64,000 nucleotides of DNA, from assembly GCA_902500205.1 (NCBI GenBank), contig GCA_902500205.1_4868.1. One strand, 5' to 3'. How positions within the stretch are numbered: position 1 is the first letter of the stretch; every line of letters begins with the position of its first letter. The notes under the pieces are model-generated. The model saw nothing but the letters and a program-made list of their open reading frames with translations. It was not told the origin of the DNA and searched no databases. A program made the translations under genes and the position numbers. This DNA comes from Escherichia coli. GTDB taxonomy: Bacteria; Pseudomonadota; Gammaproteobacteria; Enterobacterales; Enterobacteriaceae. Below, in pieces: positions 1-64,000 of this stretch.

Positions 1-148
1 GTATCGCGATGGGTTAGGTGCGGATGTAAACATGTCTCCGGATGACGAGATGGTTATCCCTGGACTTGACCCGGACGCAGGTGTGGAAGGTGGCGTTGAC
101 CCGTCGAAAGACGACGACAACTGCACTGGTGGTGCGTGCAAGATTTAA
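1..148 (+). CDS. 3-prime end of a gene that starts upstream of the window (partial)
   Basis: Frame open from window edge to TAA at 146-148; followed by palindrome plus T-run terminator. Confidence 0.3.
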   Translation, partial: YRDGLGADVNMSPDDEMVIPGLDPDAGVEGGVDPSKDDDNCTGGACKI

Positions 149-159
149 AATACGTATTA

Positions 160-193
160 GGGTGTCCATATGGACACCCTAATTATTTTTTTG
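160..193 (+). terminator. intrinsic terminator (20-bp perfect palindrome GGGTGTCCATATGGACACCC plus T-run)
   Basis: Perfect palindrome at 160-179 followed by TAATTATTTTTTTG. Confidence 0.55.
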
Positions 194-210
194 TTTAAGG
201 AGCTATCAAT

Positions 211-1152
211 ATGGGCGAACGTTTCACTATCCAGATTCCGTATAACGTTATTGTTGAACCTAACCAGTACCTGGCACAGATTAATGAGCTTCTGGCTGGA
301 TTCTGCCAACGTCAGTTTGTTAAACCGTGGTCCTTTGAGAAACTGTACACTCTATGCGTGAACAGTGAAACCGGCCACACGTATGTCGAAGGTAAAGTCT
401 TCACAGGCGACCAGCGTTTGGAAGTAAATGATTTCGAAATGCCGTGGACATTGGAAGGTGTCGAGTATCGTGGTACGGTTGATCGCCCGCGTTACGTGCC
501 TTTGTACACCATCCCACAATGTATTACTAACGTTATGGGTTGGTCTAAAGCGCGTGGTATTCTGGATAACGGCGTCTGGTATAGCCAAGCCACCAAACTC
601 TACGAAGAAGACGGTGAAGCGGCAACCGGTATCAGTAAAAACAAACGCCGTTACATCATGGACGGTATCGGTGATGCTCTGGTCGTGCTGGTTAACTTGA
701 TGGAACTCATTAAGTTTGACTCGACCGATATCAGCACATATGTCAACGAAGCGCGTTCAAAGAACCCACATGCCGGGAACAGTCATTACTTGTTCCACAA
801 AATGCGTTTCCACCTCACAGCAGCTGTTGATTACATCTGGGATCAAGCCGGCATCGACTCAGCTAAGCAACTCGAATATAAACACTTCGAGAACAGCGAC
901 GCGGTAATGATCGAATGTCACTTCGCTCAGATGGTCGAATACGCCAATGCGCTGGCTAATGCGTACGATATGACTCTGGAACAGTGCTTCTCTCTGGCGT
1001 GGGATGAAATCAAAGACCGTAAGGGTTTCCTGAACGCGGACGGTATATTCGTTAAAGAAGCAGACATGACCGCCGCTGAAATCGAAGTAAACGGTTCCCT
1101 TACTGTAAAAGATGAGGCGTTTACCGATGGCGAAGAAACTGTTCACGGTTGA
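211..1152 (+). CDS. hypothetical protein (313 aa)
   Basis: ATG at 211 with AAGGAG about 9 nt upstream; long ORF. Confidence 0.75.
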   Translation: MGERFTIQIPYNVIVEPNQYLAQINELLAGFCQRQFVKPWSFEKLYTLCVNSETGHTYVEGKVFTGDQRLEVNDFEMPWTLEGVEYRGTVDRPRYVPLYTIPQCITNVMGWSKARGILDNGVWYSQATKLYEEDGEAATGISKNKRRYIMDGIGDALVVLVNLMELIKFDSTDISTYVNEARSKNPHAGNSHYLFHKMRFHLTAAVDYIWDQAGIDSAKQLEYKHFENSDAVMIECHFAQMVEYANALANAYDMTLEQCFSLAWDEIKDRKGFLNADGIFVKEADMTAAEIEVNGSLTVKDEAFTDGEETVHG

Positions 1153-1549
1153 TTACGATGAATACGTTGATCGTTTACTGGTCAACAATATCGTCTGGGA
1201 AGACCACGGTCTAATGCCATGGCATCTGAAACTCCTAGCGGAGCGTTCAGAACAATGTGGTGGTTTGGAGTTCGTACTTACAGACACGCCAATTCCGGTA
1301 CCACATATTGCGCCAGTGGAAAATCTGTACTTCTTCGATGCTAATGTGAAGTTACTACAGCAGGTACTCTATACGCATGATTGGCGAGGAGGCTGTCAAT
1401 TCCCAGAGAACGTTTTAAAGCTCTCTGAACGCTTCGGCACCGACATTGCGTACTGTCAAACGTTTCCAAAAGACTTGGGACGAAACAGCGTGGTTCTGTG
1501 GTATTACCCTCCGGTAGAAGATATCGTAAAAGTGATTATTGAACGCTAA
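1127..1549 (+). CDS. hypothetical protein (about 141 aa)
   Basis: ORF 1112..1549; ATG at 1127 has GAGG 9 nt upstream; overlaps stop of previous gene. Confidence 0.6.
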   Translation: MAKKLFTVDYDEYVDRLLVNNIVWEDHGLMPWHLKLLAERSEQCGGLEFVLTDTPIPVPHIAPVENLYFFDANVKLLQQVLYTHDWRGGCQFPENVLKLSERFGTDIAYCQTFPKDLGRNSVVLWYYPPVEDIVKVIIER

Positions 1550-1563
1550 AAAATAAAGCAAAC

Positions 1564-1603
1564 GAGTACCCCGTTAGGGGTACTCGCATTACTTATTTTT
1601 TTG
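1564..1603. terminator. bidirectional intrinsic terminator between convergent genes
   Basis: Hairpin GAGTACCCC-GTTA-GGGGTACTC flanked by A-run upstream and T-run downstream. Confidence 0.6.
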
Positions 1604-2155
1604 TTACGCTTGAGTCATGTCGGAGATGTCATAAACCAGACCGTTCAACTCAGTAACGGTGATCAGTTTACTGATATCGACACCATCGCTCGGAACTTCG
1701 GTCAAATAAACTTCAACCGTACCCGTCCACGCCAGTGACTTTCCATTGAAACGCAAATTGTGTTTCGTGGAAGACGTCATTGACTCCGTCGCATAAATCT
1801 CGCTCGCATCAATCAACCAATTGTACTTGGCCTGTAACAACGGAACGAGGTCGGCGGCTGTATTGGCGCTACTACCGTCCACAGACAGCACCACGTTTTC
1901 AAACAGGTGGGCTACGTCCAGTCGACGGTAAGTAAGACCCATCTTACCAAACGTACCTTTCTCAACGATACCAGAAACATCGAGACTGGTGTTCAGTCTG
2001 GTGTACTGTTCTGGGTCAGGATCGGCTGCGGTGATGTGCGACGGGTTACCGAACGACAATTTATCGATGGTCACGCCCTTACCAGTCAGTCCAGGATTCT
2101 GAGACACGATGAGATCGTAAACCAACTCTTTTGCGGTTTTTCCAAATAAACTCAT
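1604..2155 (-). CDS. hypothetical protein (183 aa), possible virion protein
   Basis: ATG start with AGAGG upstream; complete ORF. Confidence 0.7.
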   Translation of the reverse strand: MSLFGKTAKELVYDLIVSQNPGLTGKGVTIDKLSFGNPSHITAADPDPEQYTRLNTSLDVSGIVEKGTFGKMGLTYRRLDVAHLFENVVLSVDGSSANTAADLVPLLQAKYNWLIDASEIYATESMTSSTKHNLRFNGKSLAWTGTVEVYLTEVPSDGVDISKLITVTELNGLVYDISDMTQA

Positions 2156-2177
2156 AATGCGCTACCTCTGTGGTGTA

Positions 2178-4439
2178 CTATCGCGCTTGTGGTAGGAAAA
2201 TGTTCGCGATTTGTCGTGCTGGTATGATATCTAACGCGGCGTTGACGATGCTGCCCTGTGACCAGGCACTTGCCCAGTTCTGCGCCCAGATAGACGCGTT
2301 GATTTTAGCCTGCGCGATACCGTTGGTACGCTCGTAAAGCGTGGCAGCGCCCAACACAGACATAAATTCACTGAACTTGTTATCATCATCAAACACACCA
2401 ATATCGGTTACAATCGGCATGTACATAACGCGTGACAGGTCACGAATAGTTACCTGTATATCACATGACAACGGCAGACCGTCAGCACGCCACCCTAACC
2501 CACCTGTACCAAACTGGAGACTCAAGTTAGTTACCATGGCATTACGCATGGAATAACGACCACGAGAATAACACTCCAGATAGAACGGGTGCGTAAACGA
2601 TTGTTTACCGGTTGCTAACGGGCAAACTGCCGCTAACCAGAACGACAACGGGACAATCAGATCCTGGAACACATCTAAGTCGTTACCCGACCAACAGCGA
2701 AGGGGAATGCTTAGCGAGATATCGTCACCTGAGGTGTCTGAGGAGTCCCACACTTCCGGGAAGTCAATCACTGACGAGTTGTACAGCGACATAATCCCTG
2801 ATAAATGCAAGAAATCGAGTGCGCCTGTAAAGGCGGACTTCAACCCAGTAATGAGACCATCGACTGCGTCGAAACCAGTCTTACCACCAGAGAGGTTTAC
2901 TTCTAAAGAACGTGCTTTCTGTGTGGCGGAGTTAACCGTGCCAGAGATTTCAGGTTCTTTGGTGGTGTTGGAGAACGAACGCCCTACGGTATCACGTCCA
3001 TCAACACGCCAAGTAATCCACTGCGAACCATTGCGTATCTCCGAAGCGATGTTCGAAGTTAACCCATCCATAGCGCCTTCTAAAATATCGATATAGTCTT
3101 TGAAGACGCTACCGACAGATTCTTTCTGGCCTTGGTCCATCCAGTTTTCAATCTTCCCAATGTCGAGATTATTCTCATCCATTGAGTTTGCTTCGGTCTG
3201 ACTTTTAGCAACCTGTGCCTGGTTCTTTTCAACCTGTGCCATACGCTCGGCAAGCTCTTTACGTTGCGCATCACCTTCGTTTTCGAAGTTTTCAGCTTTA
3301 CCTCCTTGTGACTGAGCATCCTGAAGGCTTCCGTTCATCCCTGCTACCAGTTCGTCTTCTTTGTTATCGACGTTTTCAAAACCGGCATCGTACCCTTTAC
3401 CGGCTTTGGCTACGTATTCAAGGTTACGTAAAGAAACCTCGTACTGCGCAGCTTTCTCCAAATGGGTTGTTGAGTACGTCGCTTCCAGATAGAAGTTTCG
3501 CAAACGACGAGCCATGTCCTCTTCGTTACTCGACTCTTTACGAATTTTATCGATGGTTTTCGCCTGGTAGTTGGCTAATGTTTGGTAGCGGTTAATCATT
3601 CGATAGATATCGAACTCACCATCAGCTGTCCAGATTTCTGGCAGCATGGAGTACCACTCTTTACGGTCGCCGTTGTACTTGTTAGCAGTACCGCCTTTCT
3701 CAGACCCATCTACAGCATTAGCAAGCTGGAAAGTCCCTAACACACCCGTTGGCACCAATCGGCGATAAACTAACTGGGTGTTGACCATATTCTGCACAGC
3801 GCGCAGATACAAGTGCATTGTCGGTTTCACGTAGTAGTAGCGAGAAGTCTGCTTGTTCAGCACCATCTTCAACATACGTGGTGTAATTAGAATAACCGCA
3901 AAGGCAACCGTACCTACTGCGGCCCATATTGCTGCGGCGGCAACATACGTCCCCATCGCACGCAACATACCAGGGTAGTCACCTGTGCGCGCCAGATACG
4001 CTAGGTTGGAATCGTACATATTCGCGAAGAATGCAGCGACCCCGATATATCGAGGTTTACCGAAACGACAATGAAGATAAAAACTGTTTTGGTTAATAGC
4101 TTCGTAATAGAAAGTCCCTAAACGATAGGAACCACGTTGGTCTTGACCTTTAACGTACTTTGAGTACGAGCCACGACCTGCATCAGGTTGTGCAAAAGCA
4201 CCTGTTGAACTCGGATCAGCAAACATCGTAAACTGCGGCGGCGCATTTAACGCTTGCGAACCACCCATCGTGGTATCTTCAAACGAGAGCATCGCGTTAG
4301 AGTAACGACGCAAACCCAGGAAGCGCTCATCGCGTTGTGCGGTTGTACCGCCAAACAGGCCGGTTACCCATCCTGAATCTTTTAGTTGTCTTGCTTCCAC
4401 GTAAAACCTCTCTGTAAGATGATTAGGGGGTGTTGCCAC
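2178..4439 (-). CDS. hypothetical large protein (753 aa) with coiled-coil region and one hydrophobic segment
   Basis: GTG start 9 nt downstream of giant gene stop; hydrophobic stretch TYVAAAAIWAAVGTVAFAVILI. Confidence 0.7.
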   Translation of the reverse strand: MATPPNHLTERFYVEARQLKDSGWVTGLFGGTTAQRDERFLGLRRYSNAMLSFEDTTMGGSQALNAPPQFTMFADPSSTGAFAQPDAGRGSYSKYVKGQDQRGSYRLGTFYYEAINQNSFYLHCRFGKPRYIGVAAFFANMYDSNLAYLARTGDYPGMLRAMGTYVAAAAIWAAVGTVAFAVILITPRMLKMVLNKQTSRYYYVKPTMHLYLRAVQNMVNTQLVYRRLVPTGVLGTFQLANAVDGSEKGGTANKYNGDRKEWYSMLPEIWTADGEFDIYRMINRYQTLANYQAKTIDKIRKESSNEEDMARRLRNFYLEATYSTTHLEKAAQYEVSLRNLEYVAKAGKGYDAGFENVDNKEDELVAGMNGSLQDAQSQGGKAENFENEGDAQRKELAERMAQVEKNQAQVAKSQTEANSMDENNLDIGKIENWMDQGQKESVGSVFKDYIDILEGAMDGLTSNIASEIRNGSQWITWRVDGRDTVGRSFSNTTKEPEISGTVNSATQKARSLEVNLSGGKTGFDAVDGLITGLKSAFTGALDFLHLSGIMSLYNSSVIDFPEVWDSSDTSGDDISLSIPLRCWSGNDLDVFQDLIVPLSFWLAAVCPLATGKQSFTHPFYLECYSRGRYSMRNAMVTNLSLQFGTGGLGWRADGLPLSCDIQVTIRDLSRVMYMPIVTDIGVFDDDNKFSEFMSVLGAATLYERTNGIAQAKINASIWAQNWASAWSQGSIVNAALDIIPARQIANIFLPQAR

Positions 4440-4448
4440 CCCCTACGA

Positions 4449-7400
4449 TTAGCTTGCTTTCCGACTTACGTTTAACGACGGTGTCGGTTGGGTTATTTCC
4501 TGCCTACGTGCAGCTGAGCCCGGAGGAGCCACATTTGCCGCTTGCTGGATACTACCACCCCGTGTGTCGTTTGCCGCTCTTGGATTTGATTTCAAAATAT
4601 CACGAATCTCTTTCAAGTAATCGCGAGACTGAATCAGTACCTTGAGCTGCTGAACATCTATCGGGTCACCATTCAGCGTTGGCGTCGATGCTGTAGCATC
4701 AGAAGTTGGAGCGGCAACTGGACGAGCTGCTGCGTTAACCTGCGCTTCCGCGCCTGCTTTCACTTTAGCAACATCCGTTGCAGACAATCCTTCTGCTGCA
4801 GCTTGCGACGCTACGGTTTCGGCTGTTGTTGAGGCATCGGATGTTCCGGAACCACCTGTAGTTGGTGTAGGTGCTGCTGGTCCTACATTACCTGCGGCGG
4901 TAGCCATTGCATCTTGTGCCGCCATGGCCCCTTTCTGCGTCAATGCGTCATCACGACGATTAGCATTATCTGCTGGCAGGTTATCTGCTGGCGACAGACT
5001 CGGGTCATTAGCGGCCGGTGCACCCATTGCTGCTGCCGGGTTGGTTGGTGAGTTAGGCGACAATCCTGCAACCATATCCTTCGTCTTGCTCGGGTCGGCA
5101 GCGACTTCGTTGGCGGAAATTGCGCCCATGCGGCGGTTCAGTTCCTGAATAACCCCGTCTACGCTACGTATACGACCGTTGCTGTAGAAGACGTTGGCAT
5201 TCCCTCTCAATATTGCGGATGTAATCCCAGGAGCACTCGATGCCGCCATGTTCGGATTACGCTTCCATGCTTCCAGGAATTTCTTACCGCCGCCTGCACC
5301 CAGGAAGTGGTACAGATAAGCCACGGCTGGAGGTGGTGCTTTACCACCCAGGTCACGCTGTGCTTGTTGGATGTTGTCACGAATGAACTGTACACCCAAT
5401 ATAGCATTCGCCCACGGGTCCATTTGGTTAACACGCGGAATACCAAACTTCCGCGAATACCCCTTCATCATCCCGTTCCACGTGCCGTCAATGAACTGGA
5501 ACAGCCCAGACGCCGAAGCATACGGGTTTTTAGCGGTGTAGTTAAATCCGGACTCCGCCTTAGCCATTGCTAACGCCACTGCAGGTGGCACGCCCATCAT
5601 GTTCGCCGCATCGGTAATCAATGCTTTGATATTCGGAACGTTCAACGCACCCTTTCTACCCAACATTTCTATCGGGTATTTTTCAGCCAGTGACTTATAA
5701 TCACCGTCTTTCACATCACTCAGGTTAATCGAAGACGAACCAGTGGTCATTGCAGCGTAGTTCCGCACACCACCAACCGCATCGACGACTTGACCCAAGT
5801 TACCCGGCACACCACCACTCGTACCCGATGGAATGTAGCCTGAGGCGCGAGCACCGTCAGATGACAAAGAATCTCCCGAACTGATGTTCGAGTCTTCTTC
5901 ATCTTCATCGGTGACTTCCAGAGAACTGCGGTTCTTGTTACGATCCTTCCAGCGCGCACGCTTGCCATTATTTCTAATGGCTTTAATCATGTTACGCACG
6001 GCAAGGTCAGCTTCTTTTGACAGCAGCTTCAGCGTTTCCAGTTCGGCTTTGATGGACGATGGGTTCGTGTTAGCCTCACCCCCTAATGGGTTGATATTCA
6101 CTTCCCACACCGACTGTCTTATACCACCTTTCAAGCTGTAGGCTGTTGACATCATCAAGCTGATTTCGTACAGGTAGCCGCCGGTCAGCTTCAAGTTCAG
6201 CGGATCGGCTGTTGGCAGGTAACGCTTCACCCCAACCAAATACGTCATGAATACCGGTAAGAAACGGTCAAAGAACCACCGTTTCAAACGATCTTCTTTC
6301 GGTGTACCGATAGCGTCTGGAACCATCGAGGCGATTGCTTTCTTCCAATCTCCTTTGTAGCTTGCGGTTTTCACGTCAATGTCTTTGATGACGTTCTTCT
6401 CGAATACCGTGATCAAAGTGCGGGTGGCGTTATCGATGGTGGTAAAGCCGTAAGTCTTCCAACGCACCGATTCCATCGCATTCATGTCTTTCTGGTCGAG
6501 CACCGCATTCCAGTCTACCTGAATCTGAACCTGCTCTGTTCCGTCTTCCCAACCTTCTACCTTCGCCAGATTTTTGTTACGTTCGTTATCCAGCTGTCCT
6601 AGTTTGTTGATAGCTTCATCAACGCCAGCGGATTTAATCCCCTCCACGGCCGGTGCCATTCCGTACTTACGTGCTTTCTTATCGTCCATTCTGGACTTGA
6701 TTGCACGCTCGACTTCATTCTGCACTTCCATAACCTCTTCACCGCTCAAAAACTCCTTCGGTGTAAAGGTTACGACGTCCCAAGCCTTCGAGAAGAAACC
6801 TTGGTTGACTTTGCGTGGGTCAGTTAACGAAGAGAACGCTTTTGCATCCTTAGTCATCTTCATTTTGTTGAAGAGAGTCAGCATGTCCTCTTTCGATACT
6901 TTCTTCGCATCGCCGACGTCAGCCAACTGGATACTGTTCGGCATTGACTTCAGTGCCGTAATCCAGCGGAGATAAATCGGAATAAAGCGCTGAAGCATAA
7001 ACGCTTGGAAGGCCAACATCTCGCCTTTTTCCTCAACGTTAATACCGAACCCTTCAGCTAGCTTCTGAACGTCTTTTCCACTTAGCCCGCGGAGACTGGC
7101 TTGGCCATCTTCCGCGTAAGACACATACTCACGCAATGCGTCTTCTAAGTAACGCGCTTTCGCCCCGTCGTCCGACGACCACTTATCGTAATCACGGAAA
7201 CCGTACTGAGCTAAACGCATCTTATCCAGGTACTGGGTATAGGTAGTCGTTGCAATCCTGTACGCGGCGTAACCAGCCGCGGCGATCGCACCACCGATAA
7301 GAATTGCCGGCCAGCCCACTGCTGTCACGACGGCAGATGCCGCAGTTGCCACAGCGGACACCGCGGGTGCCGCCAAACGGGTTACTGCGAACTTACCGAC

Positions 7401-10400
7401 ATTCCACGCAGCCTTACCTAAAAGACCTACTGGTTTTAACACACCCCATTTCGTGATAGAACCGAGTATATTACCCACAGTTCCCAAGATACTGACGATG
7501 GGACCGATGATAGGTAAGCCTTTCACCATATCCCACAGACCGCCAGATTTCCCTTTGGAGCCCCGCGCTTTCTCTTTCTTCTCCTTACGTTTCTCACGCC
7601 AACGTTTGAAGAAGTTAAGGTAGTCGCGTTTTTCATCACTTTCAGGTGGCTTGTTACGTTTACCGAACTTCGCAAACATGGTACGAATAATGCCATCGTC
7701 ACCACCTGCACGGGATACTGATTCGCGCATGGTGTTAAACCATGACATCTCTTGCAAGCCGATCATTCGGTCCAAGCGTTCGAATAACCTTGCACCTGCA
7801 GACTTGGCAGCATTCTTCCCTTTGTTGATAACCCGACCTGCTGCATCGCGCGCGGTCTCAAGGTCGTCCTTCGCGTCACCGTAGACTTTACGGCCAGAAA
7901 GACCACCTTTCGCGTTCAAATGGCTGCGATAAAACTCAGCAACATCGTCATCACGTCCAGCCAACCGACGTTCAACTTCGTAACGTGTAGCAATGTCGTG
8001 TCGTGCTCCACGATATCCATCGAGCATATCCCCAGCCCGGCCTCGGAAACCACTGAACCAACCACGCAGGCGGTCACGTCCACGACCAAAGAACGCTTTT
8101 GTTCTTGACCAACGTCCACCAAAACGTTCAGACAATGACGATTTCGCACGATTATACGCCCCGCGAACTGCACGGCCGATCGTACTACCACCGCCACCGA
8201 CACCCTTCTCCATTTCTTCTGTCCAACTTTCGTCTTCCGGATCACCCGGTAAACGTTGGTTCAACAGTTTGTAGATACGGATAAGAATGTGGTTGGTTTT
8301 CTTGCCGGTTGATGAGAAGAGACTGAAACCACCACCCCCACCATCTTTACGGCCTTTCCACCAACGCGTCAGTGGGTTGTCGGTAATCATGTCTTTCAGA
8401 CGGTCGACACCACGTTTCGCAAAACCGAGCACTTTACCCGGTAAGCTCGTTACGCGGTTGAACGCTTTCTGGAGACGTGTCTTTTCTTCGCCTTCCGGAA
8501 TCTCGTTCAGCCAGTCCTTAATCTTACCAACGATGCTGCCCGCTTTCGGTGACAGGAAATCCAGGAACCGTTTCGGTAGCTTAGCCACCTTATTAAAGCC
8601 TAAGCCAATCTTACTGGCCAGACCTTGGGTCAGTGCTTGGATTTTCCCGCCTTTATAGTAGCGGAGTTTACCCGCAGCGGCTAAGTCAGCGGCTGCTAAT
8701 ACCAGATTACCTGCGGAGTCAACAATATCACTCCCCAGTTTGATGTCGTCCAGCGTTTTCAGCTGAACCATTTTACCATCAATGACCTGATAGTATTCTC
8801 CAGCTTCCAGACGCGCACCTTGCAGAACAACATTACCGTGGTCATCGTAAACGTCGCGGATACCCAGCAATCCTTTACCGAAAGAGCTTACCGCTTCAAA
8901 GCCCCCACGGACACTACCGCTGATAAGGCCACGCATCCGGGTTAAGAAACCAGGACCTTCTCCGCCGCCCATCCCCGCGATTTTACCGCGCGCCCAGCCA
9001 CCGAACTGATTCAGTTTATTCCAGGCACCTTTAACACCACGTTTTGCAAAGCCACCGATTCCTGCTGCAGTGTCGAACAACACACCGCCCCAACGACGAA
9101 TAAGCCCATCCTCACCGATGATAATACGGCGGCGTTTACCGCCACCGCTACCACCACCAGGACGAGGTGGTCCCATCTCTTCGTCACCAGAACCAGCACC
9201 CCCTGCTAACGAAGCCAGGAGAACCCCTTCTTCGTCCATACTTCTGACGTGTTCCAGAATTTTCTGGAGGGTGTCACTGTTGTTGTTACCCCGAATCGCT
9301 TCGATGATACCGTCAAAGTTATTCCGTGGTGCTTCTTCGCCACGGTTACGTTGACTCAACAATTCAACAAAGTTAGTCGAGGTTTCACCGTAGAGAACTG
9401 CGGCTAACTGCCGAGGCGACATTCCGCGGCCTTTACCACCGCCACGTAAAGCCGGCGGCAACGACGTGTCATCGGCACCACCACTTGCCCCTTGGTTCAT
9501 TCGGCGCAGATAGTCGCCTAACGCCGAACCGTTTTGCAGCTTACGTTGAATCTCCTGCTCACGAGTCAACGCACGACCGCTGCGTGTCTTACCCATTGCC
9601 AAGTCATTAAACAAGGTATAGGGATCGGACAGGTCTTTATCCACGCCGAAAGTGTCACTCTTCGCGTCGTAGTTAAAGATACCCGCATCGCGCAATGCTC
9701 GCTCACCGTAAATATTCACCGCCTCGTCGATAATTGCCTGACGTTGGGTGATAGATGACTGCACTGTGGAGATTTTGCGGGCCAGCTCGTTACTTAATTC
9801 GTTGCTACCGCCGACCAAGCTATCAGAATGCCCCTGTAACGCTTCCTTAATGCGTTCTGCGGCGTTTCCTGGCATATACCGATGAAGATGCATCGGGTCT
9901 TTCAGAATCGCTTCTACGTCGAATGCACGACCCTGCGAGGCACGTGACTCGATATAGTCGGCAAGATGCTGCCGATCCTTCTGCGAGAGCGTTTTGCCAC
10001 GGTCAACAAAATCTACAGTGCTGTTAATGGAATTTTGGAGACGCAGACGTTGCTCATCGTTTGCAACCGCCTTGCGTACGCGGTTACCGAGCACTTTGCG
10101 GTCTACAAAACCGCGGCTGGTGATGTCGTATTCCAGGTCGGCATGTTCGCCATAACCCCGACGAACAGATTTGTTAATCTCTGCCAGCCAGGCAGGAATA
10201 ACTTCAACCAGGCTAAGATATGCTTTACGGTCAAATTTCGCCGAACGGCTTAACGTTTCGCCATTACGTTCGTCAAGGAAGGCTTTCTCACGGTTTAACG
10301 GTTGGACAATACCGAGTTCATTCAATACCCGGAACAAATCCGCCAACGGTCCTTGCGTTTCGCCTGCGATGGCCGAGTTAGAGATAGAGGAAAGATTACC

Positions 10401-11570
10401 AAAGGTGAACGCGCCTTTCTGCAGGCGTTTCATGACCTCTGGATTTTTCTCCATCTCCTCGCGAGTCCATTTCTGGAGTTTCTCGATTTGTGGGCCGAGT
10501 AGTTTCTTCGCAAGGAATCCACTACCCCACGCAGTTGCTTTATCGCGAGCATTTGTTTTGCGACGTTCAGCAGTCAACGAAGAGCTGTCGCTCATGCCGA
10601 AATCGTCTTCAACACCCATGCCGAGAACAGACTCTAACAAACCACGACCTTCGCCAAATATACCAGAAATCTTCTTCTTGGTATTTTCGCGAATCATGTC
10701 CATAAACCCGTCAGCATAACGCAACGGGTTCATCCATTCCGCAGCCTGGCGTTTAACGTTCGCCCAACGGACTTCTGAGAAATCTTCCTTCGCGTAATCC
10801 GGCAATGCCGTGTTCTTCACGATGGCTTCTAAAGCAGGCGTATTACGATCGAACTCCGACTGCTTCATCTTCACGATGTCTTGAATGGCGAACAGGGTAC
10901 GGTATTGCAATTCGAGTTTCTTACGCTCGATGTTTAAGAATACCCCACGGCTTAACCCGGTTAACAGGTTAATGTCCTTCGCCATTCCAATCATGGTTTG
11001 GTGCATTGCATCCGCGCGCATCTCTTTGATGCTGTCGCGGAGCTTATCCTCTACCATGCGGTCCTGCAGCTGACGTTGTTCGTCGGCGTCCTTTGGCACA
11101 CCTGAGAATACGTCGCCCAGTTCACGATCCATCAATGCCTGATTCGGATCGTAGTTCTGGTAATCTAACTGGTCAGATTTTGACCACTTGTCGAAGCGCT
11201 TAGTAACTGCATCCGGCAAGTATTTCTTCATCGTCGGACCGAGTTGGCGCGCTTGCATCTTCAGCGTGCGCTCGGTCTTCTCAAGCTCCCCTTTCGTATG
11301 GGCGTAAATGTCCTTTGCTGCAGCTGCCGCTGACTGATAACCCTCGTATGCATCAGCTGCCGGCTTAGGCATCCCCTTGAGGATAACTTGGTCGCGTTTC
11401 CCTTCTGGCCAGATAGTTGACAACGCCGACTTCCTGGCAACATTCAGGGTACTGAGTATCGGGCTTCGTTTTTTCTCGTCTTTGGGACGGGGTGGTTCAC
11501 CGAAATCATCCCAGTCGTCGAGTCTATCTAAATCGATATCATCGAAACCGTCTTTGCCTCTTTTTGCCAT
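4449..11570 (-). CDS. giant virion protein (2373 aa) with C-terminal SLT-type lytic transglycosylase domain (phiKZ gp181-like)
   Basis: Single 7.1-kb ORF; C-terminal [35 protein letters not shown]...[10 protein letters not shown] matches SLT motifs (DNA about 5060-5440); Gly-rich low-complexity segments. Confidence 0.85.
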   Translation of the reverse strand: [2373 protein letters not shown]

Positions 11571-11600
11571 AATGTTTCTTCCAATTCAGGAGCCTAAAAA

Positions 11601-13214
11601 GTGAGAAAGCTTAACTGGGTAGATTTTTATCTACTGAACGTTAATAAGTCCCTGGTGTCGCATTTAAAACCAGTTACAACAACAGACACCTTTCAGGGAC
11701 TGACGAAAAACTTTCACCCTGAAGGACTGTATTCAACCGAAATTTTTGGCCTCACAGGGAGCGAAGCACGAGACTCAACGTTCTCGTACATTGATATCAA
11801 ACTGGATATCATTTCGCCGACCGTTTGTTTGGCATTGTTCCAGCTGAAACAGCTGTACGAAGAAATCTGTTCCGGGAAGCGATTCGCTATCTGGAATGAG
11901 AAAGAAAAAGATTTCGAGCCGGCTCTGCCCAGTGATAAAGGTGCAGACACCGGCTTCAACTTCTTCCTACGCTACTACGAACAACTGACACCGGGACGCA
12001 ACGAGTCGATGCGTCGCGACGAGACAGTCGATTTCTTCAATAAGTTCCGTCCGGTCAGTCTCAGCCGCTATGTGCTGGTTCTGCCTGCGGGATTACGTGA
12101 TTTGGTCATTCGTCAGGATGGCCGCGACCAAGAAGAAGAGATTGGCGGACTCTACCGTCGTCTGATTTCTCTGGCGCGTGCAATCCCCGACCGCAGTACG
12201 CGAACGGAACTGACTGACCCGGTTCGCTGGAAGCTCCAACAAACCTTTAATGACATCTGGATGTACTTCTTCAACATCCAGGATGGTAAAGGTGGTTTTG
12301 CACGTCGTAAAGTGACGTCACGTAAGTTAATGAACGGTACGCGTAACGTACTGTCTTCATTCTCAACCGGTTCCAAGGTCATGGGTCGCGAAGATGCGAT
12401 TCGTCCAACGGATACCCGTATCGGTTTGTACCAAACCCTGAAGGCATTACTGCCTGTGGCTCAATACCACATCCGTGAACGTTACCTCAGTAACATCCGG
12501 GCAGGGGACGGCAACTTATACGGCGTTAACACCAAAACACTCAAGCGTGAGTTCCTGGAAGTCTCCGGGCGGGTGTATGACCTTTTCACTACCGACGATG
12601 GCATCGAAACACTCATCAACAGAATGGAAGCGCGCGAGCTTCGACATAAACCGCTGATGATTGATCCGGACCATTACGTGGCATTAATCTACCAGGACAA
12701 ACGCAGCTTCAAAATCTTTTACGATATTGAAGACCTGCCGGAAGGACGTGACCGTAAGCTTGTCCGCGGACTGAGCTTAGCGGAACTCCTCTATTTGTCA
12801 GGTTACGATATTTGGAATGACTACTTCTCGTTCATCACGCGTTATCCGGTTACGGGACGCGGTTCGACTTACTCCTCGACCATAAGATTGGAGACCACCA
12901 CTTCTTCCCTCTATTTGCATGAACTGGAAGACGATTGGGTCACGTTAAAAGAGAAGGGTGCAATTAGTTTCCCTGACCGTACCGTGAAAACCTTTGTGGA
13001 ATCCATGGCACCACACCCATCCCGATTAGGGGGCTTGGGTGGTGACTACGATGGTGACACCGGCTCAGCAAACTGCCCGATGTCAACCGAAGCGCTCGAG
13101 GAAAATCGGAAGTGGGTCAGTTCGAAAAACTACTGGTTTGCAACAGACGGCAGTTTCAAAATCAATCCGGTTAATAACGTGATTAAAAGAACGACTGCTG
13201 CGCTGTTGAAATGA
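11601..13214 (+). CDS. RNA polymerase beta-prime-like subunit fragment carrying DYDGD (NADFDGD-like) motif; candidate virion RNAP subunit
   Basis: GTG start with AGGAG 9 nt upstream; GGDYDGDTG near residue 475, matching position of NADFDGD in bacterial beta-prime. Confidence 0.55.
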   Translation: MRKLNWVDFYLLNVNKSLVSHLKPVTTTDTFQGLTKNFHPEGLYSTEIFGLTGSEARDSTFSYIDIKLDIISPTVCLALFQLKQLYEEICSGKRFAIWNEKEKDFEPALPSDKGADTGFNFFLRYYEQLTPGRNESMRRDETVDFFNKFRPVSLSRYVLVLPAGLRDLVIRQDGRDQEEEIGGLYRRLISLARAIPDRSTRTELTDPVRWKLQQTFNDIWMYFFNIQDGKGGFARRKVTSRKLMNGTRNVLSSFSTGSKVMGREDAIRPTDTRIGLYQTLKALLPVAQYHIRERYLSNIRAGDGNLYGVNTKTLKREFLEVSGRVYDLFTTDDGIETLINRMEARELRHKPLMIDPDHYVALIYQDKRSFKIFYDIEDLPEGRDRKLVRGLSLAELLYLSGYDIWNDYFSFITRYPVTGRGSTYSSTIRLETTTSSLYLHELEDDWVTLKEKGAISFPDRTVKTFVESMAPHPSRLGGLGGDYDGDTGSANCPMSTEALEENRKWVSSKNYWFATDGSFKINPVNNVIKRTTAALLK

Positions 13215-13232
13215 TACCCATAAGGCACATGT

Positions 13233-16200
13233 ATGATTTTTCTGAAACAGTTTAACCAGCGCTTTACCGTGCGCAAGACCGATGAGTTCGGTCGTCCGCG
13301 TATTATCCCGCTGGAGAAGCTCCAGCTCCCACGTGGTTCTATCTACCACACCATCGATTTAGACCAGGTGGTTTTAGCACCACCGTTAACCACACCATGT
13401 TTTGGTCAGCTGGAAAAACCGGCGATGATTCGTCACCACTTCCAGCTGCCTGAAGACGGCATTATTGGCCACCCGCGTAAGAAACCGGTTGTTGGTCAAG
13501 AGCGCCAAATCTTCCAGTACCATCGTAACAACCGTCGTATTCGTCGCATGATTGAAGACGGCGTGGTACGTTCCGATCCGAAAGTGCTGCTCATCGAAAA
13601 CTACACCCCGATGCTGCCGCATTATTTCTACCCTGATACTCTGATGTCCTGGTACGAACGTCTGCACAACATTCAGCTGCTGATAACTAACCAGATGAAA
13701 ACTGACTCACGTGAGTACATGCGTCAGAACTACTACATCATCGAACTGGGTAACGTACTGCCTTCTTTCGATCGTTTTAAAATGACGTATAACGATCGTG
13801 TTAAAACCAAACTGGAGCGCTTTAAGGACTTTAATCTCCTGTGGTTACTGGAACTGTTCGGTTGGGCTTACGGCGATCAGCAAGCAACCCTGTTTGACGG
13901 TATGGACATGAACCAGCTGTCACGTGTGAACTTTATCTTCACGCACAACGGTGGTTTTACATCCATGAACATGGGTGTAATTGAAAGAATGCGTAAGTCT
14001 GCCGGTGGTCGTTTGACTGACGTGCAGATGGGCAGAATGTTCTACCGTACACTGACTACTGTGATGACCACACCGCCGTCTACCGACTACGAAGATGACG
14101 AGTTCGTTACACCGGAAGGGGACGAACGCGTACATCTGGGAGAGGACGACGATGTTGTTGAAGCCGTTGCCAGTAAACCGGAAGAAACCCTCGATATCGT
14201 CGACGATGAAGCAACACAAAGCGACAACGTTGACGATATATTGAACGATCATGAGTTCGATGAGAAAGAAGATCTGGTCATCGAAGCGCCGAAAGAAGAT
14301 GTCAAACCAACCACCATCGTCGTAGAACGCACCATCCCACACGATGCTGTGATTAAACAGGAAGTTGAGCGCCTGGCAGAAGCGGGCCGCGTCACCGCCA
14401 AAGCGTATCAGTTCCTGAACGAATCTTCTAAACGTTTCGTAAACTTACCCAACCCGTACAATCCTAAAGAGACGTACGGCGAAGGCCTGACCATCGATCC
14501 GAAGAAACTCGAAGTTAAAGCCGAGCCTAAGAAGATTGAACGCTTAGTTACGGATGAAGCCTGGGCGGAAAATACCACCGACCAAATCATTCGTCAGTAC
14601 AACCAGGAAATCTTCCCGAAAGATATTCTGGGGGCAGTAGCGTCATCCCAACGTCTTGGTTTAGCGATTCACAATCACACTGTCGAGAAAGAGATTTCCG
14701 TTACCGGGAATATCGAACACCACACGTTGCGTATTCAGCCGATTGGCGGAGAACCAACCACGGTACGTTTCTCAATTCCTGCATTAACCGAAGACGGTAC
14801 TTGGGTTGCAAATGGTGTGGAATATACAATGCGTCGTCAGCGTGTTGATCTTCCTATCCGTAAAGTGTCCCACGATACCGTAGCGTTAACCACTGCCTAC
14901 GGGAAGAACTTTGTCCGTCGCAGTGATAAAGTCGTCAATGATTACGGACGTTGGCTCACTAATGCGATTATTACTCGCGCGGTCGATCCGAAGAACACCG
15001 AAATTACTGATGCAAAACTGGCGAATGTGTTCGATCCGCTGTCTAAACTGCCGCGTCAGTACACCGAGGTGGCACGTCGTGTAGCAGCGTTCAACGCAAT
15101 TGGGTACCAATGGAACTTTGACATTAAACAGAAAGCGGCATTCTTTAACGAAGGGCAACTGGCAGACGCGGACCGTGTCGAGCTGGTACCTGTGGCGAAG
15201 AAACCGCGGAGTCATGTCATCGTCGGTATGGATAAAAACTCCCAGCTCTATCGAGTGGATAAGGATAAGACCGAACCACTGGGTACGCTCGCCGAAGTCT
15301 TTGGCGTGGACACCTCTAAGGCTCCACGTGAAATGACCGAACTGTCACTGATGGGCAAATCAATCTCGCTGGGCTTTGTGTTTGCGTACTATCTCGGGTT
15401 AACCGGGATGTTGAAACACTTTGGTATCAGTTACGAGGTTCTCTCTGTCGGACAACGTATCGATAAAGGTCAGTTCGACTCCATTATTCGTCTCCAGGAT
15501 GCGAAAATTGCAATTGTCTGCGAGAACGATCAACAGAGGATGATTGTCAACGGCTTAGACCGTTACATTAAACATTTTACCACGTATACCGAGTCGGAAG
15601 TTGACCGGGAAGACATTTACCTGAACCTGTTACGCGATGCAGATGGGCTAACACCACGCTACATCAAAGAGCTGAAACTGATGCGGACCGCATTTGTTGA
15701 TGACATGCACGCGCGTATCCTCAGGAAAATGGGCGAGCCGGAAACCTTTATCGGCTTACTGGAGCGTTCTAACGAACTGCTGCAGACGGACCACACGTTA
15801 CCGGAAATTAACGGTGACGAAATGATGTTCATCGGGAACCAACGTATTTCGTATCACATCTACACCGCGATGGTGCGGGCGATGCGTAACTACAACAACG
15901 CGCCTAACTCAAATCGTAAGTTTGAGTTGACGCAGGACATGGTGTGGGGTGCAATTAACTCCGACCCGTCTGTTCTGCTGGCTCCTGGCGCAAACCCGGT
16001 ACAGAACATCAAAGAAAAAGATGTTGTTACCATGGGCGGTACAGGTGGTCGTAACCGCAAGACCATGGTCTACAGTACCCGTGAATTCCAACCGAGCGAC
16101 CTGGGGATTATCTCCGGTAACACGGTCGATAACGGCGACGTAGGTATCACCGCCTTTGCAACAAACAATCCGCGTTACGACACCGTGGACGGCACGACCT

Positions 16201-17438
16201 TTAAAAAGGACCTCGATAAACTGAAGCCAGGTGAGGCACTGTCATTTATTGATGGCTTGGTGCCGGATACCCTGATGGACGATGCTAAGCGTCAGAACTT
16301 CGTTGGGATTCAATTCGGTTCTGCGACCAGTTGTGTTGGCGCAACCACCACACCGTATCGTACCGAGCAAGAAAAGTTCGTGGCACACCGTACTTCTGTG
16401 AAGCACGCACGCGTAATCGATAAACCTGGCAAGATTGTGGAGGTTCTTAACGACCACGTTAAAATCAAATACGACGACGGAGAGGAAGAAGCTTTCCCAC
16501 TGGGCCGTTGGTTCGGTCCGCACGAAGGGACTTACTACCCACACACTCTGGTAACGAAATGGAAGCGCGGAGATAAACTCCCTGCCGGTGCCGTTATCAC
16601 GTACAACGAACAACACTTTGAACCAGACATCTACGATCCAACGCAGGTCAGTTTTAAAAACGGGATACTGGCAACTGTCGCTTTGATTGAAGGGGAAGAA
16701 GTAATTGAGGACTCCAACGCCATTAGTGAGCGGTTCGCTGCTAAGGCTGAAGCCGATGTTACCAAACTCAAAGAAGTCACAATGACGTTTACCCAGAACC
16801 TGTTGGAGATGGTAAAAGAAGGGGACCACGTAGACGTGGATTCAATTCTATGCACCTTCACCGACAACCTGACCGGCGATATGAGCGGGTTCAGTAAAGA
16901 AGCAGCGGAAACGCTGCGTGAGTTAAGCTCCTTTGCACCACGCTCTGGTGTTCGTGGGTTTATCGACAAAATCGAAGTGGTTTACCACGGCGAGGTGGAA
17001 GATATGACCCCGTCTTTGGCGGAGATGGTTCGTAAATACGACCGTATACGTCGGAAGACTGCGCTGGCTCTCAAACGTGACGAGCCGAAGGACGGTCGAG
17101 TCAACGGTGATTTTCGTGTTGAGGGGGTGCCGTTAGCGTACAATAGCCTGTGTGTCCGATTCTACATCACACACCGGGTAGAGATGGCAGCAGCGGATAA
17201 GATGGTTATTGCTAACCAGCTGAAAACGACGGTTCAGGAAGTGATGTATGGAACCAACAAAACGGAAGACGGGCAGGAACTCGACATTATCTTTGGTCGT
17301 GATTCCGTCGACGCACGTATCGTAGGTTCTATCATGCGCATCGGAACCACCAACGCTGTCGGGTATCGTGGTGGGGAGAATATCGGACGCATCTTAGATG
17401 GTGAAGACGTCCCAGCCTTGCCGGCTAAAATCAACTAA
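13233..17438 (+). CDS. large protein (1401 aa), function unassigned; possibly RNAP-associated
   Basis: Long ORF immediately downstream of beta-prime-like gene; no motif I can name confidently. Confidence 0.8.
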   Translation: MIFLKQFNQRFTVRKTDEFGRPRIIPLEKLQLPRGSIYHTIDLDQVVLAPPLTTPCFGQLEKPAMIRHHFQLPEDGIIGHPRKKPVVGQERQIFQYHRNNRRIRRMIEDGVVRSDPKVLLIENYTPMLPHYFYPDTLMSWYERLHNIQLLITNQMKTDSREYMRQNYYIIELGNVLPSFDRFKMTYNDRVKTKLERFKDFNLLWLLELFGWAYGDQQATLFDGMDMNQLSRVNFIFTHNGGFTSMNMGVIERMRKSAGGRLTDVQMGRMFYRTLTTVMTTPPSTDYEDDEFVTPEGDERVHLGEDDDVVEAVASKPEETLDIVDDEATQSDNVDDILNDHEFDEKEDLVIEAPKEDVKPTTIVVERTIPHDAVIKQEVERLAEAGRVTAKAYQFLNESSKRFVNLPNPYNPKETYGEGLTIDPKKLEVKAEPKKIERLVTDEAWAENTTDQIIRQYNQEIFPKDILGAVASSQRLGLAIHNHTVEKEISVTGNIEHHTLRIQPIGGEPTTVRFSIPALTEDGTWVANGVEYTMRRQRVDLPIRKVSHDTVALTTAYGKNFVRRSDKVVNDYGRWLTNAIITRAVDPKNTEITDAKLANVFDPLSKLPRQYTEVARRVAAFNAIGYQWNFDIKQKAAFFNEGQLADADRVELVPVAKKPRSHVIVGMDKNSQLYRVDKDKTEPLGTLAEVFGVDTSKAPREMTELSLMGKSISLGFVFAYYLGLTGMLKHFGISYEVLSVGQRIDKGQFDSIIRLQDAKIAIVCENDQQRMIVNGLDRYIKHFTTYTESEVDREDIYLNLLRDADGLTPRYIKELKLMRTAFVDDMHARILRKMGEPETFIGLLERSNELLQTDHTLPEINGDEMMFIGNQRISYHIYTAMVRAMRNYNNAPNSNRKFELTQDMVWGAINSDPSVLLAPGANPVQNIKEKDVVTMGGTGGRNRKTMVYSTREFQPSDLGIISGNTVDNGDVGITAFATNNPRYDTVDGTTFKKDLDKLKPGEALSFIDGLVPDTLMDDAKRQNFVGIQFGSATSCVGATTTPYRTEQEKFVAHRTSVKHARVIDKPGKIVEVLNDHVKIKYDDGEEEAFPLGRWFGPHEGTYYPHTLVTKWKRGDKLPAGAVITYNEQHFEPDIYDPTQVSFKNGILATVALIEGEEVIEDSNAISERFAAKAEADVTKLKEVTMTFTQNLLEMVKEGDHVDVDSILCTFTDNLTGDMSGFSKEAAETLRELSSFAPRSGVRGFIDKIEVVYHGEVEDMTPSLAEMVRKYDRIRRKTALALKRDEPKDGRVNGDFRVEGVPLAYNSLCVRFYITHRVEMAAADKMVIANQLKTTVQEVMYGTNKTEDGQELDIIFGRDSVDARIVGSIMRIGTTNAVGYRGGENIGRILDGEDVPALPAKIN

Positions 17439-17485
17439 TGTAGGGCGGGTCGCTCCCGCCCGGTAAATAAACTCCGGAGTTAATA

Positions 17486-17779
17486 ATGGGAATTTTAGAT
17501 ACGCTCAAGCAGCAGCATGGGATTCCGGTGGGCCGTAATAGCACGAATCCGGAAACGGAAGGTTATTCCCCACAGCAACGCATGAACTTTGTTGTTCTGG
17601 GCAATGCGGTTGAATTGGCCACCGAAATTATTCACGGACTGCTGAAGGGCAGCAATGGCCTGTCTGACCGCATGGGCGATCAGCGTTTGCTGAAACGAGA
17701 CATCGCTGATATGGTGGGTGCGCGTATTACTGGTCGCATCCAGGATTCTATCAGCACCAAAAACGGGGGTCAGGCATGA
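17486..17779 (+). CDS. small hypothetical protein (97 aa)
   Basis: ATG with GGAG 6 nt upstream; stop overlaps next start (ATGA). Confidence 0.5.
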   Translation: MGILDTLKQQHGIPVGRNSTNPETEGYSPQQRMNFVVLGNAVELATEIIHGLLKGSNGLSDRMGDQRLLKRDIADMVGARITGRIQDSISTKNGGQA

Positions 17780-19251
17780 TCAACTTATATTCACTTAATG
17801 CTGTCACCAACGCAATGAAACTGGCGAAACAACACCAGGTTCGTTTAGAAGCTGACGTTGACAGTCCTGTTGGTCTACTGACAAAAGCGACTACGCAGCA
17901 GAGCGTTTTCGATACACAGATAACTGACGAAGAGTTCTTCCAGTCTCTGCCGGATATCACTGCACTGAAAACGCCGCAATCTGGCACGGGCGAAGCGTCT
18001 GTAATCGCGGACACGGCAGCGGGTCCAGAAACGCTGAACGTCGAAGACCACGAACCGACACTGTTCGAACTGAAACGTATGGCTATCCAACGTTGTCAGG
18101 GTATGCTTGACTTTGCCCGTAACGTTATTCAGCCGTTTGTTCAACTGGTTATCCAAAACAACCAGGGTATTGAAAACCAGGCAGTTAGCGAAGAGTGGGC
18201 ACTCGTACCTGCAGGTATGGACCCGGCGCTGAACTCCCCGGTGGTACAGGCGTTAATTGATTCGGTAGAAAACCCGCTGGGTAATGGTACTACGCATCCC
18301 GCAGTTAAAGCCAACGTCCCTGCCGATATCGAACTGCCGGAAACCGGCAGCAAAGCATACGACGATCTGGTTAAAGAACTGTTGAATGCGCTGGGTTGGA
18401 ATATCAACGAAGCCGTTCGCAACATGCTCGAAGGGAACATGCTCTCTCCGGTAAGCGACCAGGCACCACACAACCTGAAACGCAACATTCTGTTTATGCT
18501 GCTTTCTGGCTACTACCTGGAAATGCCGTGGAAAGACTCTGGTCTGAATAGCGGGCAGTGGAAAGCACAGATGCTGCCATTACATTACAGCTATATCGGC
18601 TGGGTTTACGCCTACACCCAGAACATCGTTACCCGCATCAAGACCGGTAACATTGTCTTCGGATACGACAACGTTGAGAAGAAAGTGTATATCTGTCAGG
18701 AAGTGATGGACGACTATCTGGAAAAAGGTGGTAGCGTTGAAGCGTTACTGGGCGCTATCTACCAGCTGGACGAAGGTGACACCAATGTCTCCACGCGTGT
18801 AGCTTCACTGTTGGAAAAACAGAAAGACTACATCGCTGCCTGGGGCCACCGTTCTGCGATTCAGCGTGCTAAGCTCGACAGCAGTTGGGTAACACGCAAT
18901 CGCCAGTCACTGAAACAAGCGTTTAACGTGGCCATCGATGCAACCGATCCTGAACTGTTCTGGCGTGGACAGGACGGTCAGGTAGCAACGCCGGAGTTCG
19001 TTAAGAAATCAACGGCAAGCTTCATCGATTCGTTCTTCACAACCGACACCACAGACATCACTGAGTTCGTTATCAAAGTCTCCGCGACTGAGGTCTTCGG
19101 TGAATACGAACTGTCCAAGCTGATGCTGGATATTCATCGTGGTATGATTGCTAACCGTCAACCTGACGAGGTGGCAACCGACTGGATGATTAACTACGTC
19201 CTGGATTGGATTTGTGGCGGTGTGGTTATTTCTGTACCGAGCAAAGTTTAA
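17776..19251 (+). CDS. hypothetical protein (491 aa)
   Basis: ATG overlapping upstream stop; long ORF. Confidence 0.75.
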   Translation: MINLYSLNAVTNAMKLAKQHQVRLEADVDSPVGLLTKATTQQSVFDTQITDEEFFQSLPDITALKTPQSGTGEASVIADTAAGPETLNVEDHEPTLFELKRMAIQRCQGMLDFARNVIQPFVQLVIQNNQGIENQAVSEEWALVPAGMDPALNSPVVQALIDSVENPLGNGTTHPAVKANVPADIELPETGSKAYDDLVKELLNALGWNINEAVRNMLEGNMLSPVSDQAPHNLKRNILFMLLSGYYLEMPWKDSGLNSGQWKAQMLPLHYSYIGWVYAYTQNIVTRIKTGNIVFGYDNVEKKVYICQEVMDDYLEKGGSVEALLGAIYQLDEGDTNVSTRVASLLEKQKDYIAAWGHRSAIQRAKLDSSWVTRNRQSLKQAFNVAIDATDPELFWRGQDGQVATPEFVKKSTASFIDSFFTTDTTDITEFVIKVSATEVFGEYELSKLMLDIHRGMIANRQPDEVATDWMINYVLDWICGGVVISVPSKV

Positions 19252-19266
19252 TAAAGAGAGGTGGTC

Positions 19267-19989
19267 GTGAGCGCCATTGAAACAGCACGTCGTGACGCGA
19301 CGAAAATTCATGCAGATTTAGTGGACCAAGGCACGGCCACCATCACCAAAGGGGGATGTTACATTTACATCCCTGTTGGCTTCGTGGCTAAAGAGCTGGC
19401 GGTAATTTCTTCGCAAGTCGAAATCGTCGGTATTTTCGCTATCTCCACTGACCGCAAAACCTACGGGGTATCGAACGTCACGACGTTCATTGAAATTACC
19501 CCGTCGGCGTTTGAGGAAATTGACGTTCAGGGTGTGCCGTATTACGAGTTCCGTTTTGACCCCGGCACGGTGGTGTTCCCCAACCGAATGCTGCAAGTGC
19601 TCTCCTCGCCAGTCTACAACATCGCTTCGTACATCTACGACTTCGGAAACCGGCCTTTCTGGTACACCGCAGTAGATGACGCTGAGCTATTGTCTGACAC
19701 TAAGACGTGGAACGGCTTTACGGTCTTTAACGACCAGATCACCGCTGACTGTTATGCTGCCCACACACAGCGTAAGGTTGGCGACCCGCGGACGTATTTC
19801 CGCTACACCCTGAAAAAAGACAGCGATTTGATGAATCGGGTGCAGTTTATTCCGCTGCGTTCAGGTTCATTGAACAAAACTTCCCGGCTGGCCAAGATTG
19901 CAGATGTGGAACTGAAACAGGGTATCCGTTCTGCACTCCAGGTCGATCCGGTACGTGCAGAGCCACTCGAGGATTTGTATATGAGGTAA
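19267..19989 (+). CDS. hypothetical protein (about 240 aa)
   Basis: ORF 19261..19989; GTG at 19267 has GAGAGG 5-6 nt upstream. Confidence 0.6.
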   Translation: MSAIETARRDATKIHADLVDQGTATITKGGCYIYIPVGFVAKELAVISSQVEIVGIFAISTDRKTYGVSNVTTFIEITPSAFEEIDVQGVPYYEFRFDPGTVVFPNRMLQVLSSPVYNIASYIYDFGNRPFWYTAVDDAELLSDTKTWNGFTVFNDQITADCYAAHTQRKVGDPRTYFRYTLKKDSDLMNRVQFIPLRSGSLNKTSRLAKIADVELKQGIRSALQVDPVRAEPLEDLYMR

Positions 19990-20051
19990 CTGAGGTAGGG
20001 TTATTGTACGTCCCCAATAACCCGCTTCGGTAATAACAACTGGGGAAACCA

Positions 20052-20855
20052 ATGGAAAACTTGTCACTACGTTATAACTGCGTGGCACTCGCTGGGGTCA
20101 ATAAAGGGGCAACGCTAAAGAAAGATGCGGACGGATATTACTACGTCCTGTTAGGTGCACTGAATATTTTCAACTCTGAGAATATTTACTACGCCTATAA
20201 CGAGTCAAAACATGTCTTCGAGCGCTCTAACGTTTTCATGCGTAAAGTTTTGGCGGGGAATCTCTTCGGTGAAGAAGACCATCCGCAATACGAACAAGGC
20301 ATGAGCGAAGCCCAGTGGATCGAACGTAACGAATGGATCGAAACGCGTAACGTGTGTATGCACATTCGCGAAGTAGAAGTGAAGCCGACCGACCAGATGT
20401 GTAACGGTCTGCCGGTGATGGAAATTTGGGGTTGGATTAAACCTAACCGTGAACGTGGTCCGCTTCTGGCGGAAGCACTAGAGAACCCACATCAGAACGT
20501 GTGTTTCTCGCTGCGTGCTATCGTTCGTGAAGGTCGTCTGGGTACGACTATCGTACGCCGCATCGATAAACTGGTCACCTTTGACTGGGTTATTGAAGAT
20601 GGCCTGCAAATCTGTAACAAATACTCTGCGATTCAACGCGGTAGTAAAGTAGCACAGGAATCTACTCGCACTTACGTCGACCGCCCTATCAGTCGTCAAG
20701 TGTTGGAAGACATTCTGTACAATCCGACAACGACCAGCGCTGTTGCCACTGAGTCCCGTCGTGGTGCTCTCCAGCAACTCGCGCAGGAATACCTGCAGCT
20801 GGCTCCGAAAGTGTCCAATCTGCGGGTAATGGGCATGGGTGTAAGGAGCTGGTAA
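20052..20855 (+). CDS. hypothetical protein (267 aa)
   Basis: ATG with GGGGA upstream; complete ORF. Confidence 0.7.
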   Translation: MENLSLRYNCVALAGVNKGATLKKDADGYYYVLLGALNIFNSENIYYAYNESKHVFERSNVFMRKVLAGNLFGEEDHPQYEQGMSEAQWIERNEWIETRNVCMHIREVEVKPTDQMCNGLPVMEIWGWIKPNRERGPLLAEALENPHQNVCFSLRAIVREGRLGTTIVRRIDKLVTFDWVIEDGLQICNKYSAIQRGSKVAQESTRTYVDRPISRQVLEDILYNPTTTSAVATESRRGALQQLAQEYLQLAPKVSNLRVMGMGVRSW

Positions 20856-20858
20856 AAA

Positions 20859-21488
20859 ATGGCAGAACATATCGACCCGTCATTAGAGCGGTGGTGTGAA
20901 CGCCAGATGCCGCACGTCGCCAAAAAGTTGACGTTACGTAAACTGACTGAACAGCCGCTGCATTTAAGCAAGTGTAAGATACCGACGTTTTCGCCGCGTA
21001 TCCCACTTTCGTGCGCGCCAGATGAAGACAAGACCGTGCCCAGGATTTGCTGCTCGGTAGATTTAGAGCGAGCGATTAAGGGTGCACGTCACAACTTCTC
21101 TGCAATCGAAATACCCACACGATTGTATCTTTACGGTTTTGATGAACGTGATGTAGCGCAGCCTTCGGTCAACCTGACACAGGAACCGAATCGGGCGGGT
21201 GAAGTATGGATTGTACCACACCGCATGTCGAACTGGGATATCAAACCGATTTACCTGGGCGAGATGCGGTTGTCAGAACTTCGCAACGGTGGCCATGTTT
21301 TTGTCTATCACTTAAGTTTCGGACAAGATGTGCGCCTGTCTACCAGTCAACTGTTGAAAGCCGGCGAATTTTATCGACTGATTATCAGCGTCAACTGGGA
21401 GCGCGGTGAAGTTAAGGTCTCGGAGGCGGTCGCCACTGCGCGTACTGCTTTTGATAACGCACTGAACGAATACGTCGTTTCACCGTAG
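20859..21488 (+). CDS. hypothetical protein (209 aa)
   Basis: ATG with AAGGAG 10 nt upstream. Confidence 0.7.
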   Translation: MAEHIDPSLERWCERQMPHVAKKLTLRKLTEQPLHLSKCKIPTFSPRIPLSCAPDEDKTVPRICCSVDLERAIKGARHNFSAIEIPTRLYLYGFDERDVAQPSVNLTQEPNRAGEVWIVPHRMSNWDIKPIYLGEMRLSELRNGGHVFVYHLSFGQDVRLSTSQLLKAGEFYRLIISVNWERGEVKVSEAVATARTAFDNALNEYVVSP

Positions 21489-21543
21489 TGCCTAGTTCGT
21501 GGTCTGCAAATCACAACTAAAAACCACTACAGTAGGGGGACGC

Positions 21544-21843
21544 ATGAAGGTCGTTAACATCGCAATACCTCCGACCCTTCGTTGTTTGACGCCGGAAGAA
21601 CTGAAAGCGTTAGCGATCTACGCTATCCAAGGAAAGGCTGGTAAAGAAGTGCTTGCCGAAATCTTATCGGAACGTTTTGATACAAAACGCAAGGTTAATA
21701 ACATCATCTCCGGAATCGCGTCGCTAGATATCATGGCACTCTATTGCGACATTAAAGAGGCTGGAGTGACAATCGACTATCGCCGTACTTACTTTCTACT
21801 CACTGAGCCGTATCGTTCGAATATGGCAATAAAGCAGATGTAA
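21544..21843 (+). CDS. hypothetical protein (about 99 aa)
   Basis: ORF 21499..21843; internal ATG at 21544 has AGGGGGA upstream. Confidence 0.5.
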   Translation: MKVVNIAIPPTLRCLTPEELKALAIYAIQGKAGKEVLAEILSERFDTKRKVNNIISGIASLDIMALYCDIKEAGVTIDYRRTYFLLTEPYRSNMAIKQM

Positions 21844-21896
21844 TTTTTTACATGACGTTGGTTTCATGTGTTGGGGAACAAAATAAGGACAAGAAG

Positions 21897-22445
21897 ATGT
21901 TTTATCTGGATAGCGATGGCGTTTTTGCACGCTGGCGTAAATACGTTTTATCCACGCATTTTCCCGGAATGACGATTAAAGAGTTTAACGCACTACCTGA
22001 ACTCCGTCGCCGTAGTTTGGTTCGTTCGATGTATCAGAACGATCCTGACTTGTTTTACAAACTCGAACCAATTGAGGGTGTAGAGCGAATCCTGGAAACG
22101 GTAGATAGACTTTGCGACAGTTGGGCAATACTCACCTCTGGATCAGAAGATCACTACGACCACCAATTGGTTGTGGATTCAAAACAACGGTGGTTCATGA
22201 AGCACTTTGGGGTACCAGCTGACAAAGTCATCGTCACCGAAAGTTCAGGGCAGAAGAAAGCTTACGCCTCGCGAGGTAATTTGCTTGTCGACGATTATGG
22301 TCGTAACTGTCGAGAATGGATTTTGCAAGGTGGCGCGGCAATATGGTCGCGAACTGAAGAACCGAACATTGATGGCATTTGCCTCCAGTGTGAAGCGTTC
22401 TACAATGACCCGATTACTCACTCGGGGACACTACTGCAAGTCTAA
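21897..22445 (+). CDS. HAD-superfamily hydrolase, likely 5-prime(3-prime)-deoxyribonucleotidase-like
   Basis: ORF 21852..22445; ATG at 21897 has AAGGA upstream; N-terminal FYLDSDGV fits HAD motif I (DxDGV). Confidence 0.55.
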   Translation: MFYLDSDGVFARWRKYVLSTHFPGMTIKEFNALPELRRRSLVRSMYQNDPDLFYKLEPIEGVERILETVDRLCDSWAILTSGSEDHYDHQLVVDSKQRWFMKHFGVPADKVIVTESSGQKKAYASRGNLLVDDYGRNCREWILQGGAAIWSRTEEPNIDGICLQCEAFYNDPITHSGTLLQV

Positions 22446-22518
22446 GCTCCACTAGGCTCATCCTATCTTCGGATACGGGTGAGTCTTTTTATTTTATTAA
22501 TTGCATTCAAAAAGAACT

Positions 22519-22541
22519 GAGATATATATTACTTAGGTGAG
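22519..22541 (+). promoter_or_regulatory. recurrent promoter-like motif GAGATATATATTACTTAGGTGAG
   Basis: Member of a 6-copy motif family GATATTA(T/C)CT..GTGA upstream of plus-strand genes. Confidence 0.4.
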
Positions 22542-22591
22542 CGTTACACGTTAACGCTTTAATCGACTATTACCCAGAAGGAGTATTTACA

Positions 22592-22990
22592 ATGACTAAC
22601 CAACTACGCCAAGACCCGTTTGTTGCCATGATGCTTTGTGCTAAAGCCGAGAGCAACGAAGCCGATTTAATTCGTCTGTTGACTGATGACGAATACCTTA
22701 TCTCCGAGCGCGATAAACGTTTAAAAGAACTCTACAAGCCAGAAACCGGTGAATCGCTCGGCAATCAAGACGCCTGGAAGTTTCTTATTCTTGTTGCTGA
22801 TGAAACGTGGCGAGCAAAAAATCCCATCGTCTGTGATATTACAGACCTACCGTACAAATACGGCGGACTCATCACTAGCGACCAGCACCTTAAAGCGTTC
22901 TTTGTTGGTGAAGCAATGCAAGAACTGCAAGATGTTCTTATTACAGCAACGGACACTTTGAAACGTTTGCGCGCCGAGCAGCTAATCTGA
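22592..22990 (+). CDS. hypothetical protein (132 aa)
   Basis: ATG preceded by conserved leader TTAATCGACTATTACCCAGAAGGAGTATTTACA. Confidence 0.65.
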   Translation: MTNQLRQDPFVAMMLCAKAESNEADLIRLLTDDEYLISERDKRLKELYKPETGESLGNQDAWKFLILVADETWRAKNPIVCDITDLPYKYGGLITSDQHLKAFFVGEAMQELQDVLITATDTLKRLRAEQLI

Positions 22991-23044
22991 TCTCTCAAAA
23001 ATCACGAATCGTACAAATCCTTTGACTGTGTAGGAAGGAATAAA

Positions 23045-23434
23045 ATGAAAATCGCAGAGGGGTTAGTAGATGCGTGCAGAGACCCATTCACGCTGTGGGT
23101 TCTTTGTGGCTTGCGCCGAGACGATCGTTTCGGTGAGTTTGTTCGAAATCCAGATGCTTTACTAAGCTTCGTAGAAAGCGAGGAGAAGCGTTTAGAGGAG
23201 ATTAAAGAGGAAAGTAGTACCCTTACACCAGATATGGTGGTTTATAGCCGTATGACGTCACACAGGTGGCGTACGACCCATCGGCTGAAGGGAACCTCAA
23301 TGAAGGAATTGATTGAAGGGTTATCAAAGGCGCTTTCGTCTGATAACATTATCTGGCCGGTGTTGTATACCAACGAAGACCATTCTGATAACGTGAAGGT
23401 TACACTGACACGTTGTTATCACACATTCTCGTAG
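23045..23434 (+). CDS. hypothetical protein (129 aa)
   Basis: ATG with AGGAAGGAATAAA leader. Confidence 0.65.
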   Translation: MKIAEGLVDACRDPFTLWVLCGLRRDDRFGEFVRNPDALLSFVESEEKRLEEIKEESSTLTPDMVVYSRMTSHRWRTTHRLKGTSMKELIEGLSKALSSDNIIWPVLYTNEDHSDNVKVTLTRCYHTFS

Positions 23435-23468
23435 TAGTTAATCGACCATTACCGTAAGGAATATTTAC

Positions 23469-24140
23469 ATGCAGGGCACTGAACTCAACAAACTTTGGGA
23501 AAAACTGGTTCGTCAATTCCGCGACTTCTATCGATATACCGATAGCGCGCATCGCATGGATCACATCAACTCAGTTAAATCAAATGCGATTCGTATCGCG
23601 TATATGCTTGGGCAAACCGAACACCTGAAGCTGATACTGATTGCGGTGGCAGCTCACGATATCTTCTCTACCAAAGAAGACCGCGCGTCACACCACATCA
23701 AAGGGTATAGCTGGATACTGGATAACAAGCCAGTGCTCAAACGTAAGTATAAACTTACCGATGATGAATGTTTGACGATTGCCCATGCAGTCTTAGAACA
23801 CCGCAGTTCTCACAAAGGGAACTACAACGGGATTGTCTCTGAGATAGTTGCCGCAGCTGACCGCGGTATACCGTCTGTAGATGACGTGAGCAATTACATG
23901 CACCGTTCTTATCTGTTTGCCCGTGAACAGGGTAAAAGTAAAGGCGATGCAAAATTCCATGCCGTTGGTCACGTCCAACAGAAGTTCGGACGCAACGGTA
24001 TTAGTAATGTCCCTAGTTGGTACGGTACGCTCTTCGCAGAGCGCATTCTGGAACGCAGGGATTTCGTGGAGCAGCTAGATATTAGCTATTTCACAGATAC
24101 CATTATCGACGACCTCGAAGCTCGTCTTTCACACGATTAA
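23469..24140 (+). CDS. hypothetical protein (223 aa), weak HD-domain-like H...HD pattern
   Basis: ATG preceded by conserved leader TTAATCGACCATTACCGTAAGGAATATTTAC; HRMDH and AAHDIF motifs. Confidence 0.65.
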   Translation: MQGTELNKLWEKLVRQFRDFYRYTDSAHRMDHINSVKSNAIRIAYMLGQTEHLKLILIAVAAHDIFSTKEDRASHHIKGYSWILDNKPVLKRKYKLTDDECLTIAHAVLEHRSSHKGNYNGIVSEIVAAADRGIPSVDDVSNYMHRSYLFAREQGKSKGDAKFHAVGHVQQKFGRNGISNVPSWYGTLFAERILERRDFVEQLDISYFTDTIIDDLEARLSHD

Positions 24141-24166
24141 TCACACTGACCTTAAGGAATATTAAG

Positions 24167-24655
24167 ATGGCTGAAGTAACTTCAATGAAAGCACTGCACA
24201 AACTGATCGCTGAACTGGACACGCCGGCAGCAACCCTGTCCGAAGACCTGGCGCTGAATGCTGAGCCGCTGGTTAAGATTTACGAAGAAACACTCCCCGT
24301 AACGAAAGTTGGGGATGTGGACTATCGCTTCACACTGGAAGACGCGGACGCTCTGCGACAGCACGACGCAAACTTCACTGAACTGTTCGGTGGCATTGCC
24401 GGTGGTCTGATTGCTGACCGTGCGAAAGCGGATAGCGAAATCGGTGCACTGGACTTAACGCTGGATATCGGTAACGCAGCATTCTCTACCGTGTTCTCTC
24501 GCCCGGTTACTGAAAACCCAACTCAGAAAGAATGGGCAGCGTCCATCTCTTACGGTTACGGTTCTCCAAAGTCTAAAGCGTTGGAAGGCAAGCTGCGTAA
24601 AGAGTTTGCCAAGTCCATGATGGCAACTGATGAAGAAGACGAAGACGACGAATAA
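24167..24655 (+). CDS. abundant small acidic protein (162 aa, C-terminal DEEDEDDE)
   Basis: Conserved leader plus AAGGAAT RBS; codon usage strongly skewed to CTG/CGT/GGT/AAC. Confidence 0.75.
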   Translation: MAEVTSMKALHKLIAELDTPAATLSEDLALNAEPLVKIYEETLPVTKVGDVDYRFTLEDADALRQHDANFTELFGGIAGGLIADRAKADSEIGALDLTLDIGNAAFSTVFSRPVTENPTQKEWAASISYGYGSPKSKALEGKLRKEFAKSMMATDEEDEDDE

Positions 24656-25017
24656 TGATTCCGTCCAGCCCAAAGGAACTCGCTGAGCTACTCGGGGCTA
24701 AAGTGGAATGTCATCCTAATGTGAATCCTGCTACTGGGTTACGTTGGGATGGCACCATTGCGTCACACGAGGAAATCGGTCTCACCGTCACCTTCCCTAA
24801 ACCTATGCCTGCGCCTATTGCGCTTGCTGTTAATCCTAAATTTTATCGAGAGGAATACACCATGTCACAATCAGAAAACGCGAAACAAGTTATCGTAGAC
24901 ACCTTGCAGGATTTTGACCCGGAAGAGTTCGGGCCTGATGCCGACGGCGGTGAAGCACGTGCTGCGCACATTGCAGAAATCATTGAAGAAGCCTTGAAAG
25001 AAAAAGGCTTCCTCTAA
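24655..25017 (+). CDS. hypothetical protein (120 aa)
   Basis: TAATG stop-start overlap with upstream gene; alternative internal start at 24862 with GAGAGG RBS. Confidence 0.45.
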   Translation: MIPSSPKELAELLGAKVECHPNVNPATGLRWDGTIASHEEIGLTVTFPKPMPAPIALAVNPKFYREEYTMSQSENAKQVIVDTLQDFDPEEFGPDADGGEARAAHIAEIIEEALKEKGFL

Positions 25018-25074
25018 AGAAAACATTAGGGTGGTCTTATGACTGCCCTATTTTTTTTTGATTTTGGAGCTACA

Positions 25075-25617
25075 ATGAAGCAACTTAATACTCTCGGTCA
25101 GGATGATATCAAACCGATTCCATCTGATATGAAACGTGAAGACATTATTCGCCACATCAATCAGATCGGTGACGTGTTTACGTTGTCCATGAAAGCCATA
25201 TTGGAAGACGCATTCGAAACCATTGCCGAATATCCGGTTGAGATTATTCCGCACACCATCAACGGCTACCAGCGTTTTCTCGACACTATTACCAAAGGTA
25301 GTAGTGGTCGTATCATCGCAGGCTTTATCATCCGCTTTAAGTGCTTGTTGCAAGTAGAGCTGGGTGACGAGGTACTCCGTCGGCTGGAACACGAACTCAT
25401 TAGCATGTCTGCCAACGACATTCTCGCGGCCGAATCGGGGCAAGGTTATAAAGACGGGATGTCTCTCTGGAAGATTGCCCATCCTGACCTAGGTGACGTT
25501 CAACCACCGTCTGAGTTCGATGTGCTCGTAACTTATCTGTTACTGCTGCAAATTAAGAACCTATTAATTCGTGCTAATGCGCAGCGTGAAATTGATGCTA
25601 GCCAACCGAAAAAATAA
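25075..25617 (+). CDS. hypothetical protein (about 180 aa)
   Basis: ORF 25039..25617; ATG at 25075 has GGAG 6 nt upstream. Confidence 0.6.
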   Translation: MKQLNTLGQDDIKPIPSDMKREDIIRHINQIGDVFTLSMKAILEDAFETIAEYPVEIIPHTINGYQRFLDTITKGSSGRIIAGFIIRFKCLLQVELGDEVLRRLEHELISMSANDILAAESGQGYKDGMSLWKIAHPDLGDVQPPSEFDVLVTYLLLLQIKNLLIRANAQREIDASQPKK

Positions 25618-25620
25618 AAC

Positions 25621-25663
25621 GTACCTCTCTCCATCCGGAGAGAGGTAACGCTTGTTTTTTTTG
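25621..25663. terminator. bidirectional intrinsic terminator
   Basis: Hairpin ACCTCTCTCC-ATCC-GGAGAGAGGT flanked by A-run and T-run; sits between convergent genes. Confidence 0.65.
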
Positions 25664-25665
25664 TC

Positions 25666-26541
25666 TTAGCGCATCTGGTTGGCCATCTGCTCGTCGGAGA
25701 CAGAGTTGTAGCCACCTGGGGTTGCGTTGACGTCCGGGTTGATACCATCGGTCTGCTGAGACGGAGTGAGCCACAGTTTGCGTTCGTAAGGACGCAGACC
25801 GTACAGCTTCATACGGTCCAGCTCTTTCGCAGCGGCCTGCATCGGACCCCAACCTGTCCATTGCTGGGAGGTAAAGGCGATTGACAGTTCGTTAATCTGC
25901 GGACCGGTGTTGGTTTCACGCTCACCGATATCCTGGCCAGCGGTTTCCGGAATCATGTTCGTTAACCACCACGCGTTCTGCGGTTTACGCTGATACGCAT
26001 CTGGCTCGATGAACAGCACGGTCATGCTGTACATATCCGGCAGGTGGTCAGGAACGTTCGGGTTGATTGCGGCCAGGCCTGGGTGACCAGTCTGGGGATC
26101 ACAAACACCGTAAACCAGCCACGCCCACAGCATGTTCTGGTACACCTTCCCGAGTTTATCCGGGGTGGTGAAGGTAACAGAGGACAGTGCTTCCGTTACC
26201 AGACCAGCTTCATACTGGGTACGGTTGTTACGACCCTGCTGAGTTTCAACAGCCGCATGGCTCAGGGTTTTATCCAGGCCAGTAATCTCGGAGTGAACCT
26301 CGATAAAGGACTTGATAGCCTGACGCCACATCTGCGGGTTCGGCATGTAATCCACCCAACGAGGGAATTCCATGACACGCGCAATGACGTTACGACGCAG
26401 ACGAGAGGCGTTAGTAACGAACTTGCCAACCTGTCCAACCGGGCCGTTTTGGCCCGAGGAGAACGCGTTGACCATATCGTACTGGCCGCCGTCGACGTGC
26501 AGACCCTGATCAGGCAAAATGAGACGATCTTTGATTGCCAT
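25666..26541 (-). CDS. tail tube protein candidate (291 aa)
   Basis: Directly downstream (3-nt gap) of sheath-sized gene on same strand; size typical of myovirus tube protein; assignment by order and size only. Confidence 0.7.
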   Translation of the reverse strand: MAIKDRLILPDQGLHVDGGQYDMVNAFSSGQNGPVGQVGKFVTNASRLRRNVIARVMEFPRWVDYMPNPQMWRQAIKSFIEVHSEITGLDKTLSHAAVETQQGRNNRTQYEAGLVTEALSSVTFTTPDKLGKVYQNMLWAWLVYGVCDPQTGHPGLAAINPNVPDHLPDMYSMTVLFIEPDAYQRKPQNAWWLTNMIPETAGQDIGERETNTGPQINELSIAFTSQQWTGWGPMQAAAKELDRMKLYGLRPYERKLWLTPSQQTDGINPDVNATPGGYNSVSDEQMANQMR

Positions 26542-26544
26542 CTA

Positions 26545-28590
26545 TTAGCTCTCCCGACGGTAAACTTTGATAGTGGTGTTGAACTGGGTGAGCAGCACAC
26601 CGCCTTCAGCGATCAGGTCCAGCGTCACAGAGTAACCATTGGATTTATCGTCTGCAGTGAAGTACGCCTTCGGAGTGACGACAGCAACGTTATCGAGACG
26701 GCCTTCCAGACGTTCGATAATTTTGTTCTCAATCATCTTCGCACGTTCATCATCCGTCATGGCCGCTTCGCCAGACATGTCCGCCCATACACGGTCGGAA
26801 ACACGATAGACGTAGGTCATCATGAAGTTGAACAGGGCGTTGTTCAGTACAGAACGATCTTCGCTGTAGATTGACTGAATCGCCGGAATGAACAAGCGAT
26901 AGTAGTCGTAGGAACGGGCAGTGATCAGCGACACATCCCAGTCAGACGCATACACTTCGTTGCCTTTCCACGGCATACTCAGGTCAGTCAGATCTTCGAT
27001 AATCGTCAGTTCGCCACGGCTGAAACGATAAGCCGGTTTTGCACGACCGTCGCCTGCACCCAGGTACTTCGAGAAGAAGTTCGCCAGGGAGTAGTTCATC
27101 GGAACAGGCTTCTTGTAGGAAGAGTTCTTGATGAACGCCGATTGGCCGGTGACCATACCACGTGCAGCCGGAGTGCCGTAATAGGCAGATTCCGGTACCG
27201 CTGTGATCAATTCGATCAGGGCGATTTTTGCACTTTCTTCTGTCTGCTCATCGTTACGACCTTGGTTGTAAACGTGAGTCGCCAGCGTCAAGAAGGTGTT
27301 ACGTGAACGACCGATGAAGTTCACGAGCGCAGCTTTAGTATCGAAGCTAAAGCCAGAGTCCCAGAAACAACCCAGCGAGTATTTCAGCTCGTTGTCGTAA
27401 CGGACTTTACCGCCATCCGGGAACAGCAGCATTTCACGGCGAACGAGTTCGTCGTAAACGTCGTTGTTCATGGTACCATCGCTACCACCTTGCAGGTAGT
27501 GGATGTTGGATGCGGAGAACACAACTTTACCGGTTTCAGTAGCCGGGTTTACCTGAAGACCATCGTAAGGCTGGCCCAGTAAATCATAGCCGCCAAAGAT
27601 GTCAACCATATACGGGTCAGCAGGCGCATCAGTTGTGATAGCGGCCTGAGCCAAGCCCAGTACAGTTTCCAGGTTCTCGCGATACAGATAGAACTGCTCG
27701 AAAGGACCATAATCTGGCAGCTCGCCAATGTCAGGCATCGTCTGACGATATGCATCCGCAACAACAACTTCGAAGTCGAGTTGCGTTCTCATCGGCTGAT
27801 AGTATGCATCGGGCTTAAAGCTAAAATTGATGCTACTCATGCCAGTGAGAGTTTTCCACACTACCGGAGAAGTCACGCCTGCCAGGGTTTCGAACCATTG
27901 CAGGGTGTAAACACGACCACCGACTTCATTTTGATAGGAGGAGGTCAGAGCCGGGCTGGATTTCTCGCTGAGTGGGATCAGTTTGAAACCGAAACCGTTG
28001 ACGTCAGCACCCGCATACGGGCCTGCGATATCGAACAACGGATACAGCTTCGATTTCGTGCCGCCTTCGCCAGTCATCGTCCCCTCGATAACCACACCTG
28101 CGCCGATGGCCGGGGTAGTTTCGTCGATTACGACAGAACGGAAGACGATTACCAAACCGTCAACTTGTTCTTTGATCTTGGGCTTGCCCGAGTTGTCGTA
28201 CTGAACGATCCCGTTGCTGTCGCGTTCGTAGGACGGAACTTTCGTTTCGAGTACGTCGGCGAATACGCGAACACTTGCGGTTTTCGCATCTTCAGGGATC
28301 AAGCGCTGATACATACACTCGTTTGCGTTAGCGTTGAACATCGCCTGATAGGGCGTGTTGAACGTCGCGTAGGGGCCTCGCAAGTCAAAGACATTGCGAC
28401 CAAGCAGAGACAGTGCATTATCCCCGGTTAACGGGAACGCCTCGTTGTCTACCCCGCGCGCGGCAAAGGTGAAGATCAGCGGCTTATGAATTGCGTCACC
28501 CGTAGGGGTACGCACAAGCTCGGGGACAGAGTTATCCTGCCAACCTTGCTTGTTATTCAACGGCGCGCCGTTTCGTGGAATAAAAGTCAT
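26545..28590 (-). CDS. tail sheath protein candidate (681 aa)
   Basis: ATG with GGAG upstream; size and sheath-then-tube order typical of contractile tails; no motif confirmation possible. Confidence 0.75.
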   Translation of the reverse strand: MTFIPRNGAPLNNKQGWQDNSVPELVRTPTGDAIHKPLIFTFAARGVDNEAFPLTGDNALSLLGRNVFDLRGPYATFNTPYQAMFNANANECMYQRLIPEDAKTASVRVFADVLETKVPSYERDSNGIVQYDNSGKPKIKEQVDGLVIVFRSVVIDETTPAIGAGVVIEGTMTGEGGTKSKLYPLFDIAGPYAGADVNGFGFKLIPLSEKSSPALTSSYQNEVGGRVYTLQWFETLAGVTSPVVWKTLTGMSSINFSFKPDAYYQPMRTQLDFEVVVADAYRQTMPDIGELPDYGPFEQFYLYRENLETVLGLAQAAITTDAPADPYMVDIFGGYDLLGQPYDGLQVNPATETGKVVFSASNIHYLQGGSDGTMNNDVYDELVRREMLLFPDGGKVRYDNELKYSLGCFWDSGFSFDTKAALVNFIGRSRNTFLTLATHVYNQGRNDEQTEESAKIALIELITAVPESAYYGTPAARGMVTGQSAFIKNSSYKKPVPMNYSLANFFSKYLGAGDGRAKPAYRFSRGELTIIEDLTDLSMPWKGNEVYASDWDVSLITARSYDYYRLFIPAIQSIYSEDRSVLNNALFNFMMTYVYRVSDRVWADMSGEAAMTDDERAKMIENKIIERLEGRLDNVAVVTPKAYFTADDKSNGYSVTLDLIAEGGVLLTQFNTTIKVYRRES

Positions 28591-28647
28591 GGAACGTCTC
28601 CATATATTCGTCTTAAAGACCTGATGGTCATACTAAGGATCATACTC

Positions 28648-29553
28648 ATGGCACTCGAAAACGCTTACAGCGGTAATCCCTTTAATGCACTTGACCTTAC
28701 TCGCACCAAGGCAGACCTGGAATTAGCCCGTAAACTTAACCAAACTGTCTCGCAGTCCGATGAAGTTCATTACGTTGTTGAGACCGCTGATGTAAAACCG
28801 TTTCCTTTGCCGATTGTTATCGGCGACGACGTTTATGTATACGCAGCCACGTTTACCACGCTGGATAAGACCAACGAGCTAAAAATACGAAACCCAGTCG
28901 AACACGCATTGCGTCTCGACCAGGCTCGCTGGGAATTGGTGTGGAAACGGAGTAATGGTAAGCTTGCTGCACTGATGGCACAGATGCCCTACCACCATGA
29001 GATTTTCAGCAAATGGGTGTCGGATGCGATTACCCACACGTTTGCACTTGCTCCATATCAAAGTGGGCAAATCAAAGCGTTGGCTGCATTGTTCTCTGTG
29101 GGACAGTTCTATAATCACGTCGAAGATGATGTGAAAGCTTTACGTTTGCAGCAGATGCTGGAGCAACAATTAGGCTTACCTGCGGAACTGTTTGAATCAG
29201 TGACAGGCCACACAGAATATCTTTTCCCGCGTAATATCGCAGAATTCGTCGAAATGGTGCAGGCTGCAGATATCACTCCGCGGGTGCGTGACCTGAGCAT
29301 TCTGTCTCTGCAGCAGATGTTGAATACCAGCTTCTTCGGGGTGAGTTATGAAAAACAACTCGCTACCAGCGCCATCGAATATCCGCCTAGTCTCTTCGTT
29401 ATGATTAAGGCTTGTCTGGATAATAACATGTTTAACCGCAGTCGGTTAGGTGGGATTGTGAAGAAGTCAGACACCGCTAAGAAACGCGATAAGTTTGAAT
29501 TCACCTACAACCTTCTGATGAATCAAAACACCAAACCACTGAACATCAAGTAA
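28648..29553 (+). CDS. hypothetical protein (about 301 aa)
   Basis: ORF 28486..29553 overlaps sheath gene; ATG at 28648 has AAGGA upstream. Confidence 0.6.
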   Translation: MALENAYSGNPFNALDLTRTKADLELARKLNQTVSQSDEVHYVVETADVKPFPLPIVIGDDVYVYAATFTTLDKTNELKIRNPVEHALRLDQARWELVWKRSNGKLAALMAQMPYHHEIFSKWVSDAITHTFALAPYQSGQIKALAALFSVGQFYNHVEDDVKALRLQQMLEQQLGLPAELFESVTGHTEYLFPRNIAEFVEMVQAADITPRVRDLSILSLQQMLNTSFFGVSYEKQLATSAIEYPPSLFVMIKACLDNNMFNRSRLGGIVKKSDTAKKRDKFEFTYNLLMNQNTKPLNIK

Positions 29554-29563
29554 GAGGCCCACT

Positions 29564-32077
29564 ATGGAGAACTGGCTGGTCGCTCACGCCGTTAAAAATG
29601 CGTGGCAGCGTCCGTACCTCGATGGGGTGTTGAACATTGCGCCTTTTCGATTAACTGAAAAGACCGGAGCGATCGGGTTTTTCAAGCACGGGCGTAATCC
29701 GATTCCTTTACCGGGCGAGGGGTGGTGGCACGCGTTTGTAATTGACAAGCTCCACCTCAACTACGGCAACTTGAGCATCCCTCCTGAGCGCTGGAAGAAA
29801 CTTACTACGTGTGTAAATAACTTCCATGCGTGGATGCAGGTGTACAACGAAGATGGGACAATTATCCCGTCGAACTCTGTGTATTTCTGGCGGACACTCT
29901 CTGGTCAGATTTACATGGCGATTCCGCAAACGGAACGCTACAAGTGGTTAGACGACACACCATGTTATCTACGCATTTATGCCGGTAATGATGGCGGCGA
30001 AAACGCTCCTGTTGTTAAACCGACATTCATCGAACCGTATAATCCGCCGAACCCACAACAGATCCAGATCGTCTTAGACCGTTATAATCTGTTGAAAGGC
30101 CAGAAAATCGGCTATGTCGATTTCTGGGTAAACGGAAAGATGATTGCTAATCCTAAGCCCGCGGATATCAAAGCATGGGATGATGTTGAAATTCGTGTCG
30201 ATGGGCGTATTCGTCGTGTGATTGAATACCGTTGTGGGGATTTGCAAACGTTCTACTCAACGCTTGACCAAACACGAAAATACCTGCTGCACATTCCAAA
30301 AGGGGATGGCATTTGGATTTTCAACAACGACTGTGAAATTCAGTTGTTGTGGAAAGGCGAAGGGCGTTACTACCACCGCCACCGTCATCAGGCCGTGCGT
30401 CAATTGACGTGGAACGATATATCGATTCCGTCGATGCGGATTTCGAAATACCGCACCGCTTTCACTAACCCAATGAATGATATCGACGAACTAACGATTC
30501 GTTTATTGATACGCGACGATTTCCTTGACCTGAAGCCGCTGTATAACTCCACCCACACACATGACCTCTATCGTCTTAGCGACGAGCAGATCATCGGTGC
30601 GATGGTGGGGGCAAACTCCAACGTACCAGAGTGGACCGCAGCAGCGCTCGAGGAATCGGCAGCGAATCGGTTAGCGGCAGCCAAACTCCGGAACATCACA
30701 CGCGATCTCTGCACTGATGCGTACGGCTACAATGCCGCCGCACGTTACAGTGCCGACACTCCACAGCGTCTGGAACTTACATCCGGTGGCTATCGCGGTA
30801 CTTTGCCCGACTTACTGGCAACGCTGTCAACTGTATACGAGTACGATGCCGATGGGTTGCTGTTAGAACATCACCGTAATGCAGGCTACGATGTTTACAT
30901 CCCTCGCAATCCAGAAGCACGAATCATCGAGGCTATTGCGGGTGAAGTCTCGGATGCGGTGAAGATTGTTGACAACGCTCCCGACTTTGAAATTGAGCCG
31001 GGTTCAAACGTTGGGTTGTGGATTCGAATGGTCATCGGGGAAGTTCCAACCAACGACTACTACAAAGCCGAGGAAGGAACGGATTATACTCGCGACGGAA
31101 ATAAAATCACCTGGACCGTAGATCGGACACGACGTCACCCGACAGTGATTTACGACGACTTCCATCTGTTCTTCGAAGTGGATGTTAAGGTGTCGGAAGG
31201 TCAGATACGTATTCCGATTGTAGCACGCAACCAAGACGGGCAGCAGCGCACGCTGTGGCTACCGATGGAAACGGTTGAAGTGTGGTTGAACAACCACCCA
31301 CTGGTGCACGGTATCGATTACCACACCCGCTGGCCGGAAATTGTGGTGGTTTGTAAAGCGTGGATGGCGGACGGGGATACAAATAAAGTCTCAGTGCGTT
31401 GTCGTGGCGTGACCGGTGAACTCCGTATTCCTAAACATGGTTTCGTGTCAAACGGACTGCTGTCTAATAACAGCCAGTTTGATTGCCGTGACGACAAAGT
31501 GATTCGTGTCGTGGGCGGCGGTTCACTGCTATTGCGTGACGAAGTCGTGTTCCGTGAAGACAACACTGTAGGTGTTGACATCGTGCAAGACGGGTTCCCA
31601 TACTCGGTCGACGATCCGACTATTCCGTTGCGGACGCTGGTAAGCGGCGATACGTACGACTTGCGCGACACTGCCCGTGATTTGGACACACGCGTCGAGG
31701 CTTACCTGTCTAACTGGTTCCCGACACCTCCGCCGGTTAACCCGGTACCGTTGCCGTATCTGTATCACCTCTATTCGCCAACCCTGAACAAAATCTTGTG
31801 GGACTACTTGCAAGGTATTCTGATTCTGCGGGAAGACGATCCGGAGTATCGTATCTCGACGTCACAGCTGGATGACATCATGGAGCGTTATAAAGACCTC
31901 CTGCCGTTTGACCCGGCCTATATCGGTTACGATAAAGCGTTTGTGAAACTGCATCCGCATGTGAAGTACGAAACGGTAGAAATCAACGAACTTGGCTTTG
32001 CTTTCTTAGACCGCGTCAATGAACGTTATCTGAATGGCGAAGTGCAGCTTAATCAGTATCTGATAATCAAGGGTTAA
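29564..32077 (+). CDS. hypothetical protein (837 aa), probably structural
   Basis: ATG with AAGAGG upstream; long ORF. Confidence 0.8.
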   Translation: MENWLVAHAVKNAWQRPYLDGVLNIAPFRLTEKTGAIGFFKHGRNPIPLPGEGWWHAFVIDKLHLNYGNLSIPPERWKKLTTCVNNFHAWMQVYNEDGTIIPSNSVYFWRTLSGQIYMAIPQTERYKWLDDTPCYLRIYAGNDGGENAPVVKPTFIEPYNPPNPQQIQIVLDRYNLLKGQKIGYVDFWVNGKMIANPKPADIKAWDDVEIRVDGRIRRVIEYRCGDLQTFYSTLDQTRKYLLHIPKGDGIWIFNNDCEIQLLWKGEGRYYHRHRHQAVRQLTWNDISIPSMRISKYRTAFTNPMNDIDELTIRLLIRDDFLDLKPLYNSTHTHDLYRLSDEQIIGAMVGANSNVPEWTAAALEESAANRLAAAKLRNITRDLCTDAYGYNAAARYSADTPQRLELTSGGYRGTLPDLLATLSTVYEYDADGLLLEHHRNAGYDVYIPRNPEARIIEAIAGEVSDAVKIVDNAPDFEIEPGSNVGLWIRMVIGEVPTNDYYKAEEGTDYTRDGNKITWTVDRTRRHPTVIYDDFHLFFEVDVKVSEGQIRIPIVARNQDGQQRTLWLPMETVEVWLNNHPLVHGIDYHTRWPEIVVVCKAWMADGDTNKVSVRCRGVTGELRIPKHGFVSNGLLSNNSQFDCRDDKVIRVVGGGSLLLRDEVVFREDNTVGVDIVQDGFPYSVDDPTIPLRTLVSGDTYDLRDTARDLDTRVEAYLSNWFPTPPPVNPVPLPYLYHLYSPTLNKILWDYLQGILILREDDPEYRISTSQLDDIMERYKDLLPFDPAYIGYDKAFVKLHPHVKYETVEINELGFAFLDRVNERYLNGEVQLNQYLIIKG

Positions 32078-32079
32078 TC

Positions 32080-33723
32080 ATGGCGAAGATTGCGTCCAAA
32101 TTAATCGACAAGGATCGCGGGTTCGAAGTCTGGGACCCGAGTGAATTGTACGAACCAAACAAACCAACAGGTTACGTACCTAACCCACGCGACCTCATCG
32201 TGAACGACATGACCTCCGGTTTTGACCGTGTGGTTAGCGTAAACTATTCGGTACCGTCGTGGGAAACAGAACCGTTCGGTGGCGTTGGTGTGGCAAACCA
32301 AGACGGGCGTCTTAATGGTCACTACCCACTACGCTCTGACAGATATCGCGTCTACGTGGACAGCACCAAACTTCCACCGACGATGGTTATCGATGATGCC
32401 GTCACTTTCAACGGTCCCGATATCGACGGTGTGCGTATCTTGCGTGGCTCATCTGTAAACGATGATGCGGAAATCCTGTCTGGTTATTACAAAGACGGGG
32501 TTCTGAAAAAGAACTATCTGCCGGTGCAGACTATCAGTGCGGCTGACGCAGAAACCGTGGTGAAGCAAGCGATTCCTGGGAGCTGCCTGGCCGAAGTCAG
32601 TAACGGCGAAGAGTGTACCTTCCTGGTCTACTCCGACGTCGGTAACGTTGTTCAGATCGCTCACGGTCACATCATCAAGACCAATCTGGTGATGGCGCAA
32701 GAGACTCCGTCTCGCACTGTGCTAGGTATTAAACTGGTTTCTCCGTTCCTGGTAGACGACAACGGTACTACGCTGACGCTGCCGATTAACATCCCGCTGG
32801 AATCTATTCCGCTGTGGTGTGACATCCAGTACAGCGACGGAACCAAACGCCTACCTATTGATGGCTCGCGTGTGAAGTTTAACGGTCTGCGCAACTCTGG
32901 TGCTCACGACACATTCTACATTGCGTCAAACGCCGGTAATGAGTTACCTTGCCAGTTAAGCTATCAGCTGGCCCGTGGTGAAACCTACGGTGGTACTGAC
33001 ATTGTTAAAGATACAATTGTCAAAGACTACACCGCTGTAACCGAAACAGTCGATGGTGCTTATTCCATGAAGCTGTTTGTGGTTCCGCGTTGGTTGGATG
33101 CGAACCGTGGTTATCGTCTGTCGTTCCTGCTGTACAACCTGACACGCGGCCAAGTCTACGACGCGACCGCAAACATCCAGTACACCACAGGGACTACTTT
33201 CGACCCACTATTGATGGGTGTGAAACAGCGTCTGAACGTGCAGGTGGATATCAGCAAAGTAAATCCACAATTCCGCGCATTCATCCAGGCGCAGTCTTTC
33301 GCCATCACGTTAGTGAACCCAGGTAACGAGTTGAATACCAACTTCCTTATCGAATACCTGCCAGATGGGCTGGTCTACGGTAATGAAATTTGGGCGGAGT
33401 TCAAATACTCTAACGTCAACTACTCCACGCTGAACCTTCGTTGTGGTTGTGCCTCTAAAGCCGAGTGGCTTAAAGCGTTGTACGAGCCGATTTATCCGCT
33501 CTACGATCGTCGTAATGAATCTGAGGCTCCCGAGCCTACACACTTTGAGGTGCATGTCGGTGGTAAGGTTTACACCCACAGCATCGATGAGTGGTTAAAT
33601 GAGCAAACGGTAGATTATCGTATCGCTCTGGACGATTCGTTAGTTATTCGCTGGATTCGTCGCACTCCTACGGATACGCTTAACCTCGCGGCTACGCCAA
33701 TGCTGGCGCACCACATCGAGTAA
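32080..33723 (+). CDS. hypothetical protein (547 aa)
   Basis: ATG 2 nt after upstream stop. Confidence 0.8.
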   Translation: MAKIASKLIDKDRGFEVWDPSELYEPNKPTGYVPNPRDLIVNDMTSGFDRVVSVNYSVPSWETEPFGGVGVANQDGRLNGHYPLRSDRYRVYVDSTKLPPTMVIDDAVTFNGPDIDGVRILRGSSVNDDAEILSGYYKDGVLKKNYLPVQTISAADAETVVKQAIPGSCLAEVSNGEECTFLVYSDVGNVVQIAHGHIIKTNLVMAQETPSRTVLGIKLVSPFLVDDNGTTLTLPINIPLESIPLWCDIQYSDGTKRLPIDGSRVKFNGLRNSGAHDTFYIASNAGNELPCQLSYQLARGETYGGTDIVKDTIVKDYTAVTETVDGAYSMKLFVVPRWLDANRGYRLSFLLYNLTRGQVYDATANIQYTTGTTFDPLLMGVKQRLNVQVDISKVNPQFRAFIQAQSFAITLVNPGNELNTNFLIEYLPDGLVYGNEIWAEFKYSNVNYSTLNLRCGCASKAEWLKALYEPIYPLYDRRNESEAPEPTHFEVHVGGKVYTHSIDEWLNEQTVDYRIALDDSLVIRWIRRTPTDTLNLAATPMLAHHIE

Positions 33724-33731
33724 CAAACCTT

Positions 33732-33755
33732 CCTCCACCCCTTCGGGGGTGGAGG
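33732..33755 (+). promoter_or_regulatory. perfect 10-bp stem-loop (CCTCCACCCC-TTCG-GGGGTGGAGG) overlapping the Shine-Dalgarno region of the terminase gene
   Basis: 3-prime arm contains GGAGG positioned 12 nt before terminase ATG; no T-run. Confidence 0.45.
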
Positions 33756-33767
33756 TATGGAGATTGT

Positions 33768-35879
33768 ATGATACTGCGAAAAAACGATTGGCGGCACTAT
33801 CCGGGGGCGATTGTTGACGATGTCACGCCAAACGTGCACTTCCTTCAATTCGCCACAACACTACAGGGATTAGGTGTCCAGCACTGGTACGTACACCTGG
33901 CGTTACACAATCCTGAGCTACGTGGTGTTGATCCATTCAGTCCGGATTTAACGCTCGAACAAAAAGCGATGATTGTTACGGAGTGCGCGGAAAACCCATG
34001 GTACTTCTTCCGTGAATGTGTCCGTGTCCCTGCGGATGGTGTAAAAAACGGGATGCCGTTTCGTCTAGACCGCGGTAACTTTTCGATGTACTGGATTTTC
34101 TTCAACAACATCGACGCCGCTATCGAGTTTCTCCGTCAGCATGGTAAAACTGTCGGGATGTCCGCACTGCTATTATGGCTGATGCGCTTCCTGGAGAACT
34201 CACGTACGATTCTTATCACGAAGGGTCCTGCCCTGCGTGAAGAAACTATCAACAAGATGAAGCAACTGCGTAACGCGTTACCGGATTACCTCTGGCCTCA
34301 TCATCCGGACGATCCTGATAACCGTGAGACATTTGCTTGTCTAGCACAGGGTAACAAACTTATCACCGGCATCGGCCAGAACGATAAGGAAGCCGCGAAC
34401 GGGGTAGGCCGTGGACTCACAGCCGGACGCCTGTTCTCGGACGAAGGACCGTTTACCAACAACATCCACCATATCCTCCCTGCTGCACTAGCATCGGGTA
34501 CCGCGGCGCGTCGTATTAACGAAGCCGAAGGTGTTCCATACGGCAACGTCTTCGCAACAACGCCTGGGGATTTGGCGACAGAAGAAGGCGAGTACATGTA
34601 CAGCCTGATGACGTCGGGGATTTCGTGGGATGAACGGTATATCGACATTCCGACTCGTGCACAACTGATTGACATGATTCGCAAAGGCTCTACTGCGAAG
34701 ATTCCACGTATCATGTTCTACGTGAAATACAACCACCGCCAACTCGGTACCACGGACGAAGAACTCGCAGATATGATTGCGAACGCCCCAGGTACACTAG
34801 ACCAAATCCGCCGTGACTTCGGTGGTGAATGGACAACCGGTGGTTACAACAAACCGTTCTCAGGCGATGATGCAAGACGTATGAACGCCTCGCGTATTCG
34901 TGCGGCGCAGAAAATTATTTCTGCTTCCAACTACGTAACGGATTGGTATTACACTGAAGAACAGATGCTGGTTAAAATGCAAGACCGCCACATCATCGGT
35001 TTGGATACTTCCGAAGCCGTTGGACGTGACGCCATTGCCATGTCAATCGTCAACTCTGTCACTGCCGAATATGCCGGCAAGCTCACCGTGAACGAAACAA
35101 ACGTCATCGGGTTTGCGATTCACTTAGCAGACTTCATGATCGAATATCCGAACACGGTACTCATTCTGGAACGACGGTCTACCGGCTCCTCGGTAGCAGA
35201 TGCCATTATACTGCAGCTGCAATCTAAGGTTCGCGATTTGCATCGTCGTTTGTACGTGAAAGTGACCCAGGATTACTCAAGGAACGATGAACTTTACAAA
35301 GAGTTCCATCGTGGCCCTGTGGGCAGTCCAGAGCGCTTCTGGGACAAATTCCGTAAATACATCGGTTTCTCAACCGACCAGGATAAACGCCGTAAGTTGT
35401 ATGGTGAAGTATTTACCACGGCGTTGCGTCTTTCTGCGGACTTACTGCGGTCAGGCGAATTGATCGACCAAATCCTCGGTCTCGTCGAACGAAACGGGCG
35501 CATAGACCACCGTGCATCCGGTCACGATGACCTGGTAATATCCTGGCTTCTGGCAATGTGGTTACTTCTGTTCGGCAACAACTTAGGCCACTACGGTATA
35601 AGTAACAGCCGACTGATGATGCGCAACCGCAATATGCTCGGGGGCATGGCAGGTGAATTCGATGAAGAGGCTGCAGTCGAGGAAGAAGAAAAGCAACAAC
35701 AACTGATGGGGCAAATTGAAACGATGATTAGACAGAGTCAAGTTGTAGCCGACCCGGTACAACAGCTCATGTACAAGAATCGTATTCAAGCGCTCGTCTC
35801 TCAACTCAACACTGACGTTCGTAACGTCGCATCGATGGAAAGCTTGAAAGAGCTAATCCAACGACAGAGGATGAAGTGA
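33768..35879 (+). CDS. terL: terminase large subunit (703 aa)
   Basis: Walker A-like LRQHGKT resembling T4 gp17 SRQLGKT; C-terminal nuclease-like IIGLDTSEAVGRD and HDD. Confidence 0.7.
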   Translation: MILRKNDWRHYPGAIVDDVTPNVHFLQFATTLQGLGVQHWYVHLALHNPELRGVDPFSPDLTLEQKAMIVTECAENPWYFFRECVRVPADGVKNGMPFRLDRGNFSMYWIFFNNIDAAIEFLRQHGKTVGMSALLLWLMRFLENSRTILITKGPALREETINKMKQLRNALPDYLWPHHPDDPDNRETFACLAQGNKLITGIGQNDKEAANGVGRGLTAGRLFSDEGPFTNNIHHILPAALASGTAARRINEAEGVPYGNVFATTPGDLATEEGEYMYSLMTSGISWDERYIDIPTRAQLIDMIRKGSTAKIPRIMFYVKYNHRQLGTTDEELADMIANAPGTLDQIRRDFGGEWTTGGYNKPFSGDDARRMNASRIRAAQKIISASNYVTDWYYTEEQMLVKMQDRHIIGLDTSEAVGRDAIAMSIVNSVTAEYAGKLTVNETNVIGFAIHLADFMIEYPNTVLILERRSTGSSVADAIILQLQSKVRDLHRRLYVKVTQDYSRNDELYKEFHRGPVGSPERFWDKFRKYIGFSTDQDKRRKLYGEVFTTALRLSADLLRSGELIDQILGLVERNGRIDHRASGHDDLVISWLLAMWLLLFGNNLGHYGISNSRLMMRNRNMLGGMAGEFDEEAAVEEEEKQQQLMGQIETMIRQSQVVADPVQQLMYKNRIQALVSQLNTDVRNVASMESLKELIQRQRMK

Positions 35880-36118
35880 TGACTCAACTCTACTATGCAA
35901 TCGTGATGGTAATGTGGATTTGCCTGTACTTTGGCTTACGCCACACCATCGAAGTAATACGCATCCACGCACAAAGCCACGATGTCTGCACACGCACAAT
36001 GCGGCTCGGACAGATCACCTGTAGCTTTGGCGTATTGCTTATCGGTGGACTATCGACCGCGGGGCTACACGTTGTGTATACCCTACATCAAGTTGCCGTA
36101 TCGGGAGCACTCGCCTGA
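35879..36118 (+). CDS. small membrane protein (about 79 aa, two hydrophobic helices)
   Basis: ATG overlapping terminase stop; hydrophobic segments YYAIVMVMWICLYFGL and VLLIGGLSTAGLHVVY. Confidence 0.5.
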   Translation: MTQLYYAIVMVMWICLYFGLRHTIEVIRIHAQSHDVCTRTMRLGQITCSFGVLLIGGLSTAGLHVVYTLHQVAVSGALA

Positions 36119-36146
36119 ATCAACTTTAACTCGAAAAAATACGACG

Positions 36147-36190
36147 TAGCCACCTCTCCGAAACTGGAGAGGTGGCATTTTATTTTATTT
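36147..36190. terminator. bidirectional intrinsic terminator
   Basis: Hairpin GCCACCTCTCC-GAAAC-TGGAGAGGTGGC with T-run downstream and A-run upstream. Confidence 0.65.
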
Positions 36191-37561
36191 CTGCAAAGAG
36201 CGGATCAAGAAGTACAACAACAACGCATTACGCAAAGCGGCCAATGCGGCTTCATGGCGGATATGTGTTTCTCGTGCAGCCAGTTTCTCAATCCGTTCAC
36301 GCAACGATAACACGTATGGGTTAGGGGACTTCGAAGCCTGGTACAACGAACGCATACGCAGTAGAACCGTACTCGCATCGTTAAAGTTCAGACGAGAAGT
36401 AACAATTTCGTCGAACGCGTGCGATAGCGTGTCCTCCATGATAGCGTTAATCTCATCACGCTTTTTGCCAAGTGGTAGACTTGCAATATACGCCAGCAAA
36501 GTTTTCAGTGCCGCGGGAGATGCTTTGGGTACTAGCTCCAACACCACTTTTGCTAATTGCTCTTTGTAAAGATTGTTGATATCGTAAGACGCATCAAACA
36601 GATTCTGCTTAGCGATATCCAGTGCACCCACTTTGTCACGGATAATCGACTCGCCATCTAACTCAATTCGGGTTGACTGCGTAATCACACGACTGTTATC
36701 ACGACGCACTTTGTCAAGCACCGCGTAATAGTCCTTCACGGTTTGTTTGGTACGGGTGTTCAGGTCGGTGATAAAACGCAATACCAGGTCTGGCGTATCA
36801 AAACGTTTAACCGCGTCGTAGTTTGGGTACTCCGGAGAACAGAAGTATTCTGAACGCTCCTGCATGTGCAGACCCCAGTTGCCTAAACGACGGATATCGA
36901 ACTTTAACGACAACATCGAGTATGCGGCGTCGGCGGCGGCCATATCGACCGGCTTGGGGAAGAAGTGATAATATATACTGGAGTAGAATTTGAATTGCAG
37001 AAGCGTTACTAACGATACCGCCGCGGCGTGGATTTCACGATCGGCGAATTTCGGCATCATTCGATGTAGAGTATACACCGTAGAGAGGTTATACGGATCA
37101 CCCGCCACTGCCCAGTCGGTGTTAATCGTACCCGATTCTTTAATCATCTCGAACAGATAATCTTCATCCACTTTCAAGACATCTTCAAAAAAGCGGTTAC
37201 GGTCAGAATCGTAGAAACGAATGGTGTGGACGCCTAATAGATTAGACCCTAGCCACTCCACATTGCCTTCACGTTTAAGAATGTTATCCACGTGAAGTTG
37301 AATTTGCTTTGCAAAACGACGATCGATAACGACGTGTTTAAAACATTCGTCAAACACTTTACGTAATCGGTCATTCTTCATGGCTTCTGCAGCAACTACC
37401 AGCCCCATCGGAACGTAGCCGCCAAAACCGTAGTCGTAATACAAGCCCGTAGAATACGTGTCATCGTCGAAGAATGGGTCACGTCCGAATGATTCGACGG
37501 CAACCTTCACTCCGGTATCACGATAACAACCGGCACTGAAATCATAAACCAATTCAGACAT
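36185..37561 (-). CDS. hypothetical protein (458 aa)
   Basis: ATG with AGAGG upstream on minus strand. Confidence 0.8.
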   Translation of the reverse strand: MSELVYDFSAGCYRDTGVKVAVESFGRDPFFDDDTYSTGLYYDYGFGGYVPMGLVVAAEAMKNDRLRKVFDECFKHVVIDRRFAKQIQLHVDNILKREGNVEWLGSNLLGVHTIRFYDSDRNRFFEDVLKVDEDYLFEMIKESGTINTDWAVAGDPYNLSTVYTLHRMMPKFADREIHAAAVSLVTLLQFKFYSSIYYHFFPKPVDMAAADAAYSMLSLKFDIRRLGNWGLHMQERSEYFCSPEYPNYDAVKRFDTPDLVLRFITDLNTRTKQTVKDYYAVLDKVRRDNSRVITQSTRIELDGESIIRDKVGALDIAKQNLFDASYDINNLYKEQLAKVVLELVPKASPAALKTLLAYIASLPLGKKRDEINAIMEDTLSHAFDEIVTSRLNFNDASTVLLRMRSLYQASKSPNPYVLSLRERIEKLAARETHIRHEAALAALRNALLLYFLIRSLQK

Positions 37562-37584
37562 GGCGCTAAACCTCTAAAAATTTA

Positions 37585-37615
37585 CGGATATATGTTATCA
37601 TACTGAGAGTATACC
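37585..37615 (+). promoter_or_regulatory. promoter-like motif (weaker family member) GGATATATGTTATCATACTGAGAG
   Basis: Resembles the GATATTAtCT..GTGA family; lies in a divergent intergenic region. Confidence 0.3.
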
Positions 37616-37633
37616 TGAAGGAGATTTTACCCA

Positions 37634-38767
37634 ATGATGAACTATGAACGTAAGCACGCGTGGCAAGAAAAGCTACGCACGGGACAGATACATTCTGCCC
37701 AACAAGTGAAGATGTGGGTGCTGCCGCACGGCGTCATCTGCGAAATGGTCCAGGTCGGAGGATTACCTATTCTTCGAAATGGTAAATACGATTCGATGAA
37801 CACGGTACTCGCGCGCTTGCTGGCCGATGCAGGCATAATGGGTACCGTGATTTTATATTCAACCGCAACGATTCCCCAGAATCTTTCTCGCTGGTTAACG
37901 CATTGGCTTTCCAATGACCCTGGCGAGGACGATCCGTGGCTACGTTCGATGACAGTGACAACAATGGGTCAACGGCCGACGAAACCCCTCCCATTCCAGG
38001 TCAATGTAATTGAACCAGCTATTCTGGAAGCGGGTGAAGTGTTTGAAGCAATCAAACATCGATCTCGCGATGTTAGCATCAGTCAGTTTCTTATCGAAGC
38101 GAATGATGTGACTTACCGGCTGGAACCTGTACGACGTATGGACGCTCGTATCGTCGACTGCACAGAGTTCGGTTATGTCTTGCGTACACAGGGCAACCAT
38201 ACCTTCCTGGCATCGATGCTCTCTCGCCGCGTGCAGGGACAGTTAGCACACTACAAAGTGTCCCCTGCTGACCTCGTCGGTACCGACGTTAAGGTCGAAT
38301 ACACAATGTTTACCGAAGGGAATCGACTGTGTAATTTTAAGTCTCCGGTAGTCTATCGGAGTAAGGCACTTGATGCCTTAGGCGACCAGAATGTCCCGAC
38401 ATACGATGGCCCCTATCCGTTTAAATCGCAAGCATCTGCAAACCGTGCGCTCCTTACGGTAACTCGGTGTAAACGCGCAGCGATCACACTGACCGACGGG
38501 GAAATTTATGGTAAGGACACTGAGTCTGACGCAAAACTCTTTTCGTTCCGGCGTGGTGTGAAACCTGGATTGTATGCCGCGACGTTTGAAAAGGGGGATG
38601 ACGTCGAGTTCTGGCAGTTCGACAGCGATTTCGCAGTAGATGCGATTGACCCAGATGCGTTAGTGAGTGTCATCACAGACCAAATCTTTTACGCGACGGG
38701 TATGAACCTGCTGGAAATCTTTTTAATGTACGATGCCAGATTACCTTCACAGTCAGTCAAAACGTAA
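37634..38767 (+). CDS. hypothetical protein (377 aa)
   Basis: ATG with AAGGAG upstream. Confidence 0.75.
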   Translation: MMNYERKHAWQEKLRTGQIHSAQQVKMWVLPHGVICEMVQVGGLPILRNGKYDSMNTVLARLLADAGIMGTVILYSTATIPQNLSRWLTHWLSNDPGEDDPWLRSMTVTTMGQRPTKPLPFQVNVIEPAILEAGEVFEAIKHRSRDVSISQFLIEANDVTYRLEPVRRMDARIVDCTEFGYVLRTQGNHTFLASMLSRRVQGQLAHYKVSPADLVGTDVKVEYTMFTEGNRLCNFKSPVVYRSKALDALGDQNVPTYDGPYPFKSQASANRALLTVTRCKRAAITLTDGEIYGKDTESDAKLFSFRRGVKPGLYAATFEKGDDVEFWQFDSDFAVDAIDPDALVSVITDQIFYATGMNLLEIFLMYDARLPSQSVKT

Positions 38768-38777
38768 GGAGCCTCCT

Positions 38778-39287
38778 ATGTTTACTGCGCCAACCATGCG
38801 GGTGGAGCAAGGTCTTAACCTGGTGGTACACGACCAGCGGTTAATCGACCTCTGCGACACAAGCATAATTACTGCGATGATGGACCATAACCCTTTAGGT
38901 GACTACGGAAATACCAGCGAGATTTTGGCTGTTGCTGCCGTCCTCCGTCGTATTTACGGTCAAATAACCATCGTAGATCTCTGTAACTTCATTGACAACC
39001 ACAGAGATTTAACTAAAGGGTTGGTCGCACTTACTCAAGATGGGGTGTCAAGTTTTGACAGTTCTCTTGGTAATTTCCTAGACATCGGTTCCGGGTTCGA
39101 CTCCGGGCTAATGTTCATCACTCGTGAACGCTACGTCGCCGTCTGGGAATTTCTGCAACGCATGGGTGTGCATGTTCCTGCAAAGATCATGCATTACCAA
39201 ACTTACGACCTGAATATTTTCGGGGAGCCAGGGTTATGGATAAAACCAGTACACCTTGGCCTTGATGGCTACACCATCAAGTGTTAA
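38778..39287 (+). CDS. hypothetical protein (about 169 aa)
   Basis: ORF 38733..39287; ATG at 38778 has AGGAG upstream. Confidence 0.65.
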   Translation: MFTAPTMRVEQGLNLVVHDQRLIDLCDTSIITAMMDHNPLGDYGNTSEILAVAAVLRRIYGQITIVDLCNFIDNHRDLTKGLVALTQDGVSSFDSSLGNFLDIGSGFDSGLMFITRERYVAVWEFLQRMGVHVPAKIMHYQTYDLNIFGEPGLWIKPVHLGLDGYTIKC

Positions 39288-39292
39288 GTCAC

Positions 39293-39345
39293 TAGGCGTA
39301 CTCTCTTCGGGGAGTACGCCAATCTTATTTTTTTTATTTTTTTGG
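39293..39345 (+). terminator. intrinsic terminator
   Basis: Hairpin GGCGTACTC-TCTTCGG-GGAGTACGCC followed by TTATTTTTTTTATTTTTTTGG. Confidence 0.7.
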
Positions 39346-39770
39346 TTACTTTTTAACCAACCGGTTAAAGGGGTCTGGGAAGCATCAGAAAACGATTAGG
39401 TGGTATCGACGTAGGGTAGCTCGTTTTTGGCAGTTTATCGTTTTCTAGGGTCTGTTACGTGCGTTTTAGAGGGGGTTATGTATCGAGACAGAGAATTTAT
39501 TTTTGTCGGGGCGAGGAAATTCAGGGAATGGGGATTCAGGATTGTATGTTTTTTAACCAGTTATTAAAAACGCTCTAGAAAGCGCTAGAACGAGATTTAA
39601 CTCAGACCCAGTACACTTGGGTTCCCTATACCGGAAAATCGCGCCAGCGGGCCGCTGAGAGCGCGAGAGAGCCATTCCCGTTTCGGTTCCGAGGTGACGG
39701 TCGCGGCCGGCGACGACGATCACACGTTGGGTAGCACTTCGTGCCATGTCTGGGTGAAAACTGGATCGTT

Positions 39771-39796
39771 CTGTAACCGACACACACTGTCGGTTA
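39771..39796. other. perfect 10-bp stem-loop GTAACCGACA-CACAC-TGTCGGTTAC in ORF-free region
   Basis: Read directly; no T-run downstream. Confidence 0.4.
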
Positions 39797-39905
39797 CTTA
39801 CGAGTTCTTTGGGTTGTTTAATTCACTCTAAAATCCCCCTTAGGGGATAATTTAATCTAATTCTCAAAATTTCTTTTTAAAACAATCACTTAGATTGTTT
39901 TTTAG

Positions 39906-40150
39906 ATTGATCCTGTGGATCGGGTCGAAGACCCTTTCCTTATACGCGTGCGCGTGCGCGCACCCGTATCCTCCAGGATCTTTTAAAATATATAATAATA
40001 TTAAATATAATAATACCTTTAGGTATTATATTTAATTATTATAATTATTTATATAAATAAATATATTAATATATTAAGATCTTAAAACGCGTGCGGGCGC
40101 GCGCGTGATCCTTATTAAGAGATCGTGATCGGACGGAAGACCGAGATCGG
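39906..40150. other. origin-like dyad element: AT-rich core flanked by alternating-GC boxes and 8 GATC sites
   Basis: ACGCGTGCGCGTGCGCGCAC (39944-39963) and CGCGTGCGGGCGCGCGCGTG (40088-40107) flank a 96-bp core of about 95% AT with dyad centre near 40019; 8 GATC in 240 bp. Confidence 0.45.
39981..40076. repeat. AT-rich low-complexity core (ATA/TAA repeats) with central inverted repeat
   Basis: Arms ATAATACC / GGTATTAT around TTTA centre; bounded by GATCTTTTAAAA and AAGATCTTAAAA. Confidence 0.6.
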
Positions 40151-40280
40151 GTACCCTGTGTATTTTTTACGTGGTTTCCCTATCGTGTGTTCAGACCACC
40201 ACTCGATGTCCAAAAACCCATAGCTTCGGTGGTCGCCTCCCTGGTCGGTAGACTCTGACAAGTCGACCCACACCACCAAC

Positions 40281-40303
40281 CCGTCCGGGGACGGATTTTT
40301 ATT
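40281..40303 (+). terminator. terminator-like hairpin plus T-run inside ORF-free region
   Basis: CCGTCCGGGGACGG followed by ATTTTTATT. Confidence 0.35.
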
Positions 40304-40358
40304 CCAACGACAAGCTCCACGAAAATCCCCGCAGAGGGACTCACTGCTGTGTGACTCA

Positions 40359-40398
40359 CCGGCTCCTGGACGCCTACGCCTCGAGCCGGTAATTTTTT
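40359..40398 (+). terminator. terminator-like hairpin plus T-run inside ORF-free region
   Basis: CCGGCTC...GAGCCGG stem followed by TAATTTTTT. Confidence 0.4.
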
Positions 40399-40489
40399 GA
40401 TTACGTGAGTTTGTTGTTATATGCGAATAGCGATTGACCGCGCCAATGGTCCAATCACTTTTTAAACCCTGCACGCTAGGGCTCCAAGT

Positions 40490-40519
40490 CCTGGGATTGA
40501 TACCCAGGACGCTTTTTCG
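40490..40519 (+). terminator. terminator-like hairpin plus T-run inside ORF-free region
   Basis: TCCTGGG-ATTGATA-CCCAGGA followed by CGCTTTTTCG. Confidence 0.35.
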
Positions 40520-41056
40520 AAAATACCTGCCGTGGTGTCTTCGACAAAGCGCAATCTAACACTGCGTGATTTATTATGTTCTGGAAAACTTTCGCCGTGG
40601 AACAGAACCGGTGAGCGTCGGCGGGGATTCCGACAATCACCACCCATTCAGGTACTCGGTAGATAACCGACCTGCCGACGGTGCTACGTCGGGCGTAGTT
40701 CGGTTTGCGAGAGTGTCGAGAAAGTCGACTGCGCACCCATGACAAAATCCGAGTTGACCGTGGCAGCGCCAGAGGACTGGGCAGCGGAGAGACGTCGTTG
40801 AACTTACCTCCGATAGTTATCGCTGATTCCGCTCTGGCGTCGGGCCAAAACTGATTCGAATTCGGCGTTGCGTCGAAAAGGGGTCTGCGTGTAGAACCGC
40901 AGACTTGGGGGATAACTCCAAAGTGGGGTGATCGGATCTTGACGGCTCGGAATAGACGAGAGGGGTGGGTACTCCCGTTGAGAAACGACGGTACCTGGCT
41001 GATTAAAATTTACAGATTCTGCGTGAGGTATGATAAACCAAACGGAGAATTAAACC

Positions 41057-41632
41057 ATGAACTTGTATCGCGTCGGGTTTTACCGAAACGAGATGCCTGA
41101 ATCGGTTTTGGTTGTCTTAGCCGAAAACGAGGAGCAGGCCAAATCCTTCTGGCCGGTTAGCGCAGAGCGTCCAGCGGTTGCGTGCTGCTACGACGGCGCT
41201 GTGTCTACCCCGATGGTTACGCCTGGGGTGGTTCTGAAGCAAGGCCGATGGGAAGATTACTCCCATCCCGGTTTGGAGTTTGTTTCCGAACCTGCCAGAC
41301 ATTCCTGGGAATTTCCCTCAGGCAACACCGAGACGTATTTCGGATTTCAGGTTAAACAACCTTCGACGCTCAAACTGTACCTGGTGTACAGCGACGCCGC
41401 TACCGAAGACTACGTCGATTCCGGAATCATCGTCGGGGCAACAACCCCTGCTGCGGCATTCGCACATTGGGACGGTGATAAACCCGGAATCGTTTCGGTC
41501 TGTGAGCTACCACTTGAAGCCGGTTTGGTTACGAACATCAAGTGTGAGCAAGGCCAGGAGCTGACTTGGATGCGCCAGGATTACCTGACGGAAACGACAT
41601 TCGAATACACACCGAGGAGGGTGACCCAATGA
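41057..41632 (+). CDS. hypothetical protein (191 aa) built from two tandem copies of a roughly 80-aa domain; translationally coupled to HslV-like gene
   Basis: ATG with GGAG upstream; stop TGA overlaps next start (ATGA); N-half and C-half share LY..(D/E)..IV.A.T..AA pattern. Confidence 0.65.
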   Translation: MNLYRVGFYRNEMPESVLVVLAENEEQAKSFWPVSAERPAVACCYDGAVSTPMVTPGVVLKQGRWEDYSHPGLEFVSEPARHSWEFPSGNTETYFGFQVKQPSTLKLYLVYSDAATEDYVDSGIIVGATTPAAAFAHWDGDKPGIVSVCELPLEAGLVTNIKCEQGQELTWMRQDYLTETTFEYTPRRVTQ

Positions 41633-42120
41633 CGACGATAGCGTTCGACGGAAAAGTCTTAGCTGCTGACGGTCAGCTGACCCGCGGGTCGAATATCTGC
41701 AACCTGAACACCCAGAAGTTATTCATCTGCCCTTCTGACGAGGAATGGTGGATTACTGGTGAACGGATTGTGGCGTTCGGAGTAAGCGGTGACATCACAG
41801 GACAGTTGGCCCTGCTGGAAACGGTCCGCTTGAGACCCGGCTACAAGGGATTAACACAAAGCTCGCAGTTACCTACGAAGATGGATTTTACTTTCCTGAT
41901 GCTTTTGGCCTCAGGAAAAGCGATAGTCGGCGGAAAACGTGAAGACGACGTGACGTTGTGGTGGAGTGAAGCCACACCACCTCTGGCAACCGGAAGCGGT
42001 TACGAGTATGCGTTGGGTGCGATGAAGATGGGCGCGAATGCGGTTCGTGCTGTTGAGATTGCGTCCGAATGCGATATCTACACCGGTGGTGAGATTAGCA
42101 CTTACGAATTACGGAGGTGA
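41629..42120 (+). CDS. HslV/proteasome beta-like Ntn-hydrolase threonine peptidase (163 aa)
   Basis: Begins MTTIAFDG (Thr directly after initiator Met); ADGQLTRG, ATGSGYEYALGAM and AVEIASECDIYTGG align with HslV MTTIVSV, GDGQATLG, AIGSGGPYAQAA, ALDIAGDICIYTNH; GAGGAGG RBS 8 nt upstream. Confidence 0.8.
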   Translation: MTTIAFDGKVLAADGQLTRGSNICNLNTQKLFICPSDEEWWITGERIVAFGVSGDITGQLALLETVRLRPGYKGLTQSSQLPTKMDFTFLMLLASGKAIVGGKREDDVTLWWSEATPPLATGSGYEYALGAMKMGANAVRAVEIASECDIYTGGEISTYELRR

Positions 42121-42212
42121 ATCATGCGGGAGTCAGAAGCACGCAAGCTTGACCCCATCAATCGCCTGCGATAACGGGGTAGCGCATCCGTATAAACACG
42201 TTCAAGAATTCT

Positions 42213-42288
42213 AGGAAAGTGACGCAATTGGTAGCGTACCGGTCTCCAAAACCGGCTGTTTAGAGTTCGAGTCTCTACTTTCCTGCCA
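42213..42288 (+). tRNA. tRNA-Trp (anticodon CCA) with encoded 3-prime CCA
   Basis: Hand-folded cloverleaf: 7-bp acceptor AGGAAAG/CTTTCCT, D-arm ACGC/GCGT, anticodon stem CCGGT/ACCGG with loop CTCCAAA, T-arm TAGAG-TTCGAGT-CTCTA, discriminator G then CCA. Confidence 0.85.
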
Positions 42289-42354
42289 CATTTAGCCAAC
42301 AAGGCCATGATTCAAAGCAGAATGACACCGAATGTCTAACTGCGGAGAATAATC

Positions 42355-42597
42355 ATGAACTTGTATTTGCTAGAACGAACTGACGATATCGGGTATGATG
42401 AATTTGATTCCATAATCGTGGCGGCTCCTACGGAGCAAGCCGCGTGTGCAATTCCTCCCGACCGTGGTCATTGGATGGACTGCCGCTGGTTACCGAAAGA
42501 GCGCTGGGATGAAGGGCTTACCCTGACCGTTACCCTTATCGGCACTACGCACTATCCTGCTGGGACCGTCGTTCATGAATCGTTCAATGCTGGCTAA
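42355..42597 (+). CDS. small protein (80 aa), single-copy paralog of the repeat domain in the 191-aa protein
   Basis: Same leader and start (GGAGAAT..ATGAACTTGTAT) as gene at 41057; N-terminus MNLYLLERTDD...IIVAAPTEQAA parallels MNLYRVGFYRNE...VLAENEEQAK. Confidence 0.55.
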   Translation: MNLYLLERTDDIGYDEFDSIIVAAPTEQAACAIPPDRGHWMDCRWLPKERWDEGLTLTVTLIGTTHYPAGTVVHESFNAG

Positions 42598-42600
42598 ACA

Positions 42601-43630
42601 GTGGGCTTCGGCCCACTAACCCTATTCGAGCCATGATACTTACTCAGATTGTGCGGGTTGATGTCCCGCATGAGCCGGTAGCAGCTCAGACCTACGGTAA
42701 ACCGATAAATCCGTAGCAGCCAGGTACACAAAGCACCAGGTCGCTTGTACAGGATGCTGGGTATCTGACCGGTCATAACCTCATTCGATACGAGACACGT
42801 TTATGCATGAAATATTCCAGTACATCAGGATGTTGATTTCAAACGTCCGGTTCTGGGTATTCAATCATGTTTGGTTTACAGGCGATGGGTTTTCCCGCAA
42901 GGGCCCCACTTACAGACTGGCGTCTCCACGACAACCGTCCCTAGGGGACAGGCAAGCACCGGCCCATTAAGCCGCCATGCTACGCCTGTAAATCCACAAT
43001 CTGATAACCGAATGGGATTGAGTTCCCAGTGTTAGGGTGACTGTGTGTCACCGTAGGCGCGGTACCTCATACGGCCGGTACGCCACGAATGTACGTGATA
43101 GCAGGTGGTGCTTGGAGACGCTAAGACCTGACCTTACGGCCAGGCTCAGAAGAAGAAGTTCATCACCCGCATTCAGAAATGAATTTAGGTTAATTATTGG
43201 AAGTGGTGAAATCGTTTACGTGATAACTTAGTAGTATGCAACGAACAATACCAGAGTGACTTTACGAGGTTACTGTGGTATATGTCGGTGCGCCGGGCAA
43301 CGTGTTGCCGCAGATAAGCCCGAGGGAGCTGAATGCACTAACACACGCCGGGATGCACCGGCACCTTACAATGGGAGCGCTGTCACCATCAGTGATGACA
43401 GGAGTGAAGGATTCGTACCTCACTCGACTGGGCGGAAGCCTGGGCGTTCCCCCATCTTCACATCATGGCCGGCTTGCCGGTTCAACGTAGACGTCTCGTA
43501 AGAGATTTCCAGTCAGGCAACTGATAACACACCTAAGCGTCGACCTTGGACGTATGGTGTCTGGTTAAGTCCCCCGAAACGGAAACCAGTAGGGGTGTGG
43601 TACGTTGAGTGTAACTATCATGATGCCATG
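42601..43630 (+). ncRNA. candidate large structured noncoding RNA region (family unknown)
   Basis: About 1 kb with no convincing ORF; many local hairpins (GTGGGC-TTCG-GCCCAC, GTCCC-TAG-GGGAC, GGTGAC-TGTGT-GTCACC) and a long-range complementary pair TTACAGGCG / CGCCTGTAA about 100 nt apart. Confidence 0.3.
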
Positions 43631-43636
43631 AACAAT

Positions 43637-43706
43637 GGCTTTGTAGCTCAGGTAGGTAGAGCAGCCTCTTCGAGGAAGGTCGCCGGTTCGAGACCGGTCA
43701 AAGCAA
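43637..43706 (+). tRNA. degenerate tRNA-like element (possible pseudo-tRNA)
   Basis: Canonical D-arm (TAGCTCAGGTAGGTAGAGCA) and T-arm (CCGG-TTCGAGA-CCGG) but mismatched anticodon stem, 1-nt variable loop and G1-A72 mismatch. Confidence 0.3.
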
Positions 43707-43707
43707 G

Positions 43708-43782
43708 AGCAGTGAAGTTAGAGGAATTAACACCCGACTCATAATCGGATATTTCGCGGGTTCGAATCCCTGCCACTTGCTC
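43708..43782 (+). tRNA. degenerate tRNA-like element with CAT anticodon loop (Met/Ile-like), two 1-nt bulges
   Basis: Anticodon arm CCGA-CTCATAA-TCGG and T-loop TTCGAAT present; acceptor and T stems each need a bulged T; no clean CCA. Confidence 0.3.
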
Positions 43783-44161
43783 GCCCCATTTGTGTTATCC
43801 TTATCCCGAAGGCATTCGAAATAAGACGCGTATCCACACACGGGTCAAGGGTAACACGAACCACTTCCGCGGTCACCGTGTCCATTGCCGCCTACCTGCA
43901 TGGGCTGTCCTCCGACACGGTGACTTCGGGCCAACTTACAGGCCAGGGCTGTTTGGGTTTTTCTTACGCATCCATCCAGAGCCACCTCGCGCCCTAGTCT
44001 GTATACCCCTTTTCTGTTCCTGGTTTGCCAACTAAATCAATTAAGCCTGGTGCGTTGCCCTGGGAACAGAAAAACTTATTCGGTTACACACCGAACCCAC
44101 CCACGAGGGATATGTCGTGGACCACCAATAGAAGCAGCAATAGTAGTAAGAAGGAAGCAAC

Positions 44162-44983
44162 ATGTTTACAGTTAAACGTGTAATTGATGGTGACCGCATT
44201 ATTACCGAGCATGAAAAGGTTCGTATCGGTGACCGTAAGTCTCGTGTATTCCGCGAGGCATTAAAAATGCTCGAGAACGAGCGCTTCGACATCGTTGTCG
44301 ATGATGAAAAGTTAGCCCTTAATCCGGGGTTAAAACGCGTTGCCCCTGATGTGCCTGATCCGAACACCATGCATTTGTCTGACTACTGCAGCTGGTCGCA
44401 CAGATTATATAAAAGTCAGGTTTATGCACACACGTATTTGCGGCAGCTTTTCCCCAACCTTATTATCCCCGATTTGGAAACGGTCGAGGTGTTTAACTGC
44501 AACGCACGCGAGTTTATTAGCTACGTGCTAGATAATAAGGGCAATGCTATCTTGGTACTGGACACAAATTCCAGTATACCTGATGCTGTGGCTAGCATAC
44601 GTGGTGAAATCGTCGGTTACGGTACTCCCCCAGAGAAATTAGGCTGGTACAAACCATCTCCTGATAGCGACATGGCGATCATTGTCTACACTCAGGAAGA
44701 ACTGCAACAAGTCGAATTAGAGCCTGGTCCATCTATCGAGTTCACTGATGTCCAGGAGCAAACGCAGTGGGTTAACGGTGAGTGCGTTGTTACTGTTTTA
44801 AAAGGCGCTCGCCCTGGCGACCGGTCAGTCGATGAACTGATTGGCGCAATGTGCATCGAAGAAGAATCTGGGTACGATCCTGATAACCAGATCAGTGCCG
44901 GTGCGTTGTACGAACTGTTTTATAAAGGCGACGAAGTCTACGTGGTTAACTCTCACGGTAAGACTACCGACGCCCTTCGCTGA
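44162..44983 (+). CDS. hypothetical protein (273 aa)
   Basis: ATG with AAGGAAG upstream. Confidence 0.75.
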   Translation: MFTVKRVIDGDRIITEHEKVRIGDRKSRVFREALKMLENERFDIVVDDEKLALNPGLKRVAPDVPDPNTMHLSDYCSWSHRLYKSQVYAHTYLRQLFPNLIIPDLETVEVFNCNAREFISYVLDNKGNAILVLDTNSSIPDAVASIRGEIVGYGTPPEKLGWYKPSPDSDMAIIVYTQEELQQVELEPGPSIEFTDVQEQTQWVNGECVVTVLKGARPGDRSVDELIGAMCIEEESGYDPDNQISAGALYELFYKGDEVYVVNSHGKTTDALR

Positions 44984-45073
44984 ATTAGCTAACGCCCAGT
45001 AGCTATGTTCCTGACGATTAGCCCTCGTCTGACCTTGTAAGACCTTGTAGATTTACATGCCAACACCAGGGAA

Positions 45074-45116
45074 GTCCTCACTCTTCGGAGTGAGGACAAC
45101 TCTTTTATTTTTTTTG
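45074..45116 (+). terminator. intrinsic terminator
   Basis: GTCCTCACTC-TTCGG-AGTGAGGAC followed by long T-run. Confidence 0.7.
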
Positions 45117-45132
45117 TATTCCAAATATACAC

Positions 45133-45154
45133 AGATAGATATTACCTAAGTGAG
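45133..45154 (+). promoter_or_regulatory. recurrent promoter-like motif AGATAGATATTACCTAAGTGAG
   Basis: Family member; about 55 nt upstream of ATG at 45207. Confidence 0.4.
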
Positions 45155-45206
45155 ATGAGAAAGCCTCATCTGAATTCTCCCAACTCGACTATAAAAGGTA
45201 TGCATC

Positions 45207-46157
45207 ATGTACAGACCAAGTAATCCTAGCGCTATCGAAGGATTAAACCAGGATGGCTTCAGCCTCGCAGAAGCAACCCGCATTCGACCTTTCTTACCTC
45301 GCAGATTCTTCCCTTTCGGTTCGTTATACAGAACGAACTTTGACGCCTGGGAAGCGATACGTGCTGTAAAAGATGCACTACAGTACAAGAACTTCGAATT
45401 CCGATTTGTGTTCAAATGGGGCAACGGCGAATTGCTCCACTACTTCGGATTCCAACAGAACGAGTTTATTGAGTATACCTCACCTACGTACCACACCAGG
45501 TTCTTAAGTATCGAATTCGTTCGCCATTTCGGCGATGCACTCTTTACGGAACGTGCGGCAGATGAAAACCATGGACGTAGGCTGGTGTTAACGAACGGTG
45601 GATTACGCATCAAGATGAATCGTTTACGGGAAGCGTATAACCAGCTCATCAATCCTGAACCGGTAATGTTTCCAACAGTCGCAGATTTGAACGTTACACC
45701 ACTCCAGCTACCTGTGGATATAGACAAACCGATCCTGGCAATCAGAGCACTGCAGGCAGGTTACGCAAACTGGTATAAAGGGCACAGTCTCCCGAACACC
45801 AGATTGAACATCGAACCGTATGAGTTGTGTTTATTCTTAACTCTACGCAAGCGGTTTGAGCCAGATAACTTAGACTTACGTTATCTGGCTAAAACAGATA
45901 GCGGTAGTTACTACCCAACGACCTGGATGCTAGCGGCTGTACTACCCGGCGGTGAAATTATCGGTAACCCTGTCACCGATGTTCAACAGTTACCATCACC
46001 GTTAGCACCACCGAAGGATTCAATCTATCCATACGCTTCGTGGTACGCGAGTAGTATTGGCGTGAGGTGGTTGATGTTACACGTTCCCGAAGAGGTCTAT
46101 AATTTATTCCCGCATGAGCAATGGCTCCGTGCGTATGAAATTCGGTTTGGTTGGTAG
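45207..46157 (+). CDS. hypothetical protein (316 aa)
   Basis: ATG with AAAAGG upstream. Confidence 0.75.
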   Translation: MYRPSNPSAIEGLNQDGFSLAEATRIRPFLPRRFFPFGSLYRTNFDAWEAIRAVKDALQYKNFEFRFVFKWGNGELLHYFGFQQNEFIEYTSPTYHTRFLSIEFVRHFGDALFTERAADENHGRRLVLTNGGLRIKMNRLREAYNQLINPEPVMFPTVADLNVTPLQLPVDIDKPILAIRALQAGYANWYKGHSLPNTRLNIEPYELCLFLTLRKRFEPDNLDLRYLAKTDSGSYYPTTWMLAAVLPGGEIIGNPVTDVQQLPSPLAPPKDSIYPYASWYASSIGVRWLMLHVPEEVYNLFPHEQWLRAYEIRFGW

Positions 46158-46168
46158 TCGATGCTTTT

Positions 46169-46202
46169 GAGGGAACTTCGGTTCCCTCTTTTTTTCTTTT
46201 TT
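46169..46202 (+). terminator. intrinsic terminator
   Basis: GAGGGAAC-TTCG-GTTCCCTC followed by TTTTTTTCTTTTTT. Confidence 0.7.
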
Positions 46203-46238
46203 CACGACTGCCTCAGAATCTTATAGGAGGAAGTTACC

Positions 46239-46655
46239 ATGATTACGCAGTGCTATTACCAGACGCAAGATTTATTTAAAGCATTGGAAGAAAATAAGTT
46301 ACCCACGACTTTAAGACCGCAGTGCAGTTATTCAAGAATGCTTGCAAGTGAGGTCTTTCCGGTGCTAATGCAGTTGCCTCAATTCCAACCGTGGCTCGAC
46401 TCGCTAGATGTGGTAGATGTTGTGGCTATCTACACTGGGTCAGACACACCAACAATAAATACAAGCGAGTGTTTATCCCGTAGCGAATCGTCGGTGTTAA
46501 ATGAAATGCCGCAGCTAATGCCTTCTTTATTCGATTCGATGTGCGCTGCAGTTATGCAGAAACGACTACCTTATGAGGAAGTATTCGCCATTGTGTTAGA
46601 CAGCATCCACGCAATGAATTATAAACACTATAAAACCCTCGGAACTTTACACTGA
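46239..46655 (+). CDS. hypothetical protein (138 aa)
   Basis: ATG with AGGAGG upstream. Confidence 0.65.
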   Translation: MITQCYYQTQDLFKALEENKLPTTLRPQCSYSRMLASEVFPVLMQLPQFQPWLDSLDVVDVVAIYTGSDTPTINTSECLSRSESSVLNEMPQLMPSLFDSMCAAVMQKRLPYEEVFAIVLDSIHAMNYKHYKTLGTLH

Positions 46656-46722
46656 CTTTTTTACGGCAGGCACCTATCTTGTAGGGAGTCTGTGCTGTAA
46701 TAGATTCCAAAGGAGATGCTCG

Positions 46723-47112
46723 ATGAAAAACAAACTGCGTCCGCTGGACGTGATTATGGCGCATCCGGATACCCTCAAGAAAATTAAAGTGGTCAACGAA
46801 CTTGACCGTGGTCTCCTGGATACTATTCAATGGGGTTTTACTTTCCACCCCGATGAAGAGAACAACACGCGTCAATTAGATGTCTGCGACGGCGTAGAAA
46901 TCGATTGGTCTTCTAACGAAGGCTTTGATGATGTCGTCGATTATGTTAAACAAGCCACCGTTCCGCCTGTGTTCCCAGTAGCGGGTTTAGCGGAACACAC
47001 AATTTCTCTCCGCCGACTGGTTAACGCTCAACCAGAAATCGTGCGTGAAGGTGAAGCGTGGACGTCAGGCATTACCCACCATCTTAAGGATGTGTTGGGT
47101 GTTGCCGGTTAA
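46723..47112 (+). CDS. hypothetical protein (129 aa)
   Basis: ATG with AAAGGAG upstream. Confidence 0.65.
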   Translation: MKNKLRPLDVIMAHPDTLKKIKVVNELDRGLLDTIQWGFTFHPDEENNTRQLDVCDGVEIDWSSNEGFDDVVDYVKQATVPPVFPVAGLAEHTISLRRLVNAQPEIVREGEAWTSGITHHLKDVLGVAG

Positions 47113-47121
47113 AAAAGAAGA

Positions 47122-47166
47122 AGTACCTCTACGCGAGTAGAGGTACGGAATCTTTCTTTTTTTTGT
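47122..47166. terminator. bidirectional intrinsic terminator
   Basis: GTACCTCTAC-GCGA-GTAGAGGTAC with A-run upstream and T-run downstream between convergent genes. Confidence 0.65.
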
Positions 47167-47978
47167 TACGACTTGAAGCGTCCACCGTTCATGTAGTTCC
47201 AACGGTTTCCGATGTTGTCGTTGTGGACCAGACAACGTTGCATTTTCGGCAAGGTGTCTTCGAACATTTGACCCGCGTCCGAGTAACCTTCAATAACGTT
47301 TCTGAAGGCACCGAACTCCATACCATTTTCCAGTTTACCGGAGTCCATGTCGAAGATCATGGTGTTGTAGATATATTGCTTAACAGCCATAACTGCCAGC
47401 TCACCTACAACCGGATAGAAGGCCGGCTTGATTTCGTTCATCTCCTGGGATAGTTCGTACTTCACCACGAGTTTGGTAGAGTAAACGAACATGCCTGGGT
47501 CTTTGATACGGATGGTATTCGGACCGAGCACTTCAACTTCTGGTGAGGCGATACGCGGCATCGCGGATTGACTATCAACCACTTGCTGGGTGGATGCTAA
47601 TACGCCAGAGGTGGCACCGTCCAGATATGAACCTGCGGGAGGCATGGTGTACGCCTGTCCGGCAACGGGTGTTACAGAGATATGGGCGTCCAGAATTGGG
47701 CGACCACCTGTTTTGATGTCGTCGAGATAATACACGCGACTGAAATAATCTTGCGTGTCGTTATCCCAAGGAACACCTTGCAAATCTACTTCTTGATACT
47801 GCCCCATTCTGGAGATTTCAGGGACCAGAATTTCACGAATAACGCGTTGTTGAATTTCGTTATCTACAGAGCTTGCAATTCCCAGTAACTTGAGGTTTTC
47901 TGGAACAAAAGCCGCCTGTAGAATCGGGGCAGGGATATGCTGTCTGATTTTACGCAGACAGTAGTCGATAACATTCAT
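47166..47978 (-). CDS. hypothetical protein (about 270 aa)
   Basis: Track ORF 47166..48008 begins with TTG; ATG 10 codons in (MNVIDY) has AGGAG 8 nt upstream. Confidence 0.7.
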   Translation of the reverse strand: MNVIDYCLRKIRQHIPAPILQAAFVPENLKLLGIASSVDNEIQQRVIREILVPEISRMGQYQEVDLQGVPWDNDTQDYFSRVYYLDDIKTGGRPILDAHISVTPVAGQAYTMPPAGSYLDGATSGVLASTQQVVDSQSAMPRIASPEVEVLGPNTIRIKDPGMFVYSTKLVVKYELSQEMNEIKPAFYPVVGELAVMAVKQYIYNTMIFDMDSGKLENGMEFGAFRNVIEGYSDAGQMFEDTLPKMQRCLVHNDNIGNRWNYMNGGRFKS

Positions 47979-48098
47979 TCTAAGGCTCCTATGAAGCTCG
48001 TAGGACAACTCATACCATCGGGTAATGCTATCCCATTACCTGACATTAAAATACGTTTTACGACCTTTATGTGCGCACCATACTCGAAGAAATTTTGC

Positions 48099-48118
48099 AT
48101 AGATATTATCTTCGTGAA
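48099..48118 (+). promoter_or_regulatory. recurrent promoter-like motif ATAGATATTATCTTCGTGAA
   Basis: Family member; about 25 nt upstream of operon start at 48142. Confidence 0.4.
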
Positions 48119-48141
48119 TTATCCTTAAGGAGCATTTCTCG

Positions 48142-48462
48142 ATGACGCGCATGTTCTTTAATTTCTCTCCAGGGACAAATGAACAGATTGTGCCTGCGGA
48201 CATGTTACTGTGCGCGATACAAGAAGTTATTTATCCCGGCACGCATGAGTTTCCACGTGAGTGGACACGCATTGCCGAAAGTTATTTTGGCACGGAAGCG
48301 TGGTTTGTTATTTCGGCGTTGGGCCGAAACCATCGCTATCCCTTTCATTACAAAAATGGAGTTGTGCAAACGTGGTCAGAATATACCTCGAACCAGCTGC
48401 GGTTCATTCTAGCTTCTGGGGGCCTGTCGATGCTTCCCAGTACGCTACCGCTCTGCGGATGA
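48142..48462 (+). CDS. hypothetical protein (106 aa), first gene of translationally coupled operon
   Basis: ATG with AAGGAG upstream. Confidence 0.6.
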   Translation: MTRMFFNFSPGTNEQIVPADMLLCAIQEVIYPGTHEFPREWTRIAESYFGTEAWFVISALGRNHRYPFHYKNGVVQTWSEYTSNQLRFILASGGLSMLPSTLPLCG

Positions 48463-49022
48463 GCCAAAAAGAACGCGAGATGTTAACTGTACAACTGTTA
48501 CACACTGCGCTCGAAGATATCTTTTACTCCGTTCCGGAAATGCCTAATGCACGTATGGAACCTTTGCTGGAACCTTATACTGACGCTTTTAATCTCACGA
48601 TGATGTTGGTGGCTGACCAGATCATACTCCCACCGAAAACAGTTCCTGTGGAACGTACATATGTTTCCAGTGGCGGTTTGGGTGCCCCGGTTAATAAGAC
48701 GAAAGAGACCGTAGCGATTTTACGTTCTACCGAATATCTTATCGGATTGGCATTCGAAGACTGTTACAACAGTTTCCTGGACAGTATCCATGCACTTGTG
48801 GAGAATGCTGTGAAGGCCACCAACCAGCCGTTTAATCGTTATGCGACGATTAAACTGGAACCACACATAACCCATCGTGGGCAGGTGCAATCTCTGGAGT
48901 TGCAAATTGGAGAAGACATCAGATTCATCCACTACCGCCAGTGCTTCCCAAACAAACGATATCGTCCGTCTGGTACTGATCGATCACATCGCCTCGACGG
49001 CATACGTCAGGATATTGAATGA
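48459..49022 (+). CDS. hypothetical protein (about 187 aa)
   Basis: Track ORF 48261..49022; ATG at 48459 overlaps upstream stop (ATGA). Confidence 0.6.
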   Translation: MSQKEREMLTVQLLHTALEDIFYSVPEMPNARMEPLLEPYTDAFNLTMMLVADQIILPPKTVPVERTYVSSGGLGAPVNKTKETVAILRSTEYLIGLAFEDCYNSFLDSIHALVENAVKATNQPFNRYATIKLEPHITHRGQVQSLELQIGEDIRFIHYRQCFPNKRYRPSGTDRSHRLDGIRQDIE

Positions 49023-49035
49023 CCCCAGCGACATC

Positions 49036-49344
49036 ATGTTCAGCATGTATGATGTTAATACGGGGTTGAAGCATATCATTCTCTGTATGCTCGAATACAT
49101 GATTCCGACATTTACAGAACACGGTACGTGGGACGTAGAAACAGTCTCACTGATTGTTAGGTGCTATCGTCCCAGAAGTCATTCGCGGGAAATCCACACC
49201 ATCGCGTCTCACGTTCATCGTGCTATCTGTGAGGAAATGGGCATTCCTCCGAAAGGGTATCGGTATCATTATAATCAAGCAGACAGAATTCTCCGTTTCA
49301 TTCCACGTAAGGTAACAGATGTCTATGATGACGGTTTATACTGA
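49036..49344 (+). CDS. hypothetical protein (about 102 aa), start uncertain
   Basis: Track ORF 48877..49344 overlaps previous gene; first ATG past overlap is 49036. Confidence 0.4.
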   Translation: MFSMYDVNTGLKHIILCMLEYMIPTFTEHGTWDVETVSLIVRCYRPRSHSREIHTIASHVHRAICEEMGIPPKGYRYHYNQADRILRFIPRKVTDVYDDGLY

Positions 49345-49726
49345 GTTCGTGCGATTGACTTGCCGACTCACCGCACTCGTCAAAGAGAATCTCGGCATCG
49401 ATTACCAGGATGCTGCGGTAGAGCTTGACGACTATATCGAGCAAATTGTTCGGTTGCATGTTCTGCGGAAAAAATATGGCGTTATCGATAGCATGATACG
49501 CCAGTTCTTTATGGAGTATGTTCACGATAACCCAATCATTACTCCAACCACGTCGGCAAAATACTGGGCTCTTTGTCGATTTGAGTTGTTGATACGGGAC
49601 ACCGATTGCATCTGGCAAGCAATCGACGAGGACATGACTTATTTACCACAATCCGACTTCCTCCTTTGGCATGTAGGAGATGGTGTCTGGAAAATGTTAA
49701 CTACAGGGGTTACTTACAATGATTGA
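49319..49726 (+). CDS. hypothetical protein (135 aa)
   Basis: Complete ORF in operon. Confidence 0.6.
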   Translation: MSMMTVYTEFVRLTCRLTALVKENLGIDYQDAAVELDDYIEQIVRLHVLRKKYGVIDSMIRQFFMEYVHDNPIITPTTSAKYWALCRFELLIRDTDCIWQAIDEDMTYLPQSDFLLWHVGDGVWKMLTTGVTYND

Positions 49727-50228
49727 GCGATCTCATTTTTATATCCCCGGCTATCAGTTATTGGCTGGGCCGTTAACGGAGTTTTCGCCAAACGATGTGC
49801 TCCGCGAAGTGAATGACGATTTGAACTCGATAATCAATACCGCCATGAGCTTCGTGGAACGTGGAACCATTGGTAGTGAGTTAAAGTTTATGATGAACAA
49901 TACCTTTGGGTTTGTTTCTCGTACACTGAATGCGCACGGCGTTGTGTTGGAAAATGAGCAAGTAATCACTTACGGCACCGCAATTCAAAACATCGGTCGT
50001 GCGTATATGACCGCCGTATCGCAGTCTCCTTATTGGTTTACTCACTACGGTCGTTGGGTCGGTGCACAATACACAACGCGCAATCCGGCGGATGTCGAAT
50101 TCTTATTAGACTATAACGGTGGTGATAAATTCCCACAGTTTGCCAGCCAGGAAGCGTACGAGCGAATCACCCCACAACTTCTGCCTGTTATCGATTTGCT
50201 TATCGGTAATCTCGGAGGTCGTGTATGA
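49719..50228 (+). CDS. hypothetical protein (169 aa)
   Basis: 8-nt overlap with upstream gene. Confidence 0.65.
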   Translation: MIERSHFYIPGYQLLAGPLTEFSPNDVLREVNDDLNSIINTAMSFVERGTIGSELKFMMNNTFGFVSRTLNAHGVVLENEQVITYGTAIQNIGRAYMTAVSQSPYWFTHYGRWVGAQYTTRNPADVEFLLDYNGGDKFPQFASQEAYERITPQLLPVIDLLIGNLGGRV

Positions 50229-50713
50229 GCGTTCTGTTTGATGTGGCGGATATTGCGAACCAATATAGCGCGACTCGGTTTTACGAGCATGTTCGTGAAG
50301 CGGCATTGCGTGTACTGGAAGCCAGTAACCTGGAGATTGATGAAACACAGATACGTGATTTTTATCAACGTTTTGCGTTTGCGTATATCATCGGTGTGAA
50401 AACTCGTGACCCTTCGACGATGGTTGATTTGTTACAGGAAGACACGCTTGAACCTCTGGGCAATTGGGAGTTGGTGTCCGATGGTCTGTCCGTTGACCAG
50501 TTCGCTAAGGAAACGTCTGTCGATACGACGTTTCTGGCAGCACAAGGTTCGCCCGAACAACATCAAGCCGCCTTCGGCGCTGCGGTAAGTTTGCTGGCCG
50601 AAGAGTTAACAAACTTAACTGGTTTTGCTGGGCTGATAGAGTCGCTGTATCCGGGGCGATATCAAACGTATGTGGGTGATAGTTTTAACGATGTGGTGTT
50701 AATCTGCGAATGA
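50225..50713 (+). CDS. hypothetical protein (162 aa)
   Basis: ATGA stop-start overlap. Confidence 0.65.
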   Translation: MSVLFDVADIANQYSATRFYEHVREAALRVLEASNLEIDETQIRDFYQRFAFAYIIGVKTRDPSTMVDLLQEDTLEPLGNWELVSDGLSVDQFAKETSVDTTFLAAQGSPEQHQAAFGAAVSLLAEELTNLTGFAGLIESLYPGRYQTYVGDSFNDVVLICE

Positions 50714-51141
50714 AACTGTACATGACCATAGGCGAAGTCTTCAAATATGAGTCGTTGTTGGCACGGGCCGAGATTGCTGATACTAGCGAGATCGAGCCCG
50801 CTGTCGCTTATTTGTTTCTGGCCAGTTACGCCGAATTAACGGTACGTTCTATTGTTAATGGGCTAGGTAAGGGTAAGAACTTTCTTACTTTTATTCCCCC
50901 AGACCCTGCGTTGATACTGGAACAGTTGCGCGGGATGTGGGGTACTGAAAAGGTGCTGCCTCTAAACTGCTACAGCATGAGCAGTGGGATTAAGGATGAT
51001 GTTCGGTTCTATGAAATCCTTTCCGTGATAGAACGTGTGTGGGGCATGGCTGGCTTGACTCCAGAAGACGGAGCAAAAAAGACAAAGGTTTCACTCCTTA
51101 TGAATGAAATTGGCAACGCACTCATCTGTGTTGAATGTTAA
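50710..51141 (+). CDS. hypothetical protein (143 aa)
   Basis: ATGA stop-start overlap. Confidence 0.65.
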   Translation: MKLYMTIGEVFKYESLLARAEIADTSEIEPAVAYLFLASYAELTVRSIVNGLGKGKNFLTFIPPDPALILEQLRGMWGTEKVLPLNCYSMSSGIKDDVRFYEILSVIERVWGMAGLTPEDGAKKTKVSLLMNEIGNALICVEC

Positions 51142-51150
51142 GGAGTACGA

Positions 51151-51750
51151 ATGATCTACAAGGTGATCGCCAACCACTTGATTAATGTGGACTTGGGGGT
51201 CGTGGGGTATCTTCCGGACGGTATGCGGTTTTTGGATTTGGTGGTTGACACCGTAGTCCGCCTACCGCGTATCACCGTGGAGATACCCGTAAAAGAATTG
51301 GACCAGGACGAGATACACGAACTTATACGTGAAACGCTGACTAGCTATACGTACGAGTTTCGTTGCATGTTGCCTCGCACCGACCTTACGTTCTTGCACG
51401 ACTTCTTTACGTTACTGACTGACGAGTACCGTCGGTGGAAGTTTAATGTTGCAATGGAAGCCAGCACTGAGTCACATTTTAACGGGCTGACACCATTGTT
51501 AGATTTAGCGTTGGTGTACAAAGAGCAAGACAGTTCACACTGGGCCACGCTCAAGCACTACACGTTGGATCTAATGGCGACCGCCGTAACGGAGGCAGTT
51601 ATGGCGCATTATGTTGAGCCGGTGAAGATGTTCTTAGAGGCGCATAATGGCGCTATCCGTACGTTGGTTCTCAAGGTGGACTTCCCGAAAACACCAGTGA
51701 CCAATGCTTTGGATATGAGGCTGCTTATTGATGTTCCTGAGGAGGAATAA
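51151..51750 (+). CDS. hypothetical protein (199 aa)
   Basis: ATG with AAGGAG upstream. Confidence 0.7.
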   Translation: MIYKVIANHLINVDLGVVGYLPDGMRFLDLVVDTVVRLPRITVEIPVKELDQDEIHELIRETLTSYTYEFRCMLPRTDLTFLHDFFTLLTDEYRRWKFNVAMEASTESHFNGLTPLLDLALVYKEQDSSHWATLKHYTLDLMATAVTEAVMAHYVEPVKMFLEAHNGAIRTLVLKVDFPKTPVTNALDMRLLIDVPEEE

Positions 51751-52160
51751 TGTTCGATTTACGCACACTGGTCGCTGGGCAAAAAGTTAACATTGTTTAC
51801 GACACCCCTTTGAAAGGGCAAGAGACGCGTGTAATTATTCTGGCAACCGGCGTTGGCTATGAAATGGCCAAAAGCTATATGGATGTGATGGCGGAGCAGA
51901 AGAATATCTACTCATCCATCGTCTCTCAGCCAGAAGATAACGTGAACAAATACACGTATCTGATTTTCAAAGGTGTTGACGGCAAACCAAAAGTCGCTGC
52001 CGATGCCTGGATTCGTGATGTTCAGATTATCGAAAACACGAAGGTGCGCTTCACCGTCACCCTGGATAACAAACAGGAGATTGACGACCTTAAACGCGCC
52101 CTGGCTGCCAATGGTTTCAATGATGTCGATTTTGAAATCGTTGAGAGCATTGCCGGTTAA
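51750..52160 (+). CDS. hypothetical protein (136 aa)
   Basis: TAATG overlap; GAGGAGG RBS. Confidence 0.7.
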   Translation: MFDLRTLVAGQKVNIVYDTPLKGQETRVIILATGVGYEMAKSYMDVMAEQKNIYSSIVSQPEDNVNKYTYLIFKGVDGKPKVAADAWIRDVQIIENTKVRFTVTLDNKQEIDDLKRALAANGFNDVDFEIVESIAG

Positions 52161-52164
52161 AGTA

Positions 52165-52202
52165 ATCCCACTCTTCGGAGTGGGTTATTTTTTTTTCTTT
52201 TT
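52165..52202 (+). terminator. intrinsic terminator closing the operon
   Basis: CCCACTC-TTCGG-AGTGGG followed by TTATTTTTTTTTCTTTTTT. Confidence 0.7.
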
Positions 52203-52251
52203 TCACGTATCCCGCAAGTCTTATAGCTGAGTAAAAACCAAGGGGCCAGAC

Positions 52252-54531
52252 GTGGACTACAATTCACCATTTCGTCTTAGTCAAGACGAGTATCATCGCG
52301 ACATTGACGTTATCGATGCGTACTACGAACAACTGGCGCTCTACATTCATACCGTCACCAACGGGAAATATTCTTTGGAGTTCTGTCGACAGCAGGTCGA
52401 AGAAATGTTCCAACCTGGTGGTGAGTTAGTACACGAATTCCCCGTGTGTAAGATGTGGGTGCGCAATCAAAAGACCGGCGATCGCGAAGAAAAATACACC
52501 ACGGTAGATAAACTGTTCCGTACAGTGATTGATAAGCAGATCATTTCTGCACCGTCGTTGACTTTCTATTTGCCGGAACACGTAAAGCGTTCTAAGCTTG
52601 CCGAATTTACCGCAGAGAACGTGCGTAAGCGTGCGGTGGTTAAGAAAGAGATGTATGCGGCCGGTGCTGCAGGCAACGAAGTTTTACGTATTAACAAAAA
52701 GAACGAACAGAACGCTGTTAAAACGCTGAACAACGGGATGTCTGGTGCATTCTCATCACCGTACACGGTAATCTTTAACCAGTCTTCGCACTCTGTATTG
52801 ACGTCAACCTGCCGTACGGCTACATCGTTCGGTAACGCGGGCAACGAACGTCTACTGGGCGGTAATCGTCACTACGACACGCCGTCCCGTGTTATCGACC
52901 ACTTACTGTCTATTGGTACACTGACTAACTTTGCGGAGTTCAAGAAGTGTATGGAACTCTATAACCTCCACTACCCAACAGTGGACGAGGTTATGGAAGT
53001 GGTTATGTACTCTGCAGAGTTTTACTTCCGTAACGACGAAGGGCTGGAGTTCATTCGTCACTACGTCGGTAATTGTAGCCCGCTGGTACGTGCAGCGTTT
53101 GTCTACATGGGTGACTTCTACCACCTGGCGAAATACAACGATGAATTCATGCGCGGATTTATCGGTGCGCTGATTGCCGAGGAGATGGAAGACGAGATCA
53201 CCGATTGGGATGCTGCTGAGCGCTCTATCGACGGTGACATGCAGATCATTATCTCGCAGTTCCGTACTGATATCGTGCCGTTAGGTAAGTCGTTCTCTGA
53301 CGTTAAACTCAAAGACGAAAACACGAACAAAGCGGAACCGTGGGATAAGCAGGAAAAATACAAAGAGCTGATTCGCTCAGCTGTGTATCTGCAGAAAACC
53401 ATCGGTAAGTACGCGTGCTTGATTCGTAATATCCTGACCACCAAAAACCTGCCAATCAACATTGCCAGGATGCCTGATGTGGTTCGTCGTGTTGGCGTGG
53501 TGTCTGATACCGACTCCACGATGATGACTGCACAGTGGTGGGCGCAGTGGTATACCGGTCAACATTACGGTCGTGAAGCTACGCGCGTATCGGATGCGAT
53601 GATTTATATCGCAACCCAGCACTTACGTCATCTGATGGCGAGTATGTCGGCGAATATCGGTGTGGCGAAAGAGCGTCTGTTTTTGTACGCAATGAAGAAC
53701 GAATTTAAGTTCGACTCCTTTGCGTTAACCACGAAAGCAAAACACTATTTCTCCATCATCACTGGCCAGGAAGGGCAGTTGAAGTCTGACCCTGAGTTAG
53801 AAGTTAAGGGCGTGTCTTTACGTACGTCGAACATTCCTCCGGTGGTCATGAAAGAGTTCAAACGCACGATCAAAGAACTCTGTGAGATCGTGGCACGTGG
53901 TGACAAGATTAAGATTCTGCCTCTGCTGGAAAAGGTTGCTGCAATTGAGCACGTTGTGGTGGACTCTATTCGTGCTGGTAAAGCAGGCTACCTGAAAACA
54001 ACCAACGTCAAAGACCGTAGTGCGTACTCTGAAGATGATGAAAAGAGTTACCACTACCACCGCATGTACAACGCTATCTTTGGACCGAAGTACGGCTACC
54101 TGGACGAACCGCCTTATGACGCCGTGAAGCTTCCGGTAAACCTGGAGAACAAAACAGCCGTTAAAGAGTGGCTGGAAAACATTAAAGACCCGATGATTAA
54201 GACCACCGCAACACGGTGGTTCGAAGAAAACAACTATCGTACCTATCGTACTCTGATACTGCCAGAGTTCCTGGTGGAAAACTTCGGTATTCCGCCGGAG
54301 CTGATTGATGCTGCAGACACACGTCGAAGCGCATTCTCCACAGTAGAACCTTACTATCACATTCTGGAATGTCTGGGTGTGTTCATGATGGACAAGAATA
54401 GAACTCGTCTGCTTTCGGATTACTACGGTGAGTCTGTAGATTCCGTCAAGGAAGAATTAGGTAGTGGTGAGTACGTTAAGAAATCTGAACGTGATGGAGA
54501 GGAAGAAGATGGGGAAGAAGCGGAGGAGTAA
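52252..54531 (+). CDS. hypothetical protein (759 aa)
   Basis: GTG start with AAGGGG 6 nt upstream (no in-frame ATG upstream); long ORF. Confidence 0.8.
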   Translation: MDYNSPFRLSQDEYHRDIDVIDAYYEQLALYIHTVTNGKYSLEFCRQQVEEMFQPGGELVHEFPVCKMWVRNQKTGDREEKYTTVDKLFRTVIDKQIISAPSLTFYLPEHVKRSKLAEFTAENVRKRAVVKKEMYAAGAAGNEVLRINKKNEQNAVKTLNNGMSGAFSSPYTVIFNQSSHSVLTSTCRTATSFGNAGNERLLGGNRHYDTPSRVIDHLLSIGTLTNFAEFKKCMELYNLHYPTVDEVMEVVMYSAEFYFRNDEGLEFIRHYVGNCSPLVRAAFVYMGDFYHLAKYNDEFMRGFIGALIAEEMEDEITDWDAAERSIDGDMQIIISQFRTDIVPLGKSFSDVKLKDENTNKAEPWDKQEKYKELIRSAVYLQKTIGKYACLIRNILTTKNLPINIARMPDVVRRVGVVSDTDSTMMTAQWWAQWYTGQHYGREATRVSDAMIYIATQHLRHLMASMSANIGVAKERLFLYAMKNEFKFDSFALTTKAKHYFSIITGQEGQLKSDPELEVKGVSLRTSNIPPVVMKEFKRTIKELCEIVARGDKIKILPLLEKVAAIEHVVVDSIRAGKAGYLKTTNVKDRSAYSEDDEKSYHYHRMYNAIFGPKYGYLDEPPYDAVKLPVNLENKTAVKEWLENIKDPMIKTTATRWFEENNYRTYRTLILPEFLVENFGIPPELIDAADTRRSAFSTVEPYYHILECLGVFMMDKNRTRLLSDYYGESVDSVKEELGSGEYVKKSERDGEEEDGEEAEE

Positions 54532-54644
54532 GAATAAGTCACGATCGTGTGTACCACAAACAATAACCGTTACGTGGGTGGACCCAGCACCGGTACCGAC
54601 GGCGCTACTCAATCTTTGGTTATCTTATCTAAAGGATGAACATT

Positions 54645-54917
54645 GTGTCGAAACGAAACAGTAAAGCAAATAACTGGGGCTGGCGACAGCTCTATTTGCA
54701 CAGCCAGCCTAACCTGGTACGGCAGCATGTGTTGTCTTTGCCGACGCAGTTTCAAACAATGGCATCGTGTGAAGGTTCAGTATCGCCACGCGATGATCGT
54801 TGGAAAACCGTGAAACCGGTTGTGTCTATTGACAAGCAATTTGACAATCCTCTCGACGGTTGGTTTGCAGCAATAGGCGGTTTAAACGTACGGGTGGAAG
54901 GGTATGTATCGAAATAG
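54645..54917 (+). CDS. small hypothetical protein (about 90 aa)
   Basis: Track ORF 54636..54917; GTG at 54645 has AAGGA 8 nt upstream. Confidence 0.35.
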   Translation: MSKRNSKANNWGWRQLYLHSQPNLVRQHVLSLPTQFQTMASCEGSVSPRDDRWKTVKPVVSIDKQFDNPLDGWFAAIGGLNVRVEGYVSK

Positions 54918-55101
54918 TGGGAAGTCCACAGAGATGATAACCGCAATCCGTCGCGACCTCGAAGAACGAGGTTGTGTGGATATTGAGTTGCATCAGGCAG
55001 GCGAAACGGTGCATATCACGGCATTGGATGCCAAACGGAAACGTAGCATCACTGTGTGGGGTAAACCGTACGCAAGTGATCTCACGGAGACGATAAAATA
55101 G
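54904..55101 (+). CDS. small hypothetical protein (65 aa)
   Basis: ATG with GAAGGG upstream; followed by terminator. Confidence 0.4.
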   Translation: MYRNSGKSTEMITAIRRDLEERGCVDIELHQAGETVHITALDAKRKRSITVWGKPYASDLTETIK

Positions 55102-55110
55102 TAGACAGAC

Positions 55111-55156
55111 AAAAAAAATAAAAAAAAGAACTACACACCGAAGTGTGTAGTTTTTG
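55111..55156. terminator. bidirectional intrinsic terminator
   Basis: A-run, hairpin CTACACAC-CGAA-GTGTGTAG, T-run; between convergent genes. Confidence 0.65.
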
Positions 55157-55204
55157 TATATAGTATGAATACTCGAAAGAGTGTTCGCGAGGAGAGAGTA
55201 AGTC

Positions 55205-56272
55205 TTATTTTTCTTCTAGCTCTGTCATCAACGGGATAATCAAATCGCGTTGGATGAAGTTATAGAAGGATTTGGTCAAACGTGTGAGGACTTTAGAGTC
55301 CACATAACGCGCCAAATCAACCAACATCGTACGTTTGTGTTTCTCCATATTCCCCTGGTTGTATTGAAGACAAAACAGTGCCCAGTACCAGTTCACCATG
55401 TTCTGGTGCCAGGTGTTCTGCAGTGTTTGACCTGGTTCTCGAAAGACAATCAGTTCCAGTGCAGTGTGGCCTTCTTCATCAGGGTGTTGGAAGAACAATG
55501 GGATGTTGTTTAAGACTTGTCCCGGTAACGGGTTGGCAGCCAGTAGTTTACTACGGATGCCTTTTGCGTGCTTCACAGCTAAAGCTTGAAGCGGCGGAAC
55601 AGGAATGACACGTAATGTTTCATCCGGTTCAATCTCTTTCCCGAAGGCTATCGCACGATGTATATTTACAAAGGCGATATCCATGTAGCTCGGCAACATG
55701 CGAGAGATCACATGTCGTTGGAGATACACAGGTGTGGCAATAGGTTCGGTACCGCGACTGTAGTGCTGCTGGCCTTTGACATATTGCCAAAGCAAAGCAA
55801 CCAGGTTGATTTCGATCACCGTAACACCTCGGGGCCGTCCGTCACCGAACTTCCAATTGAGGTTGGTATACTCATGGTAGAGGTAACGGGCGGGGGTGTA
55901 GTCGCGGAACGAAAGGTCTGGATTTACTGGGCGGGCTACGAGAGAGATTACCTCATCTTGGCCCTGGATAAACTTGCTATTAAAGATTTGACCGTACTCA
56001 CCAACAGACGTCAAGCGTAAGGCGTTACCGATCTGAACAAGCTTGCGACGGCAAGCCCATTCGATGTCTTCGTACTCTGGTTCACCGGCATAGCCGATGG
56101 CAGACAACACCTGTTGCAACAAATGGCCATTACCAGCACTGCGATTAAGCTGTTCGAAGTAGTTGCGTATACGCTGGCTGTTGTTTTTTACGTGAGCCGC
56201 TAATGTTATAGCGGAGGGGTCCGTGCTGTGACCCTTTATGGCCACTTGGTTTAACTCGGCTTGGCTGAACAT
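55205..56272 (-). CDS. hypothetical protein (about 355 aa)
   Basis: Track ORF 55205..56293 begins with GTG; ATG at 56272 has TAAGGAG 6 nt upstream. Confidence 0.75.
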   Translation of the reverse strand: MFSQAELNQVAIKGHSTDPSAITLAAHVKNNSQRIRNYFEQLNRSAGNGHLLQQVLSAIGYAGEPEYEDIEWACRRKLVQIGNALRLTSVGEYGQIFNSKFIQGQDEVISLVARPVNPDLSFRDYTPARYLYHEYTNLNWKFGDGRPRGVTVIEINLVALLWQYVKGQQHYSRGTEPIATPVYLQRHVISRMLPSYMDIAFVNIHRAIAFGKEIEPDETLRVIPVPPLQALAVKHAKGIRSKLLAANPLPGQVLNNIPLFFQHPDEEGHTALELIVFREPGQTLQNTWHQNMVNWYWALFCLQYNQGNMEKHKRTMLVDLARYVDSKVLTRLTKSFYNFIQRDLIIPLMTELEEK

Positions 56273-56323
56273 GGCAGACTCCTTAGATTCCACATAGGAA
56301 GTCAGTCACAGTCAAAAATATCT

Positions 56324-56348
56324 CAGATTGATATTATCTATGTGACAG
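56324..56348 (+). promoter_or_regulatory. recurrent promoter-like motif CAGATTGATATTATCTATGTGACAG
   Basis: Family member upstream of the abundant 617-aa protein gene. Confidence 0.4.
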
Positions 56349-56419
56349 TTCCTGAGAAATGTCTGGACTATGTGCCTTGTAAGTAAGCGACGGCGTACTT
56401 GCATTCCATGGAATTACAG

Positions 56420-56439
56420 GCAGATATTATCTCTGCGAA
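56420..56439 (+). promoter_or_regulatory. recurrent promoter-like motif GCAGATATTATCTCTGCGAA
   Basis: Second copy about 40 nt upstream of ATG at 56479, followed by conserved leader. Confidence 0.4.
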
Positions 56440-56478
56440 CCGAACTATGATTGCAATCACTATTAAGGAATATTTAAA

Positions 56479-58332
56479 ATGGTAAAAATCGTTGACTCTA
56501 ACAACAACGCTCAGCAGAACAACACTCAGACTCAAGACACCGCACCACTGGGCGGTCTGGGCAACGAGACTGTAAAAGTGCAAACTGCTGTGCCGGGTAC
56601 TTCTACTGTCAGCCAATTCGATAACGCATTTGGCATCCGCAACATCAGCACCTATGCAATGCACTTCGTCAACCTCCTGGACGAGCTGAAGAAAAGCAAC
56701 GAATACCTCAACGCGTTCCGCTGGGGCACCATCGCCGGCGTGGGTAACGAAATGGGTTCCGCGGCGTATGTCGCAGGCCAGTGGCAGGGCCACTGGCTGT
56801 ATGGTATCATCTTCTTTGAACGCGGTCAGTCTCTGCGTCTGAAAGAAACTACCAACAACGGCCAGGAAGACTACTACACCATCACTGAACTGTTCAACAA
56901 AGACGTGCTGGCAGTAGTACAGAAAAACATCATGGAAGCGCATGGTCTGACCAATGCGAACTTCATGATCATCAACTCCGTACCAGACCTGGGTAAAGTT
57001 CTGGATGCTGAGTGGGCACGTACTCTGATGGGTCAGATGATGATGGGCATCTTCGGTCGTATCGCAGGCTACCTGGGTACGCTGAACCTGCGTAAGCATG
57101 ACCGTTATCAGGCTGCAGTAATGCCGCTGGAAGATGGTGCGGTTGTGGATGCTAACGGCCACGCACAGCGTGCTGATTTCGCAATCACCGTTGAACACAG
57201 CCCAAGCAACGTAACCGACGCCACTCCGACTCTGCTGGACACCAATCAGGTACAGGTGTATCCGCGTGTATCCGGTACTGGTTTCGTCAATATGCGTTTC
57301 ACCGGTCAGAAGCCTGTCGTTAACGGCGTCTACGACCTGAAACAGCTGCAGGCTGAAATCGTAGTAAGTCTGATCGATTCTCAAACTGAAGGTGCAATGG
57401 CACCGTATGAACGTCAACTGCTGCTGCTGGCTGCATTTGCAGAAATCGCGGCAATCGGTGGCTGGCGTGACCTGTTTGTGAAACGTCTGAACAAACAAGA
57501 TCGCAAGTTCTCCCGTGTGGCAGAATACCTGTCCTGGGGCGCTGACGCTCGTCCTGACGTATCCAAAATCGACGGTAGCCGTGAAGCTATCGAAGGTTGC
57601 CTGGATATGTTCGCACCGCGTGAAGCAGCACTGGTAGTTAGCCATCGTGCCGGTAACGGCCTGGGTGGTCTGTCTACTTTGCTGTCTGAAATTGCGGTCG
57701 GTTACGACAACTCTCTGAAACAGCTGCTCGCTATTCTGAATTCCATGTCCCCGCGTGATCAGAACGGCGAAGTTGTTGCAGCGACCAGCTTCACTGCAGT
57801 ATTTGCTTCTGCACTGAAAGCACAGCTGGGCGATGCCTTCAATGGTACCATCCATTGCAGCCACATCGTGAAAGCAGCCGTACCGACTGTTTCCGGTGTT
57901 TACACCGGTACTGCACAGAAACGTAGCTTCCAGGATATGGACCTGATTTCCGTTGTTACCAAACTGGGTGATAACGCGAACGACGTCTATAGCTACCTGA
58001 ACGCACAGTCCTACAGCCACCGTGAACTGAACGAGCGTCAACAGCGTATCTACATGCTGAAACTGGCCGCTTCTCTGTTCGCATCCAAAGCACCGCAAGC
58101 TACCGGTGAATCTCTGGATATGGCTATCAACCCGATCTTCGGTAAATGCCTGCTGGACTTCGTCCGTAACAACTGCACCTGGTCTATGACTGGTGTAAAT
58201 GCCTACAACACGATGGCGACCTCTCTGTTCTTCAACAACGGTGGGGAAGACTTCACGCTGTCTGGCAACGGCCTGTCTGCAAGCGGTTCCGATTTCGGTC
58301 TGGGCGTGACTCTGAGCAACTTCAAACTGTAA
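56479..58332 (+). CDS. abundant 617-aa protein, candidate chimallin (phage-nucleus shell protein); major capsid protein not excluded
   Basis: Strongly host-optimised codons; conserved leader plus AAGGAAT RBS; directly upstream of a beta-prime-like gene, mirroring the phiKZ shell-protein/nvRNAP-subunit adjacency as I recall it. Confidence 0.8.
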   Translation: MVKIVDSNNNAQQNNTQTQDTAPLGGLGNETVKVQTAVPGTSTVSQFDNAFGIRNISTYAMHFVNLLDELKKSNEYLNAFRWGTIAGVGNEMGSAAYVAGQWQGHWLYGIIFFERGQSLRLKETTNNGQEDYYTITELFNKDVLAVVQKNIMEAHGLTNANFMIINSVPDLGKVLDAEWARTLMGQMMMGIFGRIAGYLGTLNLRKHDRYQAAVMPLEDGAVVDANGHAQRADFAITVEHSPSNVTDATPTLLDTNQVQVYPRVSGTGFVNMRFTGQKPVVNGVYDLKQLQAEIVVSLIDSQTEGAMAPYERQLLLLAAFAEIAAIGGWRDLFVKRLNKQDRKFSRVAEYLSWGADARPDVSKIDGSREAIEGCLDMFAPREAALVVSHRAGNGLGGLSTLLSEIAVGYDNSLKQLLAILNSMSPRDQNGEVVAATSFTAVFASALKAQLGDAFNGTIHCSHIVKAAVPTVSGVYTGTAQKRSFQDMDLISVVTKLGDNANDVYSYLNAQSYSHRELNERQQRIYMLKLAASLFASKAPQATGESLDMAINPIFGKCLLDFVRNNCTWSMTGVNAYNTMATSLFFNNGGEDFTLSGNGLSASGSDFGLGVTLSNFKL

Positions 58333-58360
58333 TCGAATCGGTTACTGAGTAGTTAGGAAA

Positions 58361-58400
58361 CGGACGGGGGCTAACGCCTCCGTCCTTCCCTCTTTTTTTG
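58361..58400 (+). terminator. intrinsic terminator
   Basis: GGACGG...CCGTCC hairpin followed by TTCCCTCTTTTTTTG. Confidence 0.55.
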
Positions 58401-58414
58401 TTGAGGTTGACAGT

Positions 58415-59923
58415 GTGAGAAAGGTACCAAAATTCTACGGAATATCCGGCCGGTTGGTTAGTCAGGATAACTATTTGTCCGATTTGCAAATAGAAGCTGC
58501 TGCCAAAGGTATTAAACCACCCACTATTATTAACGATGTCGCCGTTAACGGGGATGCGATCGAGGTTGCTGAACTTATCGATCGCATGGTACAGAACAGA
58601 ATCGTTGACGAAGAACTGAACTCTGCACCGATTTGTAGTTTGGATTGTCCGGCACCGATCGCGCATCGTTACAATCTCGGTTGTAAGTGTCCGACGTGTG
58701 GCTATGTTGTAACTGAACATCGAATTGAATCCGATGTCTGGTTACGTGCACCCGATGAAATGGGTAACTTCGTCAACCCACGATTCTGGGCAATGTTCAA
58801 TGCTTTCTTTAATAGCAAGTTGAAGAAGTTTGAACGTAACAAGGTCACTATCGAACGCGGTAATGACTTGATGATGTGGATGATTGACCCGTATTACCGT
58901 ATAGAAGAACCAGACGGTAAACGCGCACATGCTGTGAAACGTGTATTGGAAGAACATGGTTTCGTTCGTGGCTTGCGCAATCTGGTTGATAACCACGTTA
59001 GTATCTTTAACATCCTTACCACGCCAGAAGCCTGGAAGGAAATCTTCGCACCTAATCGGCATAACGCCGCTGAAGGTGAACGCTTACGTTTACAATGGAA
59101 GGAGCTATTCGAAACGCAACGCCATGCATTCTTCCCAAGACACTTACCGCTAATCTCCTCTAAGCTTATCGTTACTGAGGAAGGTCGTCGTGGTGTCATG
59201 GTAGACCCAGTGTTCACGGGTGCTATCGATGCGGTGAAAAATATCGCGTTACTTTATACGCGGCGTAAAGCGATCGAACCACGTTTTCTGATTAGTCGCG
59301 CTTTGAAAGCCAACCGTCAGTTAACGTACTTCCACATGGACTTCCGTCGTGAGTCTATGGAAGGTAAACCGGGTGACTATCGTGCGAAATTGGGTTCTAC
59401 CCATATCCCATTCGGTGGTCGTGCAACCATCTCACCTATCTCAGAACCACACGATGCCTGGAAGTTAAAAGCACCATGGCGTTGGATGGTTGGGTTGATG
59501 TCGACCCACATCGAGAACAAACTGCTACGACGGGGTTATTCGTCACGGCAATGTGAACGTATCGTTGCAAAAGCGGCAATGCAGTATGACCCGCTTGTAG
59601 ATGAAATCTTTAAAGAACTGATTCGTGAATCCCCAGGCGGTCTTGGGATCATGGTCATACCGCTACGTAACCCAACGCTGGTACAGTTGTCTATTCAAAC
59701 GCTGTACATCGATGAAGTTGTTACCGATGTTAACCAGTGTTCGCTGCGTATCTCTGACCGTGTGATCAAGATGGCTAACGGTTCGAAAAGAGCCCCATCG
59801 GACGGGAAACCTCTGATGCGTATTCTCCTGAAATGCTGGGAAACCCTAAAGCGTATCTACCAGAAATGGGGACGAAAGTCTGAAACAACAGATACGATGG
59901 CCTACGCTAAACAATACTGCTAA
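58415..59923 (+). CDS. RNAP beta-prime-like N-terminal subunit, 5-prime exon (frame reads on into candidate intron before stopping)
   Basis: Zinc-ribbon pattern CSLDCPAPIAHRYNLGCKCPTCG near residue 73-95; LRNPTLVQLSIQTLY resembles beta-prime NRAPTLHRLGIQAF; NADFDGD absent from this ORF. Confidence 0.75.
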   Translation: MRKVPKFYGISGRLVSQDNYLSDLQIEAAAKGIKPPTIINDVAVNGDAIEVAELIDRMVQNRIVDEELNSAPICSLDCPAPIAHRYNLGCKCPTCGYVVTEHRIESDVWLRAPDEMGNFVNPRFWAMFNAFFNSKLKKFERNKVTIERGNDLMMWMIDPYYRIEEPDGKRAHAVKRVLEEHGFVRGLRNLVDNHVSIFNILTTPEAWKEIFAPNRHNAAEGERLRLQWKELFETQRHAFFPRHLPLISSKLIVTEEGRRGVMVDPVFTGAIDAVKNIALLYTRRKAIEPRFLISRALKANRQLTYFHMDFRRESMEGKPGDYRAKLGSTHIPFGGRATISPISEPHDAWKLKAPWRWMVGLMSTHIENKLLRRGYSSRQCERIVAKAAMQYDPLVDEIFKELIRESPGGLGIMVIPLRNPTLVQLSIQTLYIDEVVTDVNQCSLRISDRVIKMANGSKRAPSDGKPLMRILLKCWETLKRIYQKWGRKSETTDTMAYAKQYC

Positions 59924-60126
59924 CGGTTGTGATAATGGGTAATCAGCAGCGAAGCCTCGTGAGAGGAACGTTCAACGACTATCGCTGAAATGCGAGTAGG
60001 GGTCCCAGTGGACTTCGAAGTGGGAGAACACCTAAGGCGATAGCTATGGTGAAGATATAGTCTGTGCCTTATCGAGAGATAAGGAGGGTGTCTTAGCACA
60101 CCTGCTGTATACGGAAACGGTATACG
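59762..60126 (+). mobile_element. candidate group I self-splicing intron (no internal ORF); boundaries approximate
   Basis: Elements resembling group I Q, R and S in order: AATCAGCAGC (59941), GTTCAACGACTATC (59970), GAAGATATAGTC (60051); GACTAT/ATAGTC can pair as P7; GNRA-capped hairpin CCTTATC-GAGA-GATAAGG (60067-60084). Confidence 0.6.
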
Positions 60127-60366
60127 GTGGACAAACAGGATTTCGATGGCGACCAGTTCCAGGTACGTTTGCCAGTCGATGAAACTGAGATGAAGTTGGC
60201 GCTCCAATTCCGTCCAGATAACGGCTTTATGTCTTCTACTGATGTGGACCGCGTAGAACACGGCATGGTTTTACATAACGAGCTAATCAGTATGCAGAAC
60301 CAGTTCCTTATTGAAGCAGATGAGGATGATGAAGAAGGCATTCCGTTGGAAGCGGTGATGGGCTAA
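60127..60366 (+). CDS. 3-prime exon of the beta-prime-like gene, carrying the catalytic DFDGD motif
   Basis: VDKQDFDGDQFQVRLP matches NADFDGDQMAVHVP; no ATG or credible RBS of its own (track start is GTG). Confidence 0.65.
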   Translation: MDKQDFDGDQFQVRLPVDETEMKLALQFRPDNGFMSSTDVDRVEHGMVLHNELISMQNQFLIEADEDDEEGIPLEAVMG

Positions 60367-60379
60367 TAGGAGTATTGTA

Positions 60380-60961
60380 ATGTGGCTACAAGGTAGCACG
60401 GTGTGGACGAAACAGACCGAAGGTAGCGGGGCACTCAGCGTATTCAAAGAATCGTTTTCGCTGTCTAGCCTGGCACCCGATCTCGTTGACCGTGTAAAAG
60501 AACATTGTCAGGACTTAATCTCACTGGAGCGTTTCCGTGAAACATTCAGTACCGCACGTAAATTACGTTATAGCGATGCGGTAGAGATGGTAAGACAGAT
60601 CGAAGAGTTGGGTGAATTCCAGTTCGCCAATGCTGCTTTACAGCCATTCCTCGTTGCCATGCCGGAATATCGTAAGTTGTATAATGACGGTATGGCGACT
60701 GGCTATGAGAACGGCTTTTCGCGGTTGGATGTGTTCAAAGGCAATGCGTATATGCGTACCGATGACCACTTCCGCGAAGCAACATCGGGCATTTCGACGA
60801 AGTACGATGAAGATAAGATTTGGCAATGGGCTACCAATGAAGATCGTGCAGTACGACTGAGTCGAATCGATAAAGTGGATATTCAACTTAACTGGGCACG
60901 CATGTCAGCTTTCGACTGGGAAGATGGTGATCCCTGTTCGGAACTTGGCGCGACGTGTTAA
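60380..60961 (+). CDS. hypothetical protein (193 aa)
   Basis: ATG shortly after exon 2 stop; followed by terminator. Confidence 0.7.
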   Translation: MWLQGSTVWTKQTEGSGALSVFKESFSLSSLAPDLVDRVKEHCQDLISLERFRETFSTARKLRYSDAVEMVRQIEELGEFQFANAALQPFLVAMPEYRKLYNDGMATGYENGFSRLDVFKGNAYMRTDDHFREATSGISTKYDEDKIWQWATNEDRAVRLSRIDKVDIQLNWARMSAFDWEDGDPCSELGATC

Positions 60962-60967
60962 AAAAAG

Positions 60968-60996
60968 ATGGGGCTTCGGCCCCTCTTTTTTTCTTC
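60968..60996 (+). terminator. intrinsic terminator
   Basis: GGGGC-TTCG-GCCCC followed by TCTTTTTTTCTTC. Confidence 0.6.
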
Positions 60997-61044
60997 ACTG
61001 GGGGCTGTATGCAGCATCCTACCTTGAATTTGACAGGAGCTAAC

Positions 61045-61431
61045 ATGATTGCGGTAGGAACCTTATCCACACGTGGCTGGGCACGTACACCCCAGGAAAA
61101 GGCGCGTGAGTTGATGAACCATTACACCGAGTCTGGCTATAGCCAATCGGTGGTTTATCGTGGGAACATTAAATCACTTGCGTATACGCAAGCTGTGTTT
61201 GCACAAGATCCCGACGGGATGGTTGCCCAGATTAAAATGGATTTGGAGAACCTCTACGGGAACGTATTTCCTGCTGGCGTTGAAGTTGAAACCAGCTGGG
61301 AGTTTTTAAAAGATTCAGATGTGCGTTACCGCATCTTCATTAGTGTCCGTGTGCAAGAAGTTGTAGACGGTGAATGGTACGATGTTGAGCGGTACGTGGA
61401 TACCGAGTCGAGTGCGATTGAGGATATGTAA
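61045..61431 (+). CDS. hypothetical protein (about 128 aa)
   Basis: Track ORF 60955..61431 starts inside the terminator; internal ATG at 61045 has AGGAG 6 nt upstream. Confidence 0.55.
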   Translation: MIAVGTLSTRGWARTPQEKARELMNHYTESGYSQSVVYRGNIKSLAYTQAVFAQDPDGMVAQIKMDLENLYGNVFPAGVEVETSWEFLKDSDVRYRIFISVRVQEVVDGEWYDVERYVDTESSAIEDM

Positions 61432-62105
61432 TGAGCCAGGAACCTACATTTAACGGTGTACCGTTAAGTCAGATGAATGAGCAGATGCGCTTTGAGTATA
61501 ACAAACTCAAAGAGATTGAAAAGGATTTGGCGGAAAGCCAGAACGTCTGTAGCGTCTTCACCGAAGCACAGTTCCGACGTCAGGGCTTACCACTGTTGTC
61601 CGGGATGCTTGATGGTACTTTTAACGAAGAGACCTGGACGGCTTACGTAGGAAGTCCATTTGTACCCCTACAGATTGTGGACGATGCTGATAATAGCAAA
61701 CTGCTATTTACCATCCCCGCTCTGCTGAACACCGGCCGCTCGTTAATCACCGTTGACGGCGAACCTTCCCTCTCTGATGAGACTGAGTACATCCGTCGTC
61801 AGGTTGATGTGATTGCAACCGTCGGTGAAACCCAGATGTACAAGATGATCGATTACACCCTAACCGGGATCGAAAATATGTCTCTGGCTGAAAATTCAGT
61901 TCGTGCGAAGTACATTATTGACTTGCTGAACTGGATTTTCCGACGCTACGGTGTGGGTGGTCAATTGCCATATCCGGAAGGGTTGGTTGAATACGTCGAT
62001 AAAATTACTGGCGGTAAAAACACGGCGACAGCTGCAGAGACTTCGGTGCAAGCCCCAGCTCAAACGCAGCCAATCGTAGGGATCGGTGATGGAGAAGATT
62101 ACTAA
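61431..62105 (+). CDS. hypothetical protein (224 aa)
   Basis: TAATG overlap with upstream gene; GAGGA RBS. Confidence 0.7.
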   Translation: MSQEPTFNGVPLSQMNEQMRFEYNKLKEIEKDLAESQNVCSVFTEAQFRRQGLPLLSGMLDGTFNEETWTAYVGSPFVPLQIVDDADNSKLLFTIPALLNTGRSLITVDGEPSLSDETEYIRRQVDVIATVGETQMYKMIDYTLTGIENMSLAENSVRAKYIIDLLNWIFRRYGVGGQLPYPEGLVEYVDKITGGKNTATAAETSVQAPAQTQPIVGIGDGEDY

Positions 62106-63237
62106 ACCTCCCAAGAAACCAGAAGGCGTTAAGCGCCTTTTGAACACTAATGATATCCATTTGTTGCATAAACGTGTGCCCACATGGCACATCGTGGATG
62201 TGATACGTGAGATACTCATTAGCTGCGAAAATACGCTTGACGCCTTTTATATAGCAGGGGATTTATTTGATGATTCCCGACATCTTCGCCAGGAAGATTC
62301 TCAAGAAGCTGTGGGCTTCTTGACGTGGTTGCTCCAGTGGTCTAAGGCCACTAATACCGCCGTTCGCATCGTTGAGGGAACACCGTCCCATGACCACGGC
62401 CAGTCCAAAATAGTTGAGTCGCTGAACATCAGTATAGGCGCAGACTGTTTGTATTTGGCAGGGATCGGGATATTTTACGATCCGGCTCTCGATGCGATGG
62501 TAGGTTGGGTGCAGGACGAATATAAAGCTGCTGGCGTCGATGAAATTAATGCTGCTGCCACTGAGGCAGAAATGGCAGAACTGATGGCGACACGAGGCCT
62601 GGAGAAGTTAGACTTTATCTTCATGCACGGCTGCTTCCAGTTTCAACTCCCTGTCGAGTCCCCTCGTTCTTTCCACGAGGAGTTCTGGTTGCCGAGAGTC
62701 AAGCACCTGATATTTATCGGGCATGACCATCGACCCAAGGAATTAGACAAGATAAGAGTTGTAGGTAGTCCTGAGCGACTATCTCAAGGTGAAGAGGAGG
62801 ACAAAGGCGTAGCTCTTGTCGATTTCACCGATACGGTTGCCAGGGATTATTTCCTGGTTAACCCACGCGCGTGCCCGCAGAAAAAGATTCGGGCACAGGA
62901 AGACTTTGATGCGCAGTTAGCAGCTTGTCTTTCTGCATTAGAATACATCGACAATCATCCTTCGTCCGCTATTGGACGATTTGAAGTCGAGTATTACGCA
63001 GGTTCACCGATGGCCGAATATGTTAGTCGGTGGAAAAAAGAATACACGTTCCACATTTCTGGAGAACGTGTGCGCTCCTCTGAAGAAGAGGAGTTGTTAG
63101 TGAAGAGTTTTTCGAACGAAGCCCCAGTGTACGAAAAACCTACTCCTGAGAACTTCGAACGGTTGGTTCTCGAAGAGCTAACATCAGTGAAGTACGACCC
63201 TGATGTTGTTACTGCAATCATTAGGAAAATAGAATGA
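62089..63237 (+). CDS. SbcD/Mre11-family nuclease (calcineurin-like phosphoesterase)
   Basis: Phosphoesterase motifs in order: DIH, GDLFDD, TPSHDHG, FMHG, IGHDHR. Confidence 0.7.
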   Translation: MEKITKPPKKPEGVKRLLNTNDIHLLHKRVPTWHIVDVIREILISCENTLDAFYIAGDLFDDSRHLRQEDSQEAVGFLTWLLQWSKATNTAVRIVEGTPSHDHGQSKIVESLNISIGADCLYLAGIGIFYDPALDAMVGWVQDEYKAAGVDEINAAATEAEMAELMATRGLEKLDFIFMHGCFQFQLPVESPRSFHEEFWLPRVKHLIFIGHDHRPKELDKIRVVGSPERLSQGEEEDKGVALVDFTDTVARDYFLVNPRACPQKKIRAQEDFDAQLAACLSALEYIDNHPSSAIGRFEVEYYAGSPMAEYVSRWKKEYTFHISGERVRSSEEEELLVKSFSNEAPVYEKPTPENFERLVLEELTSVKYDPDVVTAIIRKIE

Positions 63238-64000
63238 ATCCAATCAGTGTTGATCGCACTTTCGGGTTCTATTCAGTGTCAATCGCCAGTTCGCTGGCGT
63301 TTGAAGGTCTGCTGCATACCGGCGAATACGCCGACTGGAAAGGCGAATTGCCTATCCATTCCTATCAGGAAATATACCTGAATCTCCGGACATTGTTCCG
63401 TAACGCCTTCTATGCGTTTGAAGAGAATAGAGAACGGTTAACACCCGACGTGATGCTAACATCGATTGAAGAAGATATTAATAATCTTACGGCTACCGCG
63501 AGAGCGGTAGCCCCTTCGGTGTTATGCGTTCCGTACCTTTGTAGCTATCGTAGCGCTAACAAAGTGTTTCCCGAAGCCTCGTTCAAAAACATCGCAGGCG
63601 GGCAGGATAAGATGACGCCAAACCAGCTGCACTATAATGCACTGGAACACGACACCTTAAAAATGTACGGTGAGAAACACGAAAATGACTTCCGTCAATT
63701 CGATGTTTTCCCAGAGGGTAGCCGCGACACACTGTTACTGACCCACATGCCAGCTGATCTCCTGGCACGTAAAGATTTCCCTAAACTGGGTTTGTTGGAA
63801 TCACACACCGGTAAAGTGAAAACGCAACTGGAGTGGTACACCAAACTTAACGGGAAACCCCAACATATTCCGTTTAACAAAGCGTTCCTGACGTTGTTTG
63901 GCGACGGGATAATGTTTTCACCCCTCGATCGCAAAACGCGTGGGGTGGTGTTAAAAACCGCAGAGAAGTACAGCTGGAAACAGGATACCACAATGGACCG
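63234..64000 (+). CDS. hypothetical protein, 5-prime partial (runs off the window end)
   Basis: ATG overlaps upstream stop (ATGA); frame open for 255 codons to window end; absent from track only because no stop is reached. Confidence 0.6.
   Translation, partial: MNPISVDRTFGFYSVSIASSLAFEGLLHTGEYADWKGELPIHSYQEIYLNLRTLFRNAFYAFEENRERLTPDVMLTSIEEDINNLTATARAVAPSVLCVPYLCSYRSANKVFPEASFKNIAGGQDKMTPNQLHYNALEHDTLKMYGEKHENDFRQFDVFPEGSRDTLLLTHMPADLLARKDFPKLGLLESHTGKVKTQLEWYTKLNGKPQHIPFNKAFLTLFGDGIMFSPLDRKTRGVVLKTAEKYSWKQDTTMD

What the first reader, a model, noticed from the sequence alone, without database searches (positions are those of the whole stretch)
4449..11570. 2373-aa giant protein: lytic transglycosylase domain embedded in low-complexity Gly-rich and charged regions
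A single 7.1-kb ORF ends in a clear SLT-type domain (AESGF...GLFQFI...Y) preceded by long Gly-rich tracts (GGGSGGGKRRR, GGGGGFSLFSS) and charged coiled-coil-like stretches. This matches the giant cell-wall-degrading virion protein of phiKZ-like phages and is followed 9 nt later by a 753-aa protein with a hydrophobic segment.
Basis: partly seen in the sequence, partly recalled or inferred. Interest (0 to 1): 0.4.

Follow-up and report, generated by a model that had tools for sequence, protein, structure and literature searches.

The report
Known jumbo-phage tape-measure protein with lysin
The 2373-residue gene is the already described giant tail protein of SPN3US-like Salmonella jumbo phages, the counterpart of phiKZ gp181: a probable tail tape measure that carries a cell-wall-cutting domain, so the finding is real but ordinary.

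Summary
The ORF is real: 4449..11570, minus strand, 2373 aa, 259.2 kDa. The exact protein is already in NCBI (WP_210761260.1). It is 99% identical to gp239 of Salmonella jumbo phage SPN3US (genus Seoulvirus), which the literature calls the tail tape measure protein and finds missing from tailless particles.

It is collinear and syntenic with phiKZ gp181. Upstream lie divergent virion RNA-polymerase beta/beta' genes. Downstream lies the homologue of phiKZ gp182 / Goslar gp203, the tail-tube initiator or "spacer" ring.

Two corrections:
- The domain does not end the protein; 223 residues follow it.
- The downstream gene most likely starts 48 nt after the stop, not 9 nt, giving 740 aa.

Added anatomy:
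- a helical N-terminal third;
- a variable Gly-rich, basic middle;
- family-conserved hydrophobic segments at aa 1348-1436;
- a tandem duplicated ~140-aa domain not mentioned in the papers read;
- conserved termini.

Relatives swap the lysin module (GH19, extra M23 or VanY, or none).

Best reading: a T5-pb2-like tape measure and lysin expelled from the tail tube at infection. Novelty: already known. Interest is low.

The parts
4449..11570 (-). Whole gene: 2373-aa, 259-kDa giant tail protein. It is the orthologue of SPN3US gp239 and phiKZ gp181. Stop codon TAA at 4449-4451.
   Evidence: 97-98% nucleotide and 99% amino-acid identity to Seoulvirus phages. Exact sequence is WP_210761260.1. Full-length match to phrog_3201.
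11466..11570 (-). aa 1-35: acidic N-terminal tip (DDIDLDRLDDWDDFGEPP...R). It is conserved across the family and predicted disordered.
   Evidence: M1, D10 and R35 are invariant. N-termini of distant relatives are compared. pLDDT is below 50.
10311..11465 (-). aa 36-420: very long predicted alpha-helices (69-117, 163-253, 258-316, 334-401). An invariant KNTALPDYAK motif (aa 252-261) sits at a helix break. This is the candidate ruler part.
9621..10253 (-). aa 440-650: compact, mostly helical conserved domain with the highest confidence in the N-terminal model.
   Evidence: pLDDT about 75-89. Conservation profile.
7530..9620 (-). aa 651-1347: variable, Gly-rich (16% overall, 30% at aa 801-900) and net basic region (125 K+R against 83 D+E). 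It has one conserved island at aa 901-1000.
7263..7529 (-). aa 1348-1436: hydrophobic, transmembrane-like segments (aa 1348-1373 and 1399-1436).
   Evidence: Kyte-Doolittle 19-aa windows reach 1.9. A hydrophobic segment lies just upstream of repeat 1 in 92 of 93 relatives. 124 of 135 hydrophobic segments in the family fall there.
6807..7241 (-). aa 1444-1588: copy 1 of a tandem duplicated ~140-aa alpha/beta domain (motifs RLAQYG ... RFIPIY).
   Evidence: hhalign of copy 1 against copy 2: probability 98.9%, E 1.7e-17. Reciprocal HMM hits. R1452, Y1456 and G1457 invariant. pLDDT 80-94. No match in solved structures.
6078..6488 (-). aa 1695-1831: copy 2 of the duplicated domain (motifs RWKTYG ... 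RFLPVF).
5646..5981 (-). aa 1864-1975: acidic, Ser/Gly-rich linker that is poorly conserved. About aa 1864-1933 are predicted disordered.
   Evidence: pLDDT below 50 for model residues 425-494. Low conservation.
5121..5621 (-). aa 1984-2150: SLT-type (gp144-like) lytic transglycosylase domain. Catalytic Glu E2006 is at nt 5553-5555 and Tyr Y2085 at nt 5316-5318.
4671..5120 (-). aa 2151-2300: Ala/Pro/Ser/Thr-rich low-complexity spacer. Its sequence varies, but the distance from the lysin domain to the C-terminus is held at about 200-225 aa across the family.
4452..4670 (-). aa 2301-2373: what looks by eye like a C-terminal amphipathic helix (about aa 2303-2328, not modelled) and the terminal motif ...TQPTPSLNVSRKAS. 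The pattern helix, spacer, P-[IL]-[SN]-[VM]-[SG]-R recurs in distant relatives. This is the candidate hub-docking end.
   Evidence: C-termini of 22 diverse relatives compared. A nearly invariant Leu near the C-terminal end of the alignment. The docking role is inferred by analogy with T5 pb2 (PMC10038345).
2178..4400 (-). Downstream gene, most likely 740 aa from GTG 4400. It is the homologue of SPN3US gp238, phiKZ gp182 (baseplate 'spacer' ring) and Goslar gp203 (tail-tube initiator complex).
   Evidence: BLASTP to the phiKZ-type gp182, E 6e-41. PDB PHIKZ182 9xqs_K, E 2e-62, and 11lx_H. phrog_3181 alignment starts at residue 15 of the 753-aa ORF. SPN3US annotation. PMC13250141. Goslar preprint.
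4425..4444 (-). RNA hairpin AGGGGGUG-GCAA-CACCCCCU, starting 5 nt after the stop codon. No U-tract follows. It contains the alternative GTG at 4439.
   Evidence: Sequence. ViennaRNA -16.2 kcal/mol. Not reported by the terminator scan.

Best explanation
The gene encodes the SPN3US gp239 / phiKZ gp181-type giant tail protein of a Seoulvirus (SPN3US-like, phiKZ-related) jumbo myophage.

Shown here or in the literature:
- It is a virion protein associated with the tail.
- Its phiKZ counterpart is essential.
- It is encoded next to the tail-tube initiator ring gene.
- It carries a gp144-like lytic transglycosylase domain with an intact catalytic Glu/Tyr pair.

Inferred:
- It works as a multifunctional tape measure, like T5 pb2.
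- During assembly a few copies sit in the tail-tube lumen. The conserved C-terminus docks in the hub and initiator complex. The helical N-terminal part (about 1350 aa, roughly 2000 A if extended at 1.5 A per residue) runs up the tube and sets its length.
- After sheath contraction and loss of the spike, the protein is expelled C-terminus first.
- The transglycosylase domain (aa 1984-2150) opens the peptidoglycan locally.
- The conserved hydrophobic segments (aa 1348-1436), possibly with the adjacent duplicated domain, insert into a host membrane and help form the conduit for DNA and ejected proteins.
For: Identity:
- The exact sequence is in NCBI.
- 99% amino-acid identity to SPN3US gp239, with the same mass of 259 kDa (PMC10052503).
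- Full-length match to phrog_3201.

Orthology with phiKZ gp181:
- Collinear BLASTP matches at both the N-terminal and C-terminal halves.
- Identical synteny.

Tail location and essentiality:
- gp239 is absent from tailless SPN3US particles and is called the tape measure (PMC5105663 and PMC10052503).
- The neighbouring gene encodes the tube-initiator/spacer ring.

Lysin domain:
-.
- gp144 catalysis uses E115/Y197 (PMC5406664).
- A phiKZ gp181 fragment is muralytic according to the review PMC5380687.
- Relatives exchange the module: GH19 instead of SLT, M23 or VanY added, or none. This marks it as a cargo enzyme on a conserved scaffold.

Tape-measure-like anatomy:
- Very long predicted helices in the N-terminal third.
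- Family-wide hydrophobic segments at a fixed position.
- Conserved termini.
- The same order of parts as T5 pb2: helical part, hydrophobic stretch, muralytic domain, C-terminal coil in the hub.

Geometry: three to six copies would fill only 13-26% of a 68 A by 2000 A lumen (dimensions from PMC13250141).
Against: - No structure shows this protein in the tube lumen. The phiKZ atlas (40 proteins) has no text mention of gp181, a tape measure or lumen density. The Goslar model (28 proteins) has no mention of gp181, a tape measure or a transglycosylase.
- No tail-length mutant exists.
- The classical rule of about 1.5 A per residue gives 3560 A for the whole protein against a tail of about 2000 A in phiKZ. 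The rule can hold only for a sub-region, and the Gly-rich middle is unlikely to be an extended helix.
- No Pfam tape-measure family matches.
- There is no upstream chaperone gene with a frameshift; the upstream gene is an RNA polymerase subunit on the other strand.
- One relative (P0093) lacks a lysin domain and one (P0077) has Val in place of the catalytic Glu, so peptidoglycan cleavage is not indispensable to the scaffold.
- Membrane insertion is inferred from hydropathy only.
Confidence: 0.75

Rival explanations
1. It is a tail-internal or hub-associated lysin and channel-forming 'ejectosome' protein that is expelled at infection but does not determine tail length. The ruler would be something else, or the tube length would be set differently.
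For: - The length does not fit 1.5 A per residue for the whole protein.
- Large parts are globular (duplicated domain, SLT) or Gly-rich rather than helical.
- It has not been modelled in either chimallivirus structure.
Against: - Searches did not reveal another tape-measure candidate among the genes flanking this ORF, and the literature names gp239/orf181 as the tape measure. The rest of the window and the rest of the genome were not screened.
- Family length is tightly held at about 2200-2570 aa over deep divergence, as expected for a ruler.
- The N-terminal third is long helices.
Confidence: 0.12
2. It forms the needle-like cell-puncturing device at the baseplate centre, analogous to T4 gp5. 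This was the original proposal for phiKZ gp181 and 201phi2-1 gp276.
For: - The review table and the 201phi2-1 annotation call it a cell-puncturing device.
- Like T4 gp5, it is a virion-borne lysin.
Against: - The phiKZ atlas assigns the spike to gp164, the tip to gp163.1 and the hub to gp101, with gp182 as spacer. gp181 is not among the named components of that central assembly.
- Goslar shows the same T4-like hub and spike built from other proteins.
- No OB-fold or beta-helix spike domain was detected by Pfam or in the modelled two thirds. The models of aa 1-650 and 1440-2150 are helical or lysozyme-like.
Confidence: 0.05
3. It is a tail fibre, as most GenBank records annotate it.
For: Database labels read 'putative tail fiber protein', and the PHROG label reads 'tail fiber protein'.
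Against: - No fibre-type domain was detected by Pfam or in the modelled regions.
- The only recognisable module is a peptidoglycan hydrolase, which acts beneath the outer membrane.
- It has hydrophobic transmembrane-like segments.
- phiKZ fibres are built from the gp131 paralogue family.
- The label appears to be propagated annotation without experimental basis.
Confidence: 0.03
4. It is a head-packaged ejection protein, like T7 gp16, rather than a tail component.
For: - Chimalliviruses package and inject many proteins.
- T7 gp16 also carries a lytic transglycosylase domain.
Against: - SPN3US gp239 is missing or strongly depleted in tailless head preparations that retain the head and ejection proteins.
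- The gene sits next to a baseplate gene.
Confidence: 0.05

Closest known systems
Salmonella phage SPN3US gp239 (YP_009153533.1), 'tail tape measure protein'
   Same: About 99% amino-acid identity over all 2373 residues, with the same mass, neighbours and orientation. It has been detected in virions and is depleted in tailless particles.
   Different: Only a few dozen substitutions at most. GenBank labels it 'tail fiber protein', whereas the papers call it the tape measure.
Pseudomonas phage phiKZ gp181 (2237-aa structural peptidoglycan hydrolase) and 201phi2-1 gp276
   Same: - Collinear homology at the N-terminal about 600 aa and from the hydrophobic segment through the duplicated domain to the SLT domain.
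- The same synteny with the vRNAP beta/beta' genes and the gp182 homologue.
- The lysin domain lies about 200 aa before the C-terminus.
- Essential in phiKZ.
   Different: - Only 20-25% identity outside the lysin domain, and 35.6% by tblastn within it.
- The central Gly-rich and basic region is not alignable and is about 130 aa longer here.
phiKZ endolysin / neck protein gp144 (PDB 3bkh, 9xps_S)
   Different: gp144 is a 260-aa free enzyme with an N-terminal peptidoglycan-binding domain, and in the virion it acts as a neck 'wedge'. Here the domain is embedded at 84-91% of a 2373-aa scaffold.
Phage T5 tape measure protein pb2
   Same: The same order of functional parts: a long helical region in the tube lumen, a hydrophobic stretch compatible with transmembrane helices, a muralytic domain, and a C-terminal coil docked in the hub. 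pb2 is expelled on triggering (PMC10038345).
   Different: - No sequence similarity was detected.
- The T5 enzyme is a metallopeptidase, not a transglycosylase.
- T5 is a siphophage with a 160-nm tail and a 1219-aa tape measure.
- pb2 is proteolytically cleaved, which is not known for gp239.
- The duplicated domain and the Gly-rich region have no pb2 counterpart.
T7 gp16 internal core protein (PDB 6yt5_G)
   Different: gp16 is packaged in the head, its domain is N-terminal, and it is much smaller. Here the protein is tail-associated.

Membership tests
phiKZ gp181 / SPN3US gp239 giant tail protein family (phrog_3201) | Full-length collinear sequence homology | tested here: met
   phrog_3201 scores 2457 bits and extends to the last profile position. 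There are 94 clusters of 2094-2862 aa. BLASTP to the phiKZ-type gp181 and to 201phi2-1 gp276 matches at both halves.
phiKZ gp181 / SPN3US gp239 giant tail protein family (phrog_3201) | Conserved gene neighbourhood: divergent from the virion RNAP beta'/beta genes, followed by the gp182-type tube-initiator/spacer gene | tested here: met
   Window ORFs 11601-13214 and 13233-17438 (+) match RNAP beta PHROGs. The same layout is seen in SPN3US, a phiKZ-like phage and 201phi2-1. The downstream protein matches PHIKZ182.
phiKZ gp181 / SPN3US gp239 giant tail protein family (phrog_3201) | Peptidoglycan hydrolase module about 200-225 aa before the C-terminus | tested here: met
   The domain ends 223 aa before the C-terminus here and about 180-260 aa before it in nearly all relatives.
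phiKZ gp181 / SPN3US gp239 giant tail protein family (phrog_3201) | Virion protein located in the tail | not testable with these tools
   Literature only, for the 99%-identical SPN3US gp239 (PMC5105663, PMC10052503).
SLT / family-1 lytic transglycosylase (Pfam PF01464) | Profile match above the curated threshold | tested here: met
   39.1 bits against a 21.3 cut-off, E 6.1e-10, aa 1984-2072.
SLT / family-1 lytic transglycosylase (Pfam PF01464) | Catalytic Glu (E-S motif) and the supporting Tyr | tested here: met
   E2006-S2007 and Y2085 align with gp144 E115-S116 and Y197 (PMC5406664). They are invariant in 35 sequences. The Glu is present in 86 of 87 relatives.
SLT / family-1 lytic transglycosylase (Pfam PF01464) | Lysozyme-like alpha-helical fold | tested here: met
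SLT / family-1 lytic transglycosylase (Pfam PF01464) | Muralytic activity producing 1,6-anhydro-muropeptides | not testable with these tools
   Activity is reported only for the phiKZ gp181 fragment, cited in review PMC5380687.
Tail tape measure proteins | Longest tail gene, placed beside baseplate hub or tube-initiator genes | tested here: met
   It is the largest ORF of the first 20 kb of the window and the largest virion protein of SPN3US. It lies immediately upstream of the tube-initiator/spacer gene.
Tail tape measure proteins | Predominantly long alpha-helical or coiled-coil structure | tested here: inconclusive
   aa 36-420 are predicted as very long helices at modest confidence. aa 651-1347 are Gly-rich and were not modelled. 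aa 1440-2150 are globular domains.
Tail tape measure proteins | Protein length proportional to tail length (about 1.5 A per residue) | tested here: not met
   2373 aa at 1.5 A per residue gives 3560 A, against a tail of about 2000 A in phiKZ. The rule would hold only if just the N-terminal ~1350 aa (2020 A) act as the ruler, which is a post-hoc fit. No tail length for SPN3US was found in the one paper searched for it.
Tail tape measure proteins | Match to a known tape-measure sequence family | tested here: not met
   No Pfam hit other than SLT and SLT_4 at E 0.01 or better. The PDB sequence search finds only gp144.
Tail tape measure proteins | Upstream tail-assembly chaperone pair with a programmed frameshift (lambda G/GT type; not universal in myophages) | tested here: not met
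   The upstream neighbour is an RNAP subunit gene on the opposite strand, only 30 nt away.
Tail tape measure proteins | Resides in the tube lumen, and deletions shorten the tail | not testable with these tools
   The solved phiKZ and Goslar virion structures do not assign any lumen density.
Tail fibre proteins (database label) | Fibre-forming or receptor-binding domains | tested here: not met
   No such Pfam domain. The models of aa 1-650 and 1440-2150 are helical or lysozyme-like. aa 651-1439 and 2151-2373 were not modelled.
T4 gp5-type cell-puncturing spike | OB-fold plus beta-helix spike sitting under the hub | tested here: not met
   No such domains were detected by Pfam or in the modelled regions. 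The spike position in phiKZ and Goslar is occupied by other proteins.

The most novel reading that the evidence does not exclude
The family-conserved block of hydrophobic segments plus the tandem duplicated ~140-aa domain (aa 1348-1831) has no match in solved structures and is not mentioned in the papers I read. It could be the device by which chimalliviruses couple the tail tube to the host inner membrane and shape the membrane-bound early-infection (EPI) vesicle that receives the genome. In that case this 'tape measure' would be a determinant of the chimallivirus-specific entry route rather than only a ruler with a lysin.
Probability: 0.1. Interest if true: 0.6.

Novelty: already known. Interest (0 to 1): 0.12.

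Why it matters
As a discovery it matters little. The gene, its transglycosylase domain, its tail association and its probable tape-measure role are already in the literature for SPN3US and phiKZ, and the exact protein is in NCBI.

The modest value added here is threefold:
- **Annotation.** The widespread 'tail fiber protein' label is unsupported. The downstream gene is the tube-initiator/spacer ring, and its start codon is probably 48 nt, not 9 nt, after the stop.
- **A residue-level domain map.** It includes a tandem duplicated domain not mentioned in the papers read, a fixed-position hydrophobic block, and conserved termini.
- **Module exchange.** The peptidoglycan-hydrolase module is exchangeable across the family (SLT, GH19, extra M23 or VanY, none).

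These features define testable constructs for an open question in the field: how chimalliviruses cross the envelope and deliver DNA into a vesicle.

Tried and rejected
- **Family alignment.** MAFFT with --auto on all 94 full-length relatives timed out. It was replaced by FFT-NS-2.
- **Internal repeats.** Self-BLAST of the protein found none. Only profile methods detect the duplication.
- **Promoters and terminators.** The sigma-70 promoter and intrinsic-terminator scans over 4000-12200 gave no more sites than shuffled sequence. The hairpin after the stop codon lacks a U-tract.
- **Tail length.** I looked for an SPN3US tail length to test the ruler rule and found none in the one paper searched for it, so phiKZ dimensions were used.
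- **Structural papers.** I searched the phiKZ atlas and the Goslar preprint for a tape measure, gp181 or lumen density. Neither discusses it.
- **E. coli genomes.** Complete RefSeq E. coli genomes contain no copy, even though the exact protein is filed under E. coli in NCBI.
- **Rejected readings.** Tail fibre, T4-gp5-like spike and head ejection protein (see the rival explanations).
Full report
**1. Observation**

The window holds an uninterrupted ORF at 4449..11570 on the minus strand (ATG start, TAA stop). It encodes 2373 aa, 259.2 kDa, pI 9.5, with no cysteine.

- AESGF at aa 2005-2009
- GLFQFI at aa 2022-2027
- GGGSGGGKRRR at aa 805-815
- GGGGGFSLFSS at aa 1077-1087

Glycine reaches 30% in aa 801-900, and aa 951-1400 are net basic. 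An ORF this long is not a chance feature, and it is conserved full length in 94 protein clusters.

Two details need correction.
- The SLT domain is not at the end. It spans aa 1984-2150 and is followed by 223 residues.
- The downstream '753-aa protein 9 nt later' is only the longest mechanical ORF.
  - Its GTG at 4439 lies in the 5' arm of a -16.2 kcal/mol hairpin (4425-4444) and has no spaced ribosome-binding site.
  - The GTG at 4400 has GAGAGG 6 nt upstream.
  - GTG 4400 coincides with the annotated SPN3US start and with position 2 of the PHROG profile.
  - The likely product is therefore 740 aa, starting 48 nt after the stop.

**2. What it is**

The DNA of the ORF is 97-98% identical to SPN3US-like Salmonella, Escherichia and Proteus jumbo phages (genus Seoulvirus). 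The protein is about 99% identical to theirs. The rest of the window is about 98% identical to the same genomes.

The exact protein sequence is already in NCBI as WP_210761260.1 / VVZ87629.1. It is filed under Escherichia coli on a 240,589-bp contig, which is a whole phage genome inside a bacterial assembly.

It corresponds to SPN3US gp239 (YP_009153533.1). Published proteomics describes that protein as the 259-kDa tail tape measure protein. It is the largest virion protein, and it is missing or strongly depleted in tailless particles (PMC5105663, PMC5694885, PMC10052503).

**3. Relationship to phiKZ gp181**

BLASTP against the 2236-aa protein of a phiKZ-like phage gives collinear matches at two places:
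- aa 12-603 to 26-631
- aa 1383-2148 to 1296-2046

201phi2-1 gp276 behaves the same way.

The neighbourhood is the same in all of these phages. The giant gene diverges from the virion RNA polymerase beta'/beta genes. Here these are 11601-13214 and 13233-17438 on the plus strand, only 30 nt away. The giant gene is followed by the gp182 homologue.

The downstream protein matches three PDB chains:
- PHIKZ182 (9xqs_K), E 2e-62
- Goslar 'tail tube initiator complex protein gp203' (11lx_H)
- a third chain (36za) labelled 'Capsid decorator gp77', E 5.2e-56

In the phiKZ atlas, gp182 is the hexameric 'spacer' ring between the tube initiator and the hub (PMC13250141). In Goslar, gp203 is the lower ring of a T4 gp48/gp54-like initiator complex.

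**4. The lysin domain**

- Pfam SLT (PF01464) matches aa 1984-2072 at 39.1 bits against a cut-off of 21.3.
- The only solved relatives by sequence are phiKZ gp144 chains, E about 2e-15.
- In that alignment E2006 and Y2085 sit on gp144 E115 and Y197, the principal catalytic pair. Y2038 and D2065 sit on the proposed secondary pair Y147/E178 (PMC5406664).
- In a 35-sequence alignment E2006, S2007, the GLFQF core and Y2085 are invariant.
- Among 87 relatives with a BLAST-detectable domain, 86 keep the Glu.
- An AlphaFold2 model of aa 1440-2150 has mean pLDDT 78.6, and about 85-96 within the domain.

**5. Anatomy of the rest**

This section combines a family conservation profile, two AF2 models and composition.

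- **aa 1-35.** A conserved acidic tip, predicted disordered.
- **aa 36-420.** Very long helices (69-117, 163-253, 258-316, 334-401), with an invariant KNTALPDYAK motif at a helix break.
- **aa 651-1347.** Variable, Gly-rich and basic, with one conserved island at aa 901-1000.
- **aa 1348-1436.** Two hydrophobic, transmembrane-like segments. A hydrophobic segment lies just upstream of the next domain in 92 of 93 relatives, and 124 of the family's 135 hydrophobic segments fall there.
- **aa 1444-1588 and 1695-1831.** Two copies of one ~140-aa alpha/beta domain, with motifs R-x-AQYG / RWKTYG and RFIPIY / RFLPVF.
  - hhalign gives probability 98.9%, E 1.7e-17, and reciprocal HMM hits confirm it.
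  - Both copies are confidently modelled.
  - Neither has a match in solved structures.
  - I found no mention of this duplication in the papers read.
- **aa 1864-1975.** An acidic Ser/Gly linker that is poorly conserved; about aa 1864-1933 are predicted disordered.
- **aa 1984-2150.** The transglycosylase domain.
- **aa 2151-2300.** An Ala/Pro/Ser/Thr-rich spacer whose sequence varies but whose length is held.
- **aa 2301-2373.** What looks like an amphipathic helix, followed by a terminal P-[IL]-[SN]-[VM]-[SG]-R-type motif that recurs in distant relatives.

**6. The lysin module is exchangeable on a conserved scaffold**

| Relative(s) | Module |
|---|---|
| P0041, P0043, P0044, P0094 | GH19 (PF00182); in P0041 at aa 2261-2320 of 2550, where the others carry SLT |
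| P0084 | SLT plus a Peptidase_M23 domain after it |
| P0087 | VanY domain before the SLT |
| P0089 | Divergent SLT |
| P0093 | No enzyme domain in its last 620 aa, although it keeps the hydrophobic block and both repeat copies |
| P0077 | Val in place of the catalytic Glu |

Total length stays within about 2200-2570 aa for most members despite identities down to about 25%.

**7. Mechanism**

Shown, here or in the literature:
- tail-associated virion protein;
- essential in phiKZ;
- encoded next to the tube-initiator ring gene;
- intact lytic transglycosylase domain.

Inferred: it acts as a multifunctional tape measure in the manner of T5 pb2. pb2 has the same order of parts: a helical lumen segment, then 46 hydrophobic residues, then a muralytic domain, then a C-terminal coil docked in the hub. 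On triggering it is expelled to digest peptidoglycan and form a membrane channel (PMC10038345).

By analogy:
1. The conserved C-terminus would dock in the hub and initiator complex.
2. The lysin would be the first part to reach the periplasm after the spike leaves.
3. The hydrophobic block would follow and insert into a membrane.
4. The N-terminal helical part would be the ruler.

Geometry is compatible. Three to six copies would occupy 13-26% of a 68 A by 2000 A lumen (dimensions from PMC13250141).

The classical 1.5 A per residue rule fails for the whole protein (3560 A against about 2000 A). It fits only if about the first 1350 residues measure the tube (2020 A), which is a post-hoc fit. 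Direct evidence for lumen location or ruler function does not exist. In the phiKZ atlas I found no text mention of gp181, a tape measure or lumen density. In the Goslar preprint I found no mention of gp181, a tape measure or a transglycosylase.

**8. Rivals**

- **Spike or needle.** This was the original proposal for gp181 and gp276. The solved baseplates contradict it, because other proteins form the spike, tip and hub.
- **Tail fibre.** This is the database label. It has no support from domains or models.
- **Head ejection protein.** This conflicts with the tailless-particle proteomics.
- **Tail-internal lysin and channel protein that is not the ruler.** This is the most serious rival. Only length-mutant genetics can separate it from the tape-measure reading.

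**9. Verdict**

The feature is already known: an exact database match, an orthologue of published SPN3US gp239 and phiKZ gp181.

The small additions are the domain map, the duplicated domain, the fixed hydrophobic block, the exchangeable enzyme module and the corrected neighbour annotation. Interest is low.

The only route to higher interest is the untested idea that the hydrophobic block plus duplicated domain takes part in the chimallivirus-specific delivery of DNA into the EPI vesicle. The field regards that delivery step as an open question.

Noticed in passing
Not in the window: GenBank LR535917.1 (Salmonella phage SPFM20; protein P0052). LR535901.1 (SPFM1) gave an odd partial hit (aa 992-1815, 30% identity).: The SPFM20 'putative phage tail fiber protein' (2364 aa) is this same protein with its 20-aa blocks in reversed order. 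Un-reversing the blocks restores 2336 of 2373 identities. This implies that the 60-nt lines of the deposited genome are in reversed order without complementing. It is a database artefact that produces odd short BLAST hits.
   Followed up: yes
window 4425-4444 (minus strand): A perfect 8-bp GC-rich hairpin with a GCAA loop (-16.2 kcal/mol) starts 5 nt after the stop codon of the giant gene. No U-tract follows. It buries the alternative GTG start (4439) of the downstream gene. It may be an mRNA-stability or processing element, or a phage-RNAP terminator. Its conservation in other phages was not examined.
   Followed up: partly
window 11571-11600: Only 30 nt separate the divergent start codons of the giant tail gene (ATG 11570, minus strand) and the RNA polymerase subunit gene (GTG 11601, plus strand). 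The promoters and 5' UTRs of both genes must therefore overlap the neighbour's coding sequence. The sigma-70 scan found nothing there, as expected for a phage that uses its own polymerases.
   Followed up: no
Relatives P0041, P0043, P0044, P0094, P0084, P0087, P0093, P0077: Natural variants of the family replace the SLT module by GH19, add M23 or VanY peptidase domains, lack any enzyme domain (P0093), or carry Val at the catalytic Glu (P0077). This is a ready-made comparative series for asking whether the lysin is needed for infection.
   Followed up: partly
window 1604-2155 (minus strand): This 183-aa protein has a DUF7941 domain (Pfam E 1e-26) and matches PHROG 'virion structural protein' families. 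The Goslar preprint reports DUF7941 proteins as very abundant chimallivirus virion components of unknown role. No homologue with a solved structure was found by sequence.
   Followed up: partly
NCBI WP_210761260.1 / VVZ87629.1; many Salmonella enterica accessions in the same 90% cluster: The exact protein is filed as an Escherichia coli protein on a 240,589-bp contig, and 462 cluster members come largely from Salmonella and E. coli isolate assemblies. Whole jumbo-phage genomes are evidently riding along in bacterial isolate assemblies, through carrier state, pseudolysogeny or contamination. No copy is present in complete RefSeq E. coli genomes.
   Followed up: partly
PDB 36za chain rp: A chain named 'Capsid decorator gp77' (648 aa) matches the tube-initiator/spacer homologue encoded at 2178-4400 with E 5e-56. 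It aligns over the same region as PHIKZ182 and Goslar gp203. Either the deposited name is misleading, or that phage uses the fold elsewhere.
   Followed up: no
window 42213-42288 (plus strand): This is the only tRNA gene found in the window, tRNA-Trp (CCA). It is also annotated in the related phage EC001.
   Followed up: no

Follow-up and report, generated by a model that had tools for sequence, protein, structure and literature searches.

Catalytic-subunit genes of two multisubunit RNA polymerases, very probably one virion-packaged and one not, in DNA of an SPN3US-like jumbo phage

The main finding of this work was that genes for catalytic subunits of two multisubunit RNA polymerases (RNAPs), one packaged in the virion (vRNAP) and one not (nvRNAP), are very probably present in the window, i.e., the whole stretch of 64,000 nucleotides that was analysed. 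As the first-pass annotation had proposed, two different beta-prime-like N-terminal genes were found, one matching PHROG 2986 (E 2.9e-238) and the other, which contains an intron, matching PHROG 2987 (E 5.2e-155). The separate virion and non-virion polymerases that it had read from them are supported, since the 537-aa product is orthologous to SPN3US gp240 and the spliced product of the second gene matches phiKZ gp55/56.1. Sequence comparison assigns the window to an SPN3US-like chimallivirus genome of the genus Seoulvirus (Salmonella jumbo phages), with identities of 99.5% to Salmonella phage JN03 at the nucleotide level, 99.8% to SPN3US at the protein level and about 99% to SPN3US-like Salmonella jumbo phages. 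Each RNAP set is covered in part, three subunits of the vRNAP and a single one of the nvRNAP being encoded in the window (Table 1). Two multisubunit RNAPs are a hallmark of phiKZ-related jumbo phages and both have already been described for this phage type, so that the finding is correct, already known and ordinary; as proteomics and genetics had identified the SPN3US subunits years ago, it brings no new biology, and its practical value lies in the annotation of near-identical phage records.

Table 1. Features of the two putative RNAP regions, with positions in the window and the evidence for each
Feature	Position	Strand	Evidence
Tail protein of 2373 aa with transglycosylase domain, giant virion protein (SPN3US gp239 tape measure)	4449..11570	-	PHROG 3201, transglycosylase PHROG 4067
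Shine-Dalgarno AGGAG, 8 nt upstream of the GTG start	11588..11592	+	read from sequence
vRNAP N-terminal beta-prime-like subunit, 537 aa (ortholog of SPN3US gp240, phiKZ gp180)	11601..13214	+	PHROG 2986, tblastn, PDB profile, Foldseek
Codons of the DYDGD metal-binding motif, residues 482-486	13044..13058	+	sequence and family alignment
vRNAP beta-like subunit, 1401 aa (ortholog of SPN3US gp241, phiKZ gp178)	13233..17438	+	PHROG 3148, 1969 bits
Ortholog of SPN3US gp244 and phiKZ gp176, proposed C-terminal-most beta-prime segment of vRNAP	19261..19989	+	PHROG 2926 'virion structural protein'
Chimallin by predicted fold, 617 aa, phage nucleus shell protein, phiKZ gp54 position	56479..58332	+	AF2 and Foldseek
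nvRNAP beta-prime N-terminal subunit, exon 1, codons 1-456 (ortholog of SPN3US gp23, phiKZ gp55)	58415..59782	+	PHROG 2987 positions 1-417
Zinc-ribbon-like Cys cluster C74, C78, C90, C92, C95	58634..58699	+	phmmer alignment with CxC...CxxC of phiKZ gp55
Group I intron, 356 nt, no endonuclease ORF	59783..60138	+	Rfam RF00028, 69.4 bits
nvRNAP beta-prime N-terminal subunit, exon 2, 75 codons and stop	60139..60366	+	PHROG 2987 positions 418-477

The 537-aa protein is covered over its full length by PHROG 2986 ('RNA polymerase beta subunit'), and it is 99.8% identical to SPN3US gp240 (tblastn) and 33% identical to phiKZ gp180 (E 5e-77), which is annotated as a 'structural head protein'. Orthology to both was demonstrated in this analysis, as was that of the spliced protein to SPN3US gp23 and phiKZ gp55. 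Pfam-A, run on single sequences, gave no match for either beta-prime protein, for the 1401-aa beta protein or for the 617-aa protein, and the beta-prime homology thus emerged only from family profiles, PHROGs and structure. A single-sequence phmmer search of the 537-aa protein against the PDB was not significant (E 0.39), its local alignments already falling on the right motifs. With a profile of 38 homologs, 86 PDB sequences were matched at E<=1, and all of the 60 listed were beta-prime or gamma subunits of multisubunit RNAPs; the best profile matches included the AR9 chain 7S01_d (1.6e-12) and E. coli beta-prime (2.4e-7), each with a second aligned stretch at the catalytic motif. The AF2 model of the protein (pLDDT 82.8) gave 588 Foldseek matches in the PDB at E<=0.001, of which the best 50 were all beta-prime chains with probability 1.00, headed by AR9 7S01_d (E 2.6e-16). 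TM values for the matches to beta-prime chains were only 0.3-0.4, which is attributed to a differing relative orientation of domains in a lone multi-domain subunit. The AR9 nvRNAP beta-prime N-terminal chain (PDB 7S00/7S01 chain d), the best match of the family by both structure and profile, also carries DYDGD, but it is part of the non-virion enzyme in a Bacillus phage and its sequence identity to the 537-aa protein is only 13-14%. The first-pass annotation had called for a search with RNAP beta-prime profiles, which gave nothing at the level of Pfam-A and succeeded with PHROG 2986 and the family profile, and had named as contrary outcomes the lack of any RNAP match and a DYDGD block aligned to an unrelated fold, neither of which occurred.

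The DYDGD motif lies about 50 residues before the C-terminus, and the block aligned with NADFDGD of plastid beta-prime and with DYDGD of the AR9 nvRNAP, so that its placement at the beta-prime catalytic position holds. In the alignment of the 38 sequences of the family, the aspartates are invariant (D482 in 38/38, D484 and D486 each in 37/37) and the aromatic position is occupied by F in 28, Y in 6 and H in 3. Two other collinear beta-prime motifs, VLPAGLRD...LYRR and GKxGFxRxK...GTRNV, are also kept. Homology, fold and motif conservation were demonstrated here for both beta-prime proteins and, judging from the E-values of the two PHROG matches and from the Asp triad, the motif occurrences are evidently not due to chance. 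The 537-aa protein has three cysteines only (76, 90 and 492), and the 38-sequence alignment contains no conserved Cys and no column with at least 30% Cys; therefore a zinc ribbon is lacking, as had been noticed earlier. Since it is missing throughout the vRNAP beta-prime N-terminal family, this absence is a trait of the whole family and not a defect of this gene.

The lack of a zinc ribbon bears on another reading, in which the 537-aa protein would be a degenerate beta-prime relic devoid of catalysis, with only a structural or ejection role in the head, and the phage would have only one working polymerase. The F-to-Y change in the motif, the Pfam null and the fact that no vRNAP had been purified as of a 2020 review (PMC7598289) would also fit it. 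We consider it very unlikely, however, since the three aspartates do not vary among 38 homologs whose identity falls as low as 37%, the collinear motifs are kept and the active AR9 nvRNAP likewise uses DYDGD. Furthermore, SPN3US gp241, which is required for packaging gp240 and the other vRNAP subunits, is essential, and phiKZ is described as capable of developing when rifampin is present (introduction of PMC5105663). In the work on SPN3US by Thomas et al. (2016), gp240 was found in virions by mass spectrometry, including tailless particles, and was identified as the vRNAP N-terminal beta-prime subunit by virion mass spectrometry together with an amber mutant (PMC5105663). In that mutant, 241(am11), gp240, gp42, gp218, gp241 and gp244 were lost together (PMC5105663).

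This joint loss from particles also speaks against the possibility of a single polymerase core in which the two beta-prime N-terminal proteins serve as interchangeable alternatives, as could be imagined from the single beta-like gene (13233-17438) in the window, from which two full sets are not visible. In SPN3US, separate nvRNAP subunits are encoded outside the region corresponding to the window, gp35 being the beta-prime C-terminal and gene 77 the beta N-terminal subunit (PMC5105663), and the solved phiKZ nvRNAP structure contains gp55/56.1. To interchangeable subunits we give still less credence than to a dead relic.

Gene neighbourhood by itself is weak evidence for the vRNAP or nvRNAP assignment, and it is usable here because the gene order is colinear with that of phiKZ; this synteny was demonstrated directly. 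The giant virion protein that had been pointed out beside the 537-aa gene is indeed there, a product of 2373 aa whose gene is divergent from the vRNAP genes, and phiKZ gp181 occupies the same divergent position; its SPN3US counterpart gp239 was named the tape measure protein (PMC5694885). The phiKZ block gp181 / gp180-gp179-gp178-gp177-gp176-gp175 is colinear with the window products of 2373 aa / 537, 1401, 491, 242 and 267 aa, the last one being the protease, and the neighbours are the same in SPN3US (the gp239-like tape measure gene on the opposite strand upstream, the gp241 and gp244 orthologs and the prohead protease downstream). The 1401-aa protein is 29% identical to phiKZ gp178 over its full length (E 0); phmmer against the PDB gave no meaningful match for it, and its identity is taken from PHROG 3148 and phiKZ gp178. 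The gp244 ortholog is 30% identical to phiKZ gp176 (E 3e-33), and its role as the C-terminal-most beta-prime segment was proposed previously (PMC5105663). The vRNAP gene of the window is uninterrupted, unlike the phiKZ gp180 gene, in which a group I intron carrying the gp179 ORF (Rfam 92 bits) separates the first D codon of ADFDGD from the F codon.

The second beta-prime gene (58415-60366) is present as two raw ORFs, 58415-59923 and 60127-60366, that match consecutive parts of PHROG 2987 (positions 1-417 and 418-477). Its spliced product of 531 aa aligned by phmmer over residues 52-494 with gp55/56.1, a subunit of the purified phiKZ nvRNAP (PDB 7OGP chain A, E 1.4e-38), and it also matched AR9 nvRNAP beta-prime 7S00_d (E 2.5e-8) and residues 329-480 of E. 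coli beta-prime (E 9e-5). The canonical DFDGD and the zinc ribbon attributed to this gene were both recovered, the latter as a cysteine cluster that may be described as zinc-ribbon-like. DFDGD forms residues 457-461 of the spliced protein, its five codons (60139-60153) opening exon 2, and the 'MDKQ' that precedes it in the raw ORF is intron sequence. When the profile of the 537-aa family was compared by hhalign with the single spliced sequence, the match was weak (E 0.008, probability 4.8%, around GKxGxxRxK...GxR), and so direct paralogy of the two beta-prime proteins is not demonstrable by this method. Scans for sigma-70 promoters and intrinsic terminators around both beta-prime genes gave counts no higher than the shuffled expectation.

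The abundant 617-aa protein said to be encoded beside the intron-containing gene was confirmed there and is, by its predicted fold, a chimallin. Its AF2 model (pLDDT 78, pTM 0.81) was searched with Foldseek against the PDB and the best nine matches were all chimallins (E 2.6e-19 to 5e-16, TM 0.57-0.70), the next match having E 0.013. The identity was settled by the fold search only, because the sequence searches found nothing: phmmer and a 28-sequence profile gave no PDB chain even at E<=10 and tblastn returned only 'hypothetical protein' annotations, in agreement with the chimallin identity of 10% reported previously (PMC9365700). In phiKZ, the 'nuclear shell protein' gp54 precedes gp55, and phiKZ gp54, gp55, gp56 and gp56.1 correspond to the chimallin, exon 1, intron and exon 2 of the window. 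The likeness extends to the Cys cluster, the DFDGD motif, the location directly after the shell-protein gene and the presence of a group I intron at the site of this motif. In phiKZ the intron is inserted one codon further upstream (N/ADFDGD vs NG/DFDGD in the window) and encodes the HNH endonuclease gp56, whereas the window intron is ORF-less.

The identity and the boundaries of this intron were demonstrated here. It matched RF00028 over the full model (1-253) with an E-value of 1.6e-15 and a score above the gathering score of 50, and its fold z-score was -3.1. It directly precedes the codon for the first Asp of DFDGD, the 5' exon ending in U and the intron in G (AACGGU/UCG...ACAG/GAUUUC), and the predicted spliced junction is AACGGU/GAUUUCGAU. 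The boundary was read from the SPFM4 and SPN3US alleles, which are intron-less with an exact in-frame junction (AAT GGA GAT TTC in SPN3US), and the spliced ORF (MANG/DFDGD) has the same junction residues and length as these genes. A junction one base upstream (G/...A/) gives the same protein, but it breaks the group I U/G rule and was rejected. No complete ORF lies inside the 356 nt, where the only plus-strand ORFs of at least 60 aa are the read-through of exon 1 and an ORF running into exon 2.

That the interrupted gene is instead a pseudogene broken by an insertion, yielding a truncated product of 502 aa and a 79-aa fragment, or no functional product, was also weighed, as several GenBank records show the two separate products, EC001 for example with CDS named 'beta subunit 1' and 'beta subunit 2', and splicing is predicted from sequence. 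It was rejected as highly improbable on the intron score (69.4 bits), the U/G ends, the exact restoration of the frame and residues of the SPN3US and SPFM4 alleles and the conservation of the intron at 98-100% identity in six independent isolates; in addition, the solved phiKZ enzyme has gp55/56.1 joined over an analogous intron, and truncation would remove the catalytic triad from a subunit of the non-virion polymerase, by which late genes are transcribed in phiKZ (PMC5105663).

Taking these data together with previous studies, it is very probable that this phage, like the phiKZ-related jumbo phages in general, has two separate multisubunit RNAPs built from split beta and beta-prime homologs. 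The product of 11601-13214 is very probably an N-terminal beta-prime fragment with a double-psi beta-barrel bearing the Mg-binding Asp triad of DYDGD; it would be made late and assembled with the 1401-aa beta-like protein and other subunits into a complex that would be packaged in the head, injected with the DNA and used to transcribe early genes. The product of 58415-60366, probably a paralogous fragment with DFDGD and the N-terminal Cys cluster, would transcribe later genes, and its mRNA would have to lose the intron before the 531-aa protein could be made. The virion location and the early versus late roles follow the literature on SPN3US, phiKZ and AR9, and for the phage of the window itself catalytic activity and splicing are likewise presumed by analogy with these three phages.

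A mildly new observation is that the intron is polymorphic within Seoulvirus, being absent in SPN3US, ORF-less in the window and equipped with an HNH endonuclease ORF in SaP7. The SaP7 intron (1404 nt) is related to that of the window and has the same site and junctions, and its ORF of 288 aa carries NUMOD1 (E 4e-15) with a weak, below-threshold HNH_3 match, an HNH-NUMOD1 arrangement of the I-HmuI type. A comparable case is the intron endonuclease PhiPA3 gp210, encoded within a vRNAP gene (Birkholz et al., 2024, PMC11620839); there too, a group I intron sits in a chimallivirus RNAP gene at codons for conserved aspartates. The PhiPA3 intron, however, is in the beta-like vRNAP subunit (phiKZ gp178 homolog), while that of the window is in the nvRNAP beta-prime gene. 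As the window intron has no endonuclease, it is unable to attack other genomes, unlike the PhiPA3 gp210 intron. It is conceivable, though rather doubtful, that the ORF-less intron acts as an immunity allele against the HNH endonuclease of the SaP7 or Proteus phage 7 intron in co-infection, to which intron-less relatives such as SPN3US would be vulnerable. If so, the three allelic states of Seoulvirus would be a snapshot of intron-mediated interference competition like that of PhiPA3 gp210 against phiKZ, aimed instead at the non-virion polymerase. The absent, ORF-less and HNH-ORF alleles at a catalytic codon offer a small natural test system for homing and phage-phage competition, located in a genetically tractable Salmonella jumbo phage.

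Concerning annotation, the 537-aa ORF begins with GTG, and homology extends to its residue 1 in phiEaH2 or residue 11 in phiKZ gp180. This long start is favoured because of the Shine-Dalgarno sequence and the conserved N-terminal residues upstream of the shorter starts, and for the same reasons the starts giving 519 aa, as listed for SPN3US gp240 in PMC5105663, or 401 aa, as annotated in JN03, were rejected; no functional difference is implied. In several near-identical phage records the virion beta-prime gene is labelled 'hypothetical' or starts too late, and in several the non-virion gene appears as two CDS owing to a missing annotation of the group I intron.

By sequence, the window comes from an SPN3US-like, phiKZ-related phage, since the two polymerase regions singled out by the first-pass annotation share at least 99% DNA identity with Seoulvirus jumbo phages of Salmonella and Escherichia (JN03, 1252, EC001, and the SPFM and SPLA series), and the 537-aa product of the first region is 99.8% identical at the protein level (tblastn) to the type phage SPN3US. 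Very probably, the virion RNA polymerase (vRNAP) takes the active-site half of its beta-prime from the 537-aa protein, and the non-virion polymerase (nvRNAP) takes the same half from the 531-aa spliced product of a second gene, as is textbook for this phage group; the two-polymerase biology of the window is already known. Homology, fold, motif conservation, orthology, synteny, and the identity and boundaries of the intron come from the present analysis, while virion location and temporal roles are taken from the SPN3US and phiKZ literature. The records of SPFM1, SPFM5, SPFM6, SPFM7, SPFM10, SPFM12 and SPFM20 gave many low-identity fragments for genes that are 99% conserved in sister genomes, which looks like sequence-quality trouble in the assemblies and not biology.

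Coordinates of polymerase genes, introns and neighboring features (window positions unless stated)
Feature	Position	Strand	Remarks
vRNAP beta-prime N-terminal gene	11601-13214	+	537 aa, GTG start
gp241 ortholog, vRNAP	13233-17438	+	PHROG 3148; 29% identity, full length, to phiKZ gp178
gp244 ortholog, vRNAP	19261-19989	+	30% identity to phiKZ gp176
tRNA-Trp	42213-42288		anticodon CCA
Second tRNA	43637-43706		36.4 bits (Rfam)
Chimallin gene (on predicted fold)	56479-58332	+	617 aa
GC-rich hairpin	58356-58400		GGACGGGGG...CCTCCGTCC, then T-run
nvRNAP beta-prime N-terminal gene	58415-60366		531 aa when spliced
Group I intron in nvRNAP gene	59783-60138		356 nt
SbcD-like nuclease gene	62086-63237
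SaP7 intron	1984-3387 of SaP7 segment compared		1404 nt
phiKZ gp180-gp179 intron region	10346-11789 of phiKZ segment compared
phiKZ gp55-gp56-gp56.1 intron region	11186-12600 of second phiKZ segment compared

The 537-aa protein had no match in Pfam-A, and searching the PDB with this one sequence gave an E-value of 0.39, short of significance; in the local alignments VLVLPAGLRDL...LYRRLIS fell on LPVLPPELRP...ELYRRVI of beta-prime and GLGGDYDGD on GFNADFDGD. PHROG 2986 ('RNA polymerase beta subunit') covers the protein end to end (E 2.9e-238). When a family profile of 38 homologs was run against the PDB, 86 sequences matched at E<=1, and every one of the 60 listed is a multisubunit RNAP chain, either beta-prime or split gamma/beta-prime. 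The strongest came from the non-virion enzyme of phage AR9 (1.6e-12) and from beta-prime of E. coli (2.4e-7), each with a second aligned stretch at the catalytic motif. The AlphaFold2 model (mean pLDDT 82.8) gave 588 Foldseek matches to the PDB at E<=0.001, the best 50 of them all beta-prime chains. The earlier assignment to RNAP beta-prime is borne out by PHROG, family profile and predicted structure, and so is the reading of DYDGD (residues 482-486) as the catalytic motif, since it aligns to the NADFDGD/DYDGD block; neither of the two outcomes named beforehand as refuting the assignment was seen. The AR9 non-virion enzyme likewise carries DYDGD. The claimed lack of a zinc ribbon also holds, because none of its three cysteines (76, 90 and 492) is conserved in the alignment of 38 homologs, with identity down to 37%.

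A dead beta-prime relic might show a departure from DFDGD such as this, and strong evidence is against that explanation. The catalytic aspartates are invariant in the family (38/38, 37/37 and 37/37) while the aromatic position varies (F in 28 sequences, Y in 6, H in 3), so the tyrosine is, on this alignment, a tolerated variant and not a mark of decay. Concerning the gene itself, near-identical genomes disagree on its length, the counterpart being annotated as 401 aa in JN03 and SPN3US gp240 being quoted as 519 aa (PMC5105663). The 537-aa form is better supported than either, because an AGGAG precedes the GTG by 8 nt and homology begins at residue 1 (phiEaH2) or 11 (phiKZ gp180). In the EC001, 1252 and SPFM2 records the counterpart is labelled 'hypothetical protein'.

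Previous work on SPN3US indicates which polymerase is which. Both gp240 (beta-prime N-terminal), the ortholog of the 537-aa protein, and gp241 (1401 aa, beta N-terminal) were found in virions and tailless heads, an amber mutation in gene 241 removed gp240, gp42, gp218 and gp244 from particles, and these proteins were concluded to be the head-packaged virion RNAP (Thomas et al., 2016; PMC5105663). In the solved non-virion RNAP of phiKZ (7OGP), chain A ('PHIKZ055, PHIKZ056.1') is matched by the 531-aa protein at E 1.4e-38; the AR9 non-virion beta-prime and residues 329-480 of E. coli beta-prime are matched as well. The proposal of separate virion and non-virion polymerases is therefore upheld, and strong evidence opposes the two proteins being interchangeable subunits of one enzyme. 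As active-site halves of two polymerases, the 537-aa protein would serve early-gene transcription in the injected virion enzyme and the 531-aa protein later-gene transcription.

The first-pass annotation had argued from neighbors, a giant virion protein and a 617-aa protein; the direction was right and matches the phiKZ order, and it is orthology that bears the weight. The 2373-aa protein (minus strand), which corresponds to SPN3US gp239, a tape-measure-like protein of the tail that has a transglycosylase domain, and the following 537-, 1401-, 491-, 242- and 267-aa (protease) proteins are colinear with phiKZ gp181 and gp180, (gp179), gp178, gp177, gp176 and gp175. For the 617-aa protein no PDB relative was detectable by sequence search; its AlphaFold2 model (pLDDT 78, pTM 0.81) matched only chimallins in Foldseek (Goslar, 201phi2-1 and phiPA3; E 2.6e-19 to 5e-16; next E 0.013). 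On its predicted fold it is a chimallin, the phage nucleus shell protein, and its gene sits where phiKZ has gp54 ('nuclear shell protein'), directly 5' of gp55. The SPN3US homolog (GenBank SPN3US_0022) was named 'gp244' by Laughlin et al. (2022), a name that denotes a vRNAP subunit in Thomas et al., so that the numbering conflicts. Colinearity with phiKZ reaches past the polymerase genes, since an SbcD-like nuclease is encoded four genes after the nvRNAP beta-prime gene, as gp65 is in phiKZ.

The second gene was described as intron-containing, with a zinc ribbon and DFDGD, and this description stands. Its two open reading frames (58415-59923 and 60127-60366) cover successive stretches, 1-417 and 418-477, of a single PHROG family; the spliced protein has Cys 74, 78, 90, 92 and 95, a zinc-ribbon-like cluster that aligns to CxC...CxxC of phiKZ gp55, and DFDGD at residues 457-461. 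The Rfam model for group I introns matches 59763-60084 at 69.4 bits (E 1.6e-15; gathering score 50), and alignment to the intron-less SPFM4 and SPN3US alleles (1596 nt, 531 aa) delimits the insertion. The last base of the 5' exon is U (AACGGU|) and that of the intron is G (...ACAG|GAUUUC), the two bases that group I chemistry demands. With the insertion taken out, the product again reads MANG|DFDGD; exon 2 therefore opens with the codon for the motif's first Asp. Shuffled controls fold less well than the intron RNA (z = -3.1), and inspection by eye suggests a putative P1 helix in which bases 59770-59774 and 59780-59782 of the exon could pair with 59792-59799, with a U59782-G59792 wobble, closing a 9-nt loop. 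Strong evidence stands against a pseudogene, and we infer that the intron is spliced and the polymerases are active in this exact phage. EC001 and Lh1B annotate the gene as two separate 'subunits' because the intron was left unannotated; this division in EC001 and the vRNAP beta-prime start are possible fixes to public annotation.

Within Seoulvirus the intron is polymorphic: absent from SPN3US and most SPFM phages, 356 nt and ORF-less here and in six public records (98-100% identity), or 1404 nt with a 288-aa ORF in SaP7 and Proteus phage 7. The long form has the same two splice junctions, a core about 78-83% identical depending on the search (flanking exon 96%), and ~1060 nt replacing window bases 59783-59791; the ORF, which lies within these ~1060 nt, matches NUMOD1 strongly (E 4e-15) and HNH_3 weakly, below threshold. 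We found no mention of a Seoulvirus intron in the literature, the only full-text pairing of 'SPN3US' and 'group I intron' being a Twort-like Staphylococcus phage paper. Introns that carry endonucleases have been described from RNAP genes of chimalliviruses, and they have been shown to mediate PhiPA3-phiKZ competition (PMC11620839; review PMC12908238). Both phiKZ beta-prime N-terminal genes have analogous group I introns at most 2 codons from the window's site: gp55/gp56.1 is split N|ADFDGD with the HNH ORF gp56, whereas the window has NG|DFDGD and no ORF, and gp180 is split AD|FDGD with ORF gp179 (Rfam 92 bits). In paralogous genes, therefore, introns have repeatedly targeted the few bases that code for the beginning of the catalytic motif. 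With its three states at a catalytic codon, the polymorphism could be put to use in a tractable Salmonella system for testing competition mediated by introns.

In other jumbo phages, tblastn matches to the vRNAP beta-prime often end just short of the catalytic motif or come in pieces; Serratia phage 2050HW, for example, gives three pieces, and for several phages of Pseudomonas, Aeromonas, Vibrio and Photobacterium the aligned part stops at residues 436-475. These broken matches suggest that further unannotated introns lie at or near the same site. Between the chimallin and nvRNAP beta-prime genes, a GC-rich hairpin followed by a T-run looks by eye like a terminator; the pattern scan made no call because the T-run begins >2 nt past the stem. 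A second tRNA has a weaker Rfam match and no ARAGORN call, and the tRNA-Trp was called by both tools.

Follow-up and report, generated by a model that had tools for sequence, protein, structure and literature searches.

Six copies of a repeated element in a 64,000-nucleotide stretch of DNA (hereafter the window) very probably serve the virion RNA polymerase of an SPN3US-like, nucleus-forming jumbo phage as early promoters; I put the probability of this reading at about 0.85. The window belongs to an SPN3US-like jumbo phage (Seoulvirus, Chimalliviridae), with 97–98% identity to Escherichia coli phage EC001 and Salmonella phage SPN3US. The promoter type is already known from phage phiKZ, and the six window sites are elements of that known kind. 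The analysis shows that the motif is significant, conserved, biased in strand and position and in register with its phiKZ counterpart, and it identifies the genes downstream.

All six related sequences reported in the preliminary description of this DNA are present, and all lie on the plus strand, with ATATTAY cores starting at 22526, 37592, 45139, 48103, 56331 and 56424. The element is longer than the 20–25 nt given there, spanning ~37 nt. The copies, each with its score and that from an independent matrix (see below), and two associated terminators are as follows.

22505–22541, + strand: motif copy 1, core ATATTAC at 22526–22532, GTGA at 22537–22540; 44.4 bits, independent matrix 40.4
37571–37607, + strand: motif copy 2, degenerate core ATGTTAT at 37592–37598, CTGA at 37603–37606; 28.4 bits, independent matrix 32.8
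45118–45154, + strand: motif copy 3, core at 45139–45145; 44.9 bits, independent matrix 43.4
48082–48118, + strand: motif copy 4, core at 48103–48109; 41.0 bits, independent matrix 37.0
56310–56346, + strand: motif copy 5 (P1, distal of the chimallin pair), core at 56331–56337; 42.6 bits, independent matrix 36.7
56403–56439, + strand: motif copy 6 (P2, proximal of the pair), core at 56424–56430, GCGA at 56435–56438; 32.5 bits, independent matrix 28.2
22454–22500, + strand: intrinsic terminator before copy 1, a hairpin and T-run ending the upstream late-gene block
45074–45107, + strand: intrinsic terminator before copy 3, a 10-bp stem with 6 G-C pairs, then a T-run

Copy 1 lies directly 3′ of a terminator hairpin (22454–22486; −18.3 kcal/mol, z-score −4.25, with 0 of 200 shuffles folding as well), and upstream of a unit of ACQ60_gp017 to gp012 orthologues whose first ATG is at 22592. 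Copy 3 is also directly 3′ of a terminator (45074–45097), which is invariant in a four-phage alignment, and precedes the ACQ60_gp261 orthologue (ATG 45207). The earlier statement that the copies usually sit just after a terminator holds for these two of the six, but not for the remaining four, which are found in divergent intergenic regions. Copy 2 has the ACQ60_gp003 orthologue (ATG 37634) 42 nt downstream, and copy 4 has the ACQ60_gp257 orthologue (ATG 48142) 39 nt downstream, at the head of a small-gene block running to a terminator at 52167–52184. Copies 5 and 6 precede the chimallin ATG (56479) by 148 and 55 nt, respectively. Measured from the positions in the preliminary description, five of the sites lie 43–74 nt ahead of the start codon and the one at 56324 lies 155 nt ahead, rather than the 25–110 nt given there. 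Copy 6, with a weak or missing upstream A-tract, and copy 2, with its degenerate core, may differ in strength or class.

The full motif reads ATTCAAAAA-n-TTTCAGATA(G/T)ATATTA(C/T)CTnnGTGAG. It is asymmetric, with the A-tract block ATTCAAAAA followed by the TTTCAGATA block, the core (G/T)ATATTA(C/T), and GTGA four bases past the core. The consensus from 19 seed sites, none of the seed sets including copy 2, is A.TC.AAaaaaTtTcAGATAg plus the core, with a T-rich block near −20 and an A-rich block near −30 in fixed register; the core is invariant or nearly so across these sites. In the window, four copies have ATATTAT, and the other two ATATTAC or ATGTTAT. Motif discovery on the intergenic DNA of SPN3US, a check akin to one proposed in the preliminary description, recovers the motif: in an unbiased comparison of intergenic with coding DNA, the enriched 8-mers ATATATTA, AGATATTA, GATATTAT and TATATTAC rank right behind T-runs and ribosome-binding sites.

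The significance of the window copies was assessed with a short pattern and a long matrix. The short pattern GATATTAYCTNNGTGA, allowing at most one mismatch, has four matches in the window (45138, 48102, 56330 and 56423) against a mean of 0.04 in shuffles, where four matches were reached in 0 of 100. The copy at 22525 has two mismatches to this pattern, and that at 37585 has four but is rescued by its conserved upstream flank, scoring 28–33 bits with the long matrix. An independent matrix was trained on 17 SPN3US sites only, none of them within the part of that genome homologous to the window. Its top six matches in the window are exactly the six sites (43.4, 40.4, 37.0, 36.7, 32.8 and 28.2 bits), and those that follow come from the palindromic core on the reverse strand, at no more than 15.5 bits. 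The top score in each of 100 Markov-1 random windows averaged 7.7 bits, with a maximum of 15.5 bits.

The distribution of the motif in SPN3US supports promoter-like behaviour, as had been proposed. A matrix scan finds 24 plus-strand sites at 10 bits or more, versus 0.7 expected per random genome, and all 24 are co-oriented with the next gene, 39–274 nt ahead of it. An equal frequency inside coding regions, named beforehand as evidence to the contrary, is not seen: 23 of the 24 sites are intergenic, in a genome whose intergenic share is 6.4% (P about 7e-27), and the window has no motif copies inside coding sequence. None of the 22 first downstream genes in SPN3US is structural (Fisher P 0.007).

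Intergenic regions are ~90% conserved overall in close relatives, and footprinting is therefore informative only across genera. Five other phages, representing four further genera, carry orthologous sites: SPAsTU, pEa_SNUABM_29, phiEaH2, Huxley and CR5. All five have sites orthologous to copy 4, and copy 6 is likewise kept in 5 of 5 other phages compared, while copy 3 is kept in SPAsTU, pEa_SNUABM_29 and phiEaH2. The tandem pair ahead of chimallin is kept in four further genera, and an alignment of the chimallin upstream region from five phages of five genera shows conservation mainly at the two motif copies.

The genes that bear on the function of these sites are the following.

56479–58332, + strand: chimallin (ChmA/PhuN) gene, for the 617-aa phage-nucleus shell protein, assigned by predicted-structure match
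58415–60366, + strand: non-virion RNA polymerase subunit gene with a group I intron (PHROG 2987 'RNA polymerase beta subunit', E 5e-155)
11601–17438, + strand: two virion RNA polymerase subunit genes, orthologues of SPN3US gp240 and gp241, 537 and 1401 aa (98% identity to SPN3US 'RNA polymerase beta subunit' genes)
19267–19989, + strand: virion RNA polymerase beta′ C-terminal subunit gene, orthologue of SPN3US gp244 in the original numbering (98.9% identity to ACQ60_gp022)

Two copies do precede the 617-aa gene, as was described earlier (its product being called abundant was a guess), and the predicted structure identifies this gene as chimallin. Searched against the PDB with Foldseek, the AlphaFold2 model (pLDDT 78, pTM 0.81) has chimallin or PhuN as each of its nine best matches (E 2.6e-19 to 5e-16; TM-score 0.6–0.7), and the next has an E of 0.013. 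Sequence-level searches with the protein (Pfam, phmmer and hmmsearch against the PDB, BLASTP) gave no chimallin identification. The gene order around it is that of phiKZ gp50 to gp55, with chimallin adjoining the non-virion RNA polymerase subunit gene, and SPN3US gp244 is named chimallin in PMC9365700. The exons of the polymerase gene were mapped by blastn to SPN3US, and its intron (59763–60084) matches RF00028 with 69.4 bits. Because no terminator lies between the two genes, the first one being at 60970–60983, they are likely co-transcribed.

The gp240, gp241 and gp244 orthologues indicate that the window phage encodes a multisubunit RNA polymerase of the virion-packaged type. The beta′ C-terminal subunit assignment of SPN3US gp244 (original numbering) is from the literature (PMC5694885, PMC7598289); ACQ60_gp022 carries the SPN3US annotation 'virion structural protein'. 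In SPN3US, the gp240, gp241 and gp244 products are packaged in the virion and the virion polymerase is essential, amber mutants in its subunit genes gp218 and gp244 giving non-viable particles without any of the five subunits (PMC5694885). There are no motif copies upstream of the gp240 and gp241 orthologues in the window, and the nearest upstream site to gp240/gp241 in SPN3US is more than 20 kb off.

A comparison with phiKZ links the motif to a characterized promoter class. Early promoters of phiKZ comprise 28–32 sites read by its virion RNA polymerase (PMC7598289 summarising Ceyssens 2014; PMC8244752; PMC10914365), and its early transcripts are made independently of the host RNA polymerase and of new protein synthesis (PMC7598289, PMC13282480). 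An AT-rich motif near −10 occurs upstream of early operons in every jumbo phage that encodes an RNA polymerase, and wherever tested it is an early promoter independent of host polymerase and protein synthesis (PMC7598289, PMC13282480). In phiKZ 1–50 kb, seven plus-strand TATATTAC sites, picked from the sequence and text descriptions of the published early class, are laid out ATTCAAA-N13-TATATTAC-N4-(G/T)TGA. Flank-only similarity between the window motif and these sites peaks at 6.4 at shift 0, and is at most 4.0 at other shifts. The best match of the SPN3US matrix in the same region scores 30 bits (null maximum 20.5), 80 nt upstream of gp54, the chimallin gene, for which Wicke et al. reported an early promoter with a primary start site (PMC8244752).

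By analogy with phiKZ, the polymerase, start sites and early timing in the window phage would be as follows; a literature search found no transcript 5′ ends, timing or in vitro transcription for any Seoulvirus. A five-subunit virion-packaged RNA polymerase, three of whose genes are in the window, would enter the cell with the DNA and bind the six sites without host sigma factor or newly made protein. Transcription would start ~6–8 nt downstream of the core, in or beside GTGA, going by the descriptions of phiKZ and 201phi2-1, to give leaders of ~25–55 nt, except for one of ~135 nt begun at the distal promoter of chimallin. The resulting units would comprise a small-gene block including an HD-domain protein (from 22592), the gp003 and gp002 orthologues (from 37634), the gp261 to gp259 orthologues (from 45207), and a small-gene block beginning with the gp257 orthologue (from 48142), while the tandem pair would drive chimallin and the non-virion RNA polymerase subunit. 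Products of this kind are what a nucleus-forming phage needs first. Between the two enzymes offered in the preliminary description, a phage polymerase and a phage-modified host polymerase, the former is the better choice, given the encoded virion polymerase and the register match to phiKZ.

Chimalliviridae possess two phage polymerases, and the sites might be middle or late promoters for the non-virion enzyme, or be read by both, although I consider this unlikely. In SPN3US, non-virion polymerase genes lie 39–2276 nt downstream of a site, whereas virion polymerase genes lie 5.7–22 kb from the closest upstream one. Since the non-virion polymerase cannot make its own first copy, the presence of its genes behind sites (the ACQ60_gp232 orthologue at 39 nt, and the chimallin–polymerase unit) speaks against it as the reader. 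The phiKZ chimallin gene does have early and middle start sites (PMC8244752), the window chimallin also has two sites, the proximal one without the A-tract, and some AR9 genes have early and late promoters (PMC7598289). However, the published descriptions of the phiKZ middle motif (TACT at −22, or a weak AT-rich stretch around −24) and late motif (TATG where transcription starts) differ from this one (PMC7598289, PMC8244752), in no case is a structural gene directly behind a site, and the register match is to phiKZ TATATTAC sites that fit the published early-class description.

It is still less probable that the host RNA polymerase with sigma-70 uses these sites as strong early promoters, in the manner of T4, recognising TATTAT/TATATT as the −10, a weak −35 in TTCAAA, and an UP-like element in the A-tract. 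The resemblance to sigma-70/T4-type promoters lies in an AT-rich −10-like hexamer, an A/T-rich upstream region and early genes behind: TATTAT in the core matches TATAAT at 5 of 6 positions and TTCAAA matches TTGACA at 4 of 6, copy 5 reads TGaTATTAT, like an extended −10, and the sites are AT-rich and upstream of genes. Some host-polymerase activity may occur on such a sequence (TATTAT, with TTCAAA 15 nt upstream). TTCAAA stands, however, 13–15 nt from the −10-like hexamer (15 being the best by eye) rather than 16–18, and a consensus scan with 16–18-nt spacers calls none of the six sites, in agreement with the earlier remark that the motif does not resemble sigma-70 spacing. With 21 sigma-70-like matches against 26.8 expected, the window shows no enrichment of them, and the most conserved positions, AGATA and the downstream GTGA, fall outside the hexamers and are not read by sigma-70. 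In addition, phiKZ early transcription from sites of the same architecture is rifampicin-insensitive (PMC13282480, PMC7598289), and SPN3US particles without virion polymerase are non-viable (PMC5694885).

Least probable of all is that the element serves chiefly as an operator bound by a dimeric phage regulator, or as some other non-promoter repeat, built on the palindromic core AGATA-T-TATCT (which yields the reverse-strand echoes in the matrix scan) or on a ACCTAGGT subclass (6 times in intergenic and 0 in coding SPN3US DNA), as conservation is strongly asymmetric (A-tract and TTTC upstream, GTGAG downstream), a symmetric operator needs no such bias as 24 of 24 co-oriented plus-strand sites, and the phiKZ counterpart retains TATATTAC with the palindrome lost. 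A dual role is compatible with these observations: the promoter could double as the binding site of a shut-off factor.

Early promoters read by a virion polymerase have parallels in several phages. In N4, early transcription is also begun by a polymerase injected with the DNA, but the N4 virion RNA polymerase is a single-subunit enzyme recognising a DNA hairpin, while the window phage enzyme is multisubunit and the motif lacks such a stem-loop, since only 1 nt is left for the loop of its AGATA-T-TATCT palindrome. The Bacillus jumbo phage AR9 has an over-represented AT-rich motif ahead of early operons, read by its virion polymerase, which was first predicted bioinformatically and later confirmed by dRNA-seq and primer extension (PMC5312081). 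Early transcription in AR9, as in phiKZ, is reported to begin immediately, to resist rifampicin and to require no new protein synthesis (PMC7598289, PMC13282480). Unlike the window phage, AR9 has uracil-containing DNA and no phage nucleus, and its consensus differs according to a review that describes the motif as 'different from phage to phage' (PMC7598289). In 201phi2-1, the early promoters obtained by ONT-cappable-seq, with only six sites mapped experimentally, have an AT-rich motif ~10 bp upstream of the start, before hypothetical early genes (PMC11512511). Their −10, −20 and −30 regions are conserved, and the window motif, judged by that description, has the same three-block layout.

The closest parallel is phiKZ, despite several differences. 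It infects Pseudomonas rather than Enterobacteria and belongs to another genus, its chimallin is only ~13% identical, and its start sites and timing have been measured, whereas those of the window phage are predicted. The Seoulvirus consensus favours AGATAG/T ahead of the core and CTnnGTGAG behind it, often with T rather than C as the last core base, and chimallin here has two early-type copies, while the second start site in phiKZ is described as middle-type (PMC8244752). Common to both are the core, TATATTAC or (G/T)ATATTA(C/T), with ATTCAAA/AAAAA 13 nt ahead of it, a T-rich block and AGAT just before, and TGA four bases past. In both phages the sites are intergenic, co-oriented and upstream of non-structural operons, with one before chimallin in a syntenic locus.

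All six sequences named in the preliminary description are present in the window where it had placed them, and I take them to be early promoters read by the virion-packaged RNA polymerase (vRNAP), with a probability of roughly 0.85. The starts of their ATATTAY-anchored cores, and the RNA polymerase genes found in the same DNA, are as follows.

Motif cores and RNA polymerase genes in the window
22526, plus strand: core of motif copy 1
37592, plus strand: core of motif copy 2
45139, plus strand: core of motif copy 3
48103, plus strand: core of motif copy 4
56331, plus strand: core of motif copy 5
56424, plus strand: core of motif copy 6
11601-13214: vRNAP subunit gene
13233-17438: vRNAP subunit gene
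19267-19989: vRNAP subunit gene
58415-60366: subunit gene of the non-virion RNA polymerase (nvRNAP)

The short pattern originally proposed, GATATTAYCTNNGTGA, has four matches at one mismatch or fewer, against a mean of 0.04 in dinucleotide shuffles (0 of 100 reach four). The copy at 22525 departs from it at two positions and that at 37585 at four, the latter being accepted solely because its upstream flank is conserved. With three mismatches allowed the pattern proved too noisy (15 matches, 7.7 expected), and a 37-column matrix was used instead. The first matrix was seeded with orthologues of the window's own sites, and was therefore retrained without them, on 17 sites of Salmonella phage SPN3US lying outside the window-homologous region. 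This independent matrix returns the six sites as the window's top six (43.4, 40.4, 37.0, 36.7, 32.8 and 28.2 bits) and no other match above 15.5 bits in the whole window; in 100 random windows the best score averages 7.7 and peaks at 15.5. Since exactly six sites come out on top, the set reported from the sequence includes every copy in the window and no false one.

By similarity, the window belongs with the genus Seoulvirus, whose members are phiKZ-related jumbo phages of 240 kb. In a megablast search of phage genomes, positions 44000-60000 align over their full length, at 97-98% identity, to Escherichia phage vB_EcoM_EC001, SPN3US and relatives. The SPN3US RefSeq annotation was transferred to the window by blastn; its SPN3US counterpart runs from ~199.7 kb to the end of the record and on from the record start to ~23.3 kb. 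The window also contains head, tail and terminase genes and a DNA polymerase gene.

Several further features were observed in this DNA. A nearly pure A/T, palindromic block of ~96 nt (39983-40078, centre ACCTTTAGGT) lies within a 2.3-kb gene-free stretch (39288-41628), at the place where the SPN3US GenBank record starts and ends. Alternating CG direct repeats, ACGCGTGCGCGTGCGCGC, border it on either side (39937-39961 and 40080-40104), as do GATC sites; it may serve as an origin of replication or have a function in packaging. ARAGORN and Rfam agree on a tRNA-Trp (anticodon CCA) at 42213-42288. Rfam alone gives another, weak tRNA-like match (43637-43706, 36.4 bits), which is annotated 'tRNA-OTHER' in SPN3US and overlaps a small annotated reverse-strand ORF. 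The nvRNAP subunit gene harbors a group I intron (Rfam RF00028, 69.4 bits for a gathering score of 50) at 59763-60084 on the plus strand, the intron region being listed as 59763-60138 (+); blastn to SPN3US, which has no insertion at this position, gives exons at 58415-59781 and 60139-60366. The phiKZ orthologue, gp55, is reported to have an intron (PMC11512511).

For motif statistics, the whole SPN3US genome was assembled with its 264 annotated genes. Motif discovery over the intergenic regions of a full genome, the check initially suggested, recovers the motif: an unbiased comparison of intergenic and coding 8-mers yields ATATATTA, AGATATTA, GATATTAT, ATATTATC and TATATTAC, ranking next after terminator T-runs and ribosome-binding sites. 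When all ATATTAY occurrences are listed, 19 plus-strand sites share a far longer pattern, with the consensus A.TC.AAaaaaTtTcAGATAgATATTAtCTa.GtGAg and ~36 bits of information. Scanning with the matrix identifies 24 plus-strand sites at 10 bits or more, of which 23 reach at least 24 bits and five are outside the seed set; random Markov genomes have 0.7 sites per genome at this threshold, and a maximum of 15 bits. The few minus-strand matches are echoes of the palindromic core AGATA-T-TATCT. All but one of the 24 sites are intergenic, in a genome that is only 6.4% intergenic (P about 7e-27), and every site is co-directional with the next gene, whose start follows 39-274 nt downstream. Of the 22 genes that come first after a site, none has a structural annotation, compared to 51 of 264 genome-wide (Fisher P 0.007). 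The single intragenic copy, at 25232 of SPN3US and outside the window, is in the 3' part of the ACQ60_gp236 orthologue coding sequence, ~270 nt upstream of the next gene.

The arrangement of the polymerase genes bears on which enzyme reads these sites. It is quite improbable that the motif is read by nvRNAP, whose own genes are located behind motif sites (39, 1991 and 2276 nt downstream in SPN3US), so that this enzyme cannot be the one that reads them first; published descriptions of the phiKZ middle and late motifs also differ from this motif. For the vRNAP genes of SPN3US, the distance to the closest upstream site is 5.7-22 kb. That the sites are sigma-70 promoters read by the host polymerase is highly improbable. 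As the preliminary description had noted, they do not fit the -35/-10 arrangement: none of the six is picked up in a consensus scan, the most favourable hexamer pair found by eye is separated by 15 nt, and the most strongly conserved positions are not those that sigma-70 reads. Sigma-70-like matches are not enriched in the window either (21, 1 and 8, for 26.8, 2.2 and 8.3 expected). A symmetric operator, suggested by the palindromic core, was rejected, as the asymmetric flanks and strict orientation speak against it. Literature searches found no transcript mapping for SPN3US-like phages, and literal full-text searches for TATATTAC and GATATTATCT returned unrelated papers only.

The statement that the motif usually follows a terminator stands for two sites out of six. 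Intrinsic terminators are directly 5' of copies 1 and 3, with hairpins at 22454-22486 (-18.3 kcal/mol, z -4.25) and 45074-45097, and the statement fails for copies 2, 4, 5 and 6, which lie in divergent intergenic regions. Other terminator-like hairpins are found downstream of the promoters, inside or ending plus-strand gene runs, and none was seen in the window between the chimallin and nvRNAP subunit genes. The small hairpins after copies 1 and 3 are no better than shuffles (z -1.2 and 0.0) and are not claimed as a feature.

Terminator-like hairpins and leader elements in the window
39295-39320: terminator-like hairpin
46169-46188: terminator-like hairpin
52167-52184: terminator-like hairpin
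60970-60983: terminator-like hairpin
22561-22572: leader element, (A)ATCGACTAT(T/A)A
45183-45192: leader element, (A)ATCGACTAT(T/A)A

Some early leaders, forming a subclass, carry the leader element, with AATCGACTATTA, between the promoter motif and the start codon, 21-28 nt before the latter. This accounts for seven of the eight CGACTAT occurrences in SPN3US intergenic DNA. At two SPN3US sites, 165693 and 167512, promoter and element have a terminator-like hairpin between them, so that the element may be a signal of its own, serving as another class of promoter or acting on translation or stability. The whole cassette (5' hairpin and AATCGACTATTA) could be an unrecognised second signal, namely a middle-class promoter or a translation/stability element; in the latter role it could act on the immediate-early mRNAs that are transcribed within the early infection vesicle.

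Copies 5 and 6 form a tandem pair before the gene for a 617-amino-acid protein, as had been pointed out. The sequence-level route to the identity of this protein failed, and only fold comparison worked: it has no match in Pfam or in the PDB (phmmer and profile hmmsearch), matches only an unannotated family in PHROGs, and reaches E 0.67 against phiKZ gp54 in BLASTP. An AlphaFold2 model, generated from an alignment of 28 homologues (pLDDT 78, pTM 0.81), matches only the chimallin/PhuN structures of Goslar, 201phi2-1 and phiPA3 (E 2.6e-19 to 5e-16, TM-scores 0.6-0.7), with the next hit at E 0.013. The locus is syntenic with that of phiKZ, with DNA polymerase, small genes, one reverse-strand gene, shell protein and RNA polymerase subunit, and SPN3US gp244 has been named a diverged chimallin (Laughlin et al., PMC9365700). 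The modeled fold, the synteny and the published assignment identify the protein as chimallin, so that the tandem sites precede the gene of the phage-nucleus shell protein.

SPAsTU and Erwinia phage pEa_SNUABM_29 have sites at orthologous positions. Footprinting among these and SPN3US was uninformative, with whole intergenic regions ~90% identical, and phiEaH2 (Erskinevirus), Huxley (Machinavirus) and CR5 (Derbicusvirus), which also have orthologous sites, were therefore used instead; the window's chimallin shares 63%, 53% and 44% identity with theirs. The window's phage and each of the five relatives compared with it keep the tandem pair. When the region upstream of chimallin is aligned across five phages (74% mean identity), conservation is highest in the two motif copies and the two ribosome-binding sites, while the spacer between the copies diverges and has a deletion in CR5. 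In phiEaH2, Huxley and CR5, one copy lies upstream of each of the orthologues of ACQ60_gp257, gp236 and gp232 (nvRNAP subunit), and the gp236-internal copy is also retained (positions L010:21470; L011:21295; L012:21204).

The first 50 kb of phiKZ contain seven plus-strand TATATTAC sites, each upstream of a plus-strand gene, with the layout ATTCAAA/AAAAA-N13-TATATTAC-N4-(G/T)TGA; one precedes the chimallin gene, gp54, by 80 nt. The sites were chosen by the 8-mer alone and only their flanking columns compared with those of the 23 SPN3US sites; the two sets are most alike at shift 0 (6.4), none of 24 other shifts exceeding 4.0. The best match of the SPN3US-trained matrix in this region is the chimallin-upstream site, at 30.0 bits (random sequence: mean best score 11.8, peak 20.5). 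There are also two motif-like sites upstream of the phiKZ chimallin gene (45365 and 45569), paralleling the tandem pair of the window; of these, the distal site scores less (17.3 bits), and its sequence, AAAAATACT, resembles the published phiKZ middle promoter (an A-rich repeat, then TACT).

The core and block spacing are thus common to Pseudomonas phiKZ and the enterobacterial Seoulvirus, Erskinevirus, Machinavirus and Derbicusvirus, across which the chimallins have diverged to ~13% identity, and the vRNAP promoter may be of ancient origin and have hardly changed since. A joint reading, in which such a near-frozen promoter goes together with a clade-fixed chimallin tandem pair, a gp236-internal copy and a leader cassette, appears unlikely as a whole.

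With the matrix, early transcription units of SPN3US-like phages can be located (24 sites in SPN3US, six in the window) and host-takeover genes predicted among the unannotated small genes; it also supplies defined promoters usable for phage engineering or in vitro vRNAP testing. The phiKZ-identical core and spacing, and the tandem pair, would be helpful for understanding how the sigma-less vRNAP recognises DNA.

Published descriptions of early promoters fit the layout of the phiKZ and SPN3US sites, the phiKZ sites being taken here from the sequence and matched through text descriptions. [quoted passage not shown] A core at about -13 to -6 would place the T-rich block at ~-23 to -21, the A-tract at ~-30 and the start in GTGA. 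Such promoters are established for phiKZ, 201phi2-1 and AR9, and according to Sokolova et al. (PMC7598289) a bioinformatic search can recover a motif of this kind from every jumbo phage that encodes RNA polymerase. The six sites thus represent, correctly recognised, a class already described, and they leave the current picture of jumbo-phage transcription unchanged. Three small additions are made here: the in-register identity with phiKZ, the conserved chimallin tandem pair, and the leader element. Early motifs are said in the review literature to vary between phages (PMC7598289), to which the present comparison makes a modest addition: between Seoulvirus and phiKZ, very distant genera, the core and the spacing of its flanking blocks are identical.
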